Of a DNA stretch of 64,000 bases, positions 1 to 64,000 are shown piece by piece. The first letter of the stretch is position 1. Each line of letters opens with the position of its first letter. The notes below the pieces were generated by a model. It saw only the letters and a program-made list of their open reading frames with translations. It searched no databases and was not told where the DNA came from. This DNA is from a bacterium. Lineage in GTDB: Bacteria > Patescibacteriota > Patescibacteriia > Patescibacteriales > JAKAJF01. The DNA lies in NCBI GenBank assembly GCA_021788015.1, contig JAJYLD010000001.1, positions 17,581 to 81,580 of the forward strand, in the 5' to 3' direction. The position numbers and the translations under genes were made by a program.

Positions 1-2
1 CG

Positions 3-200
3 GGAACGATTCAATTTTTTTCTTTGCTTTTTTCCGATTTTAAAGACGTGCTCGCAAACTGGAAGTCTTTCTCGCTTTATATTTTGGAATCGTTGCCAAC
101 TTCCGAAATCTTATTGTCTTTAACCGGTCTTTTTATTTTATTCCTTCTTTCCGGAATTATAATTAACTTCAGAGAAAACAATAAATTTTTATTAAATTAA
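3..200 (+). CDS. 3' end of an upstream ORF (partial; hydrophobic C-terminal tail)
   Basis: Frame 3 is open from the window edge to TAA at 198-200, just before the next start. The tail ...LLSLTGLFILFLLSGIIINF looks like a TM helix. No family recognised. Confidence 0.3.
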   Translation, partial: GTIQFFSLLFSDFKDVLANWKSFSLYILESLPTSEILLSLTGLFILFLLSGIIINFRENNKFLLN

Positions 201-203
201 AAT

Positions 204-665
204 ATGTTGGAACAGATAAAAACAAAAGGTTTTATAAAATGGGGCCTCGTTGTCTTGGCCGGTCTGATTTTAATCGTCGGCTCTTTCAGTTTGGGTGTTT
301 TCGTCGGCTTTAAGAAGGCCGGGTTTTCTTATTCCTGGGGAGAAAATTACGAGCATAATTTCGGCGGTCCGCGAAACGGATTTTTTCTTTTCAGACGCAT
401 GCCGGAAGGAGTGGGAGGCGATGATTTTATCAATGCCAACGGGACAGTCGGTTCAATTTTAAAAATAAATAACAATTCCGTTGTCATCAAAGGCAACGAT
501 AATGTCGAAAAAGTGATTAATATCGGAGCCAATACGGTTATCCGCAGACAGCGCGATACCATAAAAATCGCGGATTTAAAAATTAACGATCTTATCGTAG
601 TAATCGGAAATCCGAACAATTCCGGCCAGATTGACGCCAAGTTTGTCAGGGTTTTCGAAAAATAG
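204..665 (+). CDS. membrane-anchored DUF5666-like protein (paralog 1 of 3)
   Basis: 153-aa ORF with an N-terminal TM helix (GLVVLAGLILIVGSFSLGVFVGF) and then a beta-rich domain (...VVIGNPNNSGQIDAKFVRV). Same architecture as the ORFs at 4991 and 5525. Family name is from recollection only. Confidence 0.6.
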   Translation: MLEQIKTKGFIKWGLVVLAGLILIVGSFSLGVFVGFKKAGFSYSWGENYEHNFGGPRNGFFLFRRMPEGVGGDDFINANGTVGSILKINNNSVVIKGNDNVEKVINIGANTVIRRQRDTIKIADLKINDLIVVIGNPNNSGQIDAKFVRVFEK

Positions 666-746
666 AATTTGTCGCCGAATGCGCTTTGAAGCAAAAAATC
701 CGGAATTTGAAGACGGCATTCGCGGTCGATTCGATTATCAATCAAT

Positions 747-2774
747 ATGAATTTTATAAAAAAGAAGAAAAAAGCGGTTATCATTTCCGTAATTTTGATT
801 TTAGGAGTTTCTTTTTACTTTTATAAAGCCAATGGCAGCGCGGCGCCCACTCGCTACATAGTGGGAACTCCGCAAACGCAAACTTTGGTAGTTTCCGTTT
901 CCGGAAGCGGACAAGTGTCGGCTTCGAATCAAGTCGACATAAAGCCGAATATCACCGCCAACGTGGTTTCGATCCTGAAAAAACAAGGCGACAAAGTCAA
1001 GGCGGGAGACGTCATCGCCCAACTTGACGACGCGAATTTAAAAATTCAGGCCGACCAAGCGGAAAACAGCGTCGAGATCGCTAAAGACAATCTTAATTTG
1101 AAACTGGCGGGTCCGACAAAGGAGAACATCGCCGTTTCCCAGAAATCGGTCGATTCCGCTCAAGTCGCTTACAATACTTCTCTTACCAATTTGCAAAACG
1201 CGAAAGATTCCGCAAATGAAAATTTGCAAAAAGCCCAGCTCGGTCTTTCCAACGCGCAGGTGTCGCTCGATAACGCCCAACAACAATACGACAGCGCTTT
1301 GGCTTCGCAAGACACGTCCTCCACTTCGAGTTCGCAAACACTGACAAACGCTTATGATAACGCCAAGTCGACCATCAATTCGGCCATGTTGAATTTCCAA
1401 CCTTCTTTGCAGTTGGGAGAAGATATTTTGGGAAGCGACGGTTTAAGCTCAAAATATACTTTCGGGGTATCGAACCAAGTTGTGAGCGACGCGCAAAATT
1501 CTTATTACGCCGCCAAGAACAGTTATAATAATTTTATCAACAAATACAATTCCGTTTCGCAAAACTGGAATCCGTCCGATGAAGACGCGCTTTTGACACA
1601 AACGATAGATACGGCCAATGACTTAAAAGCATTGGAACAAAACCTTTATAATTTGCTGGCAAATGTGGTTGCGACCGCCGAAGTTCCGCAAACAACGATC
1701 GATACGGAGAAACAATCTGTTTCTGGCGAAGAAACTTCTTTACTCTCGAGCATTTCGAGCGTCCAGACTTCAATTCAGACCATCAATAACGACCAGCTTG
1801 GAATAACCACTTCCGGAAATTCTTCATCTTCAAGCGTTGACAGTGCCAAGGCCTCTTTGGACACGGCCCAAAATAATTTTTCTTTGGCCGATAACGCTTT
1901 GGCTCAAGCAAAACTAAGCAACGAACAATCGATTAATACGGCGCAAGCCGATGTCAATTCCAAAAAAATTGCTCTTGGAACCGCGCAAGCCCAATACAAT
2001 TTGGAGGTGGCCAAGCCCCGTCCGGTCGACATCGCGGCCCTAGAAGCGCAAGTGCAGCAAGCGGAGAACAGTTATGAGGTGGCGTTGCAAAATCTTAAAG
2101 ACGCGCAAATCGTTTCTCCGATTGGCGGAACGGTCGCTCAAGTCGATCTTAATGTCGGCGATTCCGCTTCGCCTTCGACCGCAGTGGCCACGGTTGTCAC
2201 TCCGGAGCAAATAGCAGACGTTTCTTTGAATGAAGTCGATGCCGCCAAGGTCAAGTCCGGCCAACAAGCAACTTTGACTTTTAACGCCATCGACGGTTTA
2301 AGCATCTCCGGCGTAGTTACGGAAGTCGATACGATCGGCACGGTAACGCAAGGAGTTGTCGATTACAACGCGAAAATAGCTTTTGACACGCAGAACAACC
2401 AAATTAAACCGGGGATGAGCGCGACGGCGTCGATTATCGTCAATGAAAAACAGAATGTTTTGACCGTTCCCAATTCAGCCGTAAAATCGGACGGCAATAA
2501 CGGCAATTACGTCGAAGTCTTAACCGGTATCGATCCGAATCAGACTAACGCCGCGAACGGCGTGACCGCAAAAAATCCGCCGGAACAGGTGCCCGTGACC
2601 ATAGGATTGCAGAATGATACCGATACGGAAATTGTCCAAGGCTTGCAACCTACCGACGAAGTGGTGTCAAGAACCGTAACCTCCGGAGCAACCCAAACTT
2701 CAACCCAAAGCGGCTCGAGATCGTTCGGTGGTGGTGGCGGCGGCAGAATTTTTATGATGGGACACGGAGGGTAA
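747..2774 (+). CDS. HlyD/MacA-type membrane-fusion (periplasmic adaptor) protein with very long coiled coil
   Basis: 675 aa with an N-terminal TM helix and an extended Q/N/A/S-rich coiled coil. C-terminal beta segments (IVSPIGGTVAQVDLNVGD, LTVPNSAVKSDGNNGNYVEV) are typical of MFP adaptors. Sits immediately upstream of a MacB-type ATPase and permease. Confidence 0.8.
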   Translation: MNFIKKKKKAVIISVILILGVSFYFYKANGSAAPTRYIVGTPQTQTLVVSVSGSGQVSASNQVDIKPNITANVVSILKKQGDKVKAGDVIAQLDDANLKIQADQAENSVEIAKDNLNLKLAGPTKENIAVSQKSVDSAQVAYNTSLTNLQNAKDSANENLQKAQLGLSNAQVSLDNAQQQYDSALASQDTSSTSSSQTLTNAYDNAKSTINSAMLNFQPSLQLGEDILGSDGLSSKYTFGVSNQVVSDAQNSYYAAKNSYNNFINKYNSVSQNWNPSDEDALLTQTIDTANDLKALEQNLYNLLANVVATAEVPQTTIDTEKQSVSGEETSLLSSISSVQTSIQTINNDQLGITTSGNSSSSSVDSAKASLDTAQNNFSLADNALAQAKLSNEQSINTAQADVNSKKIALGTAQAQYNLEVAKPRPVDIAALEAQVQQAENSYEVALQNLKDAQIVSPIGGTVAQVDLNVGDSASPSTAVATVVTPEQIADVSLNEVDAAKVKSGQQATLTFNAIDGLSISGVVTEVDTIGTVTQGVVDYNAKIAFDTQNNQIKPGMSATASIIVNEKQNVLTVPNSAVKSDGNNGNYVEVLTGIDPNQTNAANGVTAKNPPEQVPVTIGLQNDTDTEIVQGLQPTDEVVSRTVTSGATQTSTQSGSRSFGGGGGGRIFMMGHGG

Positions 2775-2780
2775 TTTTTT

Positions 2781-3464
2781 ATGATTGAATTAAGAAACAT
2801 AAATAAAATCTACATCAGCGACGACGTTGAAACACAGGTGTTAAAAAACATTTCTTTCAAAATAGATAAGGGCGAGTTTGTGGCCATCACCGGTCCGTCG
2901 GGATCGGGGAAGTCAACCATAATGCATATCATCGGCGCCCTTGATTCGCCGACAAACGGAGAGTATTTTTTGGACGGGAACGATGTTTCCAAACTTTCCG
3001 ACGATGAACTTGCCGATATCCGAAGAAATAAAATCGGGTTTGTTTTTCAGGCGTTTAATCTGCTGCCGAGGGCCACAGTTTTGCGCAATGTTACGCTTCC
3101 GCTTGTTTACGCGGAGACCGTGCCTGAAAAAAGAACGGAGATGGCGAAGAAAGCTTTGCTCGCGGCCGGTTTGGACGAAAATCGCTGGTATCATTTTTCC
3201 AATCAGCTTTCCGGAGGGCAAATGCAAAGAGTGGCGATCGCCCGCGCTTTAGTAAACAATCCTTCGATTATTCTCGCCGACGAACCGACCGGCAATCTTG
3301 ATACGAAAACGGGCGAGATCGTTTTGGACACTTTCCAGAAACTTAACAGGGAAGAAGGTCATACCATTATCTTAATAACCCACGAATACGAGGTCGCGAA
3401 ACGAGCGAATCGAATAATATCAATTCGGGACGGGATGATTGTTGAGGATAGAAATAATTTCTAA
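2781..3464 (+). CDS. ABC transporter ATP-binding protein, MacB/LolD/FtsE-like
   Basis: Walker [11 protein letters not shown]-loop, signature [15 protein letters not shown], Walker [13 protein letters not shown]-loop ITHE. Confidence 0.92.
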
Positions 3465-3465
3465 A

Positions 3466-3590
3466 TCCTGATATCTAATTTCTAAAAAATTTCAAAGTTC
3501 AAAATTAAAAACTCAAAACGTTCTGATATTTCGATTTTTAATTTGGAATTTGTTTGGGATTTAAGATTTAGAGATTAGAAATTTATTTTG
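3466..3590. repeat. AT-rich imperfect palindromic intergenic element (aaatcctaa/ttagatt word family)
   Basis: The left arm (aaatcctgatatctaatttctaaa...ttcaaaattaaaaa) is the imperfect reverse complement of the right arm (tttttaatttggaa...ttagagattagaaattt). The same words recur flanking corA. Confidence 0.5.
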
Positions 3591-3592
3591 TT

Positions 3593-4816
3593 ATGTTAAT
3601 TTCCGATTTAATTTTTGAAACTTATTTGGCTGTAACGGCCAACAAGGCGAGATCCGTTCTTACCATCCTTGGTATCGTTATCGGCATCGGATCGGTTATT
3701 TCCATGATTTCCGTGGGCCAAGGTGCGCAAAGTTCGATCCAGTCGAGCATCCAATCGATCGGATCCAATTTAATTTTAGTTATGCCCGGAGCTCAGCACG
3801 AAGTGGGGCCCGGCGCGAGTTTGGGCAGAGGATCGGCCGAAACCTTAACCCTTGACGACGCCGACGCCATCCAAAAAGAGATAAGCGGAGTGAGCGCGGT
3901 GGCCCCGGAAAATTCGCGCCGTTATCAGGTAACGGCAAAGGGGCAAAATACGAATACCCAGATCGTCGGCACGGTTCCGGCTTATACTTCCGTTCGCAAT
4001 TTGGACATCGATGAAGGTTCTTTTATAACGGACGAGGAAGTAAAAAGCACGGCCAGAGTGGCGGTAATAGCGCCGACCACCTCGAGCGATCTTTTCGGAG
4101 ACGGAGTCGATCCGATAGGGAAAGACATTCAAATCAAACAAGTCGATTTCAAGATCATTGGTTTGACCAAATCCAAAGGCGGAACCGGATTCGGCAACCA
4201 AGACGATATGATTTTTATTCCGATTTCGACCGCGCAAAGATATTTGTCCGGAGACAACTACATTACCACCATCAGCGTTCAGGCGCAAGATCAATCGTCT
4301 CTGTCTTCCGTTCAACAGCAAATCACGGATTTGCTCCTGACCAGACATAAGATTTCCAATCCGCAAAACGCCGATTTTTCCACCTTGAACCAGGCCGATA
4401 TCGTCCAAACCGCTTCGTCGGTGACCGGCACTTTCACGATTCTTTTGGCCGCAATCGCCGGAATCTCTTTGGTTGTCGGCGGAATTGGCATAATGAACAT
4501 GATGCTTACGACCGTTACGGAAAGAACGAAAGAAATCGGCTTGCGCAAGGCGATCGGGGCGAAAGCGGCCGATATCAATTTGCAGTTTTTAATGGAAGCG
4601 ACCATGCTTACTTTTTTCGGCGGTGTCATCGGCGTCATTTTGGGATGGATAATATCGTTGGCGATAAGCAAATTCGCCGGTATCGCCACGACCGTTTCTC
4701 TGTTTTCCATAATTTTGGCGTTCGGCGTTTCGGCCACGATCGGGATTGTTTTCGGCTATTACCCGGCAAGAAGGGCTTCCAAATTGAATCCGATAGAAGC
4801 GTTGCGCTACGAATAG
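3593..4816 (+). CDS. ABC transporter permease, FtsX/MacB type
   Basis: 407 aa with an N-terminal TM helix, a large extracytoplasmic domain and a C-terminal FtsX-type bundle (TERTKEIGLRKAIGAKAADI...). Ends ...NPIEALRYE, typical of MacB permeases. Confidence 0.9.
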   Translation: MLISDLIFETYLAVTANKARSVLTILGIVIGIGSVISMISVGQGAQSSIQSSIQSIGSNLILVMPGAQHEVGPGASLGRGSAETLTLDDADAIQKEISGVSAVAPENSRRYQVTAKGQNTNTQIVGTVPAYTSVRNLDIDEGSFITDEEVKSTARVAVIAPTTSSDLFGDGVDPIGKDIQIKQVDFKIIGLTKSKGGTGFGNQDDMIFIPISTAQRYLSGDNYITTISVQAQDQSSLSSVQQQITDLLLTRHKISNPQNADFSTLNQADIVQTASSVTGTFTILLAAIAGISLVVGGIGIMNMMLTTVTERTKEIGLRKAIGAKAADINLQFLMEATMLTFFGGVIGVILGWIISLAISKFAGIATTVSLFSIILAFGVSATIGIVFGYYPARRASKLNPIEALRYE

Positions 4817-4990
4817 TTTTCAGATAACGCACGTAGGCTATTTTAAAAGAAATTTATAGAAATTAATTGTTTTTTACATTTTAAATAAGCAAAGACAAGA
4901 AGAGCAAGAAGATAAATAAGAGCAGAAAAATAATTTTATTATCTGCCTTCTTAATTCTTGTTTGTCTTATTTATTATTTTTATTACATCT

Positions 4991-5464
4991 ATGCAAAAAT
5001 CAATTTTGACAACCTTAATCTTGGTTTTAATCGCCGGCGGGGTCGGATTTTACGGAGGAATGCAATACGGTCAAAGTAAATCTTCCCAGAGCGGTTCGCA
5101 AAACTTCGCCAGATCCGGAGGAAATAGCGGCGGATTCATTGCCAGAAACGGAGGCGCAAGAAGAACTGGCGCCGGTGGCAATTTTATCAGCGGCGATATC
5201 CTTAAAAAGGATAACGGCAGCATTGTCATCCAAGATCAAAACGGCGGATCGAAAATTGTGCTTTTATCCGGTTCGACAACTATAGGCAAAATGGCGACCG
5301 GAACGGCGGACGACCTTGTTCCGGGTGAACGGGTTATGGTCGCGGGAAGCGCCAATCAGGACGGAAGCATAACCGCTCAGACAATCCAAATCAGACCGGA
5401 AAACCCGAACGGAAACGGCAACCAAAGCGGTCAGGGAGCGGGAGGAGCGCAGCAAGGACAATAA
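4991..5464 (+). CDS. membrane-anchored DUF5666-like protein (paralog 2), Gly-rich linker
   Basis: ATG at 4991 ([23 protein letters not shown]...); the track ORF starts earlier at a non-ATG codon. The C-terminal domain (...[22 protein letters not shown]) parallels the ORFs at 204 and 5525. Confidence 0.6.
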
Positions 5465-5524
5465 AATTATACAAAAAAATTAATACGAGGACTGTCATTC
5501 GGCAGACCCTTAAAATAAAAAAAT

Positions 5525-6037
5525 ATGGATTCACAAATGAATTCACAAAAAGAAAATTTAGAGCAAGACGAGAAAAAGCGTTCTCGTTGTTGTTCGGGTT
5601 GGCACGGCCATTTTTGGCTGAAAATCATCGGCTTAGCGGCAATTTTAATCATTATCGCGGCTTTTGTATCTTTATTCGCGAGAGTTCATAGGTTCGGCAA
5701 ATTTGAACGCGAAGGCGGGCCGGGATACCCGATGATCGAAAATTACGGCTACAAAACAGTAAAGCCGGTAATGTTTGGAAGATTGGGCTTGAATCGGGAA
5801 AACGGTAAAAATTCTTCGCAGATTTTCGGCAAAATAACAAAAATCGAAGGGAACAAAATAACCGTTTCTGACAATGGTGGAAAAGACCAAGCGATTTTTT
5901 CTCAGTCAAACACCAATATTATCGCTTCCGGCACGGAAATAAGCATACAAGACTTGAAACCGGGCCAAAACATAAACGCTTTGGGAACTTTGAACAAGGA
6001 CAACACTTTGGCGGCTCAAATAATCCAAGTGGAATAA
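5525..6037 (+). CDS. membrane-anchored DUF5666-like protein (paralog 3)
   Basis: 170 aa with a TM helix (IIGLAAILIIIAAFVSLFA) and a C-terminal domain (...GQNINALGTLNKDNTLAAQIIQV) matching the paralog pattern. Confidence 0.6.
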   Translation: MDSQMNSQKENLEQDEKKRSRCCSGWHGHFWLKIIGLAAILIIIAAFVSLFARVHRFGKFEREGGPGYPMIENYGYKTVKPVMFGRLGLNRENGKNSSQIFGKITKIEGNKITVSDNGGKDQAIFSQSNTNIIASGTEISIQDLKPGQNINALGTLNKDNTLAAQIIQVE

Positions 6038-6055
6038 AAAACGGGTTTCGATTGA

Positions 6056-6080
6056 AAACGCTCCCTTCGGGGAGCGTTTT
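6056..6080 (+). terminator. intrinsic terminator
   Basis: AAACGCTCCC-TTCG-GGGAGCGTTT followed by a T run, 19 nt after the stop codon of the ORF at 5525. Confidence 0.8.
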
Positions 6081-6172
6081 GCGTTGTTGCGGGAATTGAA
6101 AGTATGATAAAATAAAATGGCAAGCATAAAATACAACTAAAATGCGGATCAAACGACCACGCTTTTAATGAA

Positions 6173-6643
6173 ATGAAAATAAGCGCAGGAACATTAATCT
6201 ATCGAAGACGCGGCAATAAAATCGAAGTTCTGCTCGTTCACCCGGGCGGTCCCTTTTGGGCGGAAAAAGACAAAGGCGCGTGGAGCATACCCAAAGGCGA
6301 AATTGAAGAAGGGGAGGACTTGCTTCAAGCGGCGATCCGAGAGACAAAAGAAGAGTTAGGCTTTGAAGCGGAGGGCGAATTTGAGGCATTGGGTTCGGTA
6401 AAATTAAAAAGCGGTAAAATCATCCATGCCTGGGTTCATGAAGGCGATTATGATCTGAAGAATTTTCACAGCAATACGTTTAAAATGGAATGGCCGCCGA
6501 AATCGGGGAAATTTATGAACGTTCCCGAAAACGATAAGGCGGAATATTTCGATCTCGAAATCGCGAAAGAGAAAATAAACCCGGCGCAAGTTGAGTTCTT
6601 GGAAAAATTAAATACGATTTTGTCGGGTAATGATCCTCTTTAA
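6173..6643 (+). CDS. NUDIX hydrolase
   Basis: Nudix box region GGPFWAEKDKGAWSIPKGEIEEGEDLLQAAIRETKEELG. Confidence 0.85.
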   Translation: MKISAGTLIYRRRGNKIEVLLVHPGGPFWAEKDKGAWSIPKGEIEEGEDLLQAAIRETKEELGFEAEGEFEALGSVKLKSGKIIHAWVHEGDYDLKNFHSNTFKMEWPPKSGKFMNVPENDKAEYFDLEIAKEKINPAQVEFLEKLNTILSGNDPL

Positions 6644-6681
6644 ATTGTAACAAACACTCTTTTTTTTCAGTATTATATTGT

Positions 6682-7065
6682 ATGAGAAAGGGTGTTTTTT
6701 TAATTTTATTTTTATTGAATGTAAGCGGAGCTTATGCGCAGATGAGCCCGAGCGATTTGGAAGCGCGTTGCGAAAGCGATGCCGCGACCTCAAGGGATAA
6801 TTCGCTTACGGCCGCGCAAAACGATTATTATGCGAATTTATTTATCGCGGCCCAGAACAGGCAAAACGCCATGCTCGATTTTTTAAGCCAACCCAATATT
6901 TCCCCTCAATCTTTGCAAAGCAATCTTTTTGAAATCAACAATAATTACAACAACAATGTCATTGTCGTCCAAAGGCGATACCGGGAAACCGTTAACGCCG
7001 TCTGGACGAATTATTATATTACTTTGAGAAATTGCCAAACCAGAAGTTATCCGACAACGCAATGA
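6682..7065 (+). CDS. secreted hypothetical protein
   Basis: 127-aa ORF with a signal-peptide-like N-terminus (MRKGVFLILFLLNVSGAYA). No family recognised. Confidence 0.5.
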   Translation: MRKGVFLILFLLNVSGAYAQMSPSDLEARCESDAATSRDNSLTAAQNDYYANLFIAAQNRQNAMLDFLSQPNISPQSLQSNLFEINNNYNNNVIVVQRRYRETVNAVWTNYYITLRNCQTRSYPTTQ

Positions 7066-7157
7066 AAACAAATTAAATCCCGCGATTCTTTCGCAAATAC
7101 GCAAACACGATAAAACGGCCGTTTGCGGGAACGCATAATCTGGAAAGGAGGCGAAAT

Positions 7158-7526
7158 ATGCCAGGATTTATAATCAATATCGAAGACAAATCCTTAAAGA
7201 ACGATTTTTTCCGCGAAGTTTTGTTTACAACCCCGAAATCCCAGCTTGTGGTTATGAGTTTGAGGCCGGGAGAAGAAATCGGAACGGAAGCGCATGAAAA
7301 ATCCGATCAGTTTATTCGCGTTGAAGCGGGCGAAGGCAAGGCCGTTTTGAACGGCCAAACATCGAACATAGAAGACGGAAGCGCCATCGTCATTCCCGCC
7401 GGCACGGAGCATAACATTATCAACACCTCGGGAGAAAGTATGAAACTTTATACTCTTTACACTCCGCCTCAGCATCCGGACGGCACGATTCATAAAACAA
7501 AAGCGGAAGCGGAGAAAGAGGGATGA
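7158..7526 (+). CDS. cupin domain protein
   Basis: Cupin motifs GEEIGTEAHEKSDQFIRVEAGEG and IPAGTEHNIINT. GGAGG-like RBS (aaaggaggcgaaat) upstream. Confidence 0.8.
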   Translation: MPGFIINIEDKSLKNDFFREVLFTTPKSQLVVMSLRPGEEIGTEAHEKSDQFIRVEAGEGKAVLNGQTSNIEDGSAIVIPAGTEHNIINTSGESMKLYTLYTPPQHPDGTIHKTKAEAEKEG

Positions 7527-7528
7527 TT

Positions 7529-7656
7529 ATGAATCCCGTTAGAAGCCGCGATCGCTTCAACGGGAATAATACAAAATGTGGAAAATTTTATTTAAATAAA
7601 ATAATGGGCAGATTATTATAAATTATTGATCGTGATCTGCTTCTAATGGGATGAAG
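7529..7656. repeat. MITE-like structured repeat, copy A
   Basis: The 5' end ATGAATCCCGTTAGAAGCCGCGATCGCTT is identical to the copy at 44575. The 3' end GATCGTGATCTGCTTCTAATGGGATGAAG is near-identical. The ends are inverted repeats of each other and the interior is AT-rich and unrelated. Confidence 0.6.
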
Positions 7657-8175
7657 ATTGAAAAAAAATTGCCACAATTCGAAAATGAAATCGCCTTAAT
7701 CGTGGCGACGGGAGAACAAACGGCGAAATTTTATCTGGCCGGTCGGGGCGCGATAAACGAGTTGGAAGTTTTTTTCGAGCCCAATCCCGAATATACGGAT
7801 CGTGAGGGTTTTTTTGAAAAGCGCATGAGAAAAGATTACGGTTCCGGTTCTGTTTATGAACCCAAAAAAGAATATGTGCAAAATAAATTTTTGCGCGGTC
7901 TGTTGACGGAATTGAAAAATGCCCGTGAAAAATGGAAATTCGAGGCTATTTATTTCTTTTTCCCCGATTTCGTATCCAAAGAAATTTTATCCGCCCTGCC
8001 CGATGAATTTTTAAAAATGGTTCGTTTAAAAATAACCGGCAATTTTTTTCGAGAGCATCCCTTTAAATTGTTGCGAATGATTCAAAGAGAAATGAAAATC
8101 GGGGAAAACGAAGCGTTAAAAAAGGAGGCAAGAAGACTGCTAAAAGCAACTGACGATAAAGAACTAAGAAAATAA
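7651..8175 (+). CDS. hypothetical protein (possibly host-attachment/baeRF-like)
   Basis: 174-aa ORF. The weak resemblance to release-factor-like 'host attachment' proteins is recollection only. The start codon lies inside the repeat end. Confidence 0.45.
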   Translation: MKIEKKLPQFENEIALIVATGEQTAKFYLAGRGAINELEVFFEPNPEYTDREGFFEKRMRKDYGSGSVYEPKKEYVQNKFLRGLLTELKNAREKWKFEAIYFFFPDFVSKEILSALPDEFLKMVRLKITGNFFREHPFKLLRMIQREMKIGENEALKKEARRLLKATDDKELRK

Positions 8176-8178
8176 TTT

Positions 8179-8291
8179 AATCTCAAAACGCGAATGTCAA
8201 AACTCAAAATTGCAACTCAAAACTAAAAATTATAAAAAGTTTTAAGTTTTTAGTTATGATTTTGCGTTTTTGAGTTTTAAGATTTGAGATT
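8179..8291. repeat. AT-rich palindromic intergenic element (caaaactcaaa/tttgagttttg family), copy 1
   Basis: aatctcaaaacgcgaatgtcaaaactcaaaattgcaactcaaaactaaaaa ... tttttagttatgattttgcgtttttgagttttaagatttgagatt. The arms are imperfect reverse complements. Related copies lie at 26981 and 38001. Confidence 0.6.
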
Positions 8292-8370
8292 TTGGCCCGA
8301 AGAAGGTGTTTATCTCCCGTTAAAAAACTGCTATAATATATAAAAGTAAGCAGGTTTTAATTTTTATCAC

Positions 8371-9741
8371 ATGCCTAAAAAAATTTTAGAAGAAATCGTG
8401 GAAATTCCCGCCATAACCCTGGAGAAAGGGGTTGAAATTTCCGAAAAAGTCGAAAAGACGGTGGTTAACAAAAAGCCGTTTAAAATCGCCGAAGAATATT
8501 GGGAAACGCTCGGTCCGGGTTTGACGACAGGAGCGGCCGACGATGATCCCTCCGGAATCGCGACTTATTCCCAGACAGGCGCTCAATACGGATTTCAGCT
8601 TCTGTGGCTGGCGGCGTTTACTTTTCCTTTGATGGCTATCGTTCAGGAAATGTGCGCCCGGATCGGAATAGTAACCGGAAGAGGGCTGGCCGCCAACATA
8701 AAGCGCTATTTCCCCAAATGGTCTCTTTATACGGTCGCCTCTTTGCTGTTTTTTGCGAACACTTTTAATTTGGGAGCCGATCTCGGAGTCATGGCCAGGG
8801 CGACGGAACTGATTTTCCCCAAATTGGGTTTTGTTTTTACCGTTATCGGCTTCGCTTTATTGAGCCTGCTTTTGCAGATCTTTACGACTTACGCCCGCTA
8901 CGCGAAATATCTTAAATATCTCGCCCTTGTTCTTTTTTCTTACGTTTTTTCCGCCATCAGTTTGCATTTGAATTGGGGCGAGGTTTTAAGGCACGGCCTT
9001 ATTCCTTCTTTAAAATTTTCAAAAGAACAGATATTTTTAGTTTGCGCCATTTTAGGCACGACAATTTCGCCTTATCTTTTTTTCTGGCAAACTTCGCAGG
9101 AAGTCGAGGAAGAAATTTTGCAAGGGAGAAAAACCGTAAAAATGCGCCGCGAAAAAACTTCGAAAAAAGAAGTGAAAAAAATGAGGACGGACGTATGGTC
9201 GGGAATGTTTGTTTCCAATATAGCCATGTTTTTTATCATTACCGCGTCCGCCGGCGCCTTGTTCGCTCACGGCATTACCAATATTTCCACCGCCGAGCAA
9301 GCGGCTTTGGCCTTAAAACCGTTTGCCGGCGAACTGGCCTATCTTTTGTTCACGATCGGAATAGTCGGAGTCGGCATGCTCTCGATTCCGACCCTGGCCG
9401 GTTCCGCTTCTTACGCCTTGTCGGAAAGCTTCGGATGGAAGTGCGGGCTTTATAAAAAACTGAAAGGAGCTTATGATTTTTACGGAGTAATCATCATAGC
9501 CATGCTGGTCGGCCTCGCCATAAATTTTATTCATCTCGATCCGATCAAGGCTTTGATTTACTCGGCGGTCGCGAACGGAATTATCGCCCCGGTAGTCTTA
9601 TTTTTTATCATTAAAATAAGCAGCAATAAAAAAATAATGGGAAAGCATGCGAGCGGTCCGGTGACAAAAAGTTTGGGTTGGCTCATCACGGGAATAATGG
9701 CGGCGGCCGGAATCGCGGCGATTGCGGGATTGATTTTTTAG
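8371..9741 (+). CDS. NRAMP-family divalent metal cation transporter
   Basis: 456 aa, polytopic. Motif GPGLTTGAADDDPSGIATYSQTGAQYGFQLLW is typical of the Nramp/MntH family. Confidence 0.8.
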   Translation: MPKKILEEIVEIPAITLEKGVEISEKVEKTVVNKKPFKIAEEYWETLGPGLTTGAADDDPSGIATYSQTGAQYGFQLLWLAAFTFPLMAIVQEMCARIGIVTGRGLAANIKRYFPKWSLYTVASLLFFANTFNLGADLGVMARATELIFPKLGFVFTVIGFALLSLLLQIFTTYARYAKYLKYLALVLFSYVFSAISLHLNWGEVLRHGLIPSLKFSKEQIFLVCAILGTTISPYLFFWQTSQEVEEEILQGRKTVKMRREKTSKKEVKKMRTDVWSGMFVSNIAMFFIITASAGALFAHGITNISTAEQAALALKPFAGELAYLLFTIGIVGVGMLSIPTLAGSASYALSESFGWKCGLYKKLKGAYDFYGVIIIAMLVGLAINFIHLDPIKALIYSAVANGIIAPVVLFFIIKISSNKKIMGKHASGPVTKSLGWLITGIMAAAGIAAIAGLIF

Positions 9742-9949
9742 CTCGTTTATCATTTACTTCGGCTTCTTTTTATGCTATACTTTATTTTCGAGTAATGTTT
9801 GTAAAGAAAAGAACGGGGAAATTAAAAACCGAACGATGTAAAATGAACTTAATATTAACGTTCAATATTAACGAACAGGGTTTTAAATTATTTTTATAAA
9901 TTTTACACTGTAATTTTCCATTTTTTTAATTTTGTAATTTTGCATTTTT

Positions 9950-10735
9950 ATGATTGATGTAAAAAAATTAACAAAAAAATTCGACAACTTTACTGCGGTG
10001 GACGATATTTCTTTTTCCGTCGATAAAGGAACCATTTTCGCGTTTTTGGGACCTAACGGAGCGGGAAAGTCCACGACGATTAAAATGCTTACCACTCTTT
10101 TGAACCCGACGAGCGGGGAAATCAAACTTGACGGCAAAGATCCGGTTAAAGAAAAGAATGAAGTAAGAAAAGTTTTCGGCATCGTTTTTCAAGATCCCAG
10201 CCTCGACGACGAACTTACCGCTTATGAAAACATGGAATTCCACGGGGCGCTTTACGGCATCCGCAAGGCCGAACGCACGCAAAAAATCGAAGAGATTTTA
10301 AAATACGTCGAGCTTTGGAATCGAAAAGACGAATTGGTCAAACATTATTCCGGCGGCATGAAAAGAAGACTGGAAATCGCGCGCGGCTTGCTTCATCATC
10401 CGAAGATTTTGTTTTTGGACGAACCCACTCTCGGACTCGATCCGCAGACAAGAAATCATATTTGGGAATACATAAAAAGCCTGAACGAAAAGGAACGCAT
10501 TACGGTTTTTTTCACTACCCATTACATGGAAGAAGCCGAGCAGATGGCCCGGAAAATCGCCGTAATCGATCACGGAAAAATTATCGCCCAAGGCACGGCG
10601 GAAGATTTAAAAAAACAGACAAACACGGCTTCTCTCGAAAAAGCTTTTCTTGAATTGACCGGAAAAGAAATCAGAAAAGAAGAAGCTAGCACCGCGGAAA
10701 GCATGCGCATGAGAAGGAGGATGTTTAGAAGATGA
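9950..10735 (+). CDS. ABC transporter ATP-binding protein (DrrA/ABC-2 exporter type)
   Basis: Walker A GPNGAGKST, signature YSGGMKRRLEIARGL, Walker B ILFLDEPTLGLD. Confidence 0.9.
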   Translation: MIDVKKLTKKFDNFTAVDDISFSVDKGTIFAFLGPNGAGKSTTIKMLTTLLNPTSGEIKLDGKDPVKEKNEVRKVFGIVFQDPSLDDELTAYENMEFHGALYGIRKAERTQKIEEILKYVELWNRKDELVKHYSGGMKRRLEIARGLLHHPKILFLDEPTLGLDPQTRNHIWEYIKSLNEKERITVFFTTHYMEEAEQMARKIAVIDHGKIIAQGTAEDLKKQTNTASLEKAFLELTGKEIRKEEASTAESMRMRRRMFRR

Positions 10736-10833
10736 ATTAAAATATCTAAAATTATAATTTCTAATTTCTAATATTTTACCGCCCGATTTTAAATAAATTA
10801 GGAATTATAATTTAGACATTAGAAATTTTATTT

Positions 10834-11577
10834 ATGGCTATCTACATTCTTTGGTTAAGACAAATAAAAAGATATTACCGATCCAAATCGAGAATTATTG
10901 GTTCGTTGGGGCAACCTCTTTTATTTCTTCTCGCTTTCGGTTTCGGTTTCGGTCCGATTTTTCAACGGGCGGGGGGAGGAAACTATATCCAATTTCTCGC
11001 TCCGGGCATAATCGCGATGAGCATTTTATTTTTAGCCATTTTTTCCGGAATCGAAATTATTTGGGATAAGCAATTCGGATTTTTAAAAGAAACTTTGGTC
11101 GCGCCGATTTCGCGCTTGGAAATCATGATCGGTCGAACCCTGGGAGGAGCAACGGTCGCCACCGCCCAGGGGATAATCGTTTTGTTTATCGCCTACATAG
11201 CCGGATTTCGTTTGTCCGGTTGGGCCATGTTTCCTTTTGCTTTAATATTCATGGCTTTGATTTCTTTATTATTCACGGCTTTCGGAACGGCTATCGCTTC
11301 GGTTCTCGATGACATGCACGGTTTTCAATTGATTATGAATTTTTTGGTCATGCCTCTGTTCTTTTTGTCGGGAGCGCTTTTCCCGCTGGCGGGGTTGCCC
11401 AAAACTTTGGTCATCATCGCGGAAATCGATCCGCTTTCTTACGGAGTGGACGGACTCCGCCATACTTTGATTAATGCTTCGCATTTCGGTTTGCCCGTGG
11501 ATTTGGGAATTTTAAGCGCGCTTACCTTTTTACTTTTGATTCTCGGCAGTTATTTATTTTCTAAAATTCAGATATGA
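10834..11577 (+). CDS. ABC-2 type transporter permease
   Basis: 247 aa with about 6 TM helices. Follows its ATPase and its stop overlaps the next start (ATGA). Confidence 0.85.
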   Translation: MAIYILWLRQIKRYYRSKSRIIGSLGQPLLFLLAFGFGFGPIFQRAGGGNYIQFLAPGIIAMSILFLAIFSGIEIIWDKQFGFLKETLVAPISRLEIMIGRTLGGATVATAQGIIVLFIAYIAGFRLSGWAMFPFALIFMALISLLFTAFGTAIASVLDDMHGFQLIMNFLVMPLFFLSGALFPLAGLPKTLVIIAEIDPLSYGVDGLRHTLINASHFGLPVDLGILSALTFLLLILGSYLFSKIQI

Positions 11578-12686
11578 TTTTCGGGATCGTCATTTTCTTG
11601 CTTTTCGGCTTGATTATCCTTTTTGGAGCGCACTTTTTTCTTTATTTTTCCATAGTGCGCTTTTTTTCGATAACAAACCAGACCGCGAAAAATTCCATTC
11701 TCGCCGTTATAATTTTTCTCGCCGTCAGCTTTTTTCTTTCTTCGGCGATCGCGCATTGGCGCGATAATTTTTTGACAAGGGCTTATTATTTTTTTTCGGC
11801 CGCCTGGCTCGGCGTCTTCGTCAATCTTATTTTAGCCGTTGTTTTAGGGTGGATTTTAATTTGGCTCGCCGGCATTTCCGGAGTCAATTTAAACAAAGCC
11901 GCGCTCGGCGCCATTCTTTTTTTTCTCGCCTTGGTTTATTCGGGTTACGGAATTTGGAACGCGTTTCATCCGCGAGTAAAAAATATCGAAATCGATATTC
12001 CCGGCTTGCCGATTCAATGGAAGGATAAAAAAATCGTCCAAATTTCCGACGTGCATTTGGGACATATCAACCGCGCCGATTTCCTCGCGGGAGTTGTCAA
12101 TCAAATAAACAAACAAAAACCGGATTTGGTCGTAATCACCGGAGACCTCTTCGACGGCATGGACGGCGACCTTTCTTCCCTGATCGGTCCGCTCGCCGAT
12201 TTGAATCCGCCTTCGGGCGTTTATTTCGTAACGGGTAATCATGAAACTTATTTGGGCGTGCAAAAAGTTTTTTCCGTTTTGGACAAGACAAAAGTTAAAA
12301 TTCTTAACGATCAAAAACAGGATGTCAACGGCATAGAATTGATCGGGGTCGGTTATCCGGAAAGAGGGCAATCAAAAGATTTGGGAGCGATTTTGCAAAA
12401 ATTGGGAGTTCCGGGAGACGGTAAGATAAACATTCTTCTTTATCATACGCCCGCCGGATTCGAAGAAGCGCGACAAAACGGAATAAGTTTGCAATTATCC
12501 GGGCATACGCACAAAGGGCAAATCTTCCCGTTCAATTTTATAACTTACTTTGTTTATCGCGGCCATGATTACGGTTTGTTTCACGAGGGAAATTATTATT
12601 TGTACACAACCAACGGGACGGGAACGTGGGGGCCGCCGATGCGAACGGGAAATGTGCCGGAAATAGTGGCGATTACTCTAAAATAA
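11574..12686 (+). CDS. membrane-anchored metallophosphoesterase (YkuE-like)
   Basis: N-terminal TM helices, then calcineurin-like motifs ISDVHLGH, ITGDLFDG, VTGNHE, LSGHTHKGQ. Confidence 0.85.
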   Translation: MIFGIVIFLLFGLIILFGAHFFLYFSIVRFFSITNQTAKNSILAVIIFLAVSFFLSSAIAHWRDNFLTRAYYFFSAAWLGVFVNLILAVVLGWILIWLAGISGVNLNKAALGAILFFLALVYSGYGIWNAFHPRVKNIEIDIPGLPIQWKDKKIVQISDVHLGHINRADFLAGVVNQINKQKPDLVVITGDLFDGMDGDLSSLIGPLADLNPPSGVYFVTGNHETYLGVQKVFSVLDKTKVKILNDQKQDVNGIELIGVGYPERGQSKDLGAILQKLGVPGDGKINILLYHTPAGFEEARQNGISLQLSGHTHKGQIFPFNFITYFVYRGHDYGLFHEGNYYLYTTNGTGTWGPPMRTGNVPEIVAITLK

Positions 12687-12807
12687 AAGCAATTTTTAGT
12701 GCACAAATTATAAACAAAAAATATCCGCGAGGGGGCTTTACAAAATTTTTATTGTGTGATAAGCTCGGTTTACACTTGATTTGATTAAACAAAAAAGTGG
12801 AAAAAAG

Positions 12808-12946
12808 TTAATTAATAGGAGCTTTGATCCGTGATGAAAGAACACTGGTCGCCGGCCAATCTATCACGGGGAGCCAATGGCGAAACCGACTATTAATTAA
12901 TGTGTCTGATTTTTCGGATGCATTAATGAGTGGCCGGTTTTTTTCT
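12808..12946 (+). promoter_or_regulatory. riboswitch-like aptamer + intrinsic terminator, unit 1 (class unrecognised)
   Basis: P1 12808-12818/12890-12900 (TTAATTAATAG/CTATTAATTAA). P2 12829-12835/12863-12869 (CCGTGAT/ATCACGG). Distal CTGG-TCG-CCGG hairpin. The terminator reuses ACCGAC+ATTAATG (12885-12902), pairing with CATTAAT..GCCGGT (12921-12938), followed by T7. Confidence 0.6.
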
Positions 12947-12967
12947 TTTAAAATTAAATTAAATTCG

Positions 12968-13098
12968 TTTAATAGGAGCTAAGACCCGTGGTAAAAATTT
13001 CCTTGGTCGCCAGGATATCACGGTAGCCAATGGCGAAACCGACTATTAATTACATTTTGATTGCGCAAAATGGAAATGTAATTCGTGGTCGGTTTTTT
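12968..13098 (+). promoter_or_regulatory. riboswitch-like aptamer + intrinsic terminator, unit 2
   Basis: P1 12969-12975/13043-13049. P2 12986-12992/13017-13023 (CCGTGGT/ATCACGG). Its 3' strand TAGCCAATGGCGAAACCGACTATTAAT is identical to unit 1 from AGCC onward. Terminator ACCGAC..AATTACATTT (13038-13057) / AAATGTAATT..GTCGGT (13074-13093) followed by T6. Confidence 0.6.
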
Positions 13099-13308
13099 AT
13101 TTGAAGTTGGCTAAATCAGTAAAGAATTTTATGCGCGAAAATTTTCATGACAATTACAAACAAGAATTGAGAAAATTTATTTAAAGAAAAGGCGAAGGGA
13201 AAAATGGCTAAAGAAAAAAAGCCTAGCCGATTATATCGACGGAAATTCCGGATATAATGCGAAAATTAAGAGAAAGTTTGGAATACGCGAGAAAGAATAA
13301 ATAATTTT

Positions 13309-15831
13309 ATGCCCCTAAATACTTATCAGCAAAAGCGCGATTTTAAAAAGTCTCCGGAACCGAAAGGAGAACTGAAGGGGAGCAAAGGAAATTATTTGCA
13401 GTTTGTAATTCATAAGCATGACGCTTCCCATCCGCATTACGATTTAAGACTCGAGGGAGGAGGAGTCTTAAAAAGTTGGGCGATTCCGAAAGAACCGGAT
13501 TTGGATGCCGGTAAAAAAATTTTGGCGATAATGGTCGAGGATCATCCGTTCGATTACAAAAATTTCGAGGGCGTAATTCCGGAAGGAAATTACGGGGCGG
13601 GAACGGTAATGATTTGGGATAGCGGCGTTTATTACGCCATCGGAGCGTCAAACCGGGAAGAAAGCGAGAGAGAGATTTTGGATGGATTAAAAAAGGGGGA
13701 AATCGGTTTCGTCTTGGAGGGAAAAAAATTAAGAGGAGGGTTCTCGTTGGTAAAATTTAAAAAAGGGAAAGACAACAGCTGGCTATTGATTAAAAAAAAC
13801 GATCAGTTCGCAAACAAGGAAATTAAAGGCAAGGACATTTCAGTAAAAACCGGAAGAATGATGGAGGAAATAGCGGAGAATAAAAAAATAAAAAAGTTTG
13901 CGGGAAGATATTTGGAAATACATATTAAAGGGGCTCCTAGAGCTAAACTGCCGGAAATATATAAACCGATGCTGGCCCATTTAGTGAAGGAGCCTTTTAA
14001 TAGAAAAAATTGGTTGTTTGAAATAAAATACGACGGTTACAGGGCGATAGCGCGAATAGACGACGCCAGCGCGGAAATTTTTTCACGAAACGGCTTGAGT
14101 TTCAACGGTCGTTTTTCGTCGATAGCGGAATCTTTAAAGCATGTTCCTTATAAAGTCATTTTGGACGGAGAAATAGTCGTTACCGACAAACAAGGAAAAT
14201 CCGATTTCGGCCTTTTGCAAAATTATATAAAGACCGGCGACGGTTATCCGGTTTATTGCGTTTTCGACATTTTGCATTTTCAGGATTACGATTTAAAAAA
14301 TTTGCCGCTCGCGAAAAGAAAAGAGATTTTAAAAGAAATTTTGCCGGAACTTCCGAATGTAAAATATGTAAGCCATATTGAAGAAAGGGGAGAAGCTTTG
14401 TTTAAAATGACGGCCGAACGGGGAATCGAAGGCATAATCGCCAAAGACGAAGAAAGCGTTTACGAACCGGGTCAAAGAAGCGTCCATTGGCTGAAAATTA
14501 AAAAAATGAACCGGCAGGAGGCGGTTATCGGCGGCTTTACGGAACCGCGAGGCGAAAGAAGGGGAATCGGGGCTTTGGTTTTGGGAGTGTATGAAGACGA
14601 CGATCTTGTTTACATCGGCCATACCGGCGGGGCTTTTGCCGGAGAAAAACTCGCGGAGATGAGAAAAAGATTGAAGCCGTTAATCAAAAAAATTTCTCCG
14701 TTTAAGAAAGAACCGAAAACAAACGGAAAAGTCCATTGGGTTGAGCCGAAATTGGTTTGCGAAGCGAAATTTTCGAACTGGACAAAAGATGGCTATATGC
14801 GCCAGCCGATTTTTCTCGGACTCAGGGAGGATAAAAATCCACGCGAAATCAAAAGAGAAAAGGCGGAAGACGCGAAACTAATCGCCAAGGAGAGTAAGGG
14901 CGCGATTAAACATAAATTAAAAACGGCGGATAATTCGGAATTTAAAAATTTGGATAAAATTTTTTGGCCGAAAGAAGGTTACACTAAAGGAGACTTGTTG
15001 GACTATTATGAAAAAATCGCGCCGATAATTTTACCTTATTTGAAAGACAGGCCGGAATCGTTGCATCGTTTTCCTGACGGGGTAGAAGGGAAAAATTTTT
15101 TTCAGAAAAACATGGAAAAAATTCCGGGCGGGACGGAAACTAAAACGATTTATTCCGAAACGCAGGACAGGGAAATCAATTATATTTTATGCCAAGACAG
15201 GGAAACGCTTCTGTACCTTGTCAATTTGGGATGCATCGAATTAAATCCATGGAATTCAAGAATAAAAAGCTTGGACAATCCCGATTATATCGTTTTCGAT
15301 ATCGATCCGGGGGAAGCGCCTTTTCGGAAAGCGGTTCAAACGGCCTTGGTAACGCATGCGGTTTTGGGAGAGACGGGAGTAAAAAATTTTTGCAAGACAT
15401 CCGGAGCGACGGGATTGCACGTTTTTGTTCCCTTGGGAGGAAATTACAGTTATGAACAGGCGCGTGAATTCGTAAAACTGATAAATATCATTGTAAATGG
15501 CCGTCTGCCGAAAATAACGACCCTGGAGCGAAGCCCTGGCGAAAGGGACTCAAGAATTTATTTGGATTATTTGCAAAATCGAAAAGGGCAAACAACGGCT
15601 TCGGCTTACTCGGTCAGTCCTTTGCCCGGGGCCCCGGTTTCGACTCCTTTGAGATGGGAAGAAGTAAATTTTGATTTGAATCCGAAAAGTTTTAACATAA
15701 AAAATATTTTTGAAAGAATAAAAAAGATCGGAGATGTCTGGGAAGGAGTTCTCGGGGAAGGGATCGACATGGAAAAGGCTTTGCATAAATTGGAGCGATT
15801 TTTGGAAATTAAGAAGGGGGGTGGCTCATAA
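13309..15831 (+). CDS. ligD: ATP-dependent DNA ligase D (3'-phosphoesterase + ligase + polymerase/primase domains)
   Basis: 840 aa. The N-terminal PE domain has KRDFKKSPEPKG and FVIHKHDASHPHYDLRLE..GVLKSWAIPKEP. The ligase domain has adenylation motif EIKYDGYRA. The C-terminal LigD polymerase domain has LDKIFWPKEGYTKGDLLDYYEKIAP...SGATGLHVFVPL. Confidence 0.92.
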   Translation: MPLNTYQQKRDFKKSPEPKGELKGSKGNYLQFVIHKHDASHPHYDLRLEGGGVLKSWAIPKEPDLDAGKKILAIMVEDHPFDYKNFEGVIPEGNYGAGTVMIWDSGVYYAIGASNREESEREILDGLKKGEIGFVLEGKKLRGGFSLVKFKKGKDNSWLLIKKNDQFANKEIKGKDISVKTGRMMEEIAENKKIKKFAGRYLEIHIKGAPRAKLPEIYKPMLAHLVKEPFNRKNWLFEIKYDGYRAIARIDDASAEIFSRNGLSFNGRFSSIAESLKHVPYKVILDGEIVVTDKQGKSDFGLLQNYIKTGDGYPVYCVFDILHFQDYDLKNLPLAKRKEILKEILPELPNVKYVSHIEERGEALFKMTAERGIEGIIAKDEESVYEPGQRSVHWLKIKKMNRQEAVIGGFTEPRGERRGIGALVLGVYEDDDLVYIGHTGGAFAGEKLAEMRKRLKPLIKKISPFKKEPKTNGKVHWVEPKLVCEAKFSNWTKDGYMRQPIFLGLREDKNPREIKREKAEDAKLIAKESKGAIKHKLKTADNSEFKNLDKIFWPKEGYTKGDLLDYYEKIAPIILPYLKDRPESLHRFPDGVEGKNFFQKNMEKIPGGTETKTIYSETQDREINYILCQDRETLLYLVNLGCIELNPWNSRIKSLDNPDYIVFDIDPGEAPFRKAVQTALVTHAVLGETGVKNFCKTSGATGLHVFVPLGGNYSYEQAREFVKLINIIVNGRLPKITTLERSPGERDSRIYLDYLQNRKGQTTASAYSVSPLPGAPVSTPLRWEEVNFDLNPKSFNIKNIFERIKKIGDVWEGVLGEGIDMEKALHKLERFLEIKKGGGS

Positions 15832-16016
15832 TGAACGAAAATAGAAAAAAATCGGAAAAAAATAAAAATGAAGCCATGGATAGAATTTTGGAATGGGGAG
15901 AAATGGCGAAGGGCAAAACTTCGCAAATTAAAGAAAAGGCGAAAACCAAAGCGCGGGAATGGCGCGAAAAGAGCAAACGGCGAATCGATAAAATTAAAAA
16001 AGAAGGAAGGTGGTAA
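15831..16016 (+). CDS. Lys/Glu/Arg-rich low-complexity ORF (reading frame uncertain)
   Basis: Starts at an ATG overlapping the ligD stop (ATAATG). The region 15831-16250 is a purine-rich tract open in all three forward frames, so coding status and frame are ambiguous. Confidence 0.3.
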   Translation: MNENRKKSEKNKNEAMDRILEWGEMAKGKTSQIKEKAKTKAREWREKSKRRIDKIKKEGRW

Positions 16017-16249
16017 AGAAGGGCGCGCTACGGAAGAAAAACTCGGGGAACGGTCAAAGAAGAAATGCGCAAAATGAAAAAGAGTCGGTTAAAGACGGGA
16101 AAATCGAGAAAGAAAGCGACCGATCCCAAGCGGGTGAATCGCCATCTAAGCCTGAAAAAGGGGCGCGCAAGTCCCGCCGCGACGATCAAAAAAGAAGAAA
16201 AATTAAAAATATAAATAGTGGAGACTGGGAGGAGGTCTTCACCCGTTAG
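16010..16249 (+). CDS. Lys/Arg/Glu-rich low-complexity ORF (reading frame uncertain)
   Basis: GTG start overlapping the previous stop (GTGGTAA). 79 aa, highly basic. Could be the frameshifted continuation of the ORF at 15831. Confidence 0.3.
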   Translation: MVKKGALRKKNSGNGQRRNAQNEKESVKDGKIEKESDRSQAGESPSKPEKGARKSRRDDQKRRKIKNINSGDWEEVFTR

Positions 16250-16441
16250 AGATTCGATTTCGAAAATTTTTAATGGTTTATAATGAAGAAATTGAAATTA
16301 CATACATTTCTAACGGGAGTCCACAAAAAACAAAAATATGAATTCCGTTGAATGCGCCCGCAGATTAAAAAGATTTAACGCGGTCATAAATAAAAATTTG
16401 AAAAAACAAAAAACATCCGGGGCGAAGGGAGGTGAACGGAG

Positions 16442-16693
16442 ATGAGCATCATTATAATGATAATCATCGGCTTAATCGCGGGCTGGGTCGCAAGCGCGAT
16501 TATGAAAAGCAGAGGATTGGGTACGGGCGGAGACATTATAGCTGGAATTATCGGAGCGCTTTTGGGAGGCTATCTTTTGGGATTGATCGGTTTTAGAAAC
16601 GATACGATTATCGGGGCGGTTGTCACATCCGTAATCGGAGCCGTTATTTTCCTTTTTATCATCAGTTTGATAAAAAAGAGCCCGAGCACTTAA
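16442..16693 (+). CDS. GlsB/YeaQ/YmgE family stress-response membrane protein
   Basis: 83 aa. The pattern IIGLIAGWVASAIM...GIIGALLGGYL is typical of the family. GGAGG RBS upstream. Confidence 0.8.
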   Translation: MSIIIMIIIGLIAGWVASAIMKSRGLGTGGDIIAGIIGALLGGYLLGLIGFRNDTIIGAVVTSVIGAVIFLFIISLIKKSPST

Positions 16694-16694
16694 T

Positions 16695-17165
16695 ATGAGA
16701 AAAAAAATAACGACCATTCTGGCACTGGCAGTAATTGTAATTATCGCTCTTTTCGCGCTCGGCATTTCGGCGGGAGAAAAAAAAGAGGTTGCCGTAAACG
16801 ACGCAAACAATCGGCAAGTTGCCGCGCAGGAAAGAAAAATGGAATTTTCGATTGCGGAACACGATCATTCGGGCGAAAAAGGCGCGGCTATTTTTACCGA
16901 TATCGGAAACGGGCAAACGAAAGTCGAGTTGGATATGACGGGCGGTCCCAAAAATACGGATCAGCCGGCCCATATCCATTCCGGATCTTGCGATTCGCTC
17001 GGCGGGATTGTTTATACTTTGAATTACGTCAGGAACGGCTATTCGGAAACGATTTTGGATATTTCATTAGACCAGCTTTTGGACGAGCCCTTGGCGATAA
17101 ACATACATAAGTCGTCGAAAGATCTTCAGAATTATCTTTCGTGCGGAGATATAAAAAATAAATAA
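16695..17165 (+). CDS. secreted/lipid-anchored hypothetical protein with HIHxGxC motif (CHRD/SOD-like?)
   Basis: 156 aa with a signal/TM N-terminus. Motifs PAHIHSGSCDSLGG and LAINIHKS suggest a metal-binding beta-sandwich. Family assignment is uncertain. Confidence 0.5.
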   Translation: MRKKITTILALAVIVIIALFALGISAGEKKEVAVNDANNRQVAAQERKMEFSIAEHDHSGEKGAAIFTDIGNGQTKVELDMTGGPKNTDQPAHIHSGSCDSLGGIVYTLNYVRNGYSETILDISLDQLLDEPLAINIHKSSKDLQNYLSCGDIKNK

Positions 17166-17170
17166 ATTTT

Positions 17171-17365
17171 ATGTTTAAAGAATATTTCGAATTTGGGTGT
17201 AAGGATTTGGGAATCGATTGCGACTTTTTAATCCAATCGAGTTCGAAAGATGAGTTAATGGAAATCGCTCTCGACCATTTTGCAAAAATACACGGCAAGA
17301 AAGAAATACAAGACGGAGAAAAAAATGAAATGCACGAAGCGATAAGGACTATAACGGTCATTTAG
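17171..17365 (+). CDS. DUF1059 small metal-binding protein
   Basis: 64 aa. FGCKDLGIDCDFLIQSSSKDELMEIALDHFAKIHG matches the DUF1059 pattern. Confidence 0.7.
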   Translation: MFKEYFEFGCKDLGIDCDFLIQSSSKDELMEIALDHFAKIHGKKEIQDGEKNEMHEAIRTITVI

Positions 17366-17490
17366 TTCATTTTAACATACGATCGCGAAATGGCGGCGCA
17401 TATTTGTCGTTTCACGGTTGAAAAAAAGAAAAATTTTCACTACCCATGCCGGATTCACAGATGAATTTTTGGGAAGAAACGCTCGGAAGA

Positions 17491-17525
17491 AGCTTGCCGC
17501 CGAAACAAATTTTCGGCGGCAAGCT
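17491..17525. other. perfect 15-bp hairpin (intergenic)
   Basis: AGCTTGCCGCCGAAA-CAAAT-TTTCGGCGGCAAGCT. Lies inside the N-terminal extension of track ORF 17446, which argues against that extension. Confidence 0.6.
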
Positions 17526-17550
17526 TAAAGAGCAAAATCGTATTAATGAC

Positions 17551-17580
17551 AAAAAACTCCGGCGGGGACCGGAGTTTTTT
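17551..17580. terminator. bidirectional intrinsic terminator
   Basis: AAAAAACTCCGG-CGGGGA-CCGGAGTTTTTT. Confidence 0.75.
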
Positions 17581-17589
17581 GAGGACGTA

Positions 17590-18363
17590 ATGATTTCAAA
17601 AAAAGAAAAAATACATATCGGAACGTCGGGGTGGGTTTATCGCCATTGGCGGGGAGTTTTTTATCCCGAGGACTTGCCCGACAAAAAAAAATTAAAATTT
17701 TTTTCCGAACATTTTAAAACCGCGGAAGTAAATTATTCTTTTTACCGTTTGCCCGCCTTAAAAGTTTTTGAAAATTGGCGCGAACAAACGCCGGACGATT
17801 TCATATTCGCGGTGAAAGCGAGCCGTTTCATAACTCATGTAAAGCGTTTGCGCGATGTCGGGGGAGCGTGGACGGAATTTTTAAGGCGGGCAAAGGGTTT
17901 AAAAGAAAAAACGGGACCGTTGCTTTTGCAATTTTCTCCGAATTTTAAATTTAACGACGCGAATTTGCGAAGAATCGAAACGTTTCTCGAAGAATCAAAA
18001 AGCATTGAGAAAAAGTTATTTGGCAAAAAATTGAAATTGGCGTTTGAATTTCGCGATGCGAGCTGGGTTAACGAAAAAATTTTTGAAGTTTTAAAAAAAC
18101 ATCAAGCCGCCTGGGTCATCGCCGATTCGGGGGCATACCCTAAAACAGAAGCGGTTACCGCGCGATTTGTTTATGTTCGGATGCACGGACCGGCGGGTTT
18201 GTTCGGCTCCGGTTACCCCGAAAATGAAATAAAGAGTTTGGCCGAAAGAATTAAAACATGGACAAAAAACAATTTGGAGGTTTATGTGTATTTCAATAAT
18301 GATGCGCAAGGATTTGCGGTTAAAAATGCCAAAGAACTGCTGTCATTTTTAAAGCGATTATGA
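17590..18363 (+). CDS. DUF72 (YecE/UPF0759) family protein
   Basis: ATG at 17590 (MISKKEKIHIGTSGWVYRHWRGVFYPEDL...), downstream of the two hairpins. The motifs are typical of DUF72. The stop overlaps the next start (ATGA). Confidence 0.8.
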   Translation: MISKKEKIHIGTSGWVYRHWRGVFYPEDLPDKKKLKFFSEHFKTAEVNYSFYRLPALKVFENWREQTPDDFIFAVKASRFITHVKRLRDVGGAWTEFLRRAKGLKEKTGPLLLQFSPNFKFNDANLRRIETFLEESKSIEKKLFGKKLKLAFEFRDASWVNEKIFEVLKKHQAAWVIADSGAYPKTEAVTARFVYVRMHGPAGLFGSGYPENEIKSLAERIKTWTKNNLEVYVYFNNDAQGFAVKNAKELLSFLKRL

Positions 18364-19304
18364 TCAAGCGTTACGACGCGATCCGGTCCTTGAACTTAAG
18401 ATTTCCCGGATTGGAAAATCATATAAAATTCGACGTCAATAAAGATATCTTTTTATTTTACCGGATGTTTGTCGACGATCCGGATTTCTTAATTTGCGCT
18501 TTGATTCAAAATCCTTACGGTCCGACAAAAATAGGAAAAATAAAAACCGCCTTTGGCGACGTGGTGGCGGAAAATATAAAGATTTTAAACCGTTTGCACG
18601 GTTTCGATAAAAGCATTTTGCGTTCGTACGTTCGATATGAAAAAATAATAATATTGTTTTTGCTTAATTTCAAATTCATTTTTGAAGATAAAAAAAACAG
18701 GATGACGAAAAAAGTCTTTAACGGAAAGAAGGTGAGATACGCAATGAAGCTTCTCGAGGAAACGCGCATAAGCCAGGTAAAGAACAATTTGGAAGATTTG
18801 TTTTTTTCTTTTCTCAAACCCGAAATATACGATCATTATTCTTCTTTATTGAATTTGACGAAAAGCATTTATCTGAATCGGGAGAGAGAGATCAAAAAAA
18901 AGTTCGAGAAAATTTTGGAGAAAGAGATGATAAAAGTAAAAACGGAAACGCGGTTAAAATCCGTTTGCAGCATCCATAAAAAAATAATCAAGAAAAATAT
19001 TCTTCTTTCCCAGGTCCTGGACGTGATCGGTTTGAGACTTATCGTGGAAAATGAAGCCGAGTGTTATAAGGTTATGGGAATTATTCTCGCTCATTATCCG
19101 GTTATTTTAAACAAGATTAAAGATTATATCGCCATCCCGAAAGAAAACGGGTACGAAAGCATCCATCTGACGATTTTGCATGGTAATTATCCCCTGGAAA
19201 TTCAAATAAGAACCGAAGAAATGCATGCGATTGCGCAGTATGGCAAAGCCTCTCATTATAATTATAAGAAATACGAGTCCCGTCGTAAGCCGATCGCTGC
19301 GTAA
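18360..19304 (+). CDS. RelA/SpoT homolog: degenerate HD region + (p)ppGpp synthetase domain, no C-terminal regulatory domains
   Basis: Synthetase motifs DVIGLRLIV, DYIAIPKENGYESIHLTI, PLEIQIRTEEMHAIAQYGKASHYNYK. In the N-terminal region, ...DPDFLICALIQNPYGPTKIGKIKTAFGDVVAENIKILNRL aligns to the Rel HD domain but lacks the HD dyad. Confidence 0.85.
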   Translation: MIKRYDAIRSLNLRFPGLENHIKFDVNKDIFLFYRMFVDDPDFLICALIQNPYGPTKIGKIKTAFGDVVAENIKILNRLHGFDKSILRSYVRYEKIIILFLLNFKFIFEDKKNRMTKKVFNGKKVRYAMKLLEETRISQVKNNLEDLFFSFLKPEIYDHYSSLLNLTKSIYLNREREIKKKFEKILEKEMIKVKTETRLKSVCSIHKKIIKKNILLSQVLDVIGLRLIVENEAECYKVMGIILAHYPVILNKIKDYIAIPKENGYESIHLTILHGNYPLEIQIRTEEMHAIAQYGKASHYNYKKYESRRKPIAA

Positions 19305-19319
19305 AAATCAAATTAATTT

Positions 19320-20339
19320 ATGTCAAAGGAACAAAAATTATTCGATAAGGCGGAAACCGATTTAAGCGAAATTTATTCACTTACCTTCAATTCGAGTCCC
19401 AGTCCGATCGTTATCGCGTCTTTTGACGAAGATAAATTTTTTTTAGCCAACGAAAGCTTTTTGCGTCTGGTAGGACTCAACCGCGAAGAAATTATCGGTT
19501 TTCGGGCTCCCGATCTAAAAATCGGTTTGAACAATCGGGACAGAAATATCGTGAAACAAATTTTGAACAGGAAAAAATGGTTTCGAAATTTGGAATATGA
19601 TTTTCTGATTAAAACCGGAGAAAAGAGAAGCGTTCTTTTGTCCGCGGAACTTGTGGAAATTAAAAATCAGAAAAGCGTTTTATACGCGATCGTCGATATC
19701 ACCGATCGCAAAGCGATGGAAGAAGAATTAAGGAAGGCGAGAAATCAGCTGGAAGAACGAGTAAAAGAAAGGACGCGAGAACTTGAAAAATTGAACGGAT
19801 CTCTTCTTGAATCGTACAGGCATCTCGGAATCATCAACCGTCAAATTTCCATCTTTTTGAATTTAAATAAAAAAACGGGGGAAAACGCGAGAGAGATTGT
19901 CGAATATGTTTTAAATTCCGCAATCAGTCTTTCGCGCGCCGATGCCGGCATTATTTACGCAGTTGACGAAAACGATATGAGCTTGCGCCTTCTGGCCAGC
20001 AACGAGACCGATAAAAAAATAAGAAAAATTATCGAGAATTTGCCCTTGCAATCCTCCAAGTCGTTACTTTCTTTGATTACAAAGAGAATAAGACTGCAAG
20101 GAATGATTCAGCAGTATAATTTAAAAAAATTGAGCCTTAACAATAAAATCAATTATTTTGTCATGATTCCTCTGGCCGCGGACGGAAAGGTCAGAGGTTC
20201 TTTGTTTTTGGGGTTTTTCGAGGTGCAAAATTTGTCAATTCAGGAATTAGATTTCTTCGAAGCCTTTGCCATGCAAGCGGCCGTCGCCCTGTCGAGATTG
20301 CATGTTTTTTTCGAAAAGAATAATCATGAGGAGGTTTAG
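19320..20339 (+). CDS. PAS domain - coiled coil - GAF-like sensor protein without recognisable output domain
   Basis: 339 aa. PAS-like N-terminus (SPSPIVIASFDEDKFFLANESFLRLVGLNREEIIG...AIVDITDRK), a coiled coil (EELRKARNQLEERVKERTRELEKLN) and a GAF-like C-terminus. Confidence 0.7.
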   Translation: MSKEQKLFDKAETDLSEIYSLTFNSSPSPIVIASFDEDKFFLANESFLRLVGLNREEIIGFRAPDLKIGLNNRDRNIVKQILNRKKWFRNLEYDFLIKTGEKRSVLLSAELVEIKNQKSVLYAIVDITDRKAMEEELRKARNQLEERVKERTRELEKLNGSLLESYRHLGIINRQISIFLNLNKKTGENAREIVEYVLNSAISLSRADAGIIYAVDENDMSLRLLASNETDKKIRKIIENLPLQSSKSLLSLITKRIRLQGMIQQYNLKKLSLNNKINYFVMIPLAADGKVRGSLFLGFFEVQNLSIQELDFFEAFAMQAAVALSRLHVFFEKNNHEEV

Positions 20340-20462
20340 ATCTCGTATCGTATATCATAATCGCGGTTAACTGACAAAATGAGATATGTGATATGGGACA
20401 CGCGATACGTGTTCGTAATTTTTCTCGACAGATCGGGTGAAATGGTGTATAATGCTAAGGCT

Positions 20463-21356
20463 ATGTCGAAGTATTTTTTCATTTTTGTTTTGCTTTTGCT
20501 GCCTTTTTTATTTTTTTATTCTAGGTTTGAAGAAAATAGAGCGTTTAAGCAAAATTTCGATGTGGAAAAAACGTTTACAACCGGCGATTCCGGCAATACC
20601 GCGCGAAACGCCGTTCAGAGTTTTTCTTTTACTTCGAAAATTCCCGACGCTCCCGCAGTTTCCGACCCCGCAATCTCCGTTCCCCCCAAAACGATGCTTA
20701 ACCACACTAAAACTTCCGTCCCGGCGACCCCCCCAATCTTATCGTCCGCAAATTTGACATCCGCCGGCTCTTCAACAATCCTAGAAGACGTGCCCTTTAC
20801 TTCTCAAGCTCCTTTCGGAGAATGGAGCGACCCGCGTCAAGAGAATGGGTGCGAGGAGGCTTCCGCGCTTATGGCCGTGAAATGGGCGAGAGGAGAAAGC
20901 GATTTAAGCAAGACCGAAGCGGAACAAACTATCCTTGACGCATCAAATTGGGAGGAGAAAACTTACGGCGATTACCATGATACTTCGGCTAAAGATACGG
21001 CGGAAAGAATTTTTAAGGGTTATTTCCATTATGACAATATCGAGGTAAAATATAATATATCGGCTAATGATATTGTTCATGAACTTCAAGGTGGCAATCT
21101 GGTGATTGTGCCGATGGACGGGCAACTTTTAAATGATCCGTACTATACCGCGCCCGGTCCGGATATGCACATGATTTTGGTGATCGGGTACAACCCTGTC
21201 GCAAAAGAATTCATAACCAACGATCCGGGGACAGAAAGAGGAGAGCGATACCGTTATCCCGAAAATGTATTCTATAACGCCATTCGCGATTATCCGACCG
21301 GAGATCATGAGTCGATAGTGGGAGTGAAGAAGGATATGATTGTGGTGAGCAAATAG
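20463..21356 (+). CDS. secreted C39-like cysteine peptidase domain protein
   Basis: ATG at 20463 (MSKYFFIFVLLLLPFLFF, signal/TM), a P/S/T-rich linker, then DVPFTSQAPFGEWSDPRQENGCEEASALMA, typical of Peptidase_C39_2-type domains. Confidence 0.75.
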   Translation: MSKYFFIFVLLLLPFLFFYSRFEENRAFKQNFDVEKTFTTGDSGNTARNAVQSFSFTSKIPDAPAVSDPAISVPPKTMLNHTKTSVPATPPILSSANLTSAGSSTILEDVPFTSQAPFGEWSDPRQENGCEEASALMAVKWARGESDLSKTEAEQTILDASNWEEKTYGDYHDTSAKDTAERIFKGYFHYDNIEVKYNISANDIVHELQGGNLVIVPMDGQLLNDPYYTAPGPDMHMILVIGYNPVAKEFITNDPGTERGERYRYPENVFYNAIRDYPTGDHESIVGVKKDMIVVSK

Positions 21357-21613
21357 ATAAGTAAAATCTATCTAAAAAATAGCTTTATGTCCGATATGAA
21401 CGCAAAATTAACAGTTAATAATTTTGCATTTTAAATTGTCACTTTGATTTTTCTGTGCGGATTGCGCTTCGTCATAGTCTCTCGGAGAGGAATCTGATGC
21501 CATGATCGGCACACAACCTCGCAATTGCTCTATGCCCAAAATGAGCTGAACTAATACAGAGATTTGACTTTTTTCCGGATTTGTCTTAATCTAAATATAG
21601 GAAACTTAAGCGG

Positions 21614-21640
21614 ATTCTGCTTTAACGGGCAGAATTTTTT
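21614..21640 (+). terminator. intrinsic terminator
   Basis: ATTCTGC-TTTAACGG-GCAGAAT followed by T6. Ends a possible non-coding transcript from the 21.4-21.6 kb gap. Confidence 0.65.
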
Positions 21641-21656
21641 AATCCCCACACCAATT

Positions 21657-21860
21657 ATGCTTTGTGTTCACGTTTTAAAAAGCAGAAAAGATCATAATTT
21701 ATATACCGGTTCTACAAACGATCTAAAGAAAAGACTCAAAGAGCATAATCTGGGCAGGGTGGATTCTACAATATTTCGCAGGCATTTCGAGTTAATTTAT
21801 TATGAATCATATAAACATATAAAAATGAAAAAGACGCTCGCCAAAGAGAACATAATTTAA
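21657..21860 (+). pseudogene. GIY-YIG (UPF0213/YhbQ-like) nuclease gene, degenerate and truncated
   Basis: MLCVHVLKSRKDHNLYTGSTNDLKKRLKEHNLGRV... matches the GIY-YIG N-terminal half (YxYILxS...LYxGxTxDLxxRLxxHN). It ends early at TAA 21858. Family-like sequence (..REHNLKLRSRALAQLKKR) continues in another frame. Confidence 0.6.
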
Positions 21861-21945
21861 AATTAAGAAGCAGGGCCCTGGCCCAACTTAAAAAACGCAT
21901 TCAAGAAAGTTTAAAATCATTTAAACATAATTGGTGTGGGGACGT

Positions 21946-23739
21946 ATGGAAATACGAAATATAGCTATAATAGCGCATGTTGATCATGGCAAAACAACTT
22001 TAACCGACGCGTTGATGCGGCAGACCGGGATGGCTGCCGAAGGCGTGAGTATGGATTCGAACGCTTTGGAACAGGAGCGGGGAATTACCATTTATTCAAA
22101 AAATACATCCGTTTTTTACAAAGATACGAAAATCAATATCGTCGATACCCCGGGTCATGCCGATTTCGGTTCCGAAGTCGAGCGCGTTTTAAGATCGATT
22201 GATTCCGTTCTCTTGGTGGTGGACGCGCAGGAAGGACCGATGCCCCAGACGAAATTCGTTTTGAAAAAATCGCTTGAGCTCGGTTTAAAACCAATCGTGG
22301 TGATAAACAAAATCGACAAACCCGCCGCCCGTCCCGACGCCGTTCATGAACTTGTTTTTGAATTATTCATGGACCTCGGAGCGAATGACGGGCAACTCGA
22401 TTTTACGACGGTTTACGCGATCGCAAAGCGGGGAATCGCAAAAATGAAGCTGGAAGACGATTCCAAAGACTTGGCCCCGCTACTCGACACGATTTTAAAA
22501 GAAGTGAAACCGGCTTCGTCGGACGAACTCGCGGATAAGCCGCTTCGCGCCCAGCCGTTCAATTTGGGTTATGACAATTTTCTCGGGCGGCTTGCCATCG
22601 GGAGAATTTACGAAGGAAAAATAAAAAGCGGCGAAAATGTTTTTGTCAAAAAAAATAACGGCGAAGCGAAACAGGGGAAAGTCGTAAAACTTTTTACTTT
22701 TCACGGACTCGACAAAAAAGAAGTCGACGAAGCGTCCGCCGGTGACATCGTCATGATCGCGGGGCTCTCGGACGCTTACATCGGCGACACTATTTGCGCA
22801 TCGCCGGATCAGGAACTTTTGCCGTCGATTGAAATAGACGAGCCCACGATTTCTTTGAATTTTTTAGTAAACAATTCCCCTTTTGCCGGCCGCGAAGGAA
22901 AGTTCGTCACTACTCGCCAAATTAAAGAAAGACTGGAAAAGGAACTCGAAATCAATGTCGGCTTGCGAATCGATTTTTCTTCATCCGACCATTATAAAGT
23001 TTATGGCCGCGGCGAACTACATATCGCCATTTTACTTGAAAATATGAGGCGCGAAGGTTATGAATTGCAGGTTTCGCAGCCGCATGTAATTATTAAAGAG
23101 GAAGGCGGACAAAAATTGGAACCGTTTGAAGAGGCGACAATCGATATTCCCGACGAAATGTCCGGAGTCGTGATTGAAAAAATGTCAAAACGAAAAGGAA
23201 CCATGACCGAGATGCGGCCGGAGCATGGTCATACGCGTCTGGTTTTTGAAATTCCGACGCGTGGGCTTTTGGGTTATCGCGGAGAATTCACGATCGATAC
23301 CCGCGGCGAAGGCATCCTTTGCACTCGGGTTATCGGTTTTAGGCCGCATGTCGGCGAGATCGAAAAGAATTATTTAGGCTCAATGATTTCCATGGCGACC
23401 GGCAAGGCTTTGGCGTTTTCGCTTTGGAATTTGCAGGAACGGGGGACTTTATATATCGGACCGAACACGGACGTTTACGAAGGCATGGTCATCGGCAATG
23501 TTTCGAAAGGAAATGATTTAACCGTCAACCCGATTAAGGGCAAACAGCTTACAAACATCCGCGCTTCCGGGTCGGACGAAGCGATTCGTTTGACTCCGCC
23601 GCTCGAACTCTCGCTCGAACGCGCTCTGGAAATTATGAATGATGATGAATATCTTGAAATCACGCCAAAAAGTATCCGCTTGCGCAAGCAGTATTTGACG
23701 GAAGTTGAAAGAGTGAGAGCGTTTAGAAAAAATTCGTAG
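21946..23739 (+). CDS. typA: translational GTPase TypA/BipA
   Basis: Start at MEIRNIAIIAHVDHGKTTLTDALM. G-motifs DTPGHADF and NKIDK. Full-length similarity pattern to BipA. Confidence 0.95.
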   Translation: MEIRNIAIIAHVDHGKTTLTDALMRQTGMAAEGVSMDSNALEQERGITIYSKNTSVFYKDTKINIVDTPGHADFGSEVERVLRSIDSVLLVVDAQEGPMPQTKFVLKKSLELGLKPIVVINKIDKPAARPDAVHELVFELFMDLGANDGQLDFTTVYAIAKRGIAKMKLEDDSKDLAPLLDTILKEVKPASSDELADKPLRAQPFNLGYDNFLGRLAIGRIYEGKIKSGENVFVKKNNGEAKQGKVVKLFTFHGLDKKEVDEASAGDIVMIAGLSDAYIGDTICASPDQELLPSIEIDEPTISLNFLVNNSPFAGREGKFVTTRQIKERLEKELEINVGLRIDFSSSDHYKVYGRGELHIAILLENMRREGYELQVSQPHVIIKEEGGQKLEPFEEATIDIPDEMSGVVIEKMSKRKGTMTEMRPEHGHTRLVFEIPTRGLLGYRGEFTIDTRGEGILCTRVIGFRPHVGEIEKNYLGSMISMATGKALAFSLWNLQERGTLYIGPNTDVYEGMVIGNVSKGNDLTVNPIKGKQLTNIRASGSDEAIRLTPPLELSLERALEIMNDDEYLEITPKSIRLRKQYLTEVERVRAFRKNS

Positions 23740-23744
23740 GTTTG

Positions 23745-23963
23745 TTATTCTTTATTATTCTTTTTTCGTTTTATCATTTTTCTCATCACCGCTCCTCCGA
23801 TTAACGCGGTTGCTCCGGCAACCGCGTTTTTGATTTTCTTTTTCTGGCCCTCGTCCAAGTTATCGTATTTTTCTTTTGCCACCTTTAAAATTTCTTTCAA
23901 GTCTTCGGCGAGAGCGGAAATGTCATCTTTGATTTTTTCGATTTTGACTTTTTTGGCAGGCAT
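23745..23963 (-). CDS. small coiled-coil protein with C-terminal TM helix (YtxH-like?)
   Basis: 72-aa ORF, convergent with typA. KNAVAGATALIGGAVM is a hydrophobic segment. Family uncertain. Confidence 0.45.
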   Translation of the reverse strand: MPAKKVKIEKIKDDISALAEDLKEILKVAKEKYDNLDEGQKKKIKNAVAGATALIGGAVMRKMIKRKKNNKE

Positions 23964-24090
23964 ATGATAAATATTAATTTTTCTATTTTAGCATAAATTT
24001 GCATTTTTGGAAAGCAAAATGCCCATTTCTTGACTAATGCTGAATTTTGTATTTAAAATTAATTATAAATATAAAGGATGGAGGGCGTTC

Positions 24091-24423
24091 ATGACGACTG
24101 CAACTACGGATAAGAAACAGACTGCAGAAGAGAAACGGGAAAAATGGAAAGATGAACTGATCCCTTTGCTGAAGAGGCTGCAAAAAAACACATCGACAAG
24201 CATCCTCCTCGATCCGGAGGAAAAAAAGGAAAAGCTTTCGTTCATTGAAGGCCTCATTGCCGAGGTAGAAACAAATCCTTCGACGGGCCGCTGCAGTTGC
24301 GGCAAGTTCATTGAACCCGGCAGGATAATAGCCAGGCTCAAGTTAAATGGGGATTGTGCGATATGCGCCCGCAGAAAAAGCAAGCGGGCCATGTCTTCCG
24401 GCAAAAAAATATACGCCCTCTAA
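24091..24423 (+). CDS. small zinc-ribbon protein, TraR/DksA-like C-terminus
   Basis: ATG at 24091 behind the RBS ggatggaggg. The C-terminus CSCGKFIEPGRIIARLKLNGDCAICARR (CxC...CxxC) resembles a TraR/DksA finger. Confidence 0.5.
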   Translation: MTTATTDKKQTAEEKREKWKDELIPLLKRLQKNTSTSILLDPEEKKEKLSFIEGLIAEVETNPSTGRCSCGKFIEPGRIIARLKLNGDCAICARRKSKRAMSSGKKIYAL

Positions 24424-24436
24424 ATGCATTTTCTTT

Positions 24437-24465
24437 AGACCTGAAATTCATCTCAGGTCTTTTTT
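24437..24465 (+). terminator. intrinsic terminator
   Basis: AGACCTGA-AATTCATC-TCAGGTCT followed by T5, then a TTGACA promoter-like hexamer at 24468. Confidence 0.8.
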
Positions 24466-24622
24466 CTTGACAAAAAACAAAATTTGTTTTTAGATGGAAT
24501 TAAACACAAGGGGGTTGGTGGGAAAGAATAAAGAGGAAAGGAGGTTATTTAGACTCAACTCCATGTTCATTTTCATTCTGGGGGATTAATTTCCAAGTTC
24601 ATCTACTCACAGAGGAGGCGTC

Positions 24623-25018
24623 ATGTCTGGAAAAAAGAAAACATGGGAAGAGGAGGCTTTGGAAATCCTTCTGTCTCTGAAAAAGAAGGAAGAAGCGGGA
24701 TTAAATAATCTCCTTGAACAGGAGAGAAAGGAAAGAAGCGAAAACCCGCGTCAGGAATTCGAACCTGACGAAATGGTCTCTCAGACCGTTCCTCTGGATG
24801 ACATAATATCCAGAACAAGGAAAAGGGTCGAGGCCATTAAAACGGCCATCGAGAGACACAAAAAAGGTAATTACGGTATCTGCCAGGGCGAAGGCTGCGG
24901 CGAGCAGATAGACATTAAAAGGCTCAAAGCCCAACCTTTTGCTCTACTCTGCCTTAAGTGCCAGGGTGAAAAAGAAAAAAAAGAAGTCCACAAAAGGATT
25001 AATCCCGCCTACGCATGA
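24623..25018 (+). CDS. TraR/DksA family C4-type zinc finger protein
   Basis: RBS agaggaggcgtc. C-terminus YGICQGEGCGEQIDIKRLKAQPFALLCLKCQGEKE matches the TraR/DksA finger (..CG..I...RL.A.P.A..C..CQ). Confidence 0.7.
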   Translation: MSGKKKTWEEEALEILLSLKKKEEAGLNNLLEQERKERSENPRQEFEPDEMVSQTVPLDDIISRTRKRVEAIKTAIERHKKGNYGICQGEGCGEQIDIKRLKAQPFALLCLKCQGEKEKKEVHKRINPAYA

Positions 25019-25219
25019 TCCCCCTCGAAAGAGAGGTGACCCTAGGCTCCCATCTCCAAAAATGGGTGTCCGCGCGCGGGTCTCTCTCGCAGGGGATCAT
25101 CCCTGTCCTTCCAAAAAAATAAAAGGGCGAGTCCAGTTCCCACGGACCCGCCTTTCTCTTTTTTAATTTAATCTCGAAAGAGATTTTTTTGTTAGACGCT
25201 GCGCTGGACCCTGCTTTTT

Positions 25220-25310
25220 GCCCGCCTGTCCGGTAGGCAGGTAACTAAAAAGTAAGCAAAAAGTTTCGGGGCTCCAACCTGCCTGCCGCCTGCCTGTCCG
25301 ATAGGCAGGC
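25220..25310. repeat. two GC-rich REP-like hairpins (GCCTGCCT-AYCGGAC-AGGCAGGC)
   Basis: The copy at 25288-25310 is a perfect 8-bp stem. The copy at 25220-25242 is degenerate. Track ORF 25163..25357(-) is just their translation (PTGQAG/RTGRRQAG). Confidence 0.55.
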
Positions 25311-25450
25311 TCAATTCCGCCCCCAAACCCCGCGGTGTTCTGAATACCGATTTTCAAGTCACAACTTTTATTTTTGCGTTATGTGAAAGATAATTTTGCC
25401 CAAAATGTAAAAATAAGGTATAATAAAAATATTAAACGTTACTCTTTGTT

Positions 25451-26527
25451 ATGGACAAGGAAAAAGTCATAAACATAAGCTTCACGACCGGAACCGTAAT
25501 TAAAATAGTTTTGATTTTTTTGCTTCTTTATTTTCTTTATTTAATAAGCGACATTCTCGCCATCCTTTTCGTCTCTTTGATTTTGGCGAGCGCGTTCGAC
25601 CCTTGGGTGGACTGGATGCAATCCAAAAAAATTCCCCGAGCGGCGGGGATTCTCTTTATTTATCTTGTTTTGGCCATAGTCATAGGTTCGTCGATTTATC
25701 TCATCATTCCTCCCATTGCCCAGCAAATCGGCGAGCTTTCGAACGATTTTCCAAAGTATCTAGATAAAATAATTTCGGAATACAGGACCGTCCAACAATT
25801 CACCGTCCAGCACAGCATTCTAAACAGTATCCGCGAGAGTTTGGGAAGCGTGAGTTCGAATTTGCAAAAAGCCGCCACCAGCATCTTCTCGACCGTAACC
25901 GGAATATTCGGAGGCATTTTTTCTTTCTTTTTGATCGTGATTATAACTTTTTACATGGTTGTCGAAGAGAACGCGATAAAAAAATTGATTTGGTCGGTCG
26001 CGCCCTCAGAACATCAGCCCTATTTGATACATCTCGTCAATCGCATGCAGAAGAAAATCGGTCTTTGGCTTCGAGGTCAGCTTATGGTAAGTCTCGCGAT
26101 TTTTCTTTTGGACTTTATCGGTTTGACCATTTTGGGAGTGAAGTACGCTTTGATTTTGGGACTGATCGGCGGAATCGCCGAAGTCGTCCCTTACGTCGGT
26201 CCGATTTTGGCTGCCATTCCCGGCGTGTTTATCGCTTTTACCCAAGCGCCGATTTTGGCTTTGTTCGCCGCGGTTTTGTATGAAATAGTCCATCTTATCG
26301 AAGGAAATATCTTGGTTCCGAAAATTATGGAGAAAGCCGTCGGTTTGAATCCGATTGTCAGCATCAGCGTATTGTTAATCGGTTTCAAGGTGGGCGGAAT
26401 CGTCGGCGCGGTAATTTCGATTCCGGTGGCGACGGCGGTAAGCGTTTTTGTGAAAGATATTTTCGATCATAAAGCCGCCGCCGAAAAAACCTTTGACGAC
26501 ATTGAAAAAAACATAGACACGTTTTAA
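25451..26527 (+). CDS. AI-2E family transporter (PerM/UPF0118)
   Basis: 358 aa, polytopic, with the usual AI-2E layout including ...GLIGGIAEVVPYVGPILAAIPGV... and ..EGNILVPKIM... Confidence 0.85.
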   Translation: MDKEKVINISFTTGTVIKIVLIFLLLYFLYLISDILAILFVSLILASAFDPWVDWMQSKKIPRAAGILFIYLVLAIVIGSSIYLIIPPIAQQIGELSNDFPKYLDKIISEYRTVQQFTVQHSILNSIRESLGSVSSNLQKAATSIFSTVTGIFGGIFSFFLIVIITFYMVVEENAIKKLIWSVAPSEHQPYLIHLVNRMQKKIGLWLRGQLMVSLAIFLLDFIGLTILGVKYALILGLIGGIAEVVPYVGPILAAIPGVFIAFTQAPILALFAAVLYEIVHLIEGNILVPKIMEKAVGLNPIVSISVLLIGFKVGGIVGAVISIPVATAVSVFVKDIFDHKAAAEKTFDDIEKNIDTF

Positions 26528-26566
26528 AGTTGAATCACGAAAACAAATCGCATAAATCGGAAATAT

Positions 26567-26977
26567 ATGCAATATGAGATTTTAGAACACCCCGGCGATA
26601 TTAAAATCCGAATTTTTGGAAAAGACGATAAAGAACTTTTTGCAAACGCCGCGCTCGGAATGACATCGTACATTTATGGACAAAAAATAACAGAGGACAG
26701 GCAGGGGCCTGTCTTTTTTGAAACCGCGGAAATTCGTTCGCCGGACAAGGAAGCGTTGCTCGTAGACTGGCTTTCGGAAATTTTGTACAGGAGCGAAACA
26801 AACAAACGCGCTTATACCGATTATGAAATTTTGGATATAAAAGAAACTGATTTAAAGGCGAAAATAGGTTCGATTGAAGCAAAAGCGATTGAAGATATAA
26901 AAGCGGTCACCTACAGCGGATTGAAAATAGAAAAAGAAAAAGACCATTGGGAAGCCGAAGTGGTATTTGATATATAA
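26567..26977 (+). CDS. archease
   Basis: 136 aa. The start MQYEILEHPGDIKIRIFG and the end ...VKAVTYSGLKIEKEKDHWEAEVVFDI are typical of archease. Adjacent to rtcB. Confidence 0.85.
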   Translation: MQYEILEHPGDIKIRIFGKDDKELFANAALGMTSYIYGQKITEDRQGPVFFETAEIRSPDKEALLVDWLSEILYRSETNKRAYTDYEILDIKETDLKAKIGSIEAKAIEDIKAVTYSGLKIEKEKDHWEAEVVFDI

Positions 26978-26980
26978 AGA

Positions 26981-27080
26981 AGTCAAAACTCAAATGTCAA
27001 AAGTCGAAATCACAACTCAAAATTCAAAAGTTTTTAGTTTCGCGATTTAATTTTAAGTTTTGCGTTTTGAGATTTGAGTT
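26981..27080. repeat. AT-rich palindromic intergenic element (caaaactcaaa family), copy 2
   Basis: agtcaaaactcaaatgtcaaaagtcgaaatcacaactcaaaattcaaaag...ttttaagttttgcgttttgagatttgagtt. Shares long word blocks with the copies at 8179 and 38001. Confidence 0.6.
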
Positions 27081-27087
27081 AATATTT

Positions 27088-28476
27088 ATGAAAATTTTAG
27101 ATTTCATCCAAGTTAATCCGTATCTTTTTGAAATACCCAAGTCGTACAGATCGGATATGCGCGTACCGGCGCGGATTTACATCAAAAAAGAAATGCTCGA
27201 GGCGGTTTTGAAAGAAAGGGCAATCGAACAGCTTTTGAACGTCGCCACCTTGCCGGGAGTGGACCATTTCGCGCTTGCCATGCCCGATATACATGAAGGC
27301 TATGGCTTTCCGATCGGCGGGGTGGCCGCGATTCGCGCGCGTGACGGAGTAATTTCGCCGGGCGGCGTAGGATATGATATAAACTGCGGTGTCCGGTTGC
27401 TTTTAAGCGAACACGGTCATGACGAGCTGAAAGAAAAAATTTTGCCCTTGGTTAATCAAATGCAGCGCGACGTTCCGTCGGGAGTGGGGCGGGGTGGGAA
27501 AGTGGTTTTAAAAGAAAGCGAATCGGACGAGATTTTAAATACGGGCGCGGAATGGGCGTTGAAAAACGGATACGCGTTCGGAGAGGATTTGAAAAATATC
27601 GAAGAGAACGGCAATTTTAAAATCGCGGACGCGAAATTTGTTTCGGACAAAGCGAAAAAAAGAGGGGCGGACCAACTCGGCACGATCGGTTCGGGAAATC
27701 ATTTTTTGGAAATCCAAAAAGTCGAAGAAATTTACGACCGGGAAACGGCGGATAGATTCGGAATGTTTTTAAATCAAATTACGGTCATGATCCATACCGG
27801 ATCGCGCGGCCTCGGCCATCAGGTATGCACGGATTATGTTCGCGTCATGAACGAAGTCGTGCCGAAATATAAAATCGTTTTGCCGGACCGGGAACTCGCT
27901 TGCGCGCCGTTTCAATCGGAAGACGGACAAAATTATTTTCGCGCCATGGCCGCGGCGGCGAATTTCGCCTGGGTCAACCGGCAGATGATCACGCATTTAG
28001 TCAGAGGAGCGTGGGAAAGAGTTTTGAAAGATGGAAAATCGCTGAAACTGCTTTACGACGTCGCGCATAATATCGCGAAATTGGAAAAATACAACGGCCG
28101 CGAGTACATTGTCCATCGCAAAGGAGCGACGCGCGCTTTCCCGGGTCAGCCCGTAATTATTCCTGGATCGATGGGCACGGCTTCGTATGTCCTTGCCGGG
28201 ACGGAAACGGCGATGCGAGAGACTTTCGGTTCAAGCTGTCATGGCGCGGGGCGGGCGATGTCGAGAATGAAAGCGAAAAAGACAATTGATTATAATGAGT
28301 TGAAACAAGATTTGGCGAAGAAAGAAATCATATTCCGGGTCGGCTCGGCGAAAGAGATGCTCGAAGAGGCGCCGCAAGCCTACAAGAATATAGATGATGT
28401 AGTGGACGTTGTCCATGGCGCCGGTATCGCGAAAAAGGTGGCGAAGTTGAAACCGTTGGCGGTGATTAAGGGGTGA
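27088..28476 (+). CDS. rtcB: RNA-splicing ligase RtcB
   Basis: ATG at 27088. Motifs MPDIHEGYGFPIGG, GYDINCGVRLL, GSGNHFLEIQ, HTGSRGLGHQV, GSSCHGAGR. Confidence 0.95.
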   Translation: MKILDFIQVNPYLFEIPKSYRSDMRVPARIYIKKEMLEAVLKERAIEQLLNVATLPGVDHFALAMPDIHEGYGFPIGGVAAIRARDGVISPGGVGYDINCGVRLLLSEHGHDELKEKILPLVNQMQRDVPSGVGRGGKVVLKESESDEILNTGAEWALKNGYAFGEDLKNIEENGNFKIADAKFVSDKAKKRGADQLGTIGSGNHFLEIQKVEEIYDRETADRFGMFLNQITVMIHTGSRGLGHQVCTDYVRVMNEVVPKYKIVLPDRELACAPFQSEDGQNYFRAMAAAANFAWVNRQMITHLVRGAWERVLKDGKSLKLLYDVAHNIAKLEKYNGREYIVHRKGATRAFPGQPVIIPGSMGTASYVLAGTETAMRETFGSSCHGAGRAMSRMKAKKTIDYNELKQDLAKKEIIFRVGSAKEMLEEAPQAYKNIDDVVDVVHGAGIAKKVAKLKPLAVIKG

Positions 28477-28652
28477 AGATTAGGTGTAGGTTTGTAGGTT
28501 TTTAATTTAGATCTCGTTATGTGTTACGCGTTATATGAAGATCTTGATTTATTTTTCAATTTGAGTTAATTTATTTAAAGATTAAACGAGGAGGTTTGGT
28601 CTTTTTATTTTTGAAAAATAAATATCCTGTAAGGATAATCCAAGGAGGAAAG

Positions 28653-28820
28653 ATGAAGAGGGTAAAAAGATATCCGCTTTTACAAGAAGCAGTTGACCGG
28701 AATCTGTTTAAATGCTGGCAAGCGGTCCCTCTTCACATCAAAGATATTTTAAGACACCCCGAATTATACACAGGGGATGCAAAGAAAATCGCTCTAAGAG
28801 AAGCGAAAAATAAATTGTAA
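28653..28820 (+). CDS. small hypothetical protein (55 aa)
   Basis: ATG at 28653 behind a strong RBS (ccaaggaggaaag). Followed directly by a terminator. No family recognised. Confidence 0.45.
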   Translation: MKRVKRYPLLQEAVDRNLFKCWQAVPLHIKDILRHPELYTGDAKKIALREAKNKL

Positions 28821-28847
28821 ACCGCTATTAAAACCAGCGGTTTTTTT
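28821..28847 (+). terminator. intrinsic terminator
   Basis: ACCGCT-ATTAAAACC-AGCGGT followed by T7. Confidence 0.75.
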
Positions 28848-28963
28848 ATAATTTAAAAATTTGGAAATAATTCTTAAATTCGCTCGAATTAAAATGAAAC
28901 AAAACCCCCAACCCCCTTTGTTAACAGGGGGGGGTTAAATAAAAAAAGGCAGACGATTCTGCC

Positions 28964-29977
28964 TTATGCGGTTATGTGCATTTCCTCTCTTTGAAAGTCA
29001 ACGACATGCTTCCCGACAAGTCTCTCGAAGATTGCGAGGTATCTCGCGGTCGTATCCGTAATGACTTTATCGGGAATCGGAAGGTTCGCGATGAAAGCGA
29101 GGTGTTCTTCGTTTTGCGGATCAAGAGTATGAATACCGACCGATCCGAAAGGAGTCCAGACCATTTTGCCCCATTGCCTTGCCGGTTCTTTGTCATAGCC
29201 GGAAGGCGATTTTTTCTGCTTCTGGGCCTCTTTATATTCTTTCAGGTCCCAGAGGCGGGAAGAGTCCGGGGTCAAGACCTCGTCCGCGAGGATGTAATTG
29301 ATTAACCCGTTTAGGATGAATCTGCCCCACTCGAACTTGGTGTCCGCGATGACTATGTCCTTACGCAAGGCGCAATCAGAAGCCCTGCTGAATATATCTA
29401 TCGAAAGCTTTGCTAGTTTGGGATCAACACTGTTAAAGTGGACATGCTCATCATGGCCAATTTGCGCCTTTGTGGTCGGCGTAAAAATCGGGCCGCCAGG
29501 AATGCGGGAGCCGTCGTGCAAACCGGGCGAAAGCTCTATTCCGCAAACCTGCCCGTTTTCTTTATATGATTTCCATCCCGATCCCGTGAGGATAGCGCGG
29601 ACTATGCATTCTTTGTCGACCATATCCAGTCTCTGCACCACGATGGCGCGCTTCTGTAATTCGGGGTCACCGCGGAGTTCGTAAGGCAGGAATTCGTCGA
29701 TACCGGCGCCGTAGGCCATTAGATGGTTGTCTATATAGGCGAGAACGCCGGTAAGCCAGAAGATTGTCATTGCTGTCAGAACCTCGCCCTTGAACGGAAC
29801 GAGACAGTTCAGGACGACATCAAAAATGCTCAGCCGTTCCGTAGCCAGGACGAGGTTGGTGGGGTATTTTGGGATCGCATAAGTATCCCTGACTTTCCCC
29901 TGATGAGTGCGCGGTAAGTATTTGAGAAGTTTTCTGCTCAAATCCGTTTCACGTACTACCTGTGGTATTTTTGCCAT
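28964..29977 (-). CDS. purC: phosphoribosylaminoimidazole-succinocarboxamide synthase (SAICAR synthetase), long form
   Basis: 337 aa. HQGKVRDTYAI...LVLATERLSIFDVVLNCLVPFKGEVLTAMTIFW matches PurC (GKVRD.Y...DR.SAFD....IP.KG..L...S.FWF). Terminator AAGGCAGA-ATCG-TCTGCCTT followed by T7 on the minus strand at 28937-28962. Confidence 0.85.
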   Translation of the reverse strand: MAKIPQVVRETDLSRKLLKYLPRTHQGKVRDTYAIPKYPTNLVLATERLSIFDVVLNCLVPFKGEVLTAMTIFWLTGVLAYIDNHLMAYGAGIDEFLPYELRGDPELQKRAIVVQRLDMVDKECIVRAILTGSGWKSYKENGQVCGIELSPGLHDGSRIPGGPIFTPTTKAQIGHDEHVHFNSVDPKLAKLSIDIFSRASDCALRKDIVIADTKFEWGRFILNGLINYILADEVLTPDSSRLWDLKEYKEAQKQKKSPSGYDKEPARQWGKMVWTPFGSVGIHTLDPQNEEHLAFIANLPIPDKVITDTTARYLAIFERLVGKHVVDFQREEMHITA

Positions 29978-30515
29978 TACGTCGCTTCCTCCTTTTTTCT
30001 TTTCGCCAATTCGGCGGCTTCCCTTATAGTCCTCGTTTTGGTCAATTTCGGAGTCGGGAGTTTAATTTCGGGAAGTTTGCCGTTCACCGCAAAGTGGCAA
30101 GCGCGTCTGAATCCGTCCTCGCCGATAAAGTCGCCCTGGTGGTCTTTGTATACGACCTGCGTTCCCGGTACTTTCTTTATACTCAGGATCGCGGCCAGCG
30201 TATCCTCTTCGGTTTTACCCTCAAAGGCGACACCGATCACTATCGTTTTTTGTTACGTACCATATATCTAAGGTACGCGTCGTCCGCGCCTGTTAATTGA
30301 TTGGCCATCCCCGCGCCGGTTACCAGAACATCGATATCGTCCATGTTCCAGAGATGCTCCCTTACTTCGTCCATGTTCCTATGAATACTGGCGGTTATGA
30401 CCGCCTTCACTTTTGCGGCGCCGACTACATCGGCTTCGTCAAGAAAACGCAAACCTTGAGCGCACTGCGGCAAATCGGAATCTGAACCGATCATGACTAA
30501 GATTTTTCTGATCAT
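29977..30515 (-). pseudogene. PurE/AIR-carboxylase-family gene interrupted by a frameshift in an A6 run
   Basis: N-terminal ORF: MIRKILVMIGSDSDLPQCAQGL...VLVTGAGMANQLTGADDAYLRYMVRNKKR*. Family sequence resumes one base out of frame as (KT)IVIGVAFEGKTEEDTLAAILSIKKVPGTQVV. The junction is AACAAAAAACGATAGTG (A6 at 30246-30251). Confidence 0.7.
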
Positions 30516-30624
30516 GAACACCCCCTTATGTATTTCTAAAACTAAAAAGAGCGAGTTAAAAACTCCTCCTGCATTTAATCTATAGTAAATTAGAAAAAAA
30601 TGCAAGAAAAAAGGCTTTGAAAAA

Positions 30625-31242
30625 TCAAAGCCAAAGACTTAATGCGAAAAAAGTGACATTAACAAGAAAATGCGAAGTCAAGGCGACCAAGAAGCCGTAT
30701 TTAACGAAAATAAAAGACAGAAACAAACCAATGAAAAAATGAGGAGTCACTACGAAAACATTTCTATTCGATTTCTCAAAATTATTAAGATGAGCCAGGC
30801 TCCAGACAAAATTGTATCCAAGCATGAGGCAATAAAACTGCGGTACGCCGGAAAAAAGAGAAAATCTCGGCACCCAGCCCAAAAAAATTCCTCTTGCGCC
30901 TTCTTCAATACAATTTGAACCGAAAACATTAAGAAAGAAACAAAGTAGATCCGATTTTTTCACTGAAGCTTCTTTCAGAAGTTCTCCAATTTTTGTCTCT
31001 TCGGTCGGTCCGATCAATCCTTCAATCATATTTCCCAAAGAAAGAGCGATAATGACCATAAGAAAGACAAGCCAGAGGACGTCATTTTTGAAAATGAAAA
31101 AAGTTAATTTCACTCTGACGATCTCTTTCGCTCCGCCGAGAAGAAATTTTGCCATATCCGCCCGGTTGAACAGGATTATCGTTATGACAAGAAGGTAAAA
31201 TGGAACCGTGAAAAAACGAAACGCTTTATTTTTAAAGGACAT
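30625..31242 (-). CDS. CPBP-family (CAAX/Abi) intramembrane protease
   Basis: 205 aa, polytopic. Motifs CIEEGARG (EExxxR), WSLAHL and LTSHFLVN (HxxxN). Confidence 0.75.
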   Translation of the reverse strand: MSFKNKAFRFFTVPFYLLVITIILFNRADMAKFLLGGAKEIVRVKLTFFIFKNDVLWLVFLMVIIALSLGNMIEGLIGPTEETKIGELLKEASVKKSDLLCFFLNVFGSNCIEEGARGIFLGWVPRFSLFSGVPQFYCLMLGYNFVWSLAHLNNFEKSNRNVFVVTPHFFIGLFLSFIFVKYGFLVALTSHFLVNVTFFALSLWL

Positions 31243-31322
31243 GTTTTTCCTCCCGTGTTTTTTTATTATTTTAAGTTATATTTCCGAATTGTCAAATAAA
31301 AAAAGCGGGTTTTTGTTCCGCT

Positions 31323-31421
31323 CTACTTTTTTGCGCGTTTGGAACGCGCTTTTTTACTTTGTTTCCTTTTGTTTTTCTTGTAGCCGCCACCGCATTTTTT
31401 CATGACAGCATATTTTTTCAT
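31323..31421 (-). CDS. 32-aa highly basic peptide ORF (not in track)
   Basis: ATG at 31421, 10 nt after GAGGAG. MKKYAVMKKCGGGYKKNKRKQSKKARSKRAKK*. Followed by terminator AGCGG-AACAAAAAC-CCGCT and T7. Confidence 0.35.
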   Translation of the reverse strand: MKKYAVMKKCGGGYKKNKRKQSKKARSKRAKK

Positions 31422-31428
31422 TTTTTAC

Positions 31429-32490
31429 TCAGCTCCTCTGGATTTTATCGAGCTCTGCCGGCTTGAATACTCCACGGTCTGTGATAATCCGGGTTATGTA
31501 TTTCGCCGGGGTCACATCGAAGCCGAGATTTACGGCCTCGGCGCCTTCGGGAGCGATCGCCTCTTCCCGGAAGTGCGTCAATTCTTTGGGAGACCGTTCC
31601 TCGATTTTAATCTCGTCTCCTGAATTAAGATTGAAATCGATTGTACTGGTCGGCGCCGCTACATAAAATGGAATGCCGTGCTCCTTGGCGAGGACGGCGA
31701 TCTGGTACGTACCGATTTTGTTCGCCGCATCGCCGTTCGCGACCACGCGGTCGGCGCCCACGACGACAACGTTGATTTTACCCTGGCGCATAAGAGCTCC
31801 GACGGCGCTATCCGCGACAAGAGAAGCGGGCACGCCCTCTTCAATGAGCTCATACATGGAAAGCTTTGAACCCTGATTCAGCGGGCGCGTTTCCGTCTGG
31901 AAAACATACTCCACCCTACCCGTACGGAAACCTCTAACGATAATGCCGAGAGCCGTACCTCCGCCGCCCACGACGGCGAGATTGCCCGTGTTTCAGTGAT
32001 GCAAAACACACGCGCCTTCGGGTAAAATCCCGAGGCCGTATGCTGAGATCGCTCGGTTTACTACTATATCTTCCCGTGCGATCGCAATGGCCTCGTCAAG
32101 AACCGCCTCCTTGATCTCAGCCGCGGTTTTCGTTTTGCGCGCTCTTTCCATAACTCTATCCAGACATTCGAACAGGTTCACCGCCGTCGGCCTCGTAGTC
32201 AATAATTCATCGGCCGCTGTCTCGAGATAGCGCAGAAGAAAAATGGCGTCTTCAGTCTCAGTCTCCTCCGAAGCGAGCACCATTCCGAACGCCCCCGCGG
32301 CTCCGATTGCCGGCGCGCCCCTGACGGCCATGTCTTTTATGGCTATGGCTACGTCTCCCCATGCGCGGCAAATAAGATACTCTGTTATTCCGGGCAACTT
32401 ACGCGTGTCCAGAATTTTTAGGATGTGTCCATCGTACGGTACGCCTCTCCACGTGAGCTGCAAAGTAGTTGAGGCAAATTCTGTTTGCAT
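31429..32490 (-). CDS. MtnA/eIF-2B-family sugar-phosphate isomerase (MTR-1-P or ribose-1,5-bisphosphate isomerase type) with in-frame UGA at the active-site Cys codon
   Basis: Track ORFs 31993-32535 and 31429-31971 are colinear in one frame: ...MAVRGAPAIGAAGAFGM...EGACVLHH-TGA-NTGNLAVVGGGGTALGII...ETRPLNQGSKL...VVVGADRVVANGDAANKIGT. The TGA is at 31993-31995. ATG at 32490 lies behind GGGGGTGA. Confidence 0.75.
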
Positions 32491-32634
32491 TTTCACCCCC
32501 ATTTTAGATTTAAAAAAAGAGCCGATCCAAATCAAGCTCCTCCTTTAAACTTAATCTAAGGCAAAATTAAAAATAATGCAAGGCGGGACGGAATAATAAA
32601 AAAGTTCGCGTCTAGCGAACTTGGATGCGCGGGT

Positions 32635-33867
32635 TTAACCCGCGTGTTTTCTGAAGCCCCGGTGTTCGGGGGCGAGGAAAGCGACAGACAGGCCGGCATC
32701 GGCGAAGAGCTGTTTTACCTCGTCCTTGTGCTGGCCATCACAAGGAACGACACCGCCCTTGCATCCGGCGTCAATGAGCAGCTCCGGCCCCTCGCGGCGG
32801 TCGGATTGGGAAACGAGACTGGAAATCTCGGAAAGGTAATTTAAGGCCTCTCTTTTCCCATCTCCGGTTTCCGCTGCGAGTGCGTCTTCCGCGGCTGCGT
32901 TTAAACCGCCGATTCTGTCTATTAATTTGTCAAGATCAGAAAGGTTGCCCTTAGCGTACGGGAAAAATGCATCGGAAGCAAACAGTGAATCCTTTGGATC
33001 ATGTCCGGCTCTATTCGCCCGTTCAAGGCAAAGGCGGACGCAGGCGATTCTGTCCTGCTGGCCGCAGCCCAAACCGATGAGCATCTGGTCCTTGGCGAGC
33101 GCGACTGTATTGCTCGATGCGAACCAGCAGCAGGCCCAGGCGATGATCAATGTCCCGAAATCAGTAATATTGGGTTTGCCTCTCATCGCAAGGGCAGGTA
33201 CATAATTGGTCCAATCAACCACCTCACTCGGAGTAAGATAAAACCCCGGAGCTCGCTGGACAAGCATGTCGGCGCCGATGCTCTTCCGTTCCCAAAGTCC
33301 GGGAAACGGCCTGGGATCAAGTAGCGCTTTATTGGCTATCAAACGTCTTTTTTCTCTCTTGCCGAGGAGCTCGATTGCTTCCTTTGAAAATGACGGCGCG
33401 AGTATGAGATCGAGTCCCCATTTTTTGCGGCCGATATCCGGGTCGTTCGGCACGGTAAAAAGTCCATCGGCAAGCCCCTCATCAATGGCAAAGTTGGTAA
33501 CCACCTCTCCGCCCATGACCGCGACAGAATCGCCCGTAAGCGCTTTGCGTATGGCCTTGGCTGGGTTGTCCCAATCATAAGCCGCGCCGCACGGATTGCC
33601 GTGCTTGCCGGCGACCGTGATATAAGGCATCTTGCCGGATGCTGCTTGCCTGAACGTTTCGGCGATGGTGCGCAAGATCGTGGTAATCTGGTATCCGTCG
33701 GCCATGGAAATATAGCTCGGCTCGCCGGAAACGATCTTAAATTTCGACATGGCCAACGGATCTCTAACCCCTTCAATCGACACAAGTGAAGCTGGATTTT
33801 GATACCGGTTCTCCGCGTAAGCGAGCTCCTTCGGAGTTCCTAACTTTATGTGGTTCGTTTTAGACAT
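32635..33867 (-). CDS. purH: AICAR formyltransferase (PurH C-terminal domain as a separate gene)
   Basis: Start MSKTNH at 33867 overlaps the stop of the upstream gene (ATGTCTAA). Motifs [59 protein letters not shown]. Confidence 0.8.
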
Positions 33868-34474
33868 CGGTTCCATCTCCGTCCTCGCCCATGGCCCGCG
33901 CGAGATAATCGGCAATCGTTCCGTCGTACCGAGACATCAGTTCGAAGACTTTTTTGGCAAGCCCGAGCCTGGTTTCTCTGTCGACCTGTCCGTTGTCGCT
34001 CATCTTTTTGAGAATCATATCGTAGTCATGCGGATCGACCACGACCACCACGCTTTCGAAGTTCTTGGCCGCGGCGCGAATCATTGTCGGCCCGCCAATG
34101 TCGATATTCTCGATGGCATCCTCGAATGTGCAGTTCGGTTTCGCGATCGTTTTCTCGAACGGGTAGAGGTTCACGACAACCATGTCGATCATCCCGATTC
34201 CGTGCTTTGCCGCTTCCGTCATATCTGCCTGCACATGCCTGCGCGCGAGTATGCCGCCGTGGATTTTCGGGTGAAGCGTCTTCACTCTCCCGTCCATCAT
34301 CTCGGGGGAGCCTGTGTAAGTGGAAACATCGATGACAGGAATGTCGGCGTCTTTAAGAGTCTTTGCCGTGCCGCCGGTCGAGATGATCTCGACACCCATT
34401 TCCGAAAGTCCCCGCGCAAAGTTCACAAGCCCGGTTTTGTCCGAAACACTGATTAACGTTCTTTTAATTTTCAT
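33860..34474 (-). CDS. purH: IMP cyclohydrolase (PurH N-terminal MGS-like domain as a separate gene)
   Basis: [35 protein letters not shown]...[25 protein letters not shown]...[16 protein letters not shown]. Confidence 0.85.
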
Positions 34475-34506
34475 ACGCCCTCCATTTCAAAATGTCTTTA
34501 CAAACA

Positions 34507-34746
34507 TCACCCTTCTTTTTTTAAGGAATCCAATTCTTTCGCTTCCATGATGCAGGCGATCCACCCGGGATCAAGAATTCTACTATTCGGATCTCTTGCC
34601 CAGAATTTATCGCCTGACTTTCCTTGATACCCCTCTTTTTTTAAAATCTCTTCCGCTTGCGTTCTCGAGCAAGGCCCCCTTATATTTAAGGTTTCCATGA
34701 CTGCAGTGAATTTGTACGCAATGATAAACAATTTTTCTATTTCCAT
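34507..34746 (-). CDS. small hypothetical protein
   Basis: 79-aa ORF with a GAGGTGA RBS-like sequence just upstream. No family recognised. Confidence 0.4.
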   Translation of the reverse strand: MEIEKLFIIAYKFTAVMETLNIRGPCSRTQAEEILKKEGYQGKSGDKFWARDPNSRILDPGWIACIMEAKELDSLKKEG

Positions 34747-34879
34747 GTATCACCTCATGTTTTATTTTAAAGACCAAAAGAGCCGGATCAAAAAGATCGG
34801 CTCCCCCTTAACTAAGGTAAGATTAAAACAGAAACGGAAAAATTGCAAGAAAAAATCCAATTATCTAAATTGGATTATT

Positions 34880-35128
34880 TTATGAAGCGGTGTAATAAAC
34901 CAGCTCGTTTTTGTCGGGAAGTGGCAATTCCGTTAATTCGAGTTCTTTGACAAAGAGCAAAACGTCTTTTTTAATGGCATTTTCAATCAGGAATTCGATC
35001 GGTCCCTTTCCGGCATTGGCCAGTAATATTATTTTTTTTTCGTTTTTAAGAAAGTATAAAAAGTACTCAACCTTTTTGTCACCGAGTTTGTCAAGGATTT
35101 CCTTCAGGACTTCTTCTTTTTTTGTCAT
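34880..35128 (-). CDS. small hypothetical protein
   Basis: ATG at 35128 (MTKKEEVLKEILDKLG...) behind AAGGAGGGG. No family recognised. Confidence 0.45.
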   Translation of the reverse strand: MTKKEEVLKEILDKLGDKKVEYFLYFLKNEKKIILLANAGKGPIEFLIENAIKKDVLLFVKELELTELPLPDKNELVYYTAS

Positions 35129-35157
35129 CTGACCCCTCCTTATTATCAAAGTTTTGT

Positions 35158-35348
35158 TAGTGCCAAAAGAGGGAATCGTCCCGCCATTCGCTTCGCGGGC
35201 GGGATCGCTCGCTCACACGCTCGCGAAACTCATCTGCTCTGTGGGCATAGTGGAATCGAACCCTCATGAGATTGCTCTCACACGATTTTGCCCCGGCACC
35301 AATAAGGTGCGGGGCACCCTGAACCCTTTGTGGTTCAGGGTGAGTCGT
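35158..35348 (-). other. decayed partial duplicate of tRNA-Leu (anticodon stem to 3' end) split by GC-rich hairpin insertions
   Basis: 35252-35289 is identical (38/38) to 35373-35410 of the intact tRNA. 35341-35348 (TGAGTCGT) matches 35410-35417. 35158-35178 (tagtgccaaaagagggaatcg) matches the tRNA 3' end 35359-35379. The intervening segments form hairpins. Confidence 0.7.
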
Positions 35349-35361
35349 TTTTAATTTCTAG

Positions 35362-35445
35362 TGCCCGGAGAGGGAATCGAACCCTCATGAGATTGCTCTC
35401 ACACGATTTTGAGTCGTGCGCGTCTGCCAGTTCCGCCATCTGGGC
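35362..35445 (-). tRNA. tRNA-Leu (anticodon CAA), type II with long variable arm
   Basis: Minus strand: GCCCAGATGGCGGAACTGGCAGACGCGCACGACTCAAAATCGTGTGAGAGCAATCTCATGAGGGTTCGATTCCCTCTCCGGGCA. Anticodon loop CTCAAAA and T-arm GAGGG-TTCGATT-CCCTC. One A-C mismatch in the acceptor stem. CCA is not encoded. Confidence 0.85.
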
Positions 35446-35448
35446 CTT

Positions 35449-35698
35449 TTAAAGCAAGCTTTTTCTTAGCATTAATTTTAATGTATTTTTTCCTTTTGAT
35501 GTTTTAAAGTAAGTTTCTCTTCTTATGGCATCCTCTTTGTTTAAAAATGCTTCGTAAAAAGTTAAAATTAGCGGACGTCTATTTTTTGGATTTCACTTTT
35601 CCGTTTTTGTGTTCGGCAAATCTTCTTTTTAAATCATCGGTTCTTCCTATGTATAATTTAAAATCTTTCAGACTTTTTAAAATATAAACATGATACAT
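35449..35698 (-). pseudogene. GIY-YIG (UPF0213) nuclease gene with frameshift in an A6 run
   Basis: MYHVYILKSLKDFKLYIGRTDDLKRRFAEHKNGKVKSKK* stops in the run (plus-strand T6 at 35582-35587). The family continues in the +1 frame as KNRRPLILTFYEAFLNKEDAIRRETYFKTSKGKNTLKLMLRKSLL*. Confidence 0.75.
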
Positions 35699-35829
35699 AA
35701 GCAGTTCCGTCATCGCGGCAAATTAAATAAAAGGGTAGAAACCCTTAATCAATTTTAATATAACCGATAAATTTTAAATTGTCAAAGATTTTCATTTGGG
35801 TTATAATAAATTTATATTATAAAATTCTC

Positions 35830-36594
35830 ATGGGAAAAATCATAGCAGTCGTAAATCAAAAGGGTGGAGTGGGAAAGACGACAACCGCGGTCAATCTCGG
35901 CGCGTATTTGGCGTACCTCGGAAAAGGCGTTTTGCTCGTCGATATCGATCCGCAGGCGAATGCGACTTCGGGGATCGGCATCGATCATAAAAATTTGGAA
36001 CACGGAATTTACGAATCTTTGATCGGACAGAAACCGATTTACGAAATTATCAAACGGACGCTTCAGGAAAATTTTAACGTCGCGCCGGCGACGATTTCTC
36101 TCGCCGGAGCGGGAATCGAAATGGTGCATCTTGACGACCGCGAATTCAGACTCGAAAAAATTCTTAAGGAAGTAAGAGACGAATACGATTATATAATAGT
36201 GGACGGACCGCCTTCGCTCGGGCTTTTGACGATAAACAGCTTGGTCGCGGCCGATGAAGTTTTAATTCCGGTGCAAAGCGAATATTTCGCGCTTGAAGGA
36301 TTGGGCCAGCTTTTGAATACGATCGGGCTTGTGCAAAACAATCTGAAACCGAATTTAAGCGTAATGGGCGCGATTATAACCATGTACGACAGCCGCAACC
36401 GCTTGTCCGAATCCGTCATGAACGAACTTCATCAATATTTCCCCAACCGCGTTTTTAGGTCTATAATCCCGAGGAGCGTCCGTCTCGCCGAAGCGCCTAG
36501 TTACGGCCGTTCGATTTTGCATTACGATTCGAAATCTAAAGGTGCGAAAGCGTACGAAAGATTGGCGAGGGAAATCGTGGATTTAGAAAAATGA
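35830..36594 (+). CDS. parA: chromosome partitioning ATPase ParA/Soj
   Basis: MGKIIAVVNQKGGVGKTTTAVNLGAYLA (deviant Walker A), DIDPQANAT, IIVDGPPSLG. Confidence 0.93.
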   Translation: MGKIIAVVNQKGGVGKTTTAVNLGAYLAYLGKGVLLVDIDPQANATSGIGIDHKNLEHGIYESLIGQKPIYEIIKRTLQENFNVAPATISLAGAGIEMVHLDDREFRLEKILKEVRDEYDYIIVDGPPSLGLLTINSLVAADEVLIPVQSEYFALEGLGQLLNTIGLVQNNLKPNLSVMGAIITMYDSRNRLSESVMNELHQYFPNRVFRSIIPRSVRLAEAPSYGRSILHYDSKSKGAKAYERLAREIVDLEK

Positions 36595-36625
36595 TTTTCA
36601 ATTTTCGATTTTCAATTTGCAATTT

Positions 36626-36979
36626 ATGAATGAAGAAGGTTTAAGGGGAAGGACAAAAATATTTGCGCTAAGAATCATTAAATTATTTTCGGTACTTAAT
36701 AAAATCCTGGAAGCAAAAGCCATAGGTAATCAACTGATAAGATCCGGAACATCCGTAGGCGCAAATTACAGAGCGGCTTGTAAGGCGCGTTCAAGAGCTG
36801 AATTTATCTCTAAACTCGGAACTGCGGAAGAAGAAGCGGACGAAAACGCTTTTTAGTTAGAGATTTTAATTGAAGGCAAATTAATTAAAAAAGAGTTGAT
36901 CGAACCATTATTAAGGGAGGCTTGTGAGGTTACCGCAATAATAGCCGCTTCAAAAAAATCAGCTAAAAATAAAAATTAA
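36626..36979 (+). pseudogene. four-helix-bundle (23S rRNA intervening-sequence protein family) gene with TGG-to-TAG nonsense codon
   Basis: ..FALRIIKLFSVL...IGNQLIRSGTSVGANYRAACKARSRAEFISKLGTAEEEADENAF-TAG-LEILIEGKLI... In the family this position reads ..EE.DE..YWLELL, so the TAG at 36854-36856 replaces Trp. Confidence 0.7.
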
Positions 36980-37048
36980 ATTGCAAATTGCAAATAAAAA
37001 AATAGATTGCATTAAAATTTATAATTTGTAATTTAAAATTTTAAATAT

Positions 37049-37927
37049 ATGTCCAATGGTCTTGGTAGGGGATTAAGCTCTCTTATCCCACAAAAAGTGA
37101 ATAAAGCCGGAACGACGCAAAGCGGCGAAGCTTTGGTGCATGTCATTTCGGAAGAAGACAAAAACAAAGTTTTGCAAATCGAAGTCGAGAAAATAAAAGT
37201 CAATCCCATGCAGCCTCGAAAAAATTTTTCCGAGACGGAATTGAACGAACTCGTCGATTCGATTAAAAAATACGGGATCATCCAGCCCCTGATCGTAACG
37301 GAAAAGAACGGAGATTTCGAATTGATCGCGGGAGAGCGAAGACTCAGGGCTTCAAAAATCTTGGGACTGGAAAAAATTCCGGTCATAATCCGCGACGCCT
37401 CGAGCCAGCAAAAATTGGAAGTGGCTTTGATCGAAAATGTGCAAAGAGAAAATTTAAACGCGATCGAAACGGCGCTCGCTTACCGAAAACTTATCGATGA
37501 ATTCAGTTTAAGTCAGGAAGAAGTCGCGAGCCGGGTCAGCAAATCGCGTCCGTCCGTTACGAACACATTAAGACTTTTGAATTTGCCAGACGAAATCCAG
37601 GCGGCTCTAATCGAGGGCAGGATTTCGGAAGGCCATGCCAAGTTATTGGTTGGAGTAGATAATGAAGCGAAGCGGATGGCGCTTTTCCGGAAAATCGTTC
37701 ATAGCGGTTTGTCGGTAAGCGACACTTACGACGAAACGCGAAGACTCGGCGGAACGAAACAGGCGAGAATAAAAATAAATTACGCGGACAAGGACAAGGA
37801 ATTCGCTTTCCGCGAGTTTTTCGGAACGAAAGTGGAAATTAAAAGAAAAGGGAAGGGCGGTCAGGTGATTTTGGATTTTTTTAGCGATGAAGAATTGAGT
37901 GCGATGGTCGAGAAGGTAAAAAAGTGA
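37049..37927 (+). CDS. parB: chromosome partitioning protein ParB/Spo0J
   Basis: GLGRGLSSLIP, IKVNPMQPRKNF, GIIQPLIV, ELIAGERRLRASK, and the HTH region SQEEVASRVSKSRPSVTNTLRLL. Confidence 0.93.
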   Translation: MSNGLGRGLSSLIPQKVNKAGTTQSGEALVHVISEEDKNKVLQIEVEKIKVNPMQPRKNFSETELNELVDSIKKYGIIQPLIVTEKNGDFELIAGERRLRASKILGLEKIPVIIRDASSQQKLEVALIENVQRENLNAIETALAYRKLIDEFSLSQEEVASRVSKSRPSVTNTLRLLNLPDEIQAALIEGRISEGHAKLLVGVDNEAKRMALFRKIVHSGLSVSDTYDETRRLGGTKQARIKINYADKDKEFAFREFFGTKVEIKRKGKGGQVILDFFSDEELSAMVEKVKK

Positions 37928-38000
37928 ACCGTTGAAGCGCGCTGAGGCACACTGAATGCACTGAAAGTTTATTACGTCGTCAGAGTTTATACAGAAATAA

Positions 38001-38092
38001 CTCAAAACTCAAATGTCAAAAGTCAAAACTGCAACTTAAAATTCAAAACTTTTTAGCTTTTAGTTTTGGTTTTTGAGTTTTGCGTTTTGAGA
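38001..38092. repeat. AT-rich palindromic intergenic element (caaaactcaaa family), copy 3
   Basis: ctcaaaactcaaatgtcaaaagtcaaaactgcaacttaaaattcaaaac...tagttttggtttttgagttttgcgttttgag. Confidence 0.6.
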
Positions 38093-38224
38093 ATTTAGAT
38101 ATTTTAAAAAACGCTTCTCGCGTTCTTTTTTATTTTTGGGCAAATTTAAGGGAGCCTTTTTAGGGGCTCCCCGAGGTGTGTGCGGCCGGAACCGTTTTGG
38201 GTTCGGCCATTTTTTCGAGGTCAT
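38060..38224 (-). CDS. 54-aa highly basic small ORF
   Basis: ATG at 38224, 3 nt after AAGGGAGG. MTSKKWPNPKRFRPHTPRGAPKKAPLNLPKNKKEREKRFLKYLNSQNAKLKNQN*. The 3' part runs into the AT-rich palindrome, so the true end is uncertain. Confidence 0.35.
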   Translation of the reverse strand: MTSKKWPNPKRFRPHTPRGAPKKAPLNLPKNKKEREKRFLKYLNSQNAKLKNQN

Positions 38225-38556
38225 AAACCTCCCTTTCTGCCCCGACGTTTCGGGGCGGCGTTTTTTTCCGGAAAAGGGGAGGGGGCCGGCTTTCTTTGGG
38301 AAGCGTCCCATAAAGCCGGCCGGCGAGTGCGCTATCCTGCCTGCCGTTAAGATGTCGGCCTAGTTGGAGTGGGGGGCGGACTGGCGGCGTGCGCATTCGC
38401 TTCCGAATGCCTACTCAAATGGTTCCGTTTTGGCCGGAGGAACTCGGCAAAGTCTCCCGGCCCTTTGATGGACGGCTTTATGCCAGAGCCATCAATCATT
38501 CGGTGGCATCAGAATCCCTCCCTTGTTTTTCCGTACGTGCGTCCGGGCGCCCAGGG
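38225..38556 (-). ncRNA. GC-rich highly structured RNA region (leader or ncRNA, unclassified)
   Basis: Minus-strand helices: GGCCGGCTTT/AAAGCCGGCC (10 bp perfect, 38284-38321) enclosing GGGA-CGCT-TCCC; GCCCCGA-AACG-TCGGGGC; GCATTCG-GAAG-CGAATGC; TGATGG..CCATCA; and CCTCCCCTTT pairing with the AAAGGGAGG RBS of the ORF at 38224. Both-strand track ORFs here look like GC artefacts. Confidence 0.4.
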
Positions 38557-38709
38557 TTATATCTTTATTATCTGGTCCAGGCCCGCGCTCTCGGCGGCGA
38601 TCAGCTCGGTCGTCTTCTTCATCTCGGCGTTCTTCAGGCCCACGTCGTGGCCGGCGGCGAAATTGGATAAGGTCCTCATATGGTCGGCTCTCTTGGTGTG
38701 TCCGTTCAT
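38557..38709 (-). CDS. 50-aa small ORF
   Basis: ATG at 38709 behind GGAGGAAACAAACCAC. MNGHTKRADHMRTLSNFAAGHDVGLKNAEMKKTTELIAAESAGLDQIIKI*. No family recognised. Confidence 0.4.
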   Translation of the reverse strand: MNGHTKRADHMRTLSNFAAGHDVGLKNAEMKKTTELIAAESAGLDQIIKI

Positions 38710-39095
38710 GTGGTTTGTTTCCTCCGTGTTGTCTTTTTTCGATTTTACTTCTTTTTGGATTTTGGTTTTTTTTGCTCTCTGGTTCTGCAAACGACGACTA
38801 CCGCGAATTAGGACAAATGGATACCTACCCTCCTTTCGTTATAAATTAAAATTAATTTTTATGCCGTCTCCTGTTTTAGGAAGTCGGCATTTTAAGGACA
38901 AAATTTTTATTATCCACAAAATGCCGAATTCCTTGACTCTCGAAAAATATCTAATTTTAGGGTTATTTAAAGAACATGATTACTCAATAATGAAATATTA
39001 GCAAAACTAATTTTAAAAATCAAGCAACAAACGTTTTAATTTAGCATGGAGTTAAAAGTTTGTCAAGGACCGAAAGATAAAGGGGAATTTGATAT

Positions 39096-39123
39096 TTGAC
39101 ATTTTCGTAAAATTTATTAAAAT
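39096..39123 (+). promoter_or_regulatory. sigma-70-type promoter candidate
   Basis: TTGACA (39096-39101), 16 nt, TAAAAT (39118-39123), about 50 nt upstream of the ORF at 39176. Confidence 0.45.
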
Positions 39124-39175
39124 TGATTAAATTTGGAGAAAATTCGAAAAATTCAATAAAGAAGGGGGATTTCGA

Positions 39176-39814
39176 ATGAAGATTGTATCGGCATCAGCTC
39201 TTTACAAAGGCGGCGATCTTTGCCCCATATGCGGCAGGGAAAAGGAAAAAGGAGTGGTATTTTGCTCATCATGCTGGAAGCCCGAATTGATGGAAGAAAT
39301 TTACGCCATCGAAAGGGCGCAGAGGTTGATTGATCTCGCCAACGAGCGGCTTGCTTCGAGGAGAAAAGCGGTTTCCAAAAAGCCGGTCCTCTCTTTATTC
39401 AGGATCAGCCAGAACGCAAGATGGCACAAGGAGATAAAAGAGGTTCCGGTTTCGTACCTCGAAACATCTTTTTCTATCCCGGATCCTTTGGGCGAAGGGA
39501 TCGGGAGTTTGCCGGTTTTCGTTTTCGGGGTCAACCAAAATGATGCTGGCAGAACAATATCCGTTCTCGCGGAGCTTAAGAAAAAAATGGCCAGAGTGAA
39601 CGGAGAAAAAAGAGGAATAAAGTATCTGCGTCTGCAGAAAGTCGATTTTCACAATCTGCGGCCGGATGTGTGTCTGCATATTACCGTACACAAAGATGCG
39701 CGGGAATTATTCGTGCCCGGCCTGCCCCAGCTCGCTCTTACGGATTTCTTCGATTACAAAAATCCGCACAAAGAGCAGTTTAAAAAATTTCTTATGGGTT
39801 TCATCAAAGCGTAA
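39176..39814 (+). CDS. hypothetical protein with N-terminal zinc-ribbon (CPICG...CSSCW)
   Basis: 212-aa ORF with RBS agaaggggg. No family recognised. Confidence 0.55.
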   Translation: MKIVSASALYKGGDLCPICGREKEKGVVFCSSCWKPELMEEIYAIERAQRLIDLANERLASRRKAVSKKPVLSLFRISQNARWHKEIKEVPVSYLETSFSIPDPLGEGIGSLPVFVFGVNQNDAGRTISVLAELKKKMARVNGEKRGIKYLRLQKVDFHNLRPDVCLHITVHKDARELFVPGLPQLALTDFFDYKNPHKEQFKKFLMGFIKA

Positions 39815-39863
39815 CTTCGGTCGCGCTTTTTTTCTTGCAAAAAACGCAATTTTACGCTAAGAT

Positions 39864-41255
39864 ATGGCTATGCCTAAATTATTTTTATATAACACTTTAA
39901 CGCGGAAAAAAGAAGAATTCAAACCGATTTACGATGGTATGGTCGGGCTTTATACTTGCGGTCCGACCGTTTACAATTACGCGCATTTGGGAAATTTAAG
40001 AACATATATTTTTGAAGACATTTTAAAGCGTGTTCTTTTTTACGACGGCTATAAAGTCAGGCATGTCATGAACATAACCGATGTCGGGCATCTGACCGGA
40101 GACATGGATATGGGCGAAGACAAGCTCGAAGTCGAAGCAAAGCGCGAGGGAAAAACGGCTTGGGAGATCGCCGAGTTTTATACTCAAGCGTTTAAAAATG
40201 ACATAAAAAAATTAAACATTTTGGAGCCGGAAGAATGGTGCAAAGCGACGGACAATATTCAAGAACAAATTGATTTGGTCAAAAAGCTCGAAGAGCAAGG
40301 CTATACCTATAAAACGAGCGATGGCATCTATTTCGATACTTCGAAATTCAAAGATTATACGAAATTGAGCCATCTTGATTTGGAAAAACTGAAAGAAGGC
40401 GCGCGTGTCGAGAGAAATCCGGAAAAGGAAAACCCGACCGATTTCGCGCTTTGGAAATTTTCTCCAAAAGGAGAAAAACGACAAATGGAATGGGACAGTC
40501 CGTGGGGAATCGGCTTTCCGGGATGGCATATCGAATGCTCGGCCATGAGCATGAAATATTTGGGAAAGCATCTTGATATCCATTGCGGCGGCATCGATCA
40601 TATCAACGTCCATCACACGAACGAAATCGCGCAATCGGAAGCGGCAACGGGCGAGAAGTTTTTCAATTACTGGGCGCACGGAGCTTTTTTAAACATCGCG
40701 GGAGGTAAGAAAATGGCGAAGAGCGAAGAAAATTTCTTGACGGTCGAAAACGCTTTGGAAAAGAAAGGAATCAATCCGCTTGTTTACAGATTTGCCGCTT
40801 TGCAGGTTCATTATCGCAAGCCGATGGAATACGGCGAAGACGCGATGCGCACGGCGCAAAACGGGCTTGAACATTTATATAACAAGGTACGCGAACTTGG
40901 CAATGAAAAGGGAAAAATCGACGAAGAATTTAAAGATGAATTTTTAAAAGCGATCAATGATGACTTGAACATGCCCAGGGCATTGGCCGTCGTTCAGGAA
41001 GTTTTAAAATCGAATTTGGCGAATGAAGATAAACGGGCGACGATTTTGGATTTCGATGCGGTTTTGGGATTGGGGTTTGTTGATGCGGTTATAGGAGTGG
41101 AATTGCCGGCGGAGATAAAATCACTCGTGGAAAAACGCGAGCAGGCAAGAAGGGAAAAAAACTTTCAGGAATCGGATCGCTTGCGCAAAGAAATTGAGAG
41201 CAGGGGTTATATCCTTGAGGATACGAAAGAGGGAGTCAGGGTCGTTAAGCGTTGA
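39864..41255 (+). CDS. cysS: cysteine--tRNA ligase
   Basis: Class I motifs: [17 protein letters not shown] (HIGH region) and KMAKS (KMSKS variant). WHIECSAM is also present. Confidence 0.95.
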
Positions 41256-41279
41256 CATGTTCAAATAATTTTTGTAAAA
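41251..41279 (+). promoter_or_regulatory. sigma-70-type promoter candidate overlapping the cysS stop
   Basis: TTGACA (41251-41256), 17 nt, TAAAAT (41274-41279). Confidence 0.45.
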
Positions 41280-41545
41280 TTTTAGTATCACTTACTGTTC
41301 CGGATGGAGTAAAGTCGGCGCGCAGTGTCCACGCTGGAGAATTTCCGGACACCTCTAGAATACTTACAATTTACCAAAACAGAGATGGTCTTTTCAGCTG
41401 GTCCCTGCCGGAAGGAATGATGGACAGTCCCTTCTGGAAAAGGTTCGGCATTTTTATTCCCGACTACGTTAAGCCGGGGGATGTTGTTACAATTTTATGG
41501 CAGGACGAAACCTGCGCTTGCGCAAAGTTGCTCTTACCTATCTAA
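41252..41545 (+). CDS. hypothetical small protein (start uncertain)
   Basis: 97-aa track ORF. Its 5' part overlaps the promoter-like signal, so the real start may be internal (e.g. [10 protein letters not shown]...). No family recognised. Confidence 0.3.
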
Positions 41546-41584
41546 TGGCCCTTAACAAGCGGCCTTTTTATTTAAAATAAAAAG

Positions 41585-41607
41585 AGTACGTTCAATTTGA
41601 ACGTACT
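41585..41607. terminator. palindromic terminator overlapping the GGDEF gene stop
   Basis: AGTACGTTCAA-T-TTGAACGTACT. On the minus strand it is followed by CTTTTTATTTT. Confidence 0.6.
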
Positions 41608-42158
41608 TTGCTCGGCAAAAGAATTATTTTTTCCTTGCTTCTTTTAATTTTATACATCATTTCATCCGCTCGATCAATCAACTCAAGCGGACTTACATCT
41701 TCGCCGGGTTTATATTCCGTAATTCCTATGCTCGCCTTAATTTTATGGTCGGCGAGCAATTTTTTGGCAAAGATTTTGGCACTGTTATTATCCGTTTCCG
41801 GGAGAACGACCACGAATTCATCGCCTCCGTATCGCGCGCATAAATCGGACGACCTTGTATAGCGCTTGATTGTTTCGCCTACATAGGCCAGGTGTCGATC
41901 GCCCTCGATATGCCCCTCCGTGTCGTTCAGTTTTTTGAACCCGTCAAGATCCATAAACAAAACGGATAATTTGCGGCCGTATCGATCGGATCGATCCATT
42001 TCCAATTTCAGTTCTCTCGCCAGCCCCCGACGATTTAAAAGTCCGGTGAGATCGTCTATGGCGGCTTGCTGTTTCAGCTTTTCATTTTCGCGCCGCAATG
42101 ATATATTCTTTATCAATGCGACTATGAGTAAGGCTAAAATTAAAAAAAGAGCATACAT
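41592..42158 (-). CDS. membrane-anchored GGDEF diguanylate cyclase
   Basis: ATG at 42158 (MYALFLILALLIVALI) behind GGGAGGAC. DDLTGLLNRRG, FMDLDGFKKLND, RYGGDEFVVVL. Confidence 0.88.
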   Translation of the reverse strand: MYALFLILALLIVALIKNISLRRENEKLKQQAAIDDLTGLLNRRGLARELKLEMDRSDRYGRKLSVLFMDLDGFKKLNDTEGHIEGDRHLAYVGETIKRYTRSSDLCARYGGDEFVVVLPETDNNSAKIFAKKLLADHKIKASIGITEYKPGEDVSPLELIDRADEMMYKIKRSKEKIILLPSKVRSN

Positions 42159-42218
42159 GCCTAAAGTCCTCCCATTTTGTTTTTTTATCAAGGCAAAACA
42201 TCTGACTTTACAATAAAA

Positions 42219-43190
42219 ATGAAAAAACGTCAAGACTTTTGGAAAGAATTAAAAAAACGAGGGAAAATATACGCTTTGGCGCCAATGGCCGGCGTTACCG
42301 ATAGCGCGTTTCGGCAAATTTGCAAATCATACGGAGCCGATGTCGTTTACAGCGAAATGGCGAGCGCGACCGCTTTGACTTTTAATCCGAAAGAAACTTT
42401 GGACATGCTTAAGTTTGAAAAAATGGAACGGCCGTACGTCGTGCAACTGTTCGGAAGCAAGCCCGAACATTTCGCAGTCGCGGCGAAATTGGTAGCAAAG
42501 AAAATAAAGCCGGACGGAATCGATATCAACTTCGGATGTCCGGTCAAAAAAGTGCAAAAGCAGCATGCCGGCGCATCGCTCATGAGCGATTTGCGATTAT
42601 CGAAGAAAGTAATCGAGGCAGTTTTAGAAAATGCGAATTTGCCGGTTTCCGTAAAAATGAGAAGCGCGTCGGGTAAAATAGACGCGATAAAATTTTTAAA
42701 GAACATTGGAAATCTGAAAGTGAGCGCGGTCATGATTCATGGCAGAACGATGGCGCAGGGACACGCGGGAGAAGCGGATTGGAAAATTATCAGAGAGGCG
42801 CGGAAACATTTCCGGGGCGTTCTTCTCGCGAACGGAGGAATTACGAGCGCGGAAGACGCTCGAGCAATGCTCGAAAAAACCGGCGCGGACGGAGCGGGGA
42901 TCGCGCGCGGCGCCTTGGGCAGGCCGTGGATATTTAAAAATATAAAAAATAAAAAATTAAAAATAAAAAATGAGGATGTTTTCAAGATTGCCTTAAAGCA
43001 TTCGAGGCTGGCTTATAAACTGAAAGGCAAGCGGGGGGTTATTGAAATGAGAAAACATTTATGTTGGTATGTTTCGGGCATGTCGAACGCGAGCGAGTTG
43101 AGGAGGGAATTGGTGAAGGTGGAAAAAATAAACAAGATAAAGAGCATCTTGATAACGGATAACAAAAAAATTCTAAATCCTAATATCTAA
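42219..43190 (+). CDS. dus: tRNA-dihydrouridine synthase
   Basis: ATG at 42219. LAPMAGVTDSAFRQICKSYGADVVYSEM, GIDINFGCP, VMIHGRT. Confidence 0.9.
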   Translation: MKKRQDFWKELKKRGKIYALAPMAGVTDSAFRQICKSYGADVVYSEMASATALTFNPKETLDMLKFEKMERPYVVQLFGSKPEHFAVAAKLVAKKIKPDGIDINFGCPVKKVQKQHAGASLMSDLRLSKKVIEAVLENANLPVSVKMRSASGKIDAIKFLKNIGNLKVSAVMIHGRTMAQGHAGEADWKIIREARKHFRGVLLANGGITSAEDARAMLEKTGADGAGIARGALGRPWIFKNIKNKKLKIKNEDVFKIALKHSRLAYKLKGKRGVIEMRKHLCWYVSGMSNASELRRELVKVEKINKIKSILITDNKKILNPNI

Positions 43191-43325
43191 ACTCTAAACA
43201 ATATCGGATGACAAAAATAAAAATTCAAAATGTTTTGGTTATTTGAATTTTATAGCTTTGGATTTGTTCAATCTGCCGGCCGGCCGGCGGGGATTTAGAA
43301 ATTAGGATTTAGGATTTATAATTTT
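43170..43325. repeat. left arm of long inverted repeat flanking corA
   Basis: ttctaaatcctaatatctaaactctaaacaatatcggatgacaaaaataaaaattcaaaatgttttgg... is the near-exact reverse complement of 44313-44450. It carries a 25-nt GC insert (gttcaatctgccggccggccggcgg). Confidence 0.7.
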
Positions 43326-43347
43326 GTTTGTTTTCCGTCGTCTAAAG

Positions 43348-44310
43348 TTACAGCCATTTTTTCTTCTTAAAGAACATAAGCATGCCGGCCGCTATTAAAG
43401 CCATAAATCCGATGATTATCCAGAAACCGTGCTTCCCGTGAATAAAAGGCATGCCGTCGACCGTGTTCATGCTAAAAATCGTCGCGAACAGAGTCAAAGG
43501 AAAAACGATAACGGAAAAAATGGTCAAAGTTTTGATGACGTCGTTCAATTTATAATTCAAGAGAGATTCATTCGTTTCGTATAGAATGTCAACCATTTCT
43601 TTTTGATTTTCAAGAATTTCCCAAATCGTTTTCGAATGCTCGATCAAATCCTTGTAAAATCTTATTATTTCTTCGTTCATGACGATATGGTTTTTCATTT
43701 CGAGAAGTTTTTTGAAAATGTTTTTATGGTTCTGCATGATTTTCCTGAAGTTGATGATATTGAGGCGCAAAGCCAAAATTTCCGAAATCGCCTTTTTTCT
43801 TTCGGGCGAAAAAATCATGTTTTCGACATTTTGTATTTCCAAGCTGTTTTTGTCGATAAGCGAATAGCATGAGAGCATCAATTTTTCCAAAACCTCGTAA
43901 AGCAGGACGGCCGTCGATCCGAATTCGCAAGCCAGGAAAGAGCTCCCGTCCTTTTTGCACAAATTGAACAAAATGTTGAGATGCGGCACGTTGTTATGAA
44001 TCGTCGCCAAATATGTCTCACTTATGAAAAAATCAAACTCATCCGGCACGATTTTCCCGTCCTTCAAGGCGGGAAATTGCAAAATCAAAAAAAGATAACC
44101 GTTACCCTGGCTTAGGCTCGGCCGTTGCGCGATCGCTTTTGCGGAGGAAGCCTGAAGATGACTGAGATTGAAATTGTATTCCTTCCGCAAATATTCGATT
44201 TCTTTTTTTCCGGCGTTGGTGATATTAAGCCAAACAAGTTCATTGTCGAGAGCCGGATTGCTAATGGCAACTTGTTGAATCGTTTTTGAAATTTGATTGA
44301 ATCTGGACAT
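43348..44310 (-). CDS. corA: CorA-family magnesium/cobalt transporter
   Basis: 320 aa. Two C-terminal TM helices with ..FATIFSMNTVDGMPF.. (GMN-type motif). Confidence 0.85.
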   Translation of the reverse strand: MSRFNQISKTIQQVAISNPALDNELVWLNITNAGKKEIEYLRKEYNFNLSHLQASSAKAIAQRPSLSQGNGYLFLILQFPALKDGKIVPDEFDFFISETYLATIHNNVPHLNILFNLCKKDGSSFLACEFGSTAVLLYEVLEKLMLSCYSLIDKNSLEIQNVENMIFSPERKKAISEILALRLNIINFRKIMQNHKNIFKKLLEMKNHIVMNEEIIRFYKDLIEHSKTIWEILENQKEMVDILYETNESLLNYKLNDVIKTLTIFSVIVFPLTLFATIFSMNTVDGMPFIHGKHGFWIIIGFMALIAAGMLMFFKKKKWL

Positions 44311-44312
44311 AA

Positions 44313-44450
44313 ATAAATAAAATCCTAAATCCTAATTTCCAAATCCTAAATAAATCCGAAATTATAAATCCAAATGACCAAAATGTTTTGAATTTTTATT
44401 TTTTGTCATCCGATATTGCTTAGAGTTTTAGATATTAGAAATTAGATTTT
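44313..44450. repeat. right arm of long inverted repeat flanking corA
   Basis: ...caaatgaccaaaatgttttgaatttttattttttgtcatccgatattgcttagagttttagatattagaaattagattt; see the left arm. Confidence 0.7.
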
Positions 44451-44574
44451 TTAAAATTTAAATTCGGGTTGGAATTTAAATTTATTCGGGTCATTCGAAA
44501 TAAATCGGCAGATTCCGATTACTTATATTATAGCACACCTTGACAGGTTTACGAAAATTTAATAAGATGAAAAC

Positions 44575-44705
44575 ATGAATCCCGTTAGAAGCCGCGATCG
44601 CTTTGGCGGGGAAAAGCATATAAATAAAAGATTAAATTAAACTATCCGCATTAAATTAAGCAGATAAAGAAAAACGATCGCGATCTGCTTCTAGCGAGAT
44701 GAATC
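44575..44705. repeat. MITE-like structured repeat, copy B
   Basis: ATGAATCCCGTTAGAAGCCGCGATCGCTT...CGATCGCGATCTGCTTCTAGCGAG, bounded by direct ATGAATC at 44575 and 44699. Confidence 0.6.
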
Positions 44706-44784
44706 AAAGATTTATAAAAGTTAACCCGAGCAACGTGCCGGCTCCGCGAGAGTCGGGTTGCTTCGGTTTATAAATCTTTTGATT
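44706..44784 (+). other. long rod-like hairpin (about 31 bp in three segments) upstream of proB
   Basis: TCAAAGATTTATAAA/TTTATAAATCTTTTGA (15 bp, 1 bulge), CCGAGCAAC/GTTGCTTCGG, CCGGCTC-CGCGA-GAGTCGG. Followed at 44806-44832 by CAACC..GGTTG and T6. Confidence 0.5.
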
Positions 44785-44871
44785 TAAACAGAACGCTATC
44801 GAGGCAACCTGAATTAAAAAAGGTTGTTTTTTGTTGCTTTTAAAATTAAAATTCATAAAGGGGGATTCATC

Positions 44872-45615
44872 ATGAAGAGAATTCTGGTCTTAAAAATCGG
44901 CACAAAATCAATAGTCACGCCCGGAGGTAAAATAAGGCGGGACTTATTGAAAAACACGGCCGCGGATGTCGCGCGGGTTATGAAAAAGGGATGGAAGGTA
45001 ATAATAGTTTCGTCCGGCGCTATCGCTTTTGGGAAAAATCATAAGCTGGTCCAAGGCAAAAAGTTGACGAAGCAGAATTACGCCATGATCGGCCAGAATA
45101 AACTGGTGGGAGCTTGGCAAAAATTTTTTGAGCCGCTTGGCATTCCCGCCGGTCAGGTTCTTTACGAAAACAAAAGCCTGCGAGGGGAAAGCCGAGAATC
45201 GGTAACCGAAGTGCTTATGGCTTTTTTGAGAATTGGGGTTCCCGTCGTGAATGAAAACGATGGGATTACCAATGAAGAAATCCGAGATCTGTTCGGTTTC
45301 GGCGATAACGACCAACTCGCCGCGCTCATTTCCAAAGCGGTCAAAGCCGAAAAGGTGATTTTTCTCACGACCGTTCCCGGAATATATGATAAGGCCGGCA
45401 AAATCATTCGGGTGATAAATGCCAGGGAACGGAAAATCCAAAACGGCCTCTGCGTCAAATCAGGGGACTCGAATGGAGGCATGCCCTCGAAACTGAAAGC
45501 CGGGAAAATGGCCGCCCTCGCCGGTAGCGAAGCGATAATCGCAAGCTACAAAGAGAAAGACATTCTCACTCGCCTGATTAAAGGCGAGGAGATCGGAACA
45601 AAAATAGTCGCTTAA
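44872..45615 (+). CDS. proB: glutamate 5-kinase (amino-acid kinase domain only, no PUA)
   Basis: ATG at 44872 behind aaagggggatt. LVLKIGTKSIV, VIIVSSGAIAFG, FGDNDQLAALI. Confidence 0.8.
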   Translation: MKRILVLKIGTKSIVTPGGKIRRDLLKNTAADVARVMKKGWKVIIVSSGAIAFGKNHKLVQGKKLTKQNYAMIGQNKLVGAWQKFFEPLGIPAGQVLYENKSLRGESRESVTEVLMAFLRIGVPVVNENDGITNEEIRDLFGFGDNDQLAALISKAVKAEKVIFLTTVPGIYDKAGKIIRVINARERKIQNGLCVKSGDSNGGMPSKLKAGKMAALAGSEAIIASYKEKDILTRLIKGEEIGTKIVA

Positions 45616-45663
45616 AAAAAGCGACTTTTTTATATTTCAGAAGATTCGTTTAAAAATTTATGA

Positions 45664-46104
45664 TTACATTGATTCAACCTTGCGTCTAAAGAAAAACCTA
45701 TACTCTTCTTTTTTTAAATCGTAAGGATCTTTTACTTTCTTCACCAGTTCGAAACCCAGTTTTTTGTGGGCCGCGACAGAAATGCCATTCTTTAATTCGA
45801 CATAACTGATTATATTTTTATTTCCAATTTCTTTTTTTAATTTTTCAAATAATTTTTTGCCTATTCCTTTGCCTCTGTGTTTTTTGTCGACAACCCAATC
45901 GTTTAAGTACACTTCATTATTTTTAGTCGCAAATGCGCAAATCGCCCCTATAATTTTATTTTTGTCTTCAGCGATAAAAACATAACCGAAAGTTATAAAA
46001 GCGGCCATGTCATAAATATTCACCACTTCTTCATCCCAAATTTCATTTTCCAGCGCGCGTATTTTTTGAGATTGATTGATTTTGGCTTTTTTTATTTTGA
46101 TCAT
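45664..46104 (-). CDS. GNAT family N-acetyltransferase
   Basis: WVVDKKHRGKGIGKKLFEKL (acetyl-CoA binding motif). The start may be at 46104 or 46125. Confidence 0.8.
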   Translation of the reverse strand: MIKIKKAKINQSQKIRALENEIWDEEVVNIYDMAAFITFGYVFIAEDKNKIIGAICAFATKNNEVYLNDWVVDKKHRGKGIGKKLFEKLKKEIGNKNIISYVELKNGISVAAHKKLGFELVKKVKDPYDLKKEEYRFFFRRKVESM

Positions 46105-46187
46105 AAAATTTATAAATATATACATTAATCATATCAAAAAAATTTATTTCGGGCGAGAAAAACGGAAAAAATTATAAAAAAACCGCC

Positions 46188-46580
46188 TCAACTTTTTGTT
46201 GGGCGGATTTGGCCGTGTTTAGAGTCTTCGTCATCGGCGTCCGGTATAACCCGGCTTCCTCCGATGAACAAAACACAAAAATAACTCTCTCTTGTTTTTT
46301 CTCGGATTTTAGCTTCCTCCGGCGTGCCTCTCTCATACAGTAGTGGTACGGGAATCGCCCGAGGGTCGTTTATCGGCTTGCCAAGGAAAACGCGGTTACC
46401 GTTTTTAACGCCGCAGTATTGGCCCCGCTCGAAAATACATTCTCTGGGCTCGCATATTTTCGTATCGAACCACCTTGAGATAGCAGTGGCCTTAATCGGA
46501 GGGTCGAAACGATAATTTCTGCCGACGACAAGATGTGGTGCGTCCATCGAGACTTGTCCTCGGGTGATATTACGGCGCAT
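46188..46580 (-). CDS. hypothetical protein
   Basis: ATG at 46580 (MRRNITRGQVSMDAPH...) behind AAGGAGGAG. 130 aa, several Cys. No family recognised. Confidence 0.5.
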   Translation of the reverse strand: MRRNITRGQVSMDAPHLVVGRNYRFDPPIKATAISRWFDTKICEPRECIFERGQYCGVKNGNRVFLGKPINDPRAIPVPLLYERGTPEEAKIREKTRESYFCVLFIGGSRVIPDADDEDSKHGQIRPTKS

Positions 46581-46725
46581 CTTAAATTTCAACTTCTCCT
46601 CCTTATCTTTTTTCCTTTTTTTGATTAAAAATATCAATAGTATAAAATAGCACCTGTTGCGAAAACTGTCAATTTCGTTTGTTTTCCGTTTTTCATGTTT
46701 TCTTAATTTATGTTATAATAAATTC

Positions 46726-47226
46726 ATGCCCGACAAAGAAGAAGCGCAAAAAAATACGCTTGAAAACCATGAACAAAGAATAAAAACCGAAACGACAAAA
46801 GTCGAATCTGGTCCCTTTGTTCATGGACCGGAAAGAATGAATGAAATCGATCATGAAGAAGAGAAAAAAATCATCGGAGAAATTTCGGGAAAAGACGCCG
46901 ACGCCGGAAATATCGTCGCGGCCACGAACGCCAGGGAAGAAACTCGAAGAGAGGAAAAAGAAATCGAAAAAGCGCTTGAAAGCGGACTGGAAGACATTTA
47001 TTTGAAGATGTCTCCGGAAAAGCAAAAAGAATTTAAGGCCAAAGGCGAAGAGACCGCGAAAAAAATCAACCGACTTTTGCATAAGGCCAAAGTGAAGATC
47101 AAAGACATTATCGACTTAATCAAAAAATGGCTCGCCGTCATTCCGGGCGTGAATAAATTTTTTATTGAAAAAGAAGCGAAGATAAAGACGGACGAAATTG
47201 TGAAGATTAAGAATAAACCTTTTTGA
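46726..47226 (+). CDS. Glu/Lys-rich hypothetical protein with C-terminal amphipathic/TM segment
   Basis: ATG at 46726. 166 aa. ...IIDLIKKWLAVIPGVNKFF... Sits upstream of the VirD4-like ATPase. Confidence 0.5.
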   Translation: MPDKEEAQKNTLENHEQRIKTETTKVESGPFVHGPERMNEIDHEEEKKIIGEISGKDADAGNIVAATNAREETRREEKEIEKALESGLEDIYLKMSPEKQKEFKAKGEETAKKINRLLHKAKVKIKDIIDLIKKWLAVIPGVNKFFIEKEAKIKTDEIVKIKNKPF

Positions 47227-47250
47227 TATTTATCAGTCTAATAAGAAAAA

Positions 47251-47317
47251 TTTTCAATTTGCAATTTTCAATTTGCGATTATTTTTATTAAAATCGGAAA
47301 TCGAAAATTGAAAATCG
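47251..47317. repeat. AT-rich palindromic intergenic element (ttttcaatttgcaatt family)
   Basis: ttttcaatttgcaattttcaatttgcgatt ... aatcggaaatcgaaaattgaaaatcg (17/19 pairing). The same words flank the four-helix-bundle gene at 36596-36625 and 36978-36995. Confidence 0.55.
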
Positions 47318-47327
47318 TGAATTATAT

Positions 47328-49874
47328 ATGGATTACGGTATCTCTCAACAAAATTACCCCATTCAAATCAATGCCAGCATGAACGCCAGCTCCAATCAGT
47401 GGCTGGTTGTTTTGTTTTGGATAGCCGTTGTCGCGCTCGTCATTTTAATTATCCGTTCCATTATTAAATTTTTCGTAAAACGTTCGCGTTTGCACGATCA
47501 TATTATTTATCTCGTCCGCCTCCCCAAAGAAAAACCGAAAGACCAGGAGAAAATTTACGGCGTCCAGCAGCTTCGGGAGGAAATCGCGCGCGGAGAAACG
47601 ATTTTCGCGAGTATCGGCGGATTGCGCGCCCAGCGCGGTTTGAATAAGGAAGGTATTCGCGCCTGGCTTTTCGGCAGAAACGACCATTTTTCTTTCGAAA
47701 TCACGGCCAATCACAAGGTGATTTCTTTCTACGCGGTCGCTCCGAAACGCATGGCCCGCTATCTCGAGCAGCAAATCCAAGCGCATTTTCCCGAAGCGGC
47801 AATGGAAGAAGTGAAAGATTATAATATTTTCAATCCCTCCGGAGATACGGAAGCCTGCTTTCTAAAAACCCAACGCGAATTTATTTTTCCCTTAAAGACA
47901 TACACGCGCATGGAAGCCGACCCGATGAATTCCTTGATCAACGTCATGTCGAAATTGAACAAGGACGAGGCGATCGCCGTGCAATACGTCGTCCGCAGCG
48001 CGAAACCGGGTTGGCATCGAGTCGTCGTCAAGTTTGTCGCCAACGTTCATAAGTTCAACTCGGTGCGGGACGCTTTGCGCAATCGTGGTCTCGTCAAGGT
48101 TCTTCTTTTTTGGAGCGATCTTTTCAAATCGGCCAAGCCGAAAAATTCGAATCCGGAAAACCAAAGACGCTTGACCCCGATGGAAGAGGAAACTTTAAAA
48201 ATCATCGAGGAGAAAAACGCGAAAGCGGGGCTGGACGTCAATTTGCGCATCGTCGTAAGCGCGCGCGACCGTTATCACGCCAAACATATCTTAAACAACA
48301 TGGTCGGCGCTTTCAGCCAGTACAACTATTACGAGTACGGCAACAGTTTTAAAAATAAGGTCAGTCATTTTTGGAACATATTGCTGCATTGGCGCGGGCG
48401 CAATCGAATTTTGACCGATTTCATTTACCGCCGTTTCGACGCGAAGACCGGTTTTATTCTGAACACGGAGGAACTGGACAGTATGTATCATTTTCCTTTG
48501 CGTCAAGCGGAAACGCCGAACATAAATTGGCTTACGGCGAAACACGCGGCCGCTCCGACGAACATTCCCGACGAGGGCATAATTCTCGGGCGCAATATTT
48601 ATCGAGGCGTGGTCAGGGACGTAAAAATAAAAAGAACCGATCGCAGAAGACATGCGTATATAATAGGTAAGTCGGGCGTGGGCAAATCGCAACTTATGGC
48701 CAGTATGGCCATTCAGGATATTTTAAACGGCGAGGGCGTTTGCGTCATCGATCCGCACGGCGATTTGATCAACGACATTTTAACGCGTATTCCGCCGGAA
48801 CGGGCCGAAGACGTCATCCTGTTCTCCCCGGCCGATATTTCGAGGCCGATGGGATTGAATTTGCTTGAATTCGATTCGCGCTATCCCGAACAGAAAACTT
48901 TCGTCATCAACGAAATGATAAAAATATTCGACAAGCTTTACGATCTGAAAGCGACCGGCGGGCCGATTTTCGAGCAATACATGCGCAACGCCATGCTCCT
49001 TGTCATGAGCGACCCGGAATCAGGTTCGACGTTGATGGAAATTCCGCGCGTTTTGGCCGACCCCGAATTTCGCAGAATGAAACTTTCGAAATGCGGCGAC
49101 CCAACCGTTGTCGATTTCTGGCGCAAGGAAGCGGAAAAGGCGGGGGGAGAAGCGGCTCTGGCGAATGTCGTTCCTTATATCACTTCGAAATTAACTTCTT
49201 TCATTTCGAACGATACCATGCGTCCGATCATCGGTCAGCAAAAAAGCTCGTTTAATTTGCGCGATGTCATGGATCATCAAAAAATTCTTCTCGTCGATTT
49301 GACGAAAGGTTTGATCGGCGAACTGAACGCGCATCTTCTCGGCATGATTCTGGTCGGAAAAATTTTGATGTCCGCCCTGTCCCGCGCCGACATGCCGCAG
49401 GAAAAAAGAAAAGATTTTTACCTTTACATCGACGAATTTCAAAATTTTACGACCGATTCGATTTCTTCGATTCTTTCCGAAGCGAGAAAATACAGTTTGA
49501 ATTTGATCATCGCCCATCAATACCTCGGCCAGCTCGTGAAGCCGAACGACACCTCGATTCGCGACGCGGTTTTCGGAAACGTGGGCACATGGATTGTTTT
49601 CAAGATCGGCTCGGAAGACGCGGAAAAGATGGAAAAAGAATTCGCGCCCGTCTTTAATCAGTATGACTTGATCAATGTGGAAAAATACACGGCTTACATA
49701 AAATTGTTGATCGACAATACGGCTTCCCGTCCTTTCTCGATGGTTACTCCCTGGCCCTTGCCCGGGGTGAAACGGGAAGAGTCGGGAGCGCGCATAAAAA
49801 CTTTAAGTCGTTTAAAATTCGGCCAGGATCGAAACATAATCGAGGCGGAGATAAGAAAAAGAGCAGTGATTTAA
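47328..49874 (+). CDS. membrane-anchored P-loop ATPase, TraG/TraD/VirD4 (type IV coupling protein)-like
   Basis: 848 aa with an N-terminal TM helix. Walker A IIGKSGVGKSQL, Walker B FYLYIDEFQNF, and ARKYSLNLIIAHQYLGQL, typical of TraD/VirD4/HerA-FtsK-clade ATPases. Confidence 0.7.
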   Translation: MDYGISQQNYPIQINASMNASSNQWLVVLFWIAVVALVILIIRSIIKFFVKRSRLHDHIIYLVRLPKEKPKDQEKIYGVQQLREEIARGETIFASIGGLRAQRGLNKEGIRAWLFGRNDHFSFEITANHKVISFYAVAPKRMARYLEQQIQAHFPEAAMEEVKDYNIFNPSGDTEACFLKTQREFIFPLKTYTRMEADPMNSLINVMSKLNKDEAIAVQYVVRSAKPGWHRVVVKFVANVHKFNSVRDALRNRGLVKVLLFWSDLFKSAKPKNSNPENQRRLTPMEEETLKIIEEKNAKAGLDVNLRIVVSARDRYHAKHILNNMVGAFSQYNYYEYGNSFKNKVSHFWNILLHWRGRNRILTDFIYRRFDAKTGFILNTEELDSMYHFPLRQAETPNINWLTAKHAAAPTNIPDEGIILGRNIYRGVVRDVKIKRTDRRRHAYIIGKSGVGKSQLMASMAIQDILNGEGVCVIDPHGDLINDILTRIPPERAEDVILFSPADISRPMGLNLLEFDSRYPEQKTFVINEMIKIFDKLYDLKATGGPIFEQYMRNAMLLVMSDPESGSTLMEIPRVLADPEFRRMKLSKCGDPTVVDFWRKEAEKAGGEAALANVVPYITSKLTSFISNDTMRPIIGQQKSSFNLRDVMDHQKILLVDLTKGLIGELNAHLLGMILVGKILMSALSRADMPQEKRKDFYLYIDEFQNFTTDSISSILSEARKYSLNLIIAHQYLGQLVKPNDTSIRDAVFGNVGTWIVFKIGSEDAEKMEKEFAPVFNQYDLINVEKYTAYIKLLIDNTASRPFSMVTPWPLPGVKREESGARIKTLSRLKFGQDRNIIEAEIRKRAVI

Positions 49875-49885
49875 TTTTAATAAAA

Positions 49886-49909
49886 AAGACCGGATTATAA
49901 ACCGGCCTT
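49886..49909 (-). terminator. intrinsic terminator (best on minus strand)
   Basis: Minus strand: AAGGCCGG-TTTATAAT-CCGGTCTT followed by T6. Confidence 0.7.
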
Positions 49910-49921
49910 GAGGCTCAACTA

Positions 49922-50215
49922 TTAGTCGCCATGATCCTCGAAAGGAAGATCTTTTTCCTTTGCGAAGTCGCGAATGAACGCATAGAGCTTATCTTTTTGT
50001 TCTTTTTCCACGCTCACGATTACATGCCAAGTCGGATGGGTCGGGTAGCAACGATATTCGTCGACTTTTTTAATATATTATTCCCCCATCATGATGTTTC
50101 TAAGGGCGAATTTTTCCCCGAATTTCACCATGAAATCGCCGGCATGCTCCTTAAGTATGACCACGTTCAGCTGAATAAGCTCTTTACTCGAGAAGATAAG
50201 AACCCCGTCTGTCAT
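49922..50215 (-). pseudogene. small hypothetical gene interrupted by an in-frame TAA
   Basis: ATG at 50215 behind AAGGAGG. MTDGVLIFSSKELIQLNVVILKEHAGDFMVKFGEKFALRNIMMGE-TAA(50080-50078)-YIKKVDEYRCYPTHPTWHVIVSVEKEQKDKLYAFIRDFAKEKDLPFEDHGD*. The terminator follows the second stop, not the first. Confidence 0.45.
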
Positions 50216-50356
50216 GTTCGCCTCCTTAAAGGAGGCAAAAGTTACGTTTAAATTAAAGCAAAATAAAAGATTTGTCAAGAAAGTTCGAGGTTTATCTTTA
50301 CAAAAATAAAAAATTGGTGTATAATGAGTTAGCTTTTTAAAAATAAATATAAAAAT

Positions 50357-51061
50357 ATGACAAATAAAATTTTATTTAAAGACGAAAACGATTTCAATGA
50401 AGACGAAAGAGAGAATGTGGAAAATGCGGAGAGCGAAGACGAAGACATGAGCGATGAAATGGATGAAGATGAACATGAAGAAGAGTCGGACGAAGAAGAG
50501 GACAAAGACAATGTTCTTATCGCCAAATCGAAAATTTTGCTCATAAAAAAACTTCTCGGCAATATAAAAGACAACAGCGATAAATTGTCCGATCTTCTGG
50601 CGCCGCTTCTGACCGCGGAGGAAGAGGAAAGAATCAGTTTGGGCCAGATCGGCGAAGAAGGTTTTAAAAGGGAAGAAAAAGAAGGTGAAAGAATCATCGA
50701 AGGAGTGTTCGACGGCGAAAGCATGATCGGTCCGGACGGAAAGGTCTACAGCGTGCCCGCCAACTACGCTTCGAAATCAAAGTTGGTGGAAGGCGACATC
50801 TTAAAATTGACCATAACCGAAAATGGGACTTTCATTTATAAACAAATCGGTCCGATCGAAAGAGGGAGAATCGTGGGCAAGTTGGAAAAAGAAGCCGATG
50901 GAAGTTATTTCGTAACTCTGGACGGAAAAAAATGGCGAGTTTTGACCGCGAGCGTGACTTACTTCAAGGGCGATGAAGGAGATGAAGTCGTAATTCTCGT
51001 GCCGAAAGCGGGGGAGAGTAAATGGGGAGCGGTAGAAAACATAATCAAGAACCCGGAATAA
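50357..51061 (+). CDS. hypothetical protein with acidic N-terminus
   Basis: 234-aa ORF. Promoter-like TTTACA, 17 nt, (TG)TATAAT at about 50296-50324. No family recognised. Confidence 0.6.
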   Translation: MTNKILFKDENDFNEDERENVENAESEDEDMSDEMDEDEHEEESDEEEDKDNVLIAKSKILLIKKLLGNIKDNSDKLSDLLAPLLTAEEEERISLGQIGEEGFKREEKEGERIIEGVFDGESMIGPDGKVYSVPANYASKSKLVEGDILKLTITENGTFIYKQIGPIERGRIVGKLEKEADGSYFVTLDGKKWRVLTASVTYFKGDEGDEVVILVPKAGESKWGAVENIIKNPE

Positions 51062-51089
51062 TCGCCGAAAATTCGATAAGTATAAAAAT

Positions 51090-51116
51090 AGAGGCTTTAA
51101 AATCAGCCTCTTTTTT
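51090..51116 (+). terminator. intrinsic terminator
   Basis: AGAGGCT-TTAAAATC-AGCCTCT followed by T6. Confidence 0.8.
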
Positions 51117-51286
51117 ATTATAAGATTGCATAAATTTCAATAACCGACACCCAAGTTCCAAAGCCATTCCAAATATCAAAATCCAAATTACAAATAAAAT
51201 CCAGACGACAAAATATGGACAGTCCGTGTTTAAAGGAGTAAGATTAATTTCATGAAATTTTCATCCGGGAGGTAAATGATACAGAT

Positions 51287-51961
51287 ATGCGAATATTGGT
51301 TATCGAGGACAATAAGAAATTAGCCGCTTCAATCAAACTCGGTTTGGAGCGGGAAGGTTTTGCGGTCGATTGCTTGTTTGACGGCAAGGCGGGGCAAGAT
51401 CGTTTAATGATGAGCTACGGTGTGTATGATTTATTGATTTTGGACATTATGCTGCCACAAGTAGACGGGATAACCGTTTGCCAGAATGTCAGAAAACAAA
51501 AAATAGTTTTGCCTGTTATTATGTTAACGGCGAAAGATACCGTTGATGATAAAATTTGGGGGTTGAATTGCGGGGCCGACGATTATTTGATAAAACCATT
51601 TTCCTTCGACGAGTTGGTAGCCAGAATCCGCGCCTTATTAAGACGACCTCAAGGCGTTTTGCCGGTGGAATTAAAAGTCGGCGATTTGGTATTAAACGCC
51701 ACCGCCGGGAAAGTGTACAGAAAAAACAAGGAAATCGAACTTTCACTTAAAGAATTTTCTTTATTGGAATACTTGATGCGCAACGCCAATCAAGTATTAA
51801 GTCGGGAGCAAATTTTGGATCATGTTTGGGATTTCGCTTTTGATTCATTCAGCAATGTCGTTGACGTCCAAATAAAAAATTTACGAAAAAAAATCGATAA
51901 AGGACACAATGAAAAATTATTGGAAACAGTTCGCGGTTTGGGCTACCGGCTTAAAAATTAA
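51287..51961 (+). CDS. OmpR-family two-component response regulator
   Basis: Receiver domain (MRILVIEDN...DLLILDIMLP..DG) plus a winged-helix output domain (...LLETVRGLGYRLK). Confidence 0.92.
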   Translation: MRILVIEDNKKLAASIKLGLEREGFAVDCLFDGKAGQDRLMMSYGVYDLLILDIMLPQVDGITVCQNVRKQKIVLPVIMLTAKDTVDDKIWGLNCGADDYLIKPFSFDELVARIRALLRRPQGVLPVELKVGDLVLNATAGKVYRKNKEIELSLKEFSLLEYLMRNANQVLSREQILDHVWDFAFDSFSNVVDVQIKNLRKKIDKGHNEKLLETVRGLGYRLKN

Positions 51962-52916
51962 TCTTTTTCAAAGGGCCCGCTTCAGGCTGACCGCTTATTA
52001 TATCTTGGTGATAGCGGTCATTTTAAGCGTATACAGCCTGATTTTATTCCAGGCCTTGGCGGGCAATCTTAGGGATGGCGAATTCGGGGACGAACAAGTC
52101 AATCCGATGGCGATTGACAGAACGATTGATAATTTGAAAACCAGCATTTTTATTATCGACCTGATTGTTTTGGTCTTAGTAAGTTTTTTAAGCTATATTT
52201 TGGCCGGCCGAACATTAAAACCGATCAAAAAATCATTGGAAGCGCAGCAGCAGTTTAGCGCCAACGCCTCCCATGAACTGCGTACGCCTTTGGCTATTAT
52301 GAAAACCGACAGCGAAGTGGCCTTACGGAATCCTCGCAATACTCTTAATGATTTGAGGGTTCTCACCGAAAGCAATTTGGAAGAAGTCGAGCGGATGTCC
52401 AAAATAGTGAACGATCTGCTTATTTTATCGCGCAGCCAGCGGCTGAAAGAGACGCATTTTTCAAAAATAGATTTATCAGAAGCAGTGATTAAAATGGCGC
52501 ATAAAATGCGGCAGCAAGCATTAAATAAAAATGTCTCGCTTAATGTAACAAAGACGGAAGGCGGATTTATATCTGGCGATAACGATGCCGTCGAGCAAAT
52601 GATTTTGAACATTCTGCAGAATGCCGTCAACTATACGCCCGAAAAAGGGAGTATCGAAGTGGCGCTCGAAAACAAAGAAAATTTTATCGAACTCAAAATA
52701 ACGGATACCGGCATCGGCATTGAAAAGAATAAATTGTCCCGCATTTTTGAACGTTTTTACAAGGCGGACGACTCGAGGACAAGCGTAACCGAAGGCGCCG
52801 GTCTCGGCTTGTCCATCGTTAAAGAAATCGTTGACAATCATCGAGGCAAGATTACAATCAGTAGCGAACTTAACAAAGGCACAGAGGTAATTATTCAATT
52901 TGCCAGAATAATTTAA
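51909..52916 (+). CDS. sensor histidine kinase
   Basis: Two TM helices, H-box FSANASHELRTPLA, N-box ILQNAVNYTP, G-boxes DTGIGI and GAGLGLSIV. The start is uncertain (the ATG at 51909 overlaps the regulator by 53 nt). Confidence 0.85.
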   Translation: MKNYWKQFAVWATGLKINLFQRARFRLTAYYILVIAVILSVYSLILFQALAGNLRDGEFGDEQVNPMAIDRTIDNLKTSIFIIDLIVLVLVSFLSYILAGRTLKPIKKSLEAQQQFSANASHELRTPLAIMKTDSEVALRNPRNTLNDLRVLTESNLEEVERMSKIVNDLLILSRSQRLKETHFSKIDLSEAVIKMAHKMRQQALNKNVSLNVTKTEGGFISGDNDAVEQMILNILQNAVNYTPEKGSIEVALENKENFIELKITDTGIGIEKNKLSRIFERFYKADDSRTSVTEGAGLGLSIVKEIVDNHRGKITISSELNKGTEVIIQFARII

Positions 52917-53000
52917 TTTCATCCTTTTTTCATTTTGAAAAATTATACTGAAATTAATTCAATGCTGTCGATTTTTCGAGAATTGATTCCGCCTTAATCC

Positions 53001-53732
53001 ATGAAATACATAATTTACACCTTAAGAATAACCGCTTGGCTTTTGGCTGCCGTTTCCGTCGCGGTTTTATTCACCGCTTTGCCGAATTTGCCTTGGCCGA
53101 CTTTTAAAAGCGACTATCATCTCCATACCGTTATCTTGCCGATGGTTTTCGTTCCTTTGTTTTATCTTCATACTCTTGCCGGTTTCTGGTTTCTGCTTTC
53201 AAGACATAAAAGACTCAATAAGCTTTGGATAAAGGTGGAGACAAGTATTTTGTGGACGGCGATATTAATCGTCTTTGGTTGGTTTTACGCCATAAATTTA
53301 ACCCGGGTCGATTTGCAAAAGACTTTAAATAATACCGCCGGCCATCAAACAAATGCGGCAAATTCATCTTTATCCGTCTCCGTTCCGAATTCTAAAACGG
53401 TCGGATCGATTACGACCGTTTTAACGGCAAACGAAGTAAGCAAGCACAATAAAATCGATGATTGCTGGTTGATCATAAACGACAAAGTTTACGATGTTAC
53501 GAGATATCTGGGCGTCCACCCCGGCGGCCCTTCTACGATAATTCCTTATTGCGGCAAAGACGCGACAGCCGCTTTTGCCGACCTTCCTCATTCGCAAAGC
53601 GCTGTCAATCTTTTGCAATCGTTTTATATCGGCAATCTCGGCGGTCCCATCAATCAGCAGAGCGCTAAAAAGGTAAAAACCCAACCGTTGCCCGTCAAGG
53701 CGGTAACAAACGGCGGAGAGGAAAATGATTAA
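53001..53732 (+). CDS. membrane protein with C-terminal cytochrome b5-like heme-binding domain
   Basis: About 4 TM helices, then HNKIDDCWLIINDKVYDVTRYLGVHPGGPSTIIPYCGKDATAAF (HPGG motif). Confidence 0.75.
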   Translation: MKYIIYTLRITAWLLAAVSVAVLFTALPNLPWPTFKSDYHLHTVILPMVFVPLFYLHTLAGFWFLLSRHKRLNKLWIKVETSILWTAILIVFGWFYAINLTRVDLQKTLNNTAGHQTNAANSSLSVSVPNSKTVGSITTVLTANEVSKHNKIDDCWLIINDKVYDVTRYLGVHPGGPSTIIPYCGKDATAAFADLPHSQSAVNLLQSFYIGNLGGPINQQSAKKVKTQPLPVKAVTNGGEEND

Positions 53733-53903
53733 CAGGATAAAAACAACATAAAACATAAAAAGATCAGATTTTTTCATGCCATTTTCATCTTCGGATATAA
53801 AAATATAAGTTAATATGAACAAGAAAATTTTTCATTATCTACGAACAGGAAAAAGCATTTATAATTTTTTCGTCTTTTTCCGTATCATAAAACCATAAAT
53901 AAA

Positions 53904-54641
53904 ATGCCAGTTATCAAAATAAACGGATTGGGCCATAGATACGGCAATCAAGCTGCGTTGAACAATTTGAATTTAATCGTTCTCGAAGGAGAGATCTTTG
54001 GATTTTTAGGTCATAACGGTGCCGGAAAAACCACAACTATAAATATTCTGACAACCTTACTTACCCAAACATCGGGAACGGCCGAAGTTGCCGGATTTAA
54101 CACGATTAGCCAGAGCCGACAGGTGCGCCAAAACATCGGTTACTTGCCGGAAAATGTCATGTTTTATGATAATCTTACCGCTTTTGAAAATTTAGCTTTT
54201 TTCGCCAAACTTTCCGGAGTCACGGATATTGAAGAAAAAATATTCGAAGTTCTCGACTTTTTGGATTTCCGAGGAATTGAAAACAAGAAAATGGGAGAAT
54301 TTTCCAAAGGAATGAGACAACGCATCGGCATTGCTCAGGCCATAATTCACAAACCGAAAGTTTTATTTCTCGATGAGCCTACCTCCGGACTGGACCCGAT
54401 GGGAATAAAAAATTTGCGAGAAATTATTATTCGGCTGAACAAAGAAAAAAATATGACAATTTTCATGAATACTCATCTGCTTTCGGAAGTGGCTTTAACC
54501 TGTACTTCTATCGGCGTACTTAGCCGCGGACATCTGATTTACAATGATACGCTGGAAAATACTCTCAAAAAATTTCCCAGCGAAGCGTCTTTGGAAGATA
54601 TATATGAGCACGTGGAAAAAACGGCGAAAAAGATTAAGTAA
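53904..54641 (+). CDS. ABC transporter ATP-binding protein (ABC-2 exporter type)
   Basis: Walker A GHNGAGKTT, signature FSKGMRQRIGIAQAI, Walker B VLFLDEPTSGLD. Confidence 0.9.
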   Translation: MPVIKINGLGHRYGNQAALNNLNLIVLEGEIFGFLGHNGAGKTTTINILTTLLTQTSGTAEVAGFNTISQSRQVRQNIGYLPENVMFYDNLTAFENLAFFAKLSGVTDIEEKIFEVLDFLDFRGIENKKMGEFSKGMRQRIGIAQAIIHKPKVLFLDEPTSGLDPMGIKNLREIIIRLNKEKNMTIFMNTHLLSEVALTCTSIGVLSRGHLIYNDTLENTLKKFPSEASLEDIYEHVEKTAKKIK

Positions 54642-54644
54642 AAT

Positions 54645-55601
54645 ATGGCAAAAATAATTTTTACGCTGGCGATTAATGAACTAAAAATACTTTTGCGCGA
54701 AAAGACTTTCTTGCTTCTTTTGGCGATTTTTATGGCCATGACTTTTTTTTCCGTCTACATCGGTTGGTCTACAAGGACTACGATTTTTGCAATTTATCGC
54801 GAATCGCTGTCAATCCTTCGGGAAGCGGGGATGTCAAAGTTTCCTCCGGACCCCGTCTTAAATGTTCCGGCTTTGGCAGTGTTTAATAACATGATTGTTT
54901 ATATTTTTCTCATCGGAGCGCTTTTGGCCATAGTTATCGGCCATCGATCATTTATCCGGGAAAGAAAATCAGGAGTTCTTCCGCTTATTTTTTCAAGACC
55001 TGTTGGACGCAAAGAATATATAGGCGGAAAAATGGCCGGCATCATGCTGGCGCTTGCCTTCGTACTGGCGATCACCTTTGCGGTCAGCGCTCTTTCTTCC
55101 TTGTTTATACCCGGTTTGCGGATGTCTTTTGCGGAGATTGAAAAACTTTTCTTCTTTTACGGCGTTTCTTTTTTATATCTGTTTGTTTTTTCTCTTTTAG
55201 GTCTTTTATTTTCCATATTTATGAGGGCGGAATCGATGGCCCTTCTCGTGCCGATTATCATCTGGGTCGCCTTATCTTTTGTTTTGCCCGAATTGACTAC
55301 CGGCCAAAATCCGGTGGCCCTTCTTAATCCTGTCAATATTGCCCAAAGCCCGCAGGCTCAAGGTCAGTTTTTTGTGTGGGCAAGAAACCTATTGGCGCCG
55401 TTTTCAATCAGTCAGCACTTCACCGTTTTATCCTTACATCTTTTGGGAATAGAAAAGCAGACAGAGGCGTCCGGCGGCTTGTCGGTATTATCGGTTAATT
55501 TTCAGCATCTGATCTTACTCATGATCTCCATTTTCATTTTTGTTGCCGCCAATATTTTCGCCTTGAGCAAGTATTCAATAACTCGGGATAAAATTGTATG
55601 A
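54645..55601 (+). CDS. ABC-2 family transporter permease
   Basis: 318 aa with about 6 TM helices. Follows the ATPase and its stop overlaps the next start. Confidence 0.75.
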   Translation: MAKIIFTLAINELKILLREKTFLLLLAIFMAMTFFSVYIGWSTRTTIFAIYRESLSILREAGMSKFPPDPVLNVPALAVFNNMIVYIFLIGALLAIVIGHRSFIRERKSGVLPLIFSRPVGRKEYIGGKMAGIMLALAFVLAITFAVSALSSLFIPGLRMSFAEIEKLFFFYGVSFLYLFVFSLLGLLFSIFMRAESMALLVPIIIWVALSFVLPELTTGQNPVALLNPVNIAQSPQAQGQFFVWARNLLAPFSISQHFTVLSLHLLGIEKQTEASGGLSVLSVNFQHLILLMISIFIFVAANIFALSKYSITRDKIV

Positions 55602-56578
55602 GAAATAGCGACGCTTTCATTGTTATAGCGAAGAAGGAGTATGCCGACGCGGTCAAAAATGTTCTTTTTTTAACGCTAGTCTCGTTCCTTCTGGGATTAG
55701 TGGGTATTTCGCTGCTTGTGGCGGCTTTTAATTTTCAATCACAGGTGGCTCAGTATAATCAGGCTCTCGAACAAATCAAGCAATCCGGACTTACGGGAGC
55801 CATGCTGGAAGAGCCGCAATATTATCCGCTCCAGATGCTGCGAGGAACTGTCGAGTATTTGGAAATTATCGGAGCCATTATCGGCATAATCCTGGGCTAT
55901 CTGGCGATTGCCAAAGAAAAAGGAGCCAACACCGCGCGCTTACTTTTGAGCCGTCCTCTTGGCGGGGTTTCTTTTGTCGGAGGAAAAATTTTTGGAAACA
56001 GCCTTTTAATTCTTTCCGTGCTGGGTATTATATTTTTATTTATAATTGTTTCGATATCCGGCATCGGCCATGTACTGTTTTCACAATTGGAATTGCTAAA
56101 ACTTTTTCTGGCGTTTTTATTTTCTTTCATCTATTTGGTTTTCTTTTTTTGCTTTGCGATGCTCCTGACACTTTTTTTTAGGTCGATGCCGCACGCTCTT
56201 ATCGTCGCTTTTTCCGTATGGCTGGTTTTTGTTTTAATTATTCCGCAAATCGGCGATACGATGGATCCGGACAATCAGGTTCCCGGCGGATTTTTCAACA
56301 GCATGCATATGACCCAGGACCAACAAAAGCGGGTTATCGCGAAATTTAAAAGATACGAAAATTTTCGGAATGCCATGGAAGAGTCATCAGTGGAGAAACA
56401 TTACGAGCGTCTGGTTTTTGCCACGCTTGGCATAAAAGATATGTACAACGATAAGGGCCTGTCTTTTATATTCAAGGACAAATGGGGTGATTTAGTCTGG
56501 GTGATCGGTTACTGTATCATGGGAGCTATTCTTTCTTTTGCGCTTTTCAAAAACGGACGTTTATTAAACTCGCCCTGA
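55598..56578 (+). CDS. ABC-2 family transporter permease (second subunit)
   Basis: 326 aa, polytopic, translationally coupled (ATGA overlap) to the ORF at 54645. Confidence 0.75.
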   Translation: MRNSDAFIVIAKKEYADAVKNVLFLTLVSFLLGLVGISLLVAAFNFQSQVAQYNQALEQIKQSGLTGAMLEEPQYYPLQMLRGTVEYLEIIGAIIGIILGYLAIAKEKGANTARLLLSRPLGGVSFVGGKIFGNSLLILSVLGIIFLFIIVSISGIGHVLFSQLELLKLFLAFLFSFIYLVFFFCFAMLLTLFFRSMPHALIVAFSVWLVFVLIIPQIGDTMDPDNQVPGGFFNSMHMTQDQQKRVIAKFKRYENFRNAMEESSVEKHYERLVFATLGIKDMYNDKGLSFIFKDKWGDLVWVIGYCIMGAILSFALFKNGRLLNSP

Positions 56579-56648
56579 CATATGGTGAATAGTTAAAATC
56601 TTTTATAATAACTAAGCTAATCAATTAAACTAATCAATAACCAAATCT

Positions 56649-57272
56649 ATGAAAAAATTTTACATTATTGGAGCGATGGTTATCGTTATAATGGTTTTGA
56701 TATATGCCGGCCATAAAACTTCTTCGCCAAAATATTCCGAAAAACCATCTCCAAAAAATCAAGTCGCTATTGTTGCTTCAAACGGTTCTTCACAAAATTC
56801 GGCCACGGTAGAAACAAAACAAGATCCGGAAGATGTAGTGCCGGGTATATATCCCAATCCGATTAATAATAATGCCACAGCCGAAGGCTTCAAACTTTCT
56901 TCGCTTATGGTGGAGAATAATACTGATGCTTTGGGGAACGCGGTTAATGACCATCTGCAGTTTACCCTTCAGAATTTGACCAACAAGGATATTTCCAATT
57001 TTGAAGTTTATTACACGATTACCGATACAACAAATAATAAGAAGGAAGGCTATTATAAAAAACTGGACAATTTTACTCTGAAGGCGAATTCTTCCCAAGA
57101 TGTGCATTTTGACGGGCAACCCGGTTATGGCCATTACACTGACAATCCGCACAACCTTTACCACACCTCTTCAGACAAACTGCAATTCACAGTGGAGGTA
57201 AGCGCGCCGGGATACAAGATTGAATCAGCCGATGTTGCTAAAGACGCGGGGGGAGCGGAAACCAAAGATTAA
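56649..57272 (+). CDS. secreted hypothetical protein
   Basis: 207 aa with an N-terminal TM/signal segment. No family recognised. Confidence 0.55.
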   Translation: MKKFYIIGAMVIVIMVLIYAGHKTSSPKYSEKPSPKNQVAIVASNGSSQNSATVETKQDPEDVVPGIYPNPINNNATAEGFKLSSLMVENNTDALGNAVNDHLQFTLQNLTNKDISNFEVYYTITDTTNNKKEGYYKKLDNFTLKANSSQDVHFDGQPGYGHYTDNPHNLYHTSSDKLQFTVEVSAPGYKIESADVAKDAGGAETKD

Positions 57273-57348
57273 TGAGATTTTTAATTTGGATCGATTGGCG
57301 CGTCTTAAACAATAAATCAATTTGTTATAATTAAGTCATATTAAATTT

Positions 57349-57630
57349 ATGAACAAAGCAGCATTAATCGAAAGACTGACCGCAGAAGTGCAAGTCACAA
57401 AAAAGCAGGCCGAAGACATGATCGAAGGCCTGACAAAAATCATTATTGGCGAGCTGAAAGCCGGCAAAGAAGTAGTCTTGGCCGGCTTCGGCGCGTTCAT
57501 GGTTAAAGCTCGTCATGCGCGCGGCGGCGTCAATCCTCAAAATCCGATAGAAAGGATTCAAATTCCGGAAGTCAAAGTGGCTAAATTCAAAACGGGAAAA
57601 AATTTGAAAGACGCATTAAAGGGAAGGTAA
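57349..57630 (+). CDS. hup: HU family DNA-binding protein
   Basis: MNKAALIERLTAEVQVTKKQAEDMIEGL...GFGAFMVKARHARGGVNPQNP..I.IPEVKVAKFKTGKNLKDAL. Confidence 0.93.
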   Translation: MNKAALIERLTAEVQVTKKQAEDMIEGLTKIIIGELKAGKEVVLAGFGAFMVKARHARGGVNPQNPIERIQIPEVKVAKFKTGKNLKDALKGR

Positions 57631-57778
57631 ACTCCATAGCGATTAGGAGAAAATAAACCTAACTCAAAGATAAATTAATTATATTAATTTTGTTTTTGAA
57701 TCATAGTTCTATACGAAGAGGCTTGCCAATTTGTTTAAGAATTATAACAGAAAACAAGCTTTTTTATCCCAATAAATT

Positions 57779-58819
57779 ATGCAAGATTTCAAAAATTATT
57801 CGATAAAGAAAAAAAAGTCCTTTAATGTTTTGGCCAGTCCGCTAGCGGTTATTTTTTTGATAATCATTATCGGGTTGATTGCCCTCTTTTTCTTATCCGG
57901 AAATCACGGCGGAAAAAGTGGAAACGGCAAGTTGGTCATAGCCTCAACCGGGTCGCCGGCAAATGCAGGCGATGCCAAAAATAATGGCGCGGCCCATAAA
58001 CCGCCGGCTTTTGATATTGCTAAGCGTAAAAGCCTGCCCATGGATAATGAAACAGGTTACCTTAATTGGATGTTGACAAATACTCCTGAAAAAAAAGATT
58101 ATTTGATGGCTAAATGGGATCGTGCTCAGGCGGTTATCGCAAATCAAGATGCCACTGACCCGCGAGTCATTGAGGCGTTCTTGCGCGCACCGCGGGAATT
58201 TTTCTTTAACGCCGGAAGCGCTCAAGCGGCTTATGCCATGCCGGCCGCGCCGATCGGCTATGGCCAAACTATCTCCGGACCGCACCTGGTGTCCCGCATG
58301 ACGCAAGCTATCGATCCAAAACCGAATCAAAAAGTGCTCGAGATCGGAACCGGATCGGGTTACCAATCCTCCGTGCTAGCCGAACTTTCCAATTATGTTT
58401 ATACTATTGAGATAGTGCCTCAATTGGCGCAAAAAGACGATGCAAATTATACCAAGCTGTCCCAATATTATCCCGAGTACGCGAATATCAAACGAAAAAA
58501 TGCCGATGGTTATTACGGCTGGCCGGAATATGCGCCGTTTGACAGAATAATCGTCACTTGTGGTATCGATCATGTCCCTCCGGAACTGTTGAAAGAGCTG
58601 GCGCCCGGTGGTATTATGGTTATTCCGGTCGGTCCGCCTTCCGGGCAAACTGTGCTCAAAATCACCAAAGAAGTCGCATCCGACGGTTCGATAACTTTTA
58701 AGCGCGAAGACATTTATCATGGCAAGAAAGTAATTTTTGTGCCTTTTACCGCCGGACAAGGTCAAATCCATTCAAATTCCATTGATTCAAATGCCACCAG
58801 TTCAAGCGCCTCCAAATAA
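57779..58819 (+). CDS. pcm: protein-L-isoaspartate O-methyltransferase with N-terminal membrane anchor and linker
   Basis: IGYGQTISGPHLVSRMTQAI...VLEIGTGSGYQSSVLAEL...VYTIEIVPQLA...FDRIIVTCG. Preceded by a TM helix (VLASPLAVIFLIIIIGLIALFFL). Confidence 0.85.
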   Translation: MQDFKNYSIKKKKSFNVLASPLAVIFLIIIIGLIALFFLSGNHGGKSGNGKLVIASTGSPANAGDAKNNGAAHKPPAFDIAKRKSLPMDNETGYLNWMLTNTPEKKDYLMAKWDRAQAVIANQDATDPRVIEAFLRAPREFFFNAGSAQAAYAMPAAPIGYGQTISGPHLVSRMTQAIDPKPNQKVLEIGTGSGYQSSVLAELSNYVYTIEIVPQLAQKDDANYTKLSQYYPEYANIKRKNADGYYGWPEYAPFDRIIVTCGIDHVPPELLKELAPGGIMVIPVGPPSGQTVLKITKEVASDGSITFKREDIYHGKKVIFVPFTAGQGQIHSNSIDSNATSSSASK

Positions 58820-58832
58820 TCAGCAAAATCCA

Positions 58833-61469
58833 ATGAATAAAAAAATTTTTAATTTCCGTCTGCTCGCGCTTTTTATTGTTTCAATTGTTTTAATTGCTTA
58901 TGAGCTGGCAGTTATGCGCACTTTTGCTGTCGGCAGTTGGTCGAATTTCGGTTCAATGGTGATCAGTATAGCGTTGCTCGGCATGGGTCTTGCCGGAACG
59001 CTATTAACTTTCTTTTCCGAACGGATTCGGCAAAGCGCCGGAGCATGGCTTAAATGGCCGGCTATTGCGCTCGGTCCGGCCATGGCCGCCGCCCAGATTG
59101 CGGCTCAGTATGTTCCTTTTAATCCGGTCATGATCGGCGTTGACGCTACTCAAATTTTTTGGATCGGAACTTATTATTTCATTTACGCCGTTCCTTTTTT
59201 TATCGGCGCGATTTTTATCGGCGCCGTTTTTATCGAACTCCAGGATCGAATGCACCAGGTTTATTTTTGGAACATGGCCGGATCGGGACTGGGTGGTGTG
59301 GTGGTGTTGGGACTCATGTATCTTTTGCCTCCGGAACGCTTGATTGAACCGCTTTTAATCCTGTCCGCCTTGGTACCTCTCCTTTGTTTCCTGCAATTTA
59401 ATGAAGAAGATAAACAAATTAAATTGGCAACCGCACCGTCAGTCGCCATAGCTCTGCTCATGATCATTTCCATCGCATTTGTAGCCACTGTCGGCCGGAT
59501 TAAAGTTTCTGAATTCAAGCCCGTAAGCTATGCCCGTCAATTTCCCGACGCCAACCCGGTCTATTATTCTTATGGTCCGACCGGAGAGTACCAGGTTTAT
59601 CAAAGCTCCTATTTTCATTTCGCGCCGGGTCTGAGCGATAATGCCAGCTTGAACGTAAAATCCATGCCCGAAAACGCTTTTTTAGGACTCTATATCGACG
59701 GCCAGGGACCGATCGGCGTGATGCGTAAATTGAAGCCGGACGAAGAAGCATATATGGACTATCTTCCAATGGCCGCGCCTTACTCACTTCTTAAAAAACC
59801 GAGCGTCCTCCTTCTCGAACTTGGAGGCGGAATCGGCGTGTCAGACGCGCTTTATCATCAAGCGCGATACGTATCGGTTGTCGAGCCGGATCCGGCGTTG
59901 ATTCATATGCTTAAAGATACCGATTTTTTCCGGCAGTATACCGGCGATGTCTTAAATGATCCCAAAGTGCGGATCTATAATACTGAACCGCGCGCTTTTA
60001 CCGGCAGCACTTCCAAACGTTTCGACTTGGTTGAAATCGGGCTGATCGATTCAGTCGGCCTTTCCCAAACGGGTGGCTATGATCTTGAAGAAAATTATAC
60101 TTATACGTCCGAAGGAATACAAAACTATCTTCGCACCTTGAATCCAAACGGAATTTTGTCGATTACCGTCTGGAATAAACTTGATCCTCCCCGCAATGTT
60201 CCGAAACTTTTGACGACTGTGATTGATGCGTTACAAAAGAAGGGGGTTAAAGATCCGGGGAAGCATTTGTTTGTTTTTGATTCGCTTCTTTCCACCGCGA
60301 CGGTACTGGTTAAAAATTCGGAATTTACCGGGGCTGATTTAAAAACCTTAAAGCAGTTTCTTCATAAGACTTCTTTCGAACCGTGCTATTATCCGGGCAT
60401 GCCCGATCCCGGCAAAGATTTTTCGGCAATTTTAAGCGCTTACACCGACAAATTCAAACCGCAAGTTTCTATTGTGGCGCCAACCGCGACAGATGCAAAG
60501 ATGAAAAACGCCATCGGGGCAGAAACTAAAACTGGGATTGCGGCCGGCGCAACAGTTAATGACCAAACCGTCTCCGGCTCAAATTCCGCAGCATCAATTG
60601 ATCTTCTTCCGGAAGATCTTTACTATTATACAATTAAATGGCTTTTAAACGGCCGGGCCAAAAAATTATACGACGGCTACTTTTTTAATATCTCTCCGGC
60701 TGATGATAACCGGCCTTACTATACCGGTTATGTAAAACCGGCCGCCGTTCCCGAAGTGGTAAATAATATAAAAGATTTGTCTGAAGAATGGGGATATGTG
60801 CTTGAACTTGCGACGCTGGTCTTGTCCATATTCTTTGGAATGCTTATCGTTCTTATCCCTCTTGTCGGCCGACGTCAGGAATTATTTCGTCGTCAAAAAG
60901 GAACGGTGCGTGTGATTATCTATTATGCGGCATTAGGCATAGGGTATATGATGCTGGAAATGTATCTTATTCAAAGACTGGTATTTTTTTTGGCCAATCC
61001 GATTTTTTCCAATACCATTGTCATTACGGCCATGCTTTCGATTTCCGGAATCGGCGCTTTGGCGGCCGGACGCTTCAAAGGCGGTAAGCGCCGGCTAATA
61101 ATTTACGCGGTCGCAGGCATTGCGGTTACAATTGTCTTCTATCTGACTTTAATGCCAAAGATTATCGATGCATTCTTGGGCTGGCCGCTTATTTTAAAAA
61201 TGCTGTTATCCATTCTCTTTATCGCGCCCGGCGCTTTTTTTCTCGGCATGCCTTTTCCAACCGGTTTGGATGAGCTTTCCAAAAACCGAAGCGGCCTGAT
61301 TCCCTGGGCATGGGGAATAAACGGCGCGCTTTCCGTAACTGGCGCGGCCCTCACTCGTTTGATTTCAATTTCTTGGGGTTTTCCTGTTGTGCTTATGACA
61401 GTTATCATTCTTTATTTTCTCGCCCTTCTTGCCTTTTCCGGCAATCAGATTAAAACTGCCGAAAAATAA
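58833..61469 (+). CDS. large polytopic membrane protein with central spermidine-synthase-like methyltransferase fold
   Basis: ATG at 58833 (MNKKIFNFRLLALFIV). N- and C-terminal TM bundles flank VLLLELGGGIGVSDAL..VSVVEPDP...RFDLVEIGLIDS, which resembles fused MFS/spermidine-synthase proteins. Confidence 0.7.
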   Translation: MNKKIFNFRLLALFIVSIVLIAYELAVMRTFAVGSWSNFGSMVISIALLGMGLAGTLLTFFSERIRQSAGAWLKWPAIALGPAMAAAQIAAQYVPFNPVMIGVDATQIFWIGTYYFIYAVPFFIGAIFIGAVFIELQDRMHQVYFWNMAGSGLGGVVVLGLMYLLPPERLIEPLLILSALVPLLCFLQFNEEDKQIKLATAPSVAIALLMIISIAFVATVGRIKVSEFKPVSYARQFPDANPVYYSYGPTGEYQVYQSSYFHFAPGLSDNASLNVKSMPENAFLGLYIDGQGPIGVMRKLKPDEEAYMDYLPMAAPYSLLKKPSVLLLELGGGIGVSDALYHQARYVSVVEPDPALIHMLKDTDFFRQYTGDVLNDPKVRIYNTEPRAFTGSTSKRFDLVEIGLIDSVGLSQTGGYDLEENYTYTSEGIQNYLRTLNPNGILSITVWNKLDPPRNVPKLLTTVIDALQKKGVKDPGKHLFVFDSLLSTATVLVKNSEFTGADLKTLKQFLHKTSFEPCYYPGMPDPGKDFSAILSAYTDKFKPQVSIVAPTATDAKMKNAIGAETKTGIAAGATVNDQTVSGSNSAASIDLLPEDLYYYTIKWLLNGRAKKLYDGYFFNISPADDNRPYYTGYVKPAAVPEVVNNIKDLSEEWGYVLELATLVLSIFFGMLIVLIPLVGRRQELFRRQKGTVRVIIYYAALGIGYMMLEMYLIQRLVFFLANPIFSNTIVITAMLSISGIGALAAGRFKGGKRRLIIYAVAGIAVTIVFYLTLMPKIIDAFLGWPLILKMLLSILFIAPGAFFLGMPFPTGLDELSKNRSGLIPWAWGINGALSVTGAALTRLISISWGFPVVLMTVIILYFLALLAFSGNQIKTAEK

Positions 61470-61611
61470 TAATTTGCGGGAGGCAACGGTATAAATTATA
61501 CATTTTATTGCTTCTTTATTGTTTGCGGGCGGATTGGTTTTTGGAGGCGTAAAATTTACGGAATTTTTCTTAAGTTGCTTTATTCTCGGGCAAGATATAG
61601 AATAGTGGCAA

Positions 61612-62157
61612 ATGCAAAATCAAATCGAAAAAGAAGATTTGGAAAAGTTAAAAAGGGGAGATATCGAGACTTTCGAAAAGGTCCTTTTCGTTTACGAAAG
61701 GGCCATTTTTGGTTACATTTTCAATATGGTCGGGCAAAAAGAAACCGCCGAAGATTTGACCCAGGAAGTTTTCATGAAACTTTATAAAAATCTTAAGTCG
61801 ATAGATCCCGAGAAGAGTTTTAAAAGTTGGCTTTACAAAATAGCCACAAACGCCGCTTACGATTGGTTTCGGGCGAAGAGAAATAAACGGGAACTTTTGA
61901 TTTTGGATAAAGACGACGCGCCTGAAACAATCGGCGAAGATTCGCCGTATCTAGAAATAGAAGGCAACATAGATTTGGAAGAGGCTTTCAAAAAAATAAA
62001 GCCAATCCACAGAACCGTTTTATCGCTGTTTTATTTCGAGGGCTTCGATTACAAAGAAATAGCTTCGATTTTATCCATACCCATAAATACCGTTAAGACT
62101 CACATCAGGCGAGGCAAAGAATCTTTAAAAAACGAATTGGAAGAAAAAAATGCGTAA
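61612..62157 (+). CDS. ECF (sigma-70 family) RNA polymerase sigma factor
   Basis: Region 2 is ETAEDLTQEVFMKLYKNL...SWLYKIATNAAYDWFR. Region 4 is LSLFYFEGFDYKEIASILSIPINTVKTHIRRGKESL. Confidence 0.9.
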   Translation: MQNQIEKEDLEKLKRGDIETFEKVLFVYERAIFGYIFNMVGQKETAEDLTQEVFMKLYKNLKSIDPEKSFKSWLYKIATNAAYDWFRAKRNKRELLILDKDDAPETIGEDSPYLEIEGNIDLEEAFKKIKPIHRTVLSLFYFEGFDYKEIASILSIPINTVKTHIRRGKESLKNELEEKNA

Positions 62158-63304
62158 ATTATTTTTAAAAACCGACGGACAAGAAGAAAAAGAATTTCCA
62201 AGTGCTCTTCATAATAATATCATGAAGAACGTGGTCTTTTATAAATTGCGCCGTGTCTTTTTAATCACGGCTTTGCTTTTGATCGCGAATTTAATTTTTT
62301 TCTCTTTTTACGCATGGACAAGGATGAGCGAAGTCGAATTTTTGCAAGTGGCCCGGGTTACGGTTTCCAGTTTTGAAATGGATCGGGCGGTCATAAGCGG
62401 AATAATCATGTCTTTGTACGATTTCGCTCCCAAGATTTCTATTATTTTTTTCCTTTTAAGTTTCGGACTGGCTGCGTACTTTTTTTATTCGCTGTTGAAA
62501 TTCAAAACGGCGAAAAATTTTGATTATAAAAAATCATTTTTAAAGAAATTGGTAAATTTTAAATCTTTAAGAGTCGAAAATTTTAAAAATATTTTTAAGA
62601 ATAATGACGGGACGTTGAAGAAAGCGTTTGTCGTCGTCTTTATTTTGATTTTGGCGGCGAGTTTGACTTTGCCGGTTTTCGCGTCCGGTATTTTGGGAAA
62701 CGCGAGCAAACGATATATCGCCGGCTTGAAAGTCGTCAACAAAAATTATATTACCGCCGTCAAATCCGCCAACAGCGCTTACGCCGCCGCCGTCAAAACG
62801 GCCGAAACGAATTTAAAAACCGCCTTGGCGACGAAAAACAAGACCAAAATAGTCGAGGCGAGAAAGGCCTATAAAGACGCGCTTGACTCGGCGCGAACGG
62901 CCAGAGAAAATGCTTTCATCTGGGCGAGGATAAATTTAAAAACGGCGAAAAAGGTCGTTCTTGATCGATATAAAACGGAGAAAGAGGTGAAAAAAGAAAC
63001 GACATCGGGAGAGAAGAAGCAGTACGCGGCCGCCGTGAAAACCGCCGATGAGGCGTATGACAACGCCGTCAAATCCGCCAACAGCGCTTACGCCGCCGCC
63101 GTCAAAACGGCCGAAACGAATTTCAAAACCGCCTTAGCGACGAAAAACAAGACCGAAATGGCGGCCGGAATAGCGGCCCATAAAGACGCGCTCGCGGCCG
63201 CGAAAAAGGCGAGAGAAAACGCTCTTTCCCGAGCCAAGGTAAACTTTGAAGCGGCGAAAAAATCGGCCTCGGCCGAATACAAAAATACGGAAAGGCGCGA
63301 ATAA
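62150..63304 (+). CDS. membrane protein downstream of ECF sigma (anti-sigma candidate) with duplicated Ala/Lys-rich helical repeat
   Basis: The start overlaps the sigma-gene stop. TM helices are followed by two ~100-aa repeats (AVKSANSAYAAAVKTAETN[LF]KTALATKNKT...). Confidence 0.65.
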   Translation: MRKLFLKTDGQEEKEFPSALHNNIMKNVVFYKLRRVFLITALLLIANLIFFSFYAWTRMSEVEFLQVARVTVSSFEMDRAVISGIIMSLYDFAPKISIIFFLLSFGLAAYFFYSLLKFKTAKNFDYKKSFLKKLVNFKSLRVENFKNIFKNNDGTLKKAFVVVFILILAASLTLPVFASGILGNASKRYIAGLKVVNKNYITAVKSANSAYAAAVKTAETNLKTALATKNKTKIVEARKAYKDALDSARTARENAFIWARINLKTAKKVVLDRYKTEKEVKKETTSGEKKQYAAAVKTADEAYDNAVKSANSAYAAAVKTAETNFKTALATKNKTEMAAGIAAHKDALAAAKKARENALSRAKVNFEAAKKSASAEYKNTERRE

Positions 63305-63611
63305 CGATGAAAACGCGACGATGAGATTGTCGTGATCGCGAATAAATCGATTTTTATACCGAGATAAAAGCGTTCCGGACGGGCGCTTTTATTGTTGCTT
63401 GATTATTTTATGTTTTGTTGTAAAATTAAAGGGTCCATCGCTAAATACCATTTTGGCTGCAATTCCTGAAATTCGGTAAAATTTTTCAAAAAATTTCTCA
63501 GCTTATATTTCATATAAACCTCAAAATTTATTTGAAAAATTTTCCTCGAATTTCAAAAATTTCGCTTCAAAAGCGTATTTAACAATGAACCCTAAAGTAA
63601 AAAGAAAAATT

Positions 63612-64000
63612 ATGGCGACATTATATCGAAAATACAGACCGCAGAATTTTAACGAAGTTGTCGGGCAAAATCACATAAAATTGACTTTGGAGCATGAGAT
63701 CGAGTCGGGCAAGATCGCCCATGCTTATCTTTTTTGTGGGCCGAGAGCGGTCGGCAAAACGACCATGGCCAGGGTTTTCGCGAAAGCGATCAATTGCCAA
63801 AACCGGAAAGAAGGAGAATTCGAGCCGTGCAACAAATGCGAAAGTTGTAAAGACATAACCGAAGGCAGAAGCATGGACATAATCGAAATCGACGCGGCGA
63901 GTCATACGGGAGTGGATAATGTTCGCGAGAACATAATCGCTTCGGCGAGAGTCGCGCCGACGCGTGAGAAATTTAAAGTTTTTATCATAGACGAAGTGCA
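63612..64000 (+). CDS. dnaX: DNA polymerase III subunit gamma/tau, 5' part (runs off window)
   Basis: MATLYRKYRPQNFNEVVGQNHIKLTLEHEIESGKIAHAYLFCGPRAVGKTTMARVFAKAINC...CNKCESC...IIEIDAAS. Absent from the ORF track because there is no stop within the window. Confidence 0.92.
   Translation, partial: MATLYRKYRPQNFNEVVGQNHIKLTLEHEIESGKIAHAYLFCGPRAVGKTTMARVFAKAINCQNRKEGEFEPCNKCESCKDITEGRSMDIIEIDAASHTGVDNVRENIIASARVAPTREKFKVFIIDEV

Follow-up and report, generated by a model that had tools for sequence, protein, structure and literature searches.

The ligD gene of a Patescibacteria-like genome is preceded, within the 64,000-nucleotide stretch of DNA analysed here (the window), by two same-class aptamers that each have a separate expression platform, and the two units probably act in series as complete ON switches of transcription that gate read-through into ligD. 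Both units belong to the c-di-GMP-II clan (Rfam CL00127), i.e., to a known riboswitch class and not to a new one. Tandems of this class are already known, and it is the target, NHEJ, that is new, conserved and unexpected.

Two aptamer-terminator units upstream of ligD

Rfam cmscan, run over both strands of the 64-kb window with gathering thresholds, gave exactly two riboswitch matches, both full length and both on the plus strand. RF03169 (c-di-GMP-II-GAG) was the best model for each, with positions 12808-12900 (aptamer 1) scoring 61.6 bits (E 8.3e-10) and positions 12965-13053 (aptamer 2) scoring 43.0 bits (E 4.7e-05); the gathering score of this family is 40, and both matches span model positions 1-86. 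Behind RF03169, one further clan-family match in the window exceeded its own gathering score and four were found at E<=10. A purpose-built covariance model, R1, gave 67.2 bits for unit 1 and 59.1 bits for unit 2. An earlier note on this DNA had described two riboswitch-like units here, had left their class unrecognised while remarking on a faint resemblance to c-di-GMP-II, and had proposed the Rfam search; the units are borne out by the two matches and by direct repeats, the resemblance was correct, and the class can now be named. The repeat search linked the units through 12793-12839/12950-12996 (70%), 12869-12899/13022-13052 (97%, including AGCCAATGGCGAAACCGACTATTAATTA) and 12924-12943/13079-13098 (85%, corresponding to the terminator 3' arms). 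Aptamer 2 is 76.7% identical to aptamer 1 and has a 2-nt UA internal loop where aptamer 1 has GGA. The region 12808-13098 is low in G+C.

The Rfam alignment reproduced the P1 and P2 helices drawn in the earlier note. P1 is UUAAUUAAUAG/CUAUUAAUUAA in unit 1, where it extends over 11 bp, and UUAAUAG/CUAUUAA in unit 2, where it has 7 bp; P2 (CCGUGAU.../...AUCACGG) contains a G.U pair in unit 2, and P2a completes the helices. A first MAFFT alignment (A3), in which unit 2 and the insertions were misplaced, gave way to A4, a trimmed seed, and A6, an alignment based on the model. Across 116 family members, 86.1% of helix cells were paired, as compared to 35-41% with slid partners, these percentages being inflated by the fitting of A6 to the covariance model. 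There were 562 double-change cells in the same 116 members, the observed values were reached in none of 500 shuffles, and 16 of the 18 pairs of P1, P2a and P2 showed changes on both sides. For GGUCGCC, the earlier note had offered both a local mini-hairpin and a pseudoknot; the pseudoknot with GGCGA was supported and the mini-hairpin was rejected. Complementarity is perfect in both units and 98% of the pseudoknot cells are paired among the 116 members, with a U:A to C:G swap (59 U:A, 36 C:G). A:U, U:A and U.G occur as single variants, and GGUUGCC of the related contig L207 is among these. Most pseudoknot columns are invariant, in part through selection by the search pattern. Both aptamers retain all invariant family positions and intact helices.

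Each unit is followed by its own predicted intrinsic terminator on the plus strand. Terminator 1 (12882-12946) consists of a hairpin at 12882-12941 with a minimum free energy (MFE) of -28.7 kcal/mol and a U7 tract at 12938-12944, and its 5' arm, which overlaps aptamer 1, is made of AAACCGAC and the 3' strand of P1. Terminator 2 (13035-13098) consists of a hairpin at 13035-13096 with an MFE of -29.8 kcal/mol and a U6 tract at 13093-13098, and its 5' arm likewise overlaps aptamer 2. Both hairpins also appear in the MFE fold of the entire region, and the folding z-score of 12790-13110 is -7.0 relative to shuffles. The 3' arm and U-tract of terminator 1 are repeated in unit 2 and conserved in the related contig L203. 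Neither terminator was called by a simple terminator scanner, presumably owing to the long, interrupted stems. The terminators overlap the aptamers at 12882-12900 and 13035-13053 and are predicted to be mutually exclusive with P1 and the 3' strand of the aptamer. Thus the layout that the earlier note had read as ligand-ON, with each terminator re-using ACCGAC plus the P1 3' strand, holds structurally.

Upstream of aptamer 1, a putative sigma-70-type promoter was recognised by eye and by alignment at 12737-12765 on the plus strand, with TTTACA at 12737-12742, a 17-nt spacer with a TG-N end, and TAAGCT at 12760-12765. This TTTACA-N17-(TGn)TAAGCT arrangement is common to the window, L203 and L207, in each case upstream of the orthologous aptamer. 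A consensus scanner did not call it, and the same scanner found no promoter-like site between units 1 and 2. Transcription would start from this conserved promoter at about 12737-12765 and pass through both switches into ligD. With ligand bound, ACCGAC and the P1 3' strand would be kept in P1 and the pseudoknot; with no ligand, they would serve as the 5' arm of a terminator hairpin of about -29 kcal/mol, and RNA polymerase would halt at the U-tract at about 12944, and then at about 13097. Polymerase would reach ligD only with both switches occupied, so that a lower leak and a steeper response would be expected. The data show the class, the helices, the terminators and, as described below, the ku remnant and the recurrence ahead of ku-ligD, whereas we infer the ligand, the ON logic in vivo, the promoter and the lack of a separate ligD promoter.

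Class limits and the likely ligand

Both aptamers read U-GG-UCGCC...GGCGA-A-ACCG, which we term the 'GAA' type. In sequence it is intermediate between the canonical form (U...GUGC-A-ACCG) and the GAG form (C...GGCGA-G-ACCG) of c-di-GMP-II. The name 'GAG' is taken here to mean the base 5' of ACCG and its C partner 5' of GGuCGCC. At these two positions the window has A (GGCGAAACCG) and U (UGGUCGCC), whereas the GAG consensus has G (GGCGAGACCG) paired with C. Among the sampled aptamers, those of G type reached 60-75 bits against RF03169, apart from L010 (41 bits), and those of A type reached only 42-60 bits or had RF01786 as their best model. Against RF01786 (threshold 53.5), the ortholog in L207 scored 53.8 bits, and scores of 59.8-69.5 bits were reached by L005, L106 and L089, whose aptamers are of the GAA type. 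The GAA type straddles the border between the canonical and GAG models of Rfam, and this bears on the limits of the families and on the changes that alter specificity. For both window units the GAG-variant model is the top scorer, an observation that is counted against a c-di-GMP assignment. Where c-di-GMP-II-GAG is named in the papers found, it figures simply as an entry among Rfam models. The ligand of the c-di-GMP-II-GAG variant was reportedly not established by Weinberg and colleagues in their 2017 work in PNAS.

The most likely ligand is c-di-GMP, because the window keeps a U:A pair that would correspond to U37:A69 of 3Q3Z, a crystal structure of c-di-GMP-II. Ligand contacts in 3Q3Z include U37, C68, A69, A70, C71, C72, G73 and A74 (PMC7288161). 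Aligned to the RF01786 consensus (UGGGCAC...GUGCAACCG), the window (UGGUCGCC...GGCGAAACCG) keeps U37, A69 and A70-A74 (AACCGA), and A replaces C68, a change compensated by a U in the opposite strand. The chief difference between the window aptamers and the canonical consensus would be a compensated swap of the pair that adjoins the U:A pair. The earlier note had also pointed to a GGDEF cyclase in the window, and this is a real diguanylate cyclase domain: the gene at 41592-42233 on the minus strand (Pfam GGDEF, 132.6 bits) encodes an intact RYGGDEF active-site motif preceded by an RSSD (RxxD) motif, and thereby provides context in the form of a capacity for c-di-GMP synthesis. At other loci of this RNA the downstream genes include adhesin-like, collagen-repeat, subtilase, sortase, VWA, glycosyltransferase and GGDEF genes, a set that resembles a c-di-GMP regulon.

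A rather unlikely alternative is that the architecture and target are as described and the GAA pocket, like those of the GAG and GCG variants, is altered such that it binds something else. Another nucleotide-derived signal might be sensed, for instance c-di-AMP, 3'3'-cGAMP or pGpG, or else a molecule tied to dormancy or to DNA damage, and such a ligand would fit ku-ligD. The best Rfam model being the GAG variant and not canonical RF01786 is consistent with this, as are the A at the base equivalent to the ligand-contacting C68 (PMC7288161) and a DNA-repair target that is atypical for c-di-GMP regulons; in addition, our searches of the searchable literature found no paper tying a riboswitch to ku, ligD or NHEJ. 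However, the change of C68 to A is balanced by a partner base that has gone from G to U, the U:A pair by which canonical and GAG aptamers are told apart is in its canonical state, and the L207 ortholog and other GAA-type aptamers score above the RF01786 threshold. Other GAA-type aptamers lie upstream of genes for surface, adhesin or secreted proteins, and a GGDEF cyclase is encoded nearby, both of which argue for c-di-GMP.

A decayed ku gene and the link to NHEJ

The gene downstream of the two units, ligD (13309-15831, plus strand), is intact and encodes 840 aa with three domains, the number given in the earlier note, namely a phosphoesterase (LigD_N, 126 bits), an ATP-dependent ligase (DNA_ligase_A_M, 120 bits; DNA_ligase_A_C, 97 bits) and a primase-polymerase (LigD_Prim-Pol, 281 bits). 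Its nearest LigD homologues (57-59% identity) are located in ku-ligD operons. The Ku proteins of the related contigs L202 and L203 matched the window in tblastn with an E value of 8.5e-13 and 52% identity, and this match defines a ku pseudogene remnant at 13107-13302 on the plus strand. What is left is about 65 codons of the C-terminal end, whose translation has three in-frame stops; the BLASTP alignment of the remnant spans Ku residues 194-255, and the N-terminal ~190 codons are missing. The window thus has an intact LigD and, in place of ku, a 65-codon remnant, and among the best 120 Ku homologues none was found on the 361,715-nt contig of the window. The distance of ~210 nt between terminator 2 and ligD given in the earlier note was correct, but this stretch is no plain leader: the spacer is the AT-rich, decayed 3' end of ku.

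In the closest relatives found, a single orthologous aptamer and terminator lie directly upstream of an intact ku-ligD pair. In L203 the aptamer at 2084-2174 (RF03169, 52.9 bits; R1, 57.4 bits) is followed by a terminator, Ku from 2241 and LigD from 3001, and in L207 the aptamer at 2258-2336 (R1, 68.2 bits; RF01786, 53.8 bits) is followed by a terminator, Ku from 2402 and LigD from 3162. The L202 contig begins within the 3' half of the aptamer, with a short hairpin next and Ku at position 53. Aptamer 1 and the aptamers ahead of ku-ligD in L203 and L207 share 72-77% identity, and the P1 core UUAAUAG/CUAUUAA is identical in L207 and has one wobble change in L203. The NHEJ link recurs on three related contigs and is not a one-off. 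Of the checks that the earlier note had named, homologs were found in relatives and covariation across the 116 family members. As the four contigs represent one lineage, the association may be a single evolutionary event.

Farther afield, no aptamer was found at 84 more distant LigD/Ku loci, 80 of which were metagenome LigD loci (40-51% identity) searched by regular expression or covariance model; L204, L205 and L206 (LigD 54-57% identical) and L208 (Ku 63% identical) gave the same result. A genome-wide pattern scan for the aptamer returned at least 120 loci, and tblastn with LigD and Ku queries found no linked NHEJ gene at these. At L111 a PE-domain gene lies 2.5 kb from the aptamer and at L038 there is a ligase, neither of them adjacent. 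The downstream genes at the loci listed are heterogeneous and mostly have no Pfam match, and across the listed genomes, about 120 besides that of the window, the RNA lies mostly ahead of genes for surface or secreted proteins; the downstream ORFs were picked by a procedure that is crude in high-GC genomes.

The ancestral unit would have been riboswitch-ku-ligD, as in the three related Patescibacteria-like contigs, and in the genome of the window the switch is doubled and ku has decayed to a 3' stump. Since the orthologs are single-copy, the doubling is lineage-specific. The stump marks an NHEJ operon in mid-decay with a duplicated regulator, and given the ku pseudogene the locus might be decaying as a whole. 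In an improbable reading, the leader is a relic, ligD has been transcribed since the loss of ku from a promoter inside the ku remnant, and the switches only terminate transcripts started upstream and control no gene. It draws on the stop codons of the ku stump, on promoter-like hexamers at 13147-13176 and 13278-13305, and on the 210 nt that separate terminator 2 from the ligD ATG. The AT-rich spacer holds four weak promoter-like sites where 3.0 are expected by chance; a constitutive ligD promoter may lie there, and this counts against the gating of ligD by the switches. Against the relic reading, the promoter-like sites are no more frequent than by chance, ligD is intact, the aptamers keep their invariant positions and helices, and the terminators and upstream promoter are intact as well; this preservation is unexpected under neutral decay, since ku gained three stops within 65 codons. 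That the units are a chance or compositional artefact of AT-rich intergenic DNA, or function on the opposite strand, is favoured by the low G+C and by nothing else and is hardly credible, being effectively refuted by Rfam matches in 64 kb that lie on the plus strand only (E values 8.3e-10 and 4.7e-05), by the orthologous copies upstream of ku-ligD on three other contigs (L202, L203 and L207) and by a folding z-score of -7.

With ligD read-through gated by the two switches as the preferred reading, we lean towards the broader view that a Patescibacteria (CPR) lineage has placed NHEJ (ku-ligD) directly under a cyclic-dinucleotide riboswitch; in a stronger version, the GAA type would have a ligand specificity of its own. 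Bacterial NHEJ is thought to be important in non-growing, single-chromosome states, and c-di-GMP usually signals a sessile or dormant state. A riboswitch of the c-di-GMP class upstream of ku-ligD would couple end joining to that state. To our knowledge, the signals that induce NHEJ are known in few model species only, where they act through protein regulators, and we know of almost no regulatory circuits described for the ultra-small, uncultured Patescibacteria. If true, this would be the first RNA-based, second-messenger-gated DNA-repair operon, and in the stronger version the NHEJ association would be a clue to the ligand of the GAG and GCG variants.

Comparison with known systems

The canonical c-di-GMP-II riboswitch (RF01786; 3Q3Z) is reportedly that of Lee and colleagues in 2010 and Smith and colleagues in 2011. 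The window shares with it the clan CL00127, the helices P1, P2a and P2, a pseudoknot that joins the P2 loop to the 3' strand ...ACCGAC and, on the 5' side of ACCG, the U...A pair, and the ON/terminator platform proposed here is ordinary for the class. In contrast to the canonical pseudoknot GCAC/GUGC, the window has UCGCC/GGCGA, with one extra pair and with two pairs swapped in a compensated way; one of these swaps falls at the ligand-contacting C68 (PMC7288161). RF03169 also outscores RF01786 for the window units, and their target is ligD (ku-ligD in relatives) rather than a gene for virulence, adhesion or motility. The c-di-GMP-II-GAG family (RF03169) has the same UCGCC/GGCGA pseudoknot strands and is the best model for both units, but its consensus C...G (CGGuCGCC...GGCGAGACCG) is U...A in the window, which is not a strict GAG member for that reason.

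A review of tandem riboswitches (Sherlock et al., 2022; PMC9481103) counts 59 doublets and 9 triplets for c-di-GMP-II. The 'pseudo-cooperative' tandems of that work have two full aptamer and terminator units of the same class in series, as in the window; most of them lie upstream of a gene for a surface-anchor protein, in Paraclostridium and its near relatives, whereas the tandem described here lies upstream of ligD in a Patescibacteria-like genome. Multiple copies of the aptamer also occur in L002, L082, L040, L017 and L065. The 8-oxoguanine riboswitch is a riboswitch variant linked to DNA-damage handling (PMC10556655). It has a guanine-class fold, senses a damage product and serves other genes, with no relation to NHEJ or cyclic dinucleotides.

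In Bacillus subtilis, NHEJ genes show forespore-specific expression. In Sinorhizobium meliloti, ku and ligD are stress-inducible (PMC6379672). Both systems are switched on by a signal of physiological state and are not constitutive, and the same is proposed for the window; they differ in that protein regulators (sigma factors, the general stress response) act there, whereas in the window the proposed regulator is a cis-acting RNA sensor of a second messenger.

Tandem aptamers and their terminators upstream of ligD

The region at 12808-13098 matches its description in the earlier note as two tandem units, each an aptamer followed by a terminator (unit 1, 12808-12946; unit 2, 12965-13098), upstream of a three-domain LigD, here the ORF at 13309-15831 (+). 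The entire window was searched with cmscan against Rfam under curated thresholds, which returned three matches: a tRNA-Leu (anticodon CAA, 35361-35445, minus strand), the sole tRNA in the window, and two full-length plus-strand matches to RF03169, the c-di-GMP-II-GAG aptamer (gathering score 40 bits), one at 12808-12900 (61.6 bits, E 8.3e-10), the other at 12965-13053 (43.0 bits, E 4.7e-05). The resemblance to c-di-GMP-II that the note had called faint thus proved to be membership of both units in clan CL00127, and its helices P1 and P2 were both recovered in the Rfam alignment. The units are joined by direct repeats (12793-12839/12950-12996 and 12869-12899/13022-13052, the latter 97% identical), the terminator 3' arms are likewise repeated (12924-12943/13079-13098), and folding of the 321-nt region gave z = -7.0 against shuffles. 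Terminator 1 is a plus-strand hairpin at 12882-12941 with a U7 tract at 12938-12944 (-28.7 kcal/mol, folded alone), and terminator 2 a plus-strand hairpin at 13035-13096 with a U6 tract at 13093-13098 (-29.8 kcal/mol, folded alone); both hairpins were undetected by a simple terminator scanner. Since the hairpin 5' arm consists in both units of AAACCGAC plus the P1 3' strand, aptamer and terminator are mutually exclusive, as had been claimed.

Distribution of the class and the GAA state

A pattern scan (GGTCGCC-N(6-36)-AGCNANTGGCGARACCG, one genome per species) found at least 120 loci, among the listed matches mostly in Actinomycetota and Chloroflexota, the others including some Saccharibacteria, Dojkabacteria and Gemmatimonadota. 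A covariance model, R1, was built from a trimmed seed alignment (A4), and its search yielded 116 aptamers from 100 sources. Covariation in the resulting alignment, which is fitted to the model, bore out the proposed fold: the three helices were paired in 86.1% of cells, compared with 35-41% when partners were slid, double-change cells numbered 562, and 0 of 500 shuffles attained the observed values. GGUCGCC, for which the note had offered a mini-hairpin or a pseudoknot, was 98% paired with GGCGA in this model-fitted alignment, in which the search pattern preset most pseudoknot columns; GGUCGCC is thus the pseudoknot strand, and the mini-hairpin is discarded.

Downstream genes, among the pattern loci listed, were heterogeneous and most lacked a Pfam domain; those with Pfam matches largely encode surface or secreted proteins (collagen repeats, subtilases, Ig-like, sortase, VWA/SpaA, CAP, glycosyltransferases), and one encodes a GGDEF protein. 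The same aptamer type lies in CPR genomes, in two Saccharibacteria (L028, L037) and a Dojkabacteria genome (L106), before genes for a VWA/SpaA-like adhesin, a CAP-domain secreted protein and an unannotated protein, and CPR bacteria thus employ the class at sites other than the NHEJ locus. Multiple copies were found in five loci of the R1 sample, with tandem aptamers on the minus strand in L082 (3340-3432 and 3540-3637) and L002 (471-548 and 729-807) and three copies each in L040, L017 and L065. Such tandem or multiple aptamers, at distances from a few hundred up to a few thousand bases, occur in MAGs of Chloroflexota, Gemmatimonadota, Acidimicrobiia and Nitriliruptoria.

The base 5' of ACCG in the aptamer 3' strand, A in 71 and G in 54 of the pattern matches listed, covaries with the base 5' of GGUCGCC (U with A 65, C with G 44, other 12, among the same matches). 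In A6, the model-based alignment of the 116 aptamers, this pair (columns 51/146; 12846/12885 in unit 1, 13004/13038 in unit 2) was U:A in 59, C:G in 36 and U.G in 6, and this U:A/C:G covariation indicates that the two bases form a base pair. In Rfam alignments the consensus of the canonical family RF01786 reads U-GG-GCAC...GUGC-A-ACCG and that of RF03169 C-GG-uCGCC...GGCGA-G-ACCG. The ligand contacts in structure 3Q3Z are A13, A14, U37, G39, U60, A61, C68, A69, A70, C71, C72, G73 and A74 (PMC7288161), and the contact string CAACCGA (C68-A74) aligns with the aptamer 3' strand; together with the consensuses, this suggests 'GCA' at positions 67-69, just 5' of ACCG, as the canonical state, with 'GAG' as the variant. 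Both window units and the aptamers of L203 and L207, contigs of relatives with ku-ligD, are all 'GAA'; such units retain the U:A pair equivalent to U37:A69 and have U:A in place of the neighbouring G:C pair. One ligand guanine is held by an A-U pair in a minor-groove triple (PMC7583470), which would correspond to U37:A69.

Rfam called four GAA-type aptamers canonical (L005 69.5, L106 64.4, L089 59.8 and L207 53.8 bits; RF01786 threshold 53.5 bits), while other A-type aptamers matched RF03169 at 42-60 bits and G-type aptamers at 60-75 bits, with one exception at 41 bits. Across the 116 aptamers the U:A/C:G pair largely divides those that Rfam calls canonical or weakly GAG from the strong GAG matches, and the GAA type is a large group, borderline in Rfam's treatment between the two families. 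The window units fall safely within the c-di-GMP-II clan, are not strict GAG members and, judged by the family-separating pair, stand nearer to canonical. Because the U37:A69-equivalent pair and a near-canonical state are kept, and given the gene contexts at other loci, the ligand is most likely c-di-GMP. A different ligand, to which the change at the C68-equivalent base and the better score of the GAG model for the window units would point, seems unlikely; the GAG variant is not known to have a validated ligand.

Conserved position before ku-ligD and a decayed ku

All three of the closest relatives found carry the aptamer upstream of ku-ligD. In L203 (LigD 57% identical) a terminator, Ku (2241-3020) and LigD (from 3001) lie downstream of the aptamer at 2084-2174 (RF03169 52.9 bits, R1 57.4 bits); the arrangement in L207, whose Ku shares 78% identity with the L203 protein, is syntenic (aptamer 2258-2336, R1 68.2 bits; terminator; Ku at 2402; LigD at 3162). 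The sequence of L202 (LigD 59% identical) starts within the aptamer 3' half, after which come a short hairpin with its U-tract and then, at position 53, Ku. The aptamers of window and relatives share 67-78% identity overall, with an essentially identical P1 core UUAAUAG/CUAUUAA (one wobble change, UUAGUAG, in L203), and alignment with L203 and L207 revealed a common promoter-like element upstream, TTTACA-N17-(TG)N-TAAGCT, at 12737-12765 in the window. LigD, small ORFs and DUF72 also follow one another in a conserved order (window 15831-20339, L202 3546-4556, L203 5593-7284), and beyond DUF72 the window encodes on the same strand a small alarmone synthetase of RelA/SpoT type (18360-19304) and, after it, a PAS-GAF protein (19320-20339). 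The aptamer was absent from the slightly more distant L204, L205 and L206 (LigD 54-57%) and L208 (Ku 63%) and from all 80 LigD loci searched at 40-51% identity; neither LigD nor Ku adjoined the aptamer in the roughly 120 pattern loci listed.

With Ku of L202 and L203 as queries, tblastn matched 13107-13301 (E 8.5e-13; 52% identity to Ku residues 194-255), and the 210-nt spacer is, by homology, a dead ku. This 3' remnant (13107-13302), between terminator 2 and ligD, starts 9 nt past the terminator 2 U-tract, lacks codons 1 to ~190, holds 3 stop codons in 65 codons and ends at the ancestral ku stop, immediately before the ligD ATG. The same queries found no further Ku-like sequence in the window, and the source organism's 361,715-nt contig carries none of the 120 top-ranked Ku homologues. 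A 23-nt direct repeat (13120-13142/13298-13320, 83% identical; TAAAGAATTTTATGCGCGAAAAT/TAAATAATTTTATGCCCCTAAAT) has one copy within the remnant and the other across the start codon of ligD; in AT-rich DNA it may have arisen by chance.

Because ku is dead, the leader might itself be a relic, with ligD driven by an internal promoter; this is quite improbable, as the aptamers and terminators of the two units and the promoter-like element remain intact, whereas ku gained its stops. Chance resemblance to the class is excluded.

Proposed regulation and comparison with known systems

Given the class, the helices, the two aptamer-exclusive terminators and the conserved site upstream of ku-ligD, regulation would proceed as follows. 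Transcription would start downstream of 12765; in the absence of ligand, polymerase would halt at ~12944, and any that escaped at ~13097, while with ligand bound, P1 and the pseudoknot would sequester the terminator 5' arm and allow read-through into ligD. By analogy, switches in series should leak less and respond more steeply, as described for tandem riboswitches, of which c-di-GMP-II accounts for 59 doublets and 9 triplets (PMC9481103).

A GGDEF protein in the window (41592-42233, minus strand, 213 aa), with an intact RYGGDEF motif, an RSSD (RxxD) site and a hydrophobic N-terminal segment, provides evidence for c-di-GMP synthesis in this Patescibacteria-like genome. The closest named relatives of its BipA/TypA are from Patescibacteria/Parcubacteria-group MAGs (77-80% identity); the window also encodes an RtcB RNA ligase (27067-28476, +, 557 bits) and, by weak Pfam matches, a TraG/TrwB-like type IV coupling-protein homologue (47328-49874, +). 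Bacterial NHEJ is restricted to stress or stationary conditions (e.g. PMC6379672), with which its coupling to a messenger marking a sessile or non-growing state would fit.

Neither the RNA class nor the tandem architecture is new. The target, ku/ligD, appears new for a riboswitch, a literature search having found no paper that ties one to either gene. Also apparently undescribed are an aptamer type, GAA, intermediate between two Rfam families, and an NHEJ operon in which ku decays while the switch is duplicated.

Follow-up and report, generated by a model that had tools for sequence, protein, structure and literature searches.

How does a genome whose genes mostly do without a Shine-Dalgarno (SD) sequence come to carry short units that bring a consensus promoter, a strong SD and a terminator of their own? 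The window analysed here, a 64-kb stretch of contig JAJYLD010000001.1, raises this question. Its CysS is 72-74% identical to that of Falkowbacteria/Patescibacteria MAGs, and on sequence grounds the host is a Falkowbacteria-like CPR (Patescibacteria) bacterium with a tiny genome. A sequence-only reading had described the locus as a mosaic of small cassettes in an SD-poor backbone; the core of that observation held up, and several details did not. The best explanation as a whole, which we favour with somewhat better than even confidence, is that self-sufficient units were imported among syntenic genes that are translated independently of SD sequences.

SD strength in the window is bimodal, with two gene classes and next to no intermediates; continuous SD usage had been named as a ground for rejecting the mosaic. 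Anti-SD duplex energies for the 82 ORFs were at or below -9.8 kcal/mol in 19 cases and above 0 kcal/mol in 32, with none between -9 and -7, in agreement with a mostly SD-less backbone. Strong SDs preceded 13 of 66 starts (19.7%) that had been set as the first ATG, a choice not guided by the SD, versus 3.2% of internal ATGs, a six-fold enrichment; GGAGG occurs by chance at 2.5% of internal in-frame ATG/GTG/TTG sites. Next to the strong GGAGG class of about 19 window genes, the SD-less class comprises about 63, with A/U-rich and G-poor 5' DNA and U at -1 (30/48 SD-less versus 3/16 SD-led genes, p = 0.0035). The corresponding U(-1) figures in relatives were 73% and 26% (p = 8e-9), and 397 conserved genes of relatives had 3-13% G at positions -22 to -1 and 73% T at -1. 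A -10 hexamer ended exactly 6 nt 5' of the ATG in 39 of 428 genes, where about 9 would be expected as background. Conserved genes of the host would thus seem to initiate independently of SDs, downstream of A/U-rich, G-depleted DNA whose last base (-1) is U, and some of them would be leaderless. No rRNA genes lie within the 64-kb window or the related loci; the host presumably has an intact anti-SD.

The proposed tie between consensus -35 boxes and SD-led genes was confirmed. TTGAC[AT] lay within 130 nt 5' of the start in 5/16 SD-led versus 0/48 SD-less window genes (p = 6e-4), at 24030, 39096 and, on the minus strand, 46672, 31295 and 50278; further-upstream sites are at 24467 and 39066 (minus strand). 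In relatives, a consensus -35 box preceded 30.8% of SD-led versus 9.9% of SD-less genes (p = 4e-4). Backbone genes have sigma70-like promoters too, in which the -10 is strong and the -35 weak. The accessory transcription units interspersed among syntenic genes (c1a, c1b, c2b with its RNA, c2c, c4 and c5) share one layout: a sigma70-type promoter with consensus -35, a leader of 25-60 nt or more, GGAGG and a single small ORF, closed by an intrinsic terminator. Their promoters and SDs are predicted to be active. Because each unit comes with the signals it needs and terminators shield it from its surroundings, it would be expressible at any landing site and leave the neighbours undisturbed. The claim of own terminators was borne out by hairpins with T-runs after c1a (24437-24460, plus strand), c1b (25126-25152) and, on the minus strand, c4 (about 46196-46173), c5 (49909-49886) and the c2b unit (38124-38110).

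The segment 24027-25360, read as two TraR/DksA-like zinc-finger genes, does hold two cassettes, and also, at 25163-25360, a hairpin-rich non-coding element. Cassette c1a (24030-24466, plus strand; sequence read and promoter/terminator scan) has the promoter TTGACT-18-TAAAAT (24030-24059), GGAGG at 24080-24084 with the ATG 6 nt downstream (SD energy -9.8), and an ORF of 110 aa (24091-24423). The zinc-finger assignment was not upheld for its product, which has a CxC...CxxC pattern at the C-terminus and no Pfam or NCBIfam match. It was upheld for c1b (24467-25160, plus strand; sequence read and scan), a DksA/TraR C4 zinc-finger protein that matches PF01258 (E = 2e-10, 40.9 bits, cut-off 24.9) and phrog_54 (E = 3e-7), and scores 53 bits against the DksA_like equivalog, below the cut-off of 105. 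The c1b ORF (24623-25018, 131 aa) is preceded by the -35 TTGACA at 24467-24472, a weak -10, a leader of about 120 nt and GGAGG at 24614-24618, 4 nt from the ATG, and is followed by a bidirectional terminator. The GC-rich non-coding element (listed in full as 25163-25375) contains a 22-nt direct repeat in two copies (25220-25241 and 25288-25309) and matches no Rfam family; its core (25244-25288) recurs with 87.5% identity over 48 nt between dus and corA on a metagenome contig from a relative (L088, 8060-8107).

In the proposed segment 38060-39814, the genes of the part 38060-39000 are on the minus strand. The c2b unit (38105-39066; sequence and scan) has the promoter TTGACA-17-TAAATT (39066 to 39038), a leader of about 320 nt, and GGAGG about 11 nt 5' of the ATG of a 50-aa ORF (38709 to 38557). 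A GC-rich structured region of about 450 nt (38560 to 38130) lies 3' of this ORF; it is probably non-coding, folds with z = -6.9 (minus strand) and z = -4.6 (plus strand), and has no Rfam family. The 'very basic' 54-aa ORF read inside it (38224 to 38060) is doubtful. Cassette c2c (39096-39835, plus strand; sequence and scan) has the promoter TTGACA-16-TAAAAT (39096-39123), a 52-nt leader, the SD AAGGGGGA (SD energy -11.3), an ORF of 212 aa (39176-39814) with an N-terminal CxxC...CxxC zinc ribbon, and a weak terminator with a T-run. Its product is an ORFan that matched only itself among 5.8e9 proteins, and the AF2 single-sequence model (pLDDT 36) was unusable.

The region 41251-41560 had to be dropped as a cassette. 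The 97-aa ORF c3 (41252-41545, plus strand; sequence) has its TTG start within the 'TTGACA' itself, in a 4-nt overlap with the cysS stop, has no other upstream start codon and lacks a usable SD (energy -7.0, unsuitable spacing). Its codon score, defined below, is -0.031, it has no family match and no homologue in the related loci, and it is uncertain as a real gene. Cassette c4 (46173-46672, minus strand; sequence and scan) has the promoter TTGACA-17-TATTTT with a TG (46672 to 46644) and GGAGG at 46602 to 46598, with a TTG at 46592, 5 nt downstream, and an ATG at 46580; the ORF of 130-134 aa ends at 46188. It belongs to a rare family with conserved motifs (29 representatives among 1.84e9 proteins), and its AF2 model (pLDDT 83.6) had no match in the PDB. 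Homologues on contigs L082 and L083 likewise combine an SD with a TTGAC[TG] box; their hairpin with T-run is clear on L083 and weak on L082. For the segment 49922-50290, the SD and terminator were confirmed; it is the minus strand that carries the gene, whose frame is broken. Cassette c5 (49886-50278; sequence and translation) has the -35 TTGACA at 50278 to 50273, GGAGG at 50225 to 50221 and an ATG at 50215, followed by 45 codons, an in-frame TAA and 51 further codons to 49925; its terminator is common to c5 and virD4, and no homologue was found at word level.

The cassettes resemble the large island (28964-34474, minus strand; composition, Pfam and SD energies) in codon usage. This island covers 5.5 kb at 50-56% GC and carries SD-led purC, purE, an MtnA/e2b2-type isomerase gene and purH; frameshifts affect purE and purH, and an in-frame TGA interrupts the isomerase gene. 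By a leave-one-out island-versus-backbone log-odds score, island-like usage outside the island was confined to c1a (+0.098), c1b (+0.081), c2b (+0.261), c2c (+0.083), c4 (+0.044) and c5a (+0.208): 6/6 cassette genes scored positive, versus negative scores for 48/48 SD-less and 10 other SD-led genes (Fisher p = 1e-4). Cassette and island deviations from the backbone were correlated (r = 0.85), also inside GC-ending and inside AT-ending codons separately. RSCU distance to the backbone was 1.23 for the seven cassette ORFs, c3 included (null 0.62±0.14), and 1.09 for the island (null 0.50±0.11); the codon statistics draw on about 670 codons, and the analysis as a whole on 64 kb of the genome. The reported higher G+C had the right direction and a modest size (GC 0.47 versus 0.43, GC3 0.57 versus 0.47); codon usage is the clear difference. 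SD-led accessory genes of relatives showed no shift in GC3 against their own core genes (dGC3 +0.005), and the 'foreign' composition is therefore specific to the six genes of the window.

Such a signature might also arise if the cassettes were native, very highly expressed small genes whose promoter, SD and C-ending codons reflect selection for expression. They do combine a consensus -35 with a strong SD, and they favour TTC, TAC, CAC and AAC at the expense of the synonyms ending in T, a preference often seen in genes with high expression. However, the identical signature is found in the island, whose genes are interrupted by frameshifts or nonsense codons. AAG, GAG, CAG and the rare AGG are also increased, and Leu TTG/TTA are replaced by CTN, a change that looks like a compositional shift and not like tRNA adaptation. 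The genes are also absent from all relatives, and one of them (c5) is a pseudogene. We consider selection for expression distinctly improbable.

Comparison with relatives separates the cassettes from their surroundings. The conserved SD-less backbone with which they are interleaved (39870-51061; Pfam and SD energies) consists of cysS (39870-41255), dus (42219-43190), corA (43348-44310, minus strand), o46726 (46726-47226), the virD4-like gene (47328-49874) and o50357 (50357-51061), all with SD energies of at least -4 and A/U-rich 5' DNA. Its order is kept in five relatives (L011, L013, L035, L008 and L009), and its genes are present in 28-80 of 80 metagenome loci. Conserved core status, which would have spoken against cassettes, was not seen: tblastn found none of the cassette proteins in 80 genome and 80 metagenome loci, most of these roughly 160 loci being syntenic with the flanking backbone retained. 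CysS and VirD4 are only about 70% identical to those of the nearest relatives, and absence there could mean that the genes are old and lineage-specific and did not arrive recently. Lineage-wide, a strong SD goes with accessory, locus-specific genes. It preceded 10.6% of singletons versus 2.5% of shared genes in relatives (OR 4.6, p = 1.6e-4), and among 803 independent genes (OR 4.8, p = 1.9e-6) it preceded 10.8% of singletons, 7.9% of genes in 2-4 loci, 0% in 5-19 loci and 0.9% in at least 20 loci.

This replication in two independent sets of relatives makes it scarcely credible that chance motifs, gene-calling errors or a chimeric assembly of metagenome reads created the pattern. The contig is metagenome-derived, some ORFs had indeed been read on the wrong strand, and chance GGAGG precedes 2.5-3% of internal in-frame starts. 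Against this, strong SDs are six-fold above the internal control, SD, -35 box, missing U(-1) and codon usage agree as four independent signals, and an independent Logan contig (L081, SRR13170411) is 100% identical over the c2 region at both junctions.

Because the island-like codon signature is shared and the units are absent from all relatives, they were probably acquired recently and horizontally, from a single gene pool in which SDs are used; some are already decaying, as the c5 nonsense codon and the island frameshifts show. The cassettes are autonomous accessory units, of probable horizontal origin, in an SD-independent CPR backbone, with import as the inferred direction. A phage, plasmid or moron origin, as once suggested, found no support: the cassettes had no PHROG or PADLOC match except to a generic DksA family, neither phage records (tblastn) nor IMG/VR gave a match, and the cassette flanks showed neither an integrase or other mobility gene nor an att-like repeat or a duplicated target. 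No phage, plasmid or defence homology turned up that would point to a donor or vector. Prophage morons, integron gene cassettes or integrative-element remnants at tRNA-Leu would fit the autonomous promoter-ORF-terminator design. Phages and plasmids often encode DksA/TraR-like zinc fingers (phrog_54), the 11.6 kb from bipA to tRNA-Leu are missing in relatives such as L027, and 39 nt of tRNA-Leu have a second copy at 35252-35290. Yet by Pfam the span lacks genes for phage structure or replication and encodes neither an integrase nor a transposase, a search for flanking repeats, attC-like or shared, was negative, and the cassettes occupy five separate junctions and no single array. Such vehicles therefore appear very unlikely.

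Foreign acquisition would account for the atypical signature of six genes; more genes are SD-led than look foreign. Codon usage is native in ten of the SD-led genes of the window, and SD alone is therefore no proof of foreignness. Even inside the island, an SD-led membrane gene with a TTGACA promoter (31242 to 30625) is native-like. The GGDEF diguanylate cyclase gene (41592-42158, minus strand; Pfam) has GGGAGG 9 nt upstream (SD energy -10.2) and a backbone-type codon score of -0.108, and its ortholog has the same position and SD in four relatives (L011, L012, L095 and L138). Given these ten genes and the retained GGDEF SD, the SD is a working native signal too, and not just a foreign scar.

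The same genes, together with the sharply bimodal rather than graded SD strength, agree with the alternative of a dedicated native regulon, in which the SD-led class uses a separate, conditional translation route and the cassettes are its fast-evolving native members. Some members are of regulatory or stress type (DksA-like, GGDEF, a GlsB/YmgE-type protein and a cupin), and the c5 SD lies in a perfect 6-bp hairpin (GCCTCC-TTTAA-GGAGGC, 50236 to 50220), which suggests translational control. However, functional coherence was found neither in the window nor among 37 SD-led accessory proteins of relatives, the majority of which have no Pfam family. SD-led genes are overwhelmingly locus-specific (SD in 0-0.9% of conserved genes), and the codon usage of the six cassettes is non-native. 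We retain the regulon as an unlikely rival to horizontal import. Since native genes such as the GGDEF gene retain their SD, the SD-anti-SD route is still working in the lineage. One way in which a regulon might use it, freeing of the anti-SD under some condition, has a precedent in Bacteroidia, where ribosomes lacking bS21 are described as having a conditionally freed anti-SD (PMC9976891, PMC13000453).

The ORFs of the window were called mechanically and their starts refined by eye, and about 70 of them were annotated with Pfam. Shine-Dalgarno (SD) strength was calculated for every candidate start as the energy of the duplex between the 19 upstream nucleotides and the anti-SD sequence ACCUCCUUU. 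The energies were bimodal, with 19 of 82 ORFs at or below -9.8 kcal/mol, none between -9 and -7, and the other 63 above -7 kcal/mol (32 of these above 0). As SD-guided start choice could inflate bimodality, the test was redone with the first ATG taken as the start. Strong SDs were then found at 13/66 first-ATG starts (19.7%) versus 7/221 internal in-frame ATGs (3.2%) of the window. SD strengths in nine non-CPR loci were graded (28% at or below -6, 8.7% at or below -9.5), in contrast to the window, where almost all SDs are strong. Together, the bimodal energies and the first-ATG test confirm that a backbone poor in SDs coexists with a strong-SD minority, as the sequence-only reading had proposed.

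The two groups also differ in their promoters and start contexts. An exact TTGAC[AT] box lies within 130 nt upstream of 5/16 SD-led genes outside the island (28964-34474, minus strand), but of 0/48 SD-less genes (p = 6e-4); two further boxes, belonging to the cassette genes c1b and c2b, lie farther upstream. Backbone genes have sigma70-like promoters as well, with a strong -10 and a weak -35 element (TTGTCA-17-TATAAT for parA, TTGCCC-17-TATAAT for the gene at 25451, TTTACA-17-TATAAT for the gene at 50357, TTGCAA-17-TAAGAT for cysS). Upstream of 397 conserved SD-less genes of related loci, G accounts for only 3-13% at every position from -22 to -1, A for 38-54%, and T for 73% at -1. A uridine at -1 is found in 30/48 SD-less versus 3/16 SD-led genes of the window (p = 0.0035), and in 73% of core versus 26% of SD-led accessory genes of the relatives (p = 8e-9). 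This G-depleted U(-1) context appears to be undescribed for this CPR clade. In 39 of 428 SD-less genes of relatives (about 9%; background about 9 genes), the end of a -10-like hexamer lies exactly 6 nt upstream of the ATG, a placement that is indicative of putative leaderless mRNAs. The same leaderless-like placement of the -10 element is seen for cysS and the gene at 46726 in the window.

The proposed cassettes were then considered individually. Consensus scans predict a promoter and a terminator of their own around the single ORF of a cassette, the terminators being hairpins followed by a T-run, and we infer that these signals are active. Of the two TraR/DksA-like zinc fingers proposed for the first segment, c1b (24467-25160, plus strand) is borne out by Pfam (PF01258 C4 zinc finger, 40.9 bits versus a gathering cut-off of 24.9, E = 2e-10). 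Like the members of the DksA/TraR family, it has a C-terminal C4 zinc finger after a helical region, but it scores far below the cut-offs of all equivalog models, DksA included (NF033459, 53.4 bits versus 105; TraR models, 18-34 versus 60-108). For c1a (24030-24466, plus strand), the resemblance is limited to the CxC...CxxC spacing of the cysteines, as neither Pfam nor NCBIfam gave a match and BLASTP against c1b was not significant.

In two segments, the wrong ORFs had been picked, in the c2 region by both the first reading and the automatic caller, and in c5 by the reading. The features at 38060-39000 lie on the minus strand, where c2b, an ORF of 50 codons (38709 to 38557), is preceded by a TTGACA promoter at 39066. 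Downstream of c2b, a GC-rich stretch of about 450 nt (38130-38560, minus strand) with several AAGGGAGG motifs folds far better than shuffled sequences (z = -6.9 for the minus, -4.6 for the plus strand). This stretch is a candidate for a new structured RNA or for an extended, structured 3' UTR. In the same region, the long ORF of the plus strand and the minus-strand ORFs rich in Pro and Arg look like by-products of GC richness. The c5 gene (49886-50278) also runs on the minus strand, from an ATG at 50215, and not on the plus strand at 49931-50251 as originally read. Its SD is contained in a perfect 6-bp hairpin (GCCTCC-TTTAA-GGAGGC), and its frame (49925-50215) has an in-frame TAA after codon 45 (MMGE*YIKKV) and then another 51 codons; no word-level homologue was found for c5. 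The segment c3 (41252-41545, plus strand) does not share the cassette design, since it lacks an SD and its sole upstream start is the TTG inside "TTGACA", overlapping the cysS stop.

Among 5.8e9 clustered proteins, c2c (39096-39835, plus strand) matches only itself. In contrast, c4 (46173-46672, minus strand) belongs to a real but rare family of 110-134 residues with 29 representatives among 1.84e9 proteins and the motifs FDPP...A and F.GKP..D.R; the few members recovered by a profile search were all located on short contigs. Structure prediction gave a confident, beta-rich fold for c4 (pLDDT 83.6), which had no PDB match. Two c4 homologues on unrelated short contigs (L082 and L083) likewise carry a TTGAC[TG] box and an AAGGAG-type SD, with a hairpin and T-run terminator that is clear in L083 and weak in L082.

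The suggestion that the cassettes are moron-like or derive from phages or plasmids was not upheld. PHROGs and PADLOC searches with ten small proteins gave a generic DksA hit (phrog_54) for c1b and nothing else, TBLASTN of c4 and c2c against phage records gave nothing, and neither did IMG/VR scans with c1b and c4. None of these searches linked a cassette to defence systems either. No shared repeats, att sites or recombinases were found in the cassette flanks. The assembly around c2 is confirmed by a Logan contig (SRR13170411), which is 100% identical to 35409-40094 and runs through parA, parB and all of the c2 segment into the beginning of cysS.

Codon usage sets most of the cassettes apart from the backbone. 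The cassette genes as originally proposed had an RSCU distance of 1.23 from the backbone, compared to 0.62+-0.14 for size-matched random backbone subsets (p < 0.001); the corresponding values for the island were 1.09 and 0.50+-0.11. We then scored genes by leave-one-out log-odds of an island versus a backbone codon model. The score was negative for 48/48 SD-less genes and positive for c1a, c1b, c2b, c2c, c4 and c5a, the part of c5 before the in-frame TAA (Fisher p = 1e-4; Mann-Whitney p = 4e-4 versus 13 equally small genes). It was negative for ten other SD-led genes (ABC 2781, cupin, hyp61, a GlsB-type protein, hyp55, a 205-aa membrane protein, hyp82, GGDEF, amino-acid kinase, response regulator). 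Codon deviations from the backbone correlated between the six cassette genes and the island with r = 0.85, compared to r = 0.29 for the other SD-led genes. The correlation persists within GC-ending (0.83) and within AT-ending codons (0.85), and is therefore not just a matter of GC3. In the cassettes, CAG, GAG, AAG, AGG and NNC codons are more frequent, and leucine codons have moved from TTG/TTA to CTN; the shift would reflect a different mutational background rather than translational selection. Three classes of genes can thus be distinguished: native SD-less, native-like SD-led, and foreign-like SD-led genes, the last comprising the island and the six small genes. Higher G+C, originally listed as part of the shared design, is not a general property of SD-led genes in the window (43% G+C overall; p = 0.19-0.48), and SD-led accessory genes of the relatives show no GC3 shift against their own core genes.

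The island itself shows signs of damage. The gene for the MtnA/e2b2-family isomerase (31429-32535, minus strand) is a single frame broken by an in-frame TGA (VLHH*NTGNLA), at about the position where we take the family to have a conserved Cys, and both purH (32635-34474) and purE (29977-30605) contain frameshifts. Overall, the island has the appearance of imported DNA in decay. Within it, a gene for a multi-pass membrane protein of 205 residues (30625-31242, minus strand) has native-like codons, a GC content of 0.38, a perfect TTGACA-16-TAAAAT promoter and an SD, and looks like a native-type unit nested in foreign DNA.

Next to the island is a tRNA-Leu(CAA) gene (35361-35445, minus strand), 39 nt of which (35373-35411) are exactly repeated at 35252-35290, about 80 nt beyond the tRNA 3' end and at the edge of 11.6 kb that are missing in relatives. 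A second copy is absent from the far side of the island. The repeat could be a scar left by integration or excision. Pfam detected no domain of an integrase or recombinase between 23.7 and 35.4 kb, and no integrase domain anywhere in the window. A GIY-YIG fragment was called near the tRNA-Leu copy on the Logan contig (about 35579-35713 of the window), and a gene of the 23S-rRNA-intervening-sequence family (PF05635; 36626-36856, plus strand) occupies an odd site between parA and parB. In one related locus (L027), a tRNA-Leu match lies just upstream of cysS.

For comparison with relatives, 80 loci around CysS were collected from genomes, and another 80 around the gene for the VirD4-like protein from metagenomes. 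CysS (39870-41255) is 72-74% identical to proteins of Candidatus Falkowbacteria and Patescibacteria MAGs, with nothing closer, and gene content is compatible with CPR (RtcB and archease, an IF-2B-family sugar-phosphate isomerase, a 23S-IVS protein, a VirD4-like ATPase). The best CysS and VirD4 identities across genome and metagenome collections, about 70-74%, are too distant for fine-scale presence/absence analysis. The gene order cysS-dus-corA-o46726-virD4-o50357 recurs (L008, L009, L011, L013, L035 and others), and the six genes were found in 28, 32, 41, 59, 80 and 61 of the 80 metagenome loci, respectively. TBLASTN searches of the 80+80 loci with c1a, c1b, c2a, c2b, c2c, c3, c4, c5a and c5b (the part of c5 after the TAA) gave no match. 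The distance between bipA and cysS is 1-5 kb in relatives versus 16 kb in the window, the extra DNA comprising c1, a block of AI-2E, archease and RtcB genes (native-like and SD-less), the island, parAB and c2.

The association of strong SDs with accessory genes extends to the relatives. A first pooled test with SD-guided starts was weak (OR 1.9, p = 0.07), because false internal GGAGG calls in conserved genes diluted the signal, and was replaced by an unbiased first-ATG test. Among genome-derived relatives, 18/170 singletons but only 10/396 shared genes had a strong SD (OR 4.6, p = 1.6e-4), and in the clade with the same gene order the numbers were 14/71 and 3/74. In an independent metagenome set of 803 genes, strong SDs were found for 10.8% of singletons, 7.9% of genes present in 2-4 loci, 0% of those in 5-19 loci and 0.9% of those in at least 20 loci, with 0.9% for internal control ATGs (OR 4.8, p = 1.9e-6). 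SD-led accessory genes of the relatives were also enriched in TTGAC[AT] boxes (30.8% versus 9.9%) and in complete promoter-like sites (20.5% versus about 5%). The functions of 37 such proteins are heterogeneous; most belong to no Pfam family, and the remainder include two GGDEF proteins, two T4SS pilins and DnaJ-like, radical-SAM and amino-acid-kinase proteins.

The GGDEF gene of the window (41592-42158, minus strand) complicates this picture. It is kept in place between cysS and dus in four relatives (L011, L012, L095, L138), and all four orthologs have GGAGG or GGGGG 6-9 nt upstream. That a positionally conserved gene keeps its SD implies selection for the SD route on at least one gene, and argues that the anti-SD of this lineage would be functional. 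Neither the window nor the fetched related loci contain rRNA or r-protein genes. The conserved GGDEF SD, and the existence of native-like SD-led genes in general, keep alive the main alternative, according to which SD-led genes are a native class of conditionally translated genes; the Bacteroidia offer a precedent for such a class.

Taken together, the observed anatomy, statistics and comparative absence of the cassettes are best explained by self-sufficient accessory transcription units between conserved SD-less genes. Most likely, these units came from a gene pool that uses SDs and was also the source of the island, and some of them are already decaying; we infer both the direction and the recency of this transfer. 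This is the best-supported reading. Import and a native conditional class are not mutually exclusive, as the SD could be a route used by a minority of native genes and open to exploitation by imported ones. In a further reading, which we consider improbable as a whole, the flexible genome of Falkowbacteria-like CPR would travel as self-sufficient micro-cassettes (consensus -35, canonical SD, terminator) with an initiation grammar unlike that of the core, the cell might gate the SD route, and the c2b unit (38105-39066) might encode an undescribed structured RNA of about 450 nt. Gating could occur if the anti-SD were available only under some conditions, or if the SD were held in a hairpin as in c5; in either case, the expression of imported genes would be separated from that of the core.

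Several other elements of the window are structured or repeated. At the gathering score, an Rfam search of the whole window revealed no known family that explains the GC-rich structured stretches, nor did a search at E-value threshold of 24950-25450, 38000-39100 and 44530-44880. Two tandem c-di-GMP-II (GAG-type) riboswitch aptamers (12808-12900 and 12965-13053, plus strand) score 61.6 and 43 bits, which in both cases exceeds the gathering score. The gene that begins some 250 nt downstream, unusual for a c-di-GMP riboswitch, encodes a LigD-type ligase/primase-polymerase of 840 residues (13309-15831). A hairpin-rich element at 25200-25375 (core "ACTAAAAAGTAAGCAAAAAGTYTCGGGG ... CCCCSAACCCC") is also present between dus and corA on a related metagenome contig (L088, 8040-8200; best segment 87.5% identical over 48 nt). 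It had no Rfam match, its 20-nt core had no IMG/VR match, and it may be a conserved small RNA. A two-copy element (7529-7655 and 44575-44703) opens with the identical 29 nt ATGAATCCCGTTAGAAGCCGCGATCGCTT, followed by about 80 AT-rich nucleotides and the complementary arm GATCGYGATCTGCTTCTA. Ahead of the second copy, at 44540, is TTGACA-17-TAAGAT, with an ATG 6 nt past the -10 element that would start a leaderless mini-ORF (MNPVRSRDRF...). A long nested hairpin (44700-44870, plus strand; AATCAAAGATTTATAAA ... TTTATAAATCTTTTGATT around a GC-rich stem) within the leader of the SD-led amino-acid-kinase gene (44872-45615) looks riboswitch-like and matches no Rfam family. The corA gene (43348-44310, minus strand) lies between inverted repeats (43166-43317 and 44320-44452) of about 150 nt, 76% identical and of low-complexity AAATCCTAAATCC type.

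CPR/Patescibacteria represent a large part of bacterial diversity, and to our knowledge their transcription and translation starts are almost unstudied. The present data show a clean split between a native, A/U-rich, SD-less design with U(-1)AUG in conserved genes and canonical SD and TTGACA signals in strain-specific ones. If this holds genome-wide, accessory or imported genes of these genomes could be recognised from sequence by a simple marker, and the split would guide the choice of expression signals for CPR genetic tools. It would also constrain models of the CPR ribosome, as the anti-SD must still work, and it implies that a gene caller trained on either design will misplace the starts of genes that follow the other.

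In the searchable literature on CPR, we found no account of SD usage by individual genes, of leaderless starts or of a split between accessory and core genes, and one relevant paper, which reports that about half of the Parcubacteria lack the anti-SD motif in their 16S (Tsurumaki et al., 2022, PMC9297842). That study covers the 16S motif and not SD usage per gene. The present lineage is similar in its reduced reliance on SD pairing, but canonical SDs retained and conserved on some native genes argue for an intact anti-SD here, unlike the loss in part of the Parcubacteria. In Bacteroidia (PMC9976891, PMC13000453), translation is SD-independent, with rare SD-bearing genes such as rpsU; their ribosomes do have an anti-SD, but bS21, bS18 and bS6 sequester it. 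The lineage studied here is alike in core genes without SD, in an A-rich, G-poor upstream context and in a small, sharply separate strong-SD set. It differs in phylum (CPR), in a preferred context that includes U at -1, and in an SD-led set made up mostly of strain-specific accessory genes rather than a conserved autoregulated ribosomal gene.

Integron gene cassettes have attC at the cassette end and intI nearby, and their ORF usually lacks a promoter. They were rejected as a model, as there are no shared flanking repeats and no integrase domain in the window, and the cassettes have promoters of their own. Morons of temperate phages are autonomous promoter-ORF-terminator units inserted between conserved genes. 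The cassettes are similar in being small ORFs with their own promoter and terminator between syntenic genes, in atypical composition and in variable presence between relatives. They differ in having neither prophage context nor phage homology, and in their chromosomal housekeeping neighbours (bipA, AI-2E transporter, parB, cysS, GNAT and virD4, by Pfam), so that the resemblance is one of design and not of membership. With horizontally acquired genomic islets and islands, the cassettes have in common absence from relatives, pseudogenisation and atypical codons, the latter shared with the 5.5-kb island beside tRNA-Leu, but they are single-gene units of 0.4-1 kb at five junctions, without integrase or direct repeats. 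SD-poor lineages and horizontally acquired islets are both well known; new is their combination, in which a discrete design of SD and consensus -35 is limited to the flexible genome of a CPR lineage, as opposed to the U(-1), A/U-rich design of the core.

Follow-up and report, generated by a model that had tools for sequence, protein, structure and literature searches.

Is a G+C-rich block of purine genes lying against a tRNA gene in a reduced Patescibacteria genome a recently acquired island, or a resident cluster of the lineage? This question is raised by positions 28596-35360 of the 64-kb stretch of DNA analysed here (hereafter the window), which is part of a 361.7-kb contig. A preliminary description of this DNA had proposed a recent horizontal acquisition at tRNA-Leu. 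Our analysis points to another origin: the block is probably (about 70%) the resident late-purine cluster (AIR to IMP) of the lineage, located in a variable zone between an AI-2E transporter gene and tRNA-Leu(CAA)-parA-parB, and now eroding in this genome. Unless stated otherwise, all features mentioned below are on the minus strand.

The atypical composition of the block is real. Its GC content is 0.479, versus a mean of 0.421 (sd 0.011, maximum 0.452) for 874 equal-length intervals elsewhere, and its tetranucleotide profile lies at a distance of 0.239 from that of the remaining sequence of the window, versus a mean of 0.132 and a maximum of 0.188 for the other intervals. As had been noticed for G+C relative to the flanks, the region from 28.6 to 35.4 kb is thus not uniform with its surroundings, but the G+C-richest and compositionally most deviant stretch within the window. 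It is also the largest minus-strand block of an otherwise plus-strand-dominated sequence. Composition is uneven inside the block: purC, mtnA and purH have GC contents of 0.50-0.56 and GC3 values of 0.56-0.68, and the mtnA-purH core (31429-34474) reaches 0.537 (maximum elsewhere in the window 0.474), whereas the purE-like gene (0.44) and a membrane protein gene (0.377) are lower.

Furthermore, nearly all genes of the block are preceded by a strong Shine-Dalgarno (SD) sequence, as the preliminary description stated. With a core of at least 5 nt as criterion, counting only independent starts in the block and counting backbone ORFs generously, an SD is found at seven of nine block starts versus about 7 of 54 backbone ORFs (Fisher p = 1.8e-4); the two remaining block starts have GAGGA or GGGGGTG upstream. 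The absence of SD from ligD, typA, parA and the NRAMP gene was confirmed. High G+C does not by itself entail an SD in the window, where rtcB, typA and the ORFs at 747-2774 (HlyD-type) and 3593-4816 (MacB-type permease) have GC contents of 0.47-0.49 and no SD. In seven Patescibacteria loci, 20/20 purine genes are SD-positive versus 14/72 neighbours (p = 1.7e-11). In each of the seven, the G+C content of the purine genes also exceeds that of their neighbours, although the neighbourhoods differ. Strong SD and higher G+C are therefore characteristic of the purine genes throughout the clade, the housekeeping neighbours having neither, and are not a mark of recent arrival in this genome. SD-independent initiation with an SD-led minority of genes has been described for Bacteroidetes. 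The window is similar, most genes being A/T-rich upstream (ending ...AAAT-ATG) without SD and a minority carrying AGGAGG. However, one pathway is consistently SD-led here across seven genomes, a situation for which we found no report in the literature searched.

Profile searches support the identities previously given to the gene products: SAICAR synthetase, an AIR carboxylase family protein, AICAR formyltransferase, IMP cyclohydrolase and an MtnA-type isomerase. The purC gene (28964-29977) is intact, has an AGGAGG SD and encodes a SAICAR synthetase of 337 aa (PF01259, 155 bits; NF010568, 247.5 bits) that is 53% identical to its positional orthologue in a relative (L052). The adjacent purE-like gene (29977-30515; PF00731) has lost its reading frame through the deletion of 1 nt from an A run (now A6, 30246-30251), its N-terminal part being encoded by 30240-30515 and its C-terminal part in the -1 frame down to 29977. 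The PurE-like protein is diverged (30 bits versus a 150-bit NCBIfam equivalog cut-off) and, once repaired, aligns across the junction with Thermotoga maritima PurE (1o4v) and with the intact PurE of two other loci (L044 and L053); codon-for-codon comparison with the latter two indicates the loss of one A from an A7 run. As for purB, which had been reported missing, the functional gene is indeed gone, but a relic was overlooked: the last ~40 codons (28695-28817) of orf74 (28596-28820, plus strand) correspond to the C-terminus of adenylosuccinate lyase in tblastn searches with Patescibacteria PurB queries (L044, E = 4e-7; L054, E = 0.004; L046, E = 0.035). The 64-kb window contains no further purB-like sequence according to tblastn; a second purB or purE may lie outside it. 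Hence, the purine set is incomplete and partly decaying, as first described.

The two purH ORFs tell a different story. The upstream one, purH-N (33860-34474), is intact, has a GGAGG SD and encodes an IMP cyclohydrolase of 204 aa with an MGS-like domain (PF02142; TIGR00355 positions 1-193, 302 bits), 66% identical to its counterpart in L037. It is overlapped by 17 nt, in the +1 frame, by purH-C (32635-33876), which has its own GAGGA SD and ATG and encodes a stand-alone AICAR formyltransferase domain of 413 aa (PF01808 positions 65-310; 113 bits versus a 402-bit NCBIfam equivalog cut-off) whose motifs KHGNPCG and SDAFFPY align to solved PurH structures. The same junction is found in L037 and L046, the SD and ATG lying inside or just past the end of purH-N in all three sequences. 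About half of the PurH-C homologues in the clade are stand-alone proteins of ~400 aa, some without an adjacent MGS-domain gene, and fused forms also occur. The splitting of purH into two ORFs was correctly recognized, but, judging from these sequence comparisons, it is a conserved arrangement rather than a product of decay. Domain-separated PurH has been described for some archaea. Like stand-alone AICAR formyltransferases of the NF005492 type, PurH-C is cut at the IMPCH/AICARFT boundary (~residue 200 of PurH) and keeps KH-x-NPCG; the match is weak (62 bits versus a 415-bit cut-off) and, unlike in that type, the halves are adjacent, overlapping and translationally coupled cistrons in a Patescibacteria clade that also contains fused forms.

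These genes belong to the same enzyme families as the late purine genes of other bacteria (purE, purC, purB, purH), gathered in one neighbourhood with purB as a trace, and related Patescibacteria carry purB-purH-purC-purE or similar orders. Unlike such clusters, the block has no early-step genes nearby, a relic of purB, a frameshifted purE, PurH as two proteins, and several transcription units. The linear conversion of AIR into AICAR via CAIR and SAICAR would be interrupted where PurE and PurB act, PurC would be an orphan, and the sole self-contained activity left would be the conversion of AICAR (ZMP) to FAICAR and IMP by the two PurH proteins.

Comparison with three relatives argues for residence at this site. 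The order is parB, parA, tRNA-Leu(CAA), purC and the AI-2E transporter gene in L052; parB, parA, tRNA-Leu(CAA), purH-N, purH-C, purB and purC in L046; and parB, parA, tRNA-Leu(CAA), a serine-recombinase element, purH-N and purH-C in L037. The window and L052 also have the distal AI-2E flank in common (identities: ParA 86%, ParB 73%, AI-2E 63%). ParA is 79% and 83% identical to those of L046 and L037, respectively, and ParB 69-73% across the three relatives. Moreover, the named best matches of PurH-C are all from Patescibacteria and the top matches of PurC are from Patescibacteria and Doudnabacteria. The best matches of mtnA (49-53% identity) are in Firmicutes and Chloroflexi. An ancestor probably carried a purE/purC/purB/purH module at this site, different parts of which would have been lost in different relatives, L052 retaining purC alone and L046 purH-N, purH-C, purB and purC. 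Only mtnA and the CPBP gene (see below) are absent from the site in relatives, and the zone could have acquired both at a later stage.

The tRNA-Leu(CAA) gene (35361-35445; ARAGORN; Rfam tRNA, 52 bits) is a conserved border of the block beside parA/parB, its orthologue lying between parA and the purine genes in all three relatives. It is accompanied by an exact 39-nt duplicate covering the anticodon arm to the T arm (35252-35290) and by a degenerate 30-nt copy of its 3' end, 77% identical (35158-35187). Both fragments are less than 200 nt from the tRNA, on its purine-gene side. They do not bracket the block, and no further copy was found at its far border. We interpret the first one as an integration/excision scar, and both may be scars of small integrative elements targeting this tRNA. 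On the other side, the tRNA neighbours a GIY-YIG nuclease gene (35449-35698) in which a single additional A within a run (A6, 35582-35587) shifts the frame; the repaired product (82 aa) matches PF01541 positions 1-76 of 78 (E = 8e-15). The block is similar to tRNA-linked genomic islands in its atypical composition, tRNA adjacency, partial tRNA copies and gene content variable among relatives, and in that a relative carries a serine recombinase at the same tRNA. It differs from them in the position of the partial copies, in the lack of an integrase in the block (already noted), and in that all three relatives share the purine cargo. The tRNA and its fragments were thus correctly seen as a landmark, but integration of the block there is not borne out.

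That the whole block would be a recent island, integrated at tRNA-Leu and bringing an AICAR-to-IMP salvage module that now decays, could account for its extreme composition, its SD-rich starts in an SD-poor genome, its strand bias, and the tRNA with its fragments and a relative's recombinase. However, three relatives have purine genes at this very place, and L052 retains the flanks on both sides; this reading is thus unsupported, and the Patescibacteria affinities of PurH-C and PurC, the recurrence of the signature in seven loci of different contexts, and the non-bracketing tRNA fragments without integrase make it very improbable. An older history deserves more weight, while being appreciably less likely than long residence of a native module: the late-purine genes could be an old acquisition, or a cassette moving among Patescibacteria, whose SD and G+C are a retained foreign signature and not a functional adaptation. 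The uniform contrast in seven loci whatever the neighbourhood is consistent with this, as are the differing gene orders, fusions and contexts of the module in L044, L048, L053 and L054, the near-equidistance (53-59%) of PurH-C from all Patescibacteria homologues irrespective of genome relatedness, and PurC matches in Myxococcales/Acidobacteria (~51%) almost as close as the best ones in Patescibacteria (53-54%). Such an acquisition would be compatible with residence at the site predating the split between L037, L046 and L052. Against it, protein identities of 50-60% imply a time span during which a foreign signature would be expected to weaken, and its persistence suggests selection; furthermore, the named members of the PurH-C clade are only Patescibacteria, and SD does not simply track G+C in the window. 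The resident-cluster reading itself has to accommodate purine proteins far more diverged from those of the syntenic relatives (PurC 37-53%, PurH-C 56-58%, PurH-N 37-66%) than ParA/ParB (69-86%), so that xenologue replacement inside the zone is conceivable, the PurC of L046 being of a different type (~300 aa). The clade-wide signature is also consistent with Patescibacteria having received the module by transfer long ago.

Erosion of the resident cluster supposes that the lesions are real. Of the three small ones (purE A6, GIY-YIG A6 and a TGA in mtnA), two amount to a homopolymer run one base longer or shorter, and the metagenome assembly has no close relatives for comparison; all three could represent sequencing or assembly errors, or consensus calls of minor variants, in genes intact in the organism. 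We consider this highly unlikely: an independent Logan assembly of run SRR13170411 matches the window at 100% identity over 13,305 bp that include every lesion of the purine cluster, the purB relic cannot be an error, and the profile-scanned backbone genes of the window look intact, without such breaks. In addition, A6/A7 runs and a substitution are untypical consensus errors for short-read data. Even less plausible is a regulated production of full-length PurE, either through programmed -1 frameshifting by the ribosome or through transcriptional slippage on the A run. The frame is recovered exactly by a -1 shift on C-AAA-AAA-C, with a 0-frame stop two codons on and a long imperfect hairpin just downstream. 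However, the heptamer is imperfect, the spacer to the hairpin is only ~1 nt, and the purE genes of L044 and L053 are intact single ORFs without A7 run or shift. Efficient slippage during transcription requires a run longer than six A residues.

The third lesion lies in mtnA (31429-32490), an IF-2B family sugar-phosphate isomerase gene in two same-frame pieces (TIGR00512, 252 + 118 bits) with AGGAGG and GGGGGTG SD-like sites upstream. Its assignment to the MtnA family holds, since the e2b2 model TIGR00511 scores only 131 + 44 bits, and the best solved relatives are methylthioribose-1-phosphate (M1P) isomerases (1t9k, 299 bits) rather than R15P isomerases (~120 bits). The in-frame TGA (31993-31995), the only such stop in a real gene of the window, replaces the invariant catalytic Cys codon in the H-C-N-(A/T)-G motif. 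Hence, either the gene is dead or the codon is a rare case of selenocysteine. A functional selenoprotein M1P isomerase, read via a downstream hairpin, would explain why the gene is otherwise undamaged, all 90 invariant columns of an alignment of nine sequences including this one keeping the shared residue on both sides of the TGA. With 109 other single-base routes to a stop, random nonsense would hit this codon with a chance of ~1%, a point that also weighs against the erosion reading. A 7-bp hairpin (CGCCGUC-GUG-GGCGGCG), the 3-nt loop of which begins with G, starts 14 nt downstream of the TGA. It arises in part from a one-residue insertion (GGGG) that homologues lack, but it is not significant versus synonymous resampling (p = 0.15) and has no Rfam match.

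An unrelated Clostridiaceae mtnA (L051), 44% identical to that of the window, carries a TGA at the corresponding codon, together with a comparable hairpin (UACCGUA-GGU-UACGGUA). This TGA is conserved in at least eight N-terminal variants, all of 156 aa (N-terminal variants alone are present on more than 30 contigs), and in four full-length gene calls, where it is read as Trp. Its maintenance across many Clostridiaceae variants suggests that a selenocysteine form of MtnA probably exists. However, there is no specific relationship between this gene and that of the window, the latter is a singleton, neighbouring genes have plain lesions, and selenocysteine machinery is absent from the window, although it may lie outside it. 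To our knowledge, no such machinery is known in Patescibacteria, and we found no report of it, nor of MtnA as a selenoprotein, in the literature searched. The gene resembles bacterial selenoprotein genes with Sec/Cys pairs such as fdhF in its UGA on a catalytic Cys, its intactness and its hairpin, and differs from them in encoding a non-redox isomerase, with a statistically unremarkable hairpin, in a reduced genome. Selenocysteine is thus unlikely here and a nonsense mutation more likely, probably a recent one among several recent lesions of the block.

Between mtnA and the purE-like gene, a gene of the block (30625-31242, GGAGG SD, GC 0.377) encodes a membrane protein of 205 aa. It has no direct Pfam match, but the suggestion of a CPBP protease stands: PF02517 (Rce1-like) is matched by eight of the ten nearest of its 156 homologues, and the motifs EEGAR, SLAH and HFLVN can be read from this divergent sequence. 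Two small ORFs without family match are located upstream of purH-N, one of 79 aa (34507-34746, GAGGTGA SD) and one of 82 aa from ATG (34880-35128, AGGAGG SD), the latter without homologue in related loci. The genes had been assumed to be co-transcribed. However, terminator-like hairpins are located 3' of purH-C (32602-32622), of the CPBP gene and of purC (28946-28965), and a promoter-like TTGACA-16-TAAAAT precedes the CPBP gene (31268-31295), which argues against a single transcript.

The block at window positions 28596-35360 is a resident, lineage-typical cluster of late purine genes, under erosion, lying in a variable zone beside a tRNA gene that attracts integrative elements. The window carries mainly plus-strand genes, as is typical of a small genome from Patescibacteria (candidate phyla radiation, CPR), and its backbone includes genes encoding LigD, TypA, an NRAMP transporter, ParA and ParB, CysRS, RtcB, archease and a type IV secretion coupling-protein-like product. 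The largest minus-strand block of the window is the one at 28.6-35.4 kb. Read on that strand from 35445 to 28964, it comprises tRNA-Leu(CAA) with two partial copies, two small ORFs, purH-N (IMP cyclohydrolase, 204 aa), purH-C (AICAR formyltransferase, 413 aa, in another frame and overlapping purH-N by 17 nt), an MtnA-type isomerase gene (mtnA, 31429-32490) with one in-frame TGA, a gene for a 205-aa membrane protein, a purE-like gene spread over two frames and, at the end of the block, purC. The small ORFs (34507-34746 and 34880-35128) have no family match and no homologue in the related loci. In a collection of about 15 billion proteins, each of the ten encoded proteins looked up is a singleton at 90% identity. 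Furthermore, an independent Logan assembly of SRR13170411 is 100% identical across 13,305 bp (21977-35281), with the same interruptions.

The preliminary description had taken the block for a horizontally acquired island, a reading that is not supported: purine genes are located after tRNA-Leu(CAA) in three relatives, and conserved synteny is what that description itself had named as refuting it. The closest homologues of PurH-C share 45-59% identity with it and the named ones belong only to Patescibacteria (Parcubacteria, Moranbacteria and Buchananbacteria). The top matches of PurC (53-54%) come from Patescibacteria and Doudnabacteria, with Myxococcales and Acidobacteria next at about 51%. 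Synteny was obtained from the contigs of these PurH-C and PurC homologues; three of the genomes (loci L052, L046 and L037) are syntenic with the window and come from clear relatives of its organism. L052 has the order parB, parA, tRNA-Leu(CAA), purC and AI-2E transporter gene, with identities to the window of 86% for ParA, 73% for ParB, 63% for the AI-2E transporter and 53% for PurC; both flanks of the block are kept there, and purC alone stands between them. The order is parB, parA, tRNA-Leu(CAA), purH-N, purH-C, purB and purC in L046. L037 has parB, parA and tRNA-Leu(CAA), then a large serine recombinase gene with three ORFs, then purH-N and purH-C up to the contig end. Therefore, purine genes adjoining tRNA-Leu(CAA) and parAB are the ancestral state of the group, and the relatives differ through loss and gain within this zone. 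Only mtnA and the gene of the 205-aa protein were not seen at the relatives' site. The lack of an integrase was correctly noted, since profile searches found no recombinase domain among the block ORFs; nor did a direct repeat of the 3' part of the tRNA bracket the block, the only copies in the window being the two partial ones next to the tRNA, with none around 28.6 kb. The purine cluster is a case of reductive evolution in progress in a Patescibacteria genome, which is more ordinary than a salvage island. A search of the literature on purine modules in Patescibacteria or CPR returned nothing relevant, which is no proof of novelty.

The composition that had made the block look foreign was confirmed. 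Its G+C content is 0.479 and reaches 0.537 in the mtnA-purH core; windows of equal length outside the block average 0.421 +/- 0.011, with a maximum of 0.452. In tetranucleotide usage, the block stands at a distance of 0.239 from the remainder of the window (maximum elsewhere 0.188). The block thus displays the atypical composition used to recognize tRNA-integrated genomic islands. It is also a compositional mosaic, with a G+C content of 0.50-0.56 in purC, mtnA and purH, 0.44 in the purE-like gene and 0.377 in the membrane protein gene. The richness in Shine-Dalgarno (SD) sequences was likewise borne out: seven of the nine independent starts have a core of at least 5 nt, the remaining two having GAGGA or GGGGGTG. 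An SD was found in only about 7 of 54 backbone ORFs, even with the best start chosen generously (p = 1.8e-4 for the comparison with the block), and backbone starts are preceded by A/T-rich sequence often ending in ...AAAT-ATG.

These features were compared across seven Patescibacteria purine loci with differing neighbourhoods, i.e. the three syntenic ones and L044, L048, L053 and L054. An SD core of at least 5 nt, usually AGGAGG, precedes 20 of 20 purine genes and 14 of 72 neighbours (Fisher p = 1.7e-11 over the seven loci). Neighbours devoid of SD include recA, efp, ssb, rpsF, dnaE, dnaB, parA, parB, tig and rnhB, and nusA has only a weak GGTGA. In addition, purine genes exceed their neighbours in G+C at all seven loci, by 0.017-0.105. 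Since both contrasts recur at every locus, the foreign-looking features accompany the purine module everywhere, and the signature belongs to the clade's purine genes. A G+C-rich, SD-rich block adjacent to a tRNA gene is, by itself, no evidence of transfer. The signature may be (i) the persistent foreign mark of a module that was transferred long ago or moves as a cassette or (ii) a functional requirement, for instance initiation under a regime of its own. SD does not simply track G+C in the window, as rtcB, typA, the HlyD-type gene at 747-2774 and the MacB-type permease gene at 3593-4816 have a G+C content of 0.47-0.49 and no SD. At the compared loci too, the mostly SD-less housekeeping neighbours have A/T-rich ...AAAT-ATG starts, which suggests that initiation signals in these Patescibacteria fall into two classes. 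An SD-led purine class within SD-poor genomes would point to two initiation regimes assigned per pathway or to a long-lived foreign signature. Our literature search on SD usage in Patescibacteria found no description of such a dichotomy between SD-led and SD-less genes; this absence does not establish novelty.

The partial decay proposed for the block is real: it carries a purB relic, a frameshifted purE and the TGA in mtnA, and the profile-scanned backbone genes have no comparable breaks. purB had been considered missing. The functional gene is indeed gone, but a C-terminal relic survives beside rtcB and the archease gene. The last ~40 residues encoded by orf74 (28596-28820, plus strand), just past the end of purC, match the C-terminus of Patescibacteria PurB (E = 4e-7 with L044, 0.004 with L054 and 0.035 with L046), and no other purB-like sequence occurs in the window. 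The two halves of purE line up collinearly with PurE from T. maritima (1o4v) and with the uninterrupted proteins of 169-170 aa from L044 and L053. The motifs GSDSD, SIHR, GAGMANQLTG and VIGV align with those of 1o4v and of L044 PurE (fold motifs GSxSD, SxHR, AGxA..L.G and VIGV). Codon-by-codon comparison shows that the gene has lost one A of an A7 run, the junction reading AAC AAA AAA CGA TAG TGA TCG G in the window and CGG AAA ACG TCA GTG ATT GGC in L053. Its product scores 30 bits with TIGR01162 (cut-off 149.6) and, after repair, 43 bits with the Pfam model over positions 1-104 of 148. A programmed -1 frameshift was rejected because the heptamer C AAA AAA is an imperfect X XXY YYZ, the hairpin begins about 1 nt past the A run where a spacer of 5-9 nt is expected, and the relatives are unshifted.

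Unless the genome has further copies, PurB and PurE are lost, and the conversion of AICAR to FAICAR and then to IMP is the only self-contained chemistry left. The AICAR/ZMP-to-IMP module of the preliminary description is therefore right as to its chemistry, but it is a remnant and not an imported module. A PurC-PurE fusion of 465 aa is encoded in another Patescibacteria locus (L048, 8195-9592). Its PurE part carries the motifs SGHK and SNGLGP, presumably of the class II type; the architecture would then resemble that of PAICS.

The split purH of the preliminary description is a conserved two-cistron arrangement and not decay. PurH-N matches TIGR00355 over positions 1-193 (302 bits) and PF02142, and therefore has the MGS-like IMP cyclohydrolase domain. 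PurH-C takes up the PurH model at about position 199, which puts the break at the boundary between the IMPCH and AICARFT domains. The latter domain is recognized by PF01808 (119 bits), with AGKHGNPCG aligned to KHANPCG of PurH from M. tuberculosis (3zzm), and the catalytic KH-x-NPCG and SDAFFP motifs are kept. The AICARFT protein is strongly diverged (113 bits for a cut-off of 402 bits), so that we infer its exact substrate and formyl donor. The two cistrons do not encode a single polypeptide: the ORFs overlap but differ in frame, and each is preceded by an SD and begins with its own ATG. The upstream cistron ends soon after a conserved ...Y(D)xxIAxYL motif in the window, in L037 and in L046; the junction is a 17 nt overlap in the window, a 14 nt overlap in L037 and a 3 nt gap in L046, with SD and ATG of the downstream cistron present in all three. 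Moreover, stand-alone proteins of ~400 aa make up about half of the clade's PurH-C homologues, some of them without an adjacent gene for an MGS domain. A frameshift pseudogene was rejected on account of these stand-alone homologues and of the junction conserved in three genomes.

The block genes had also been described as co-transcribed. They do not form one transcript, since terminator-like hairpins directly follow purH-C, the gene of the 205-aa protein and purC. A promoter-like TTGACA-16-TAAAAT lies upstream of the gene of the 205-aa protein. A 32-nt repeat (78% identical) is found at 30575-30606 and 32551-32582, upstream of the purE-like gene and mtnA; its coding-strand sequence, cTTGCAT-N17-TAGATT, resembles a promoter common to both genes. 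Rfam searches at gathering and permissive thresholds found no riboswitch (ZTP, purine, PRPP or SAM) and no SECIS family in the block.

The tRNA-Leu fragments reported earlier are genuine: one copies 39 nt of the tRNA exactly, the other 30 nt with 77% identity. They lie within 200 nt of the tRNA and do not flank the block. In L037, a serine recombinase gene (502 aa) and three ORFs (5780-9100) directly follow tRNA-Leu(CAA), before purH-N. This insertion makes the tRNA an active integration site in a relative, and the recombinase lies at the same tRNA, outside the purine genes. Together with this element, the fragments are most likely to be scars that small elements attaching at tRNA-Leu left behind. 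Two near-perfect hairpins (cacccugaacc...gguucagggug and ccccgcacc...ggugccgggg) at 35291-35360, between the tRNA and the first partial copy, could be a terminator or an element end. Beside the tRNA, a GIY-YIG gene (35449-35698, minus strand) is frameshifted by an extra A in the run at 35582-35587; once repaired, its product matches PF01541 from end to end, and an intact gene lies a few kb from the purine genes in L046.

The 205-aa protein (30625-31242, minus strand) had been called a CPBP protease. It has no direct Pfam match even at E <= 1, but eight of its ten nearest homologues match PF02517 over the homologous region, which gives the assignment transitive support only. The motifs of the family are EExxxR, FxxxH and HxxxN; EEGAR, SLAH and HFLVN can be discerned by eye in the protein. 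Most homologues have ~400 aa, including an extra C-terminal half without Pfam match, and the window copy corresponds to the N-terminal half only. This CPBP-like protein may be either a short natural form or a truncated one.

The isomerase gene of the block encodes a protein of the IF-2B fold that is nearer to MtnA than to R15P isomerase (e2b2), scoring 252 + 118 bits with TIGR00512 versus 131 + 44 bits with TIGR00511; in comparison with PDB entries, M1P isomerases give 217-299 bits and R15P isomerases about 120 bits. Its best matches, at 49-53% identity, are from Firmicutes and Chloroflexi, and the top 120 include no named Patescibacteria. As no relative has mtnA at this site, the gene may be a later gain. 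The genes profiled in the 64-kb window include no pathway partner (MtnK/MtnP or MtnB, or DeoA and RuBisCO for the R15P route). The TGA (31993-31995) is exactly at the invariant catalytic Cys codon of the HCN(A/T)G motif. In a 9-sequence alignment that includes the window gene itself, the shared residue is kept at 90 of 90 invariant columns, before and after the TGA alike. The GADR motif retains its conserved Asp, which we take to be catalytic in M1P isomerases.

A pattern scan of the metagenome collection for MtnA with TGA at the catalytic Cys codon gave one match, L051 (ENA UOOM01000388), a Clostridiaceae-like contig from a fermentation metagenome. Its mtnA (118-1167) reads TH-TGA-NAGALATVGYGTALG and is followed by a class II aldolase gene (mtnB-like). 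A hairpin (UACCGUA-GGU-UACGGUA) is located 17 nt downstream of the TGA, and the other genes of the contig are intact under the standard code. A cluster look-up returned at least eight distinct N-terminal variants, each of exactly 156 aa, as well as several C-terminal variants. Four full-length calls of this type read the codon as W (TGA under code 4). The six variants of the N-terminal cluster alone are carried by 31 contigs, and none of the members listed has Cys at the position. The conservation of UGA across variants indicates purifying selection, so a selenocysteine (Sec) form of MtnA probably exists in this lineage. A specific kinship of the two TGA-bearing genes was rejected, as they are 44% identical and each is closer to Cys-type homologues. 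TGA at the catalytic Cys codon of MtnA thus occurs in two unrelated lineages, and this recurrence suggests that MtnA, a non-redox isomerase, has an apparently undescribed selenoprotein form; our literature search found no report of Sec-MtnA, without this proving novelty.

For the window gene, it is nonetheless doubtful, at roughly one chance in five, that a functional Sec-containing M1P-type isomerase is made, with UGA at the catalytic Cys and the coding-region hairpin acting as SECIS. The competing explanation, a nonsense mutation, fits a reduced genome in which plain lesions cluster nearby, but has to account for a TGA placed exactly on the catalytic Cys codon: with 109 other single-base routes to a stop in mtnA, random nonsense would hit this codon with about 1% chance. 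The Clostridiaceae precedent also favours Sec; the window gene is a singleton at 90% identity, and conservation of the UGA is seen in that unrelated lineage only. The hairpin itself, 14 nt downstream of the UGA with a 7-bp stem and a GUG loop and arising partly from a one-residue insertion, is unremarkable (z = -0.93; p = 0.15 versus synonymous resampling) and has no Rfam match, which speaks for nonsense; as a significant SECIS it lacks statistical support. Furthermore, we know of no Sec use in Patescibacteria, and a literature search on selenoproteins in Patescibacteria or CPR found nothing relevant, an absence that does not prove novelty. Neither selA, selB or selD nor tRNA-Sec was seen in the 64-kb window, where tRNA-Leu is the sole tRNA found, of a contig of 361.7 kb. 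It is also possible that a Sec-type mtnA was inherited from a Sec-using donor and is untranslatable in the window's organism. Genome-wide reassignment of UGA (code 4 or 25) was rejected, as 17 of 63 long ORFs end in TGA and mtnA alone among real genes contains an internal one. If functional, the Sec reading would place a selenoprotein in a reduced Patescibacteria genome, belonging to the apparently undescribed Sec form of MtnA.

Two other loci of the window deserve mention. An archease and RtcB gene pair (26567-28476, plus strand) lies between the AI-2E gene and the purB relic and does not occur at this site in L052, the closest relative. rtcB has the highest G+C content among backbone genes (0.494), without SD, and a pattern-limited genome scan gave RtcB relatives that come, with few exceptions, from archaea (Bathyarchaeia and others), at about 50% identity. 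Upstream of ligD (13309-15831), two matches to the c-di-GMP-II-GAG riboswitch-variant aptamer (RF03169) are arranged in tandem on the plus strand at 12808-12900 and 12965-13053, with scores of 61.6 and 43 bits for a gathering score of 40.
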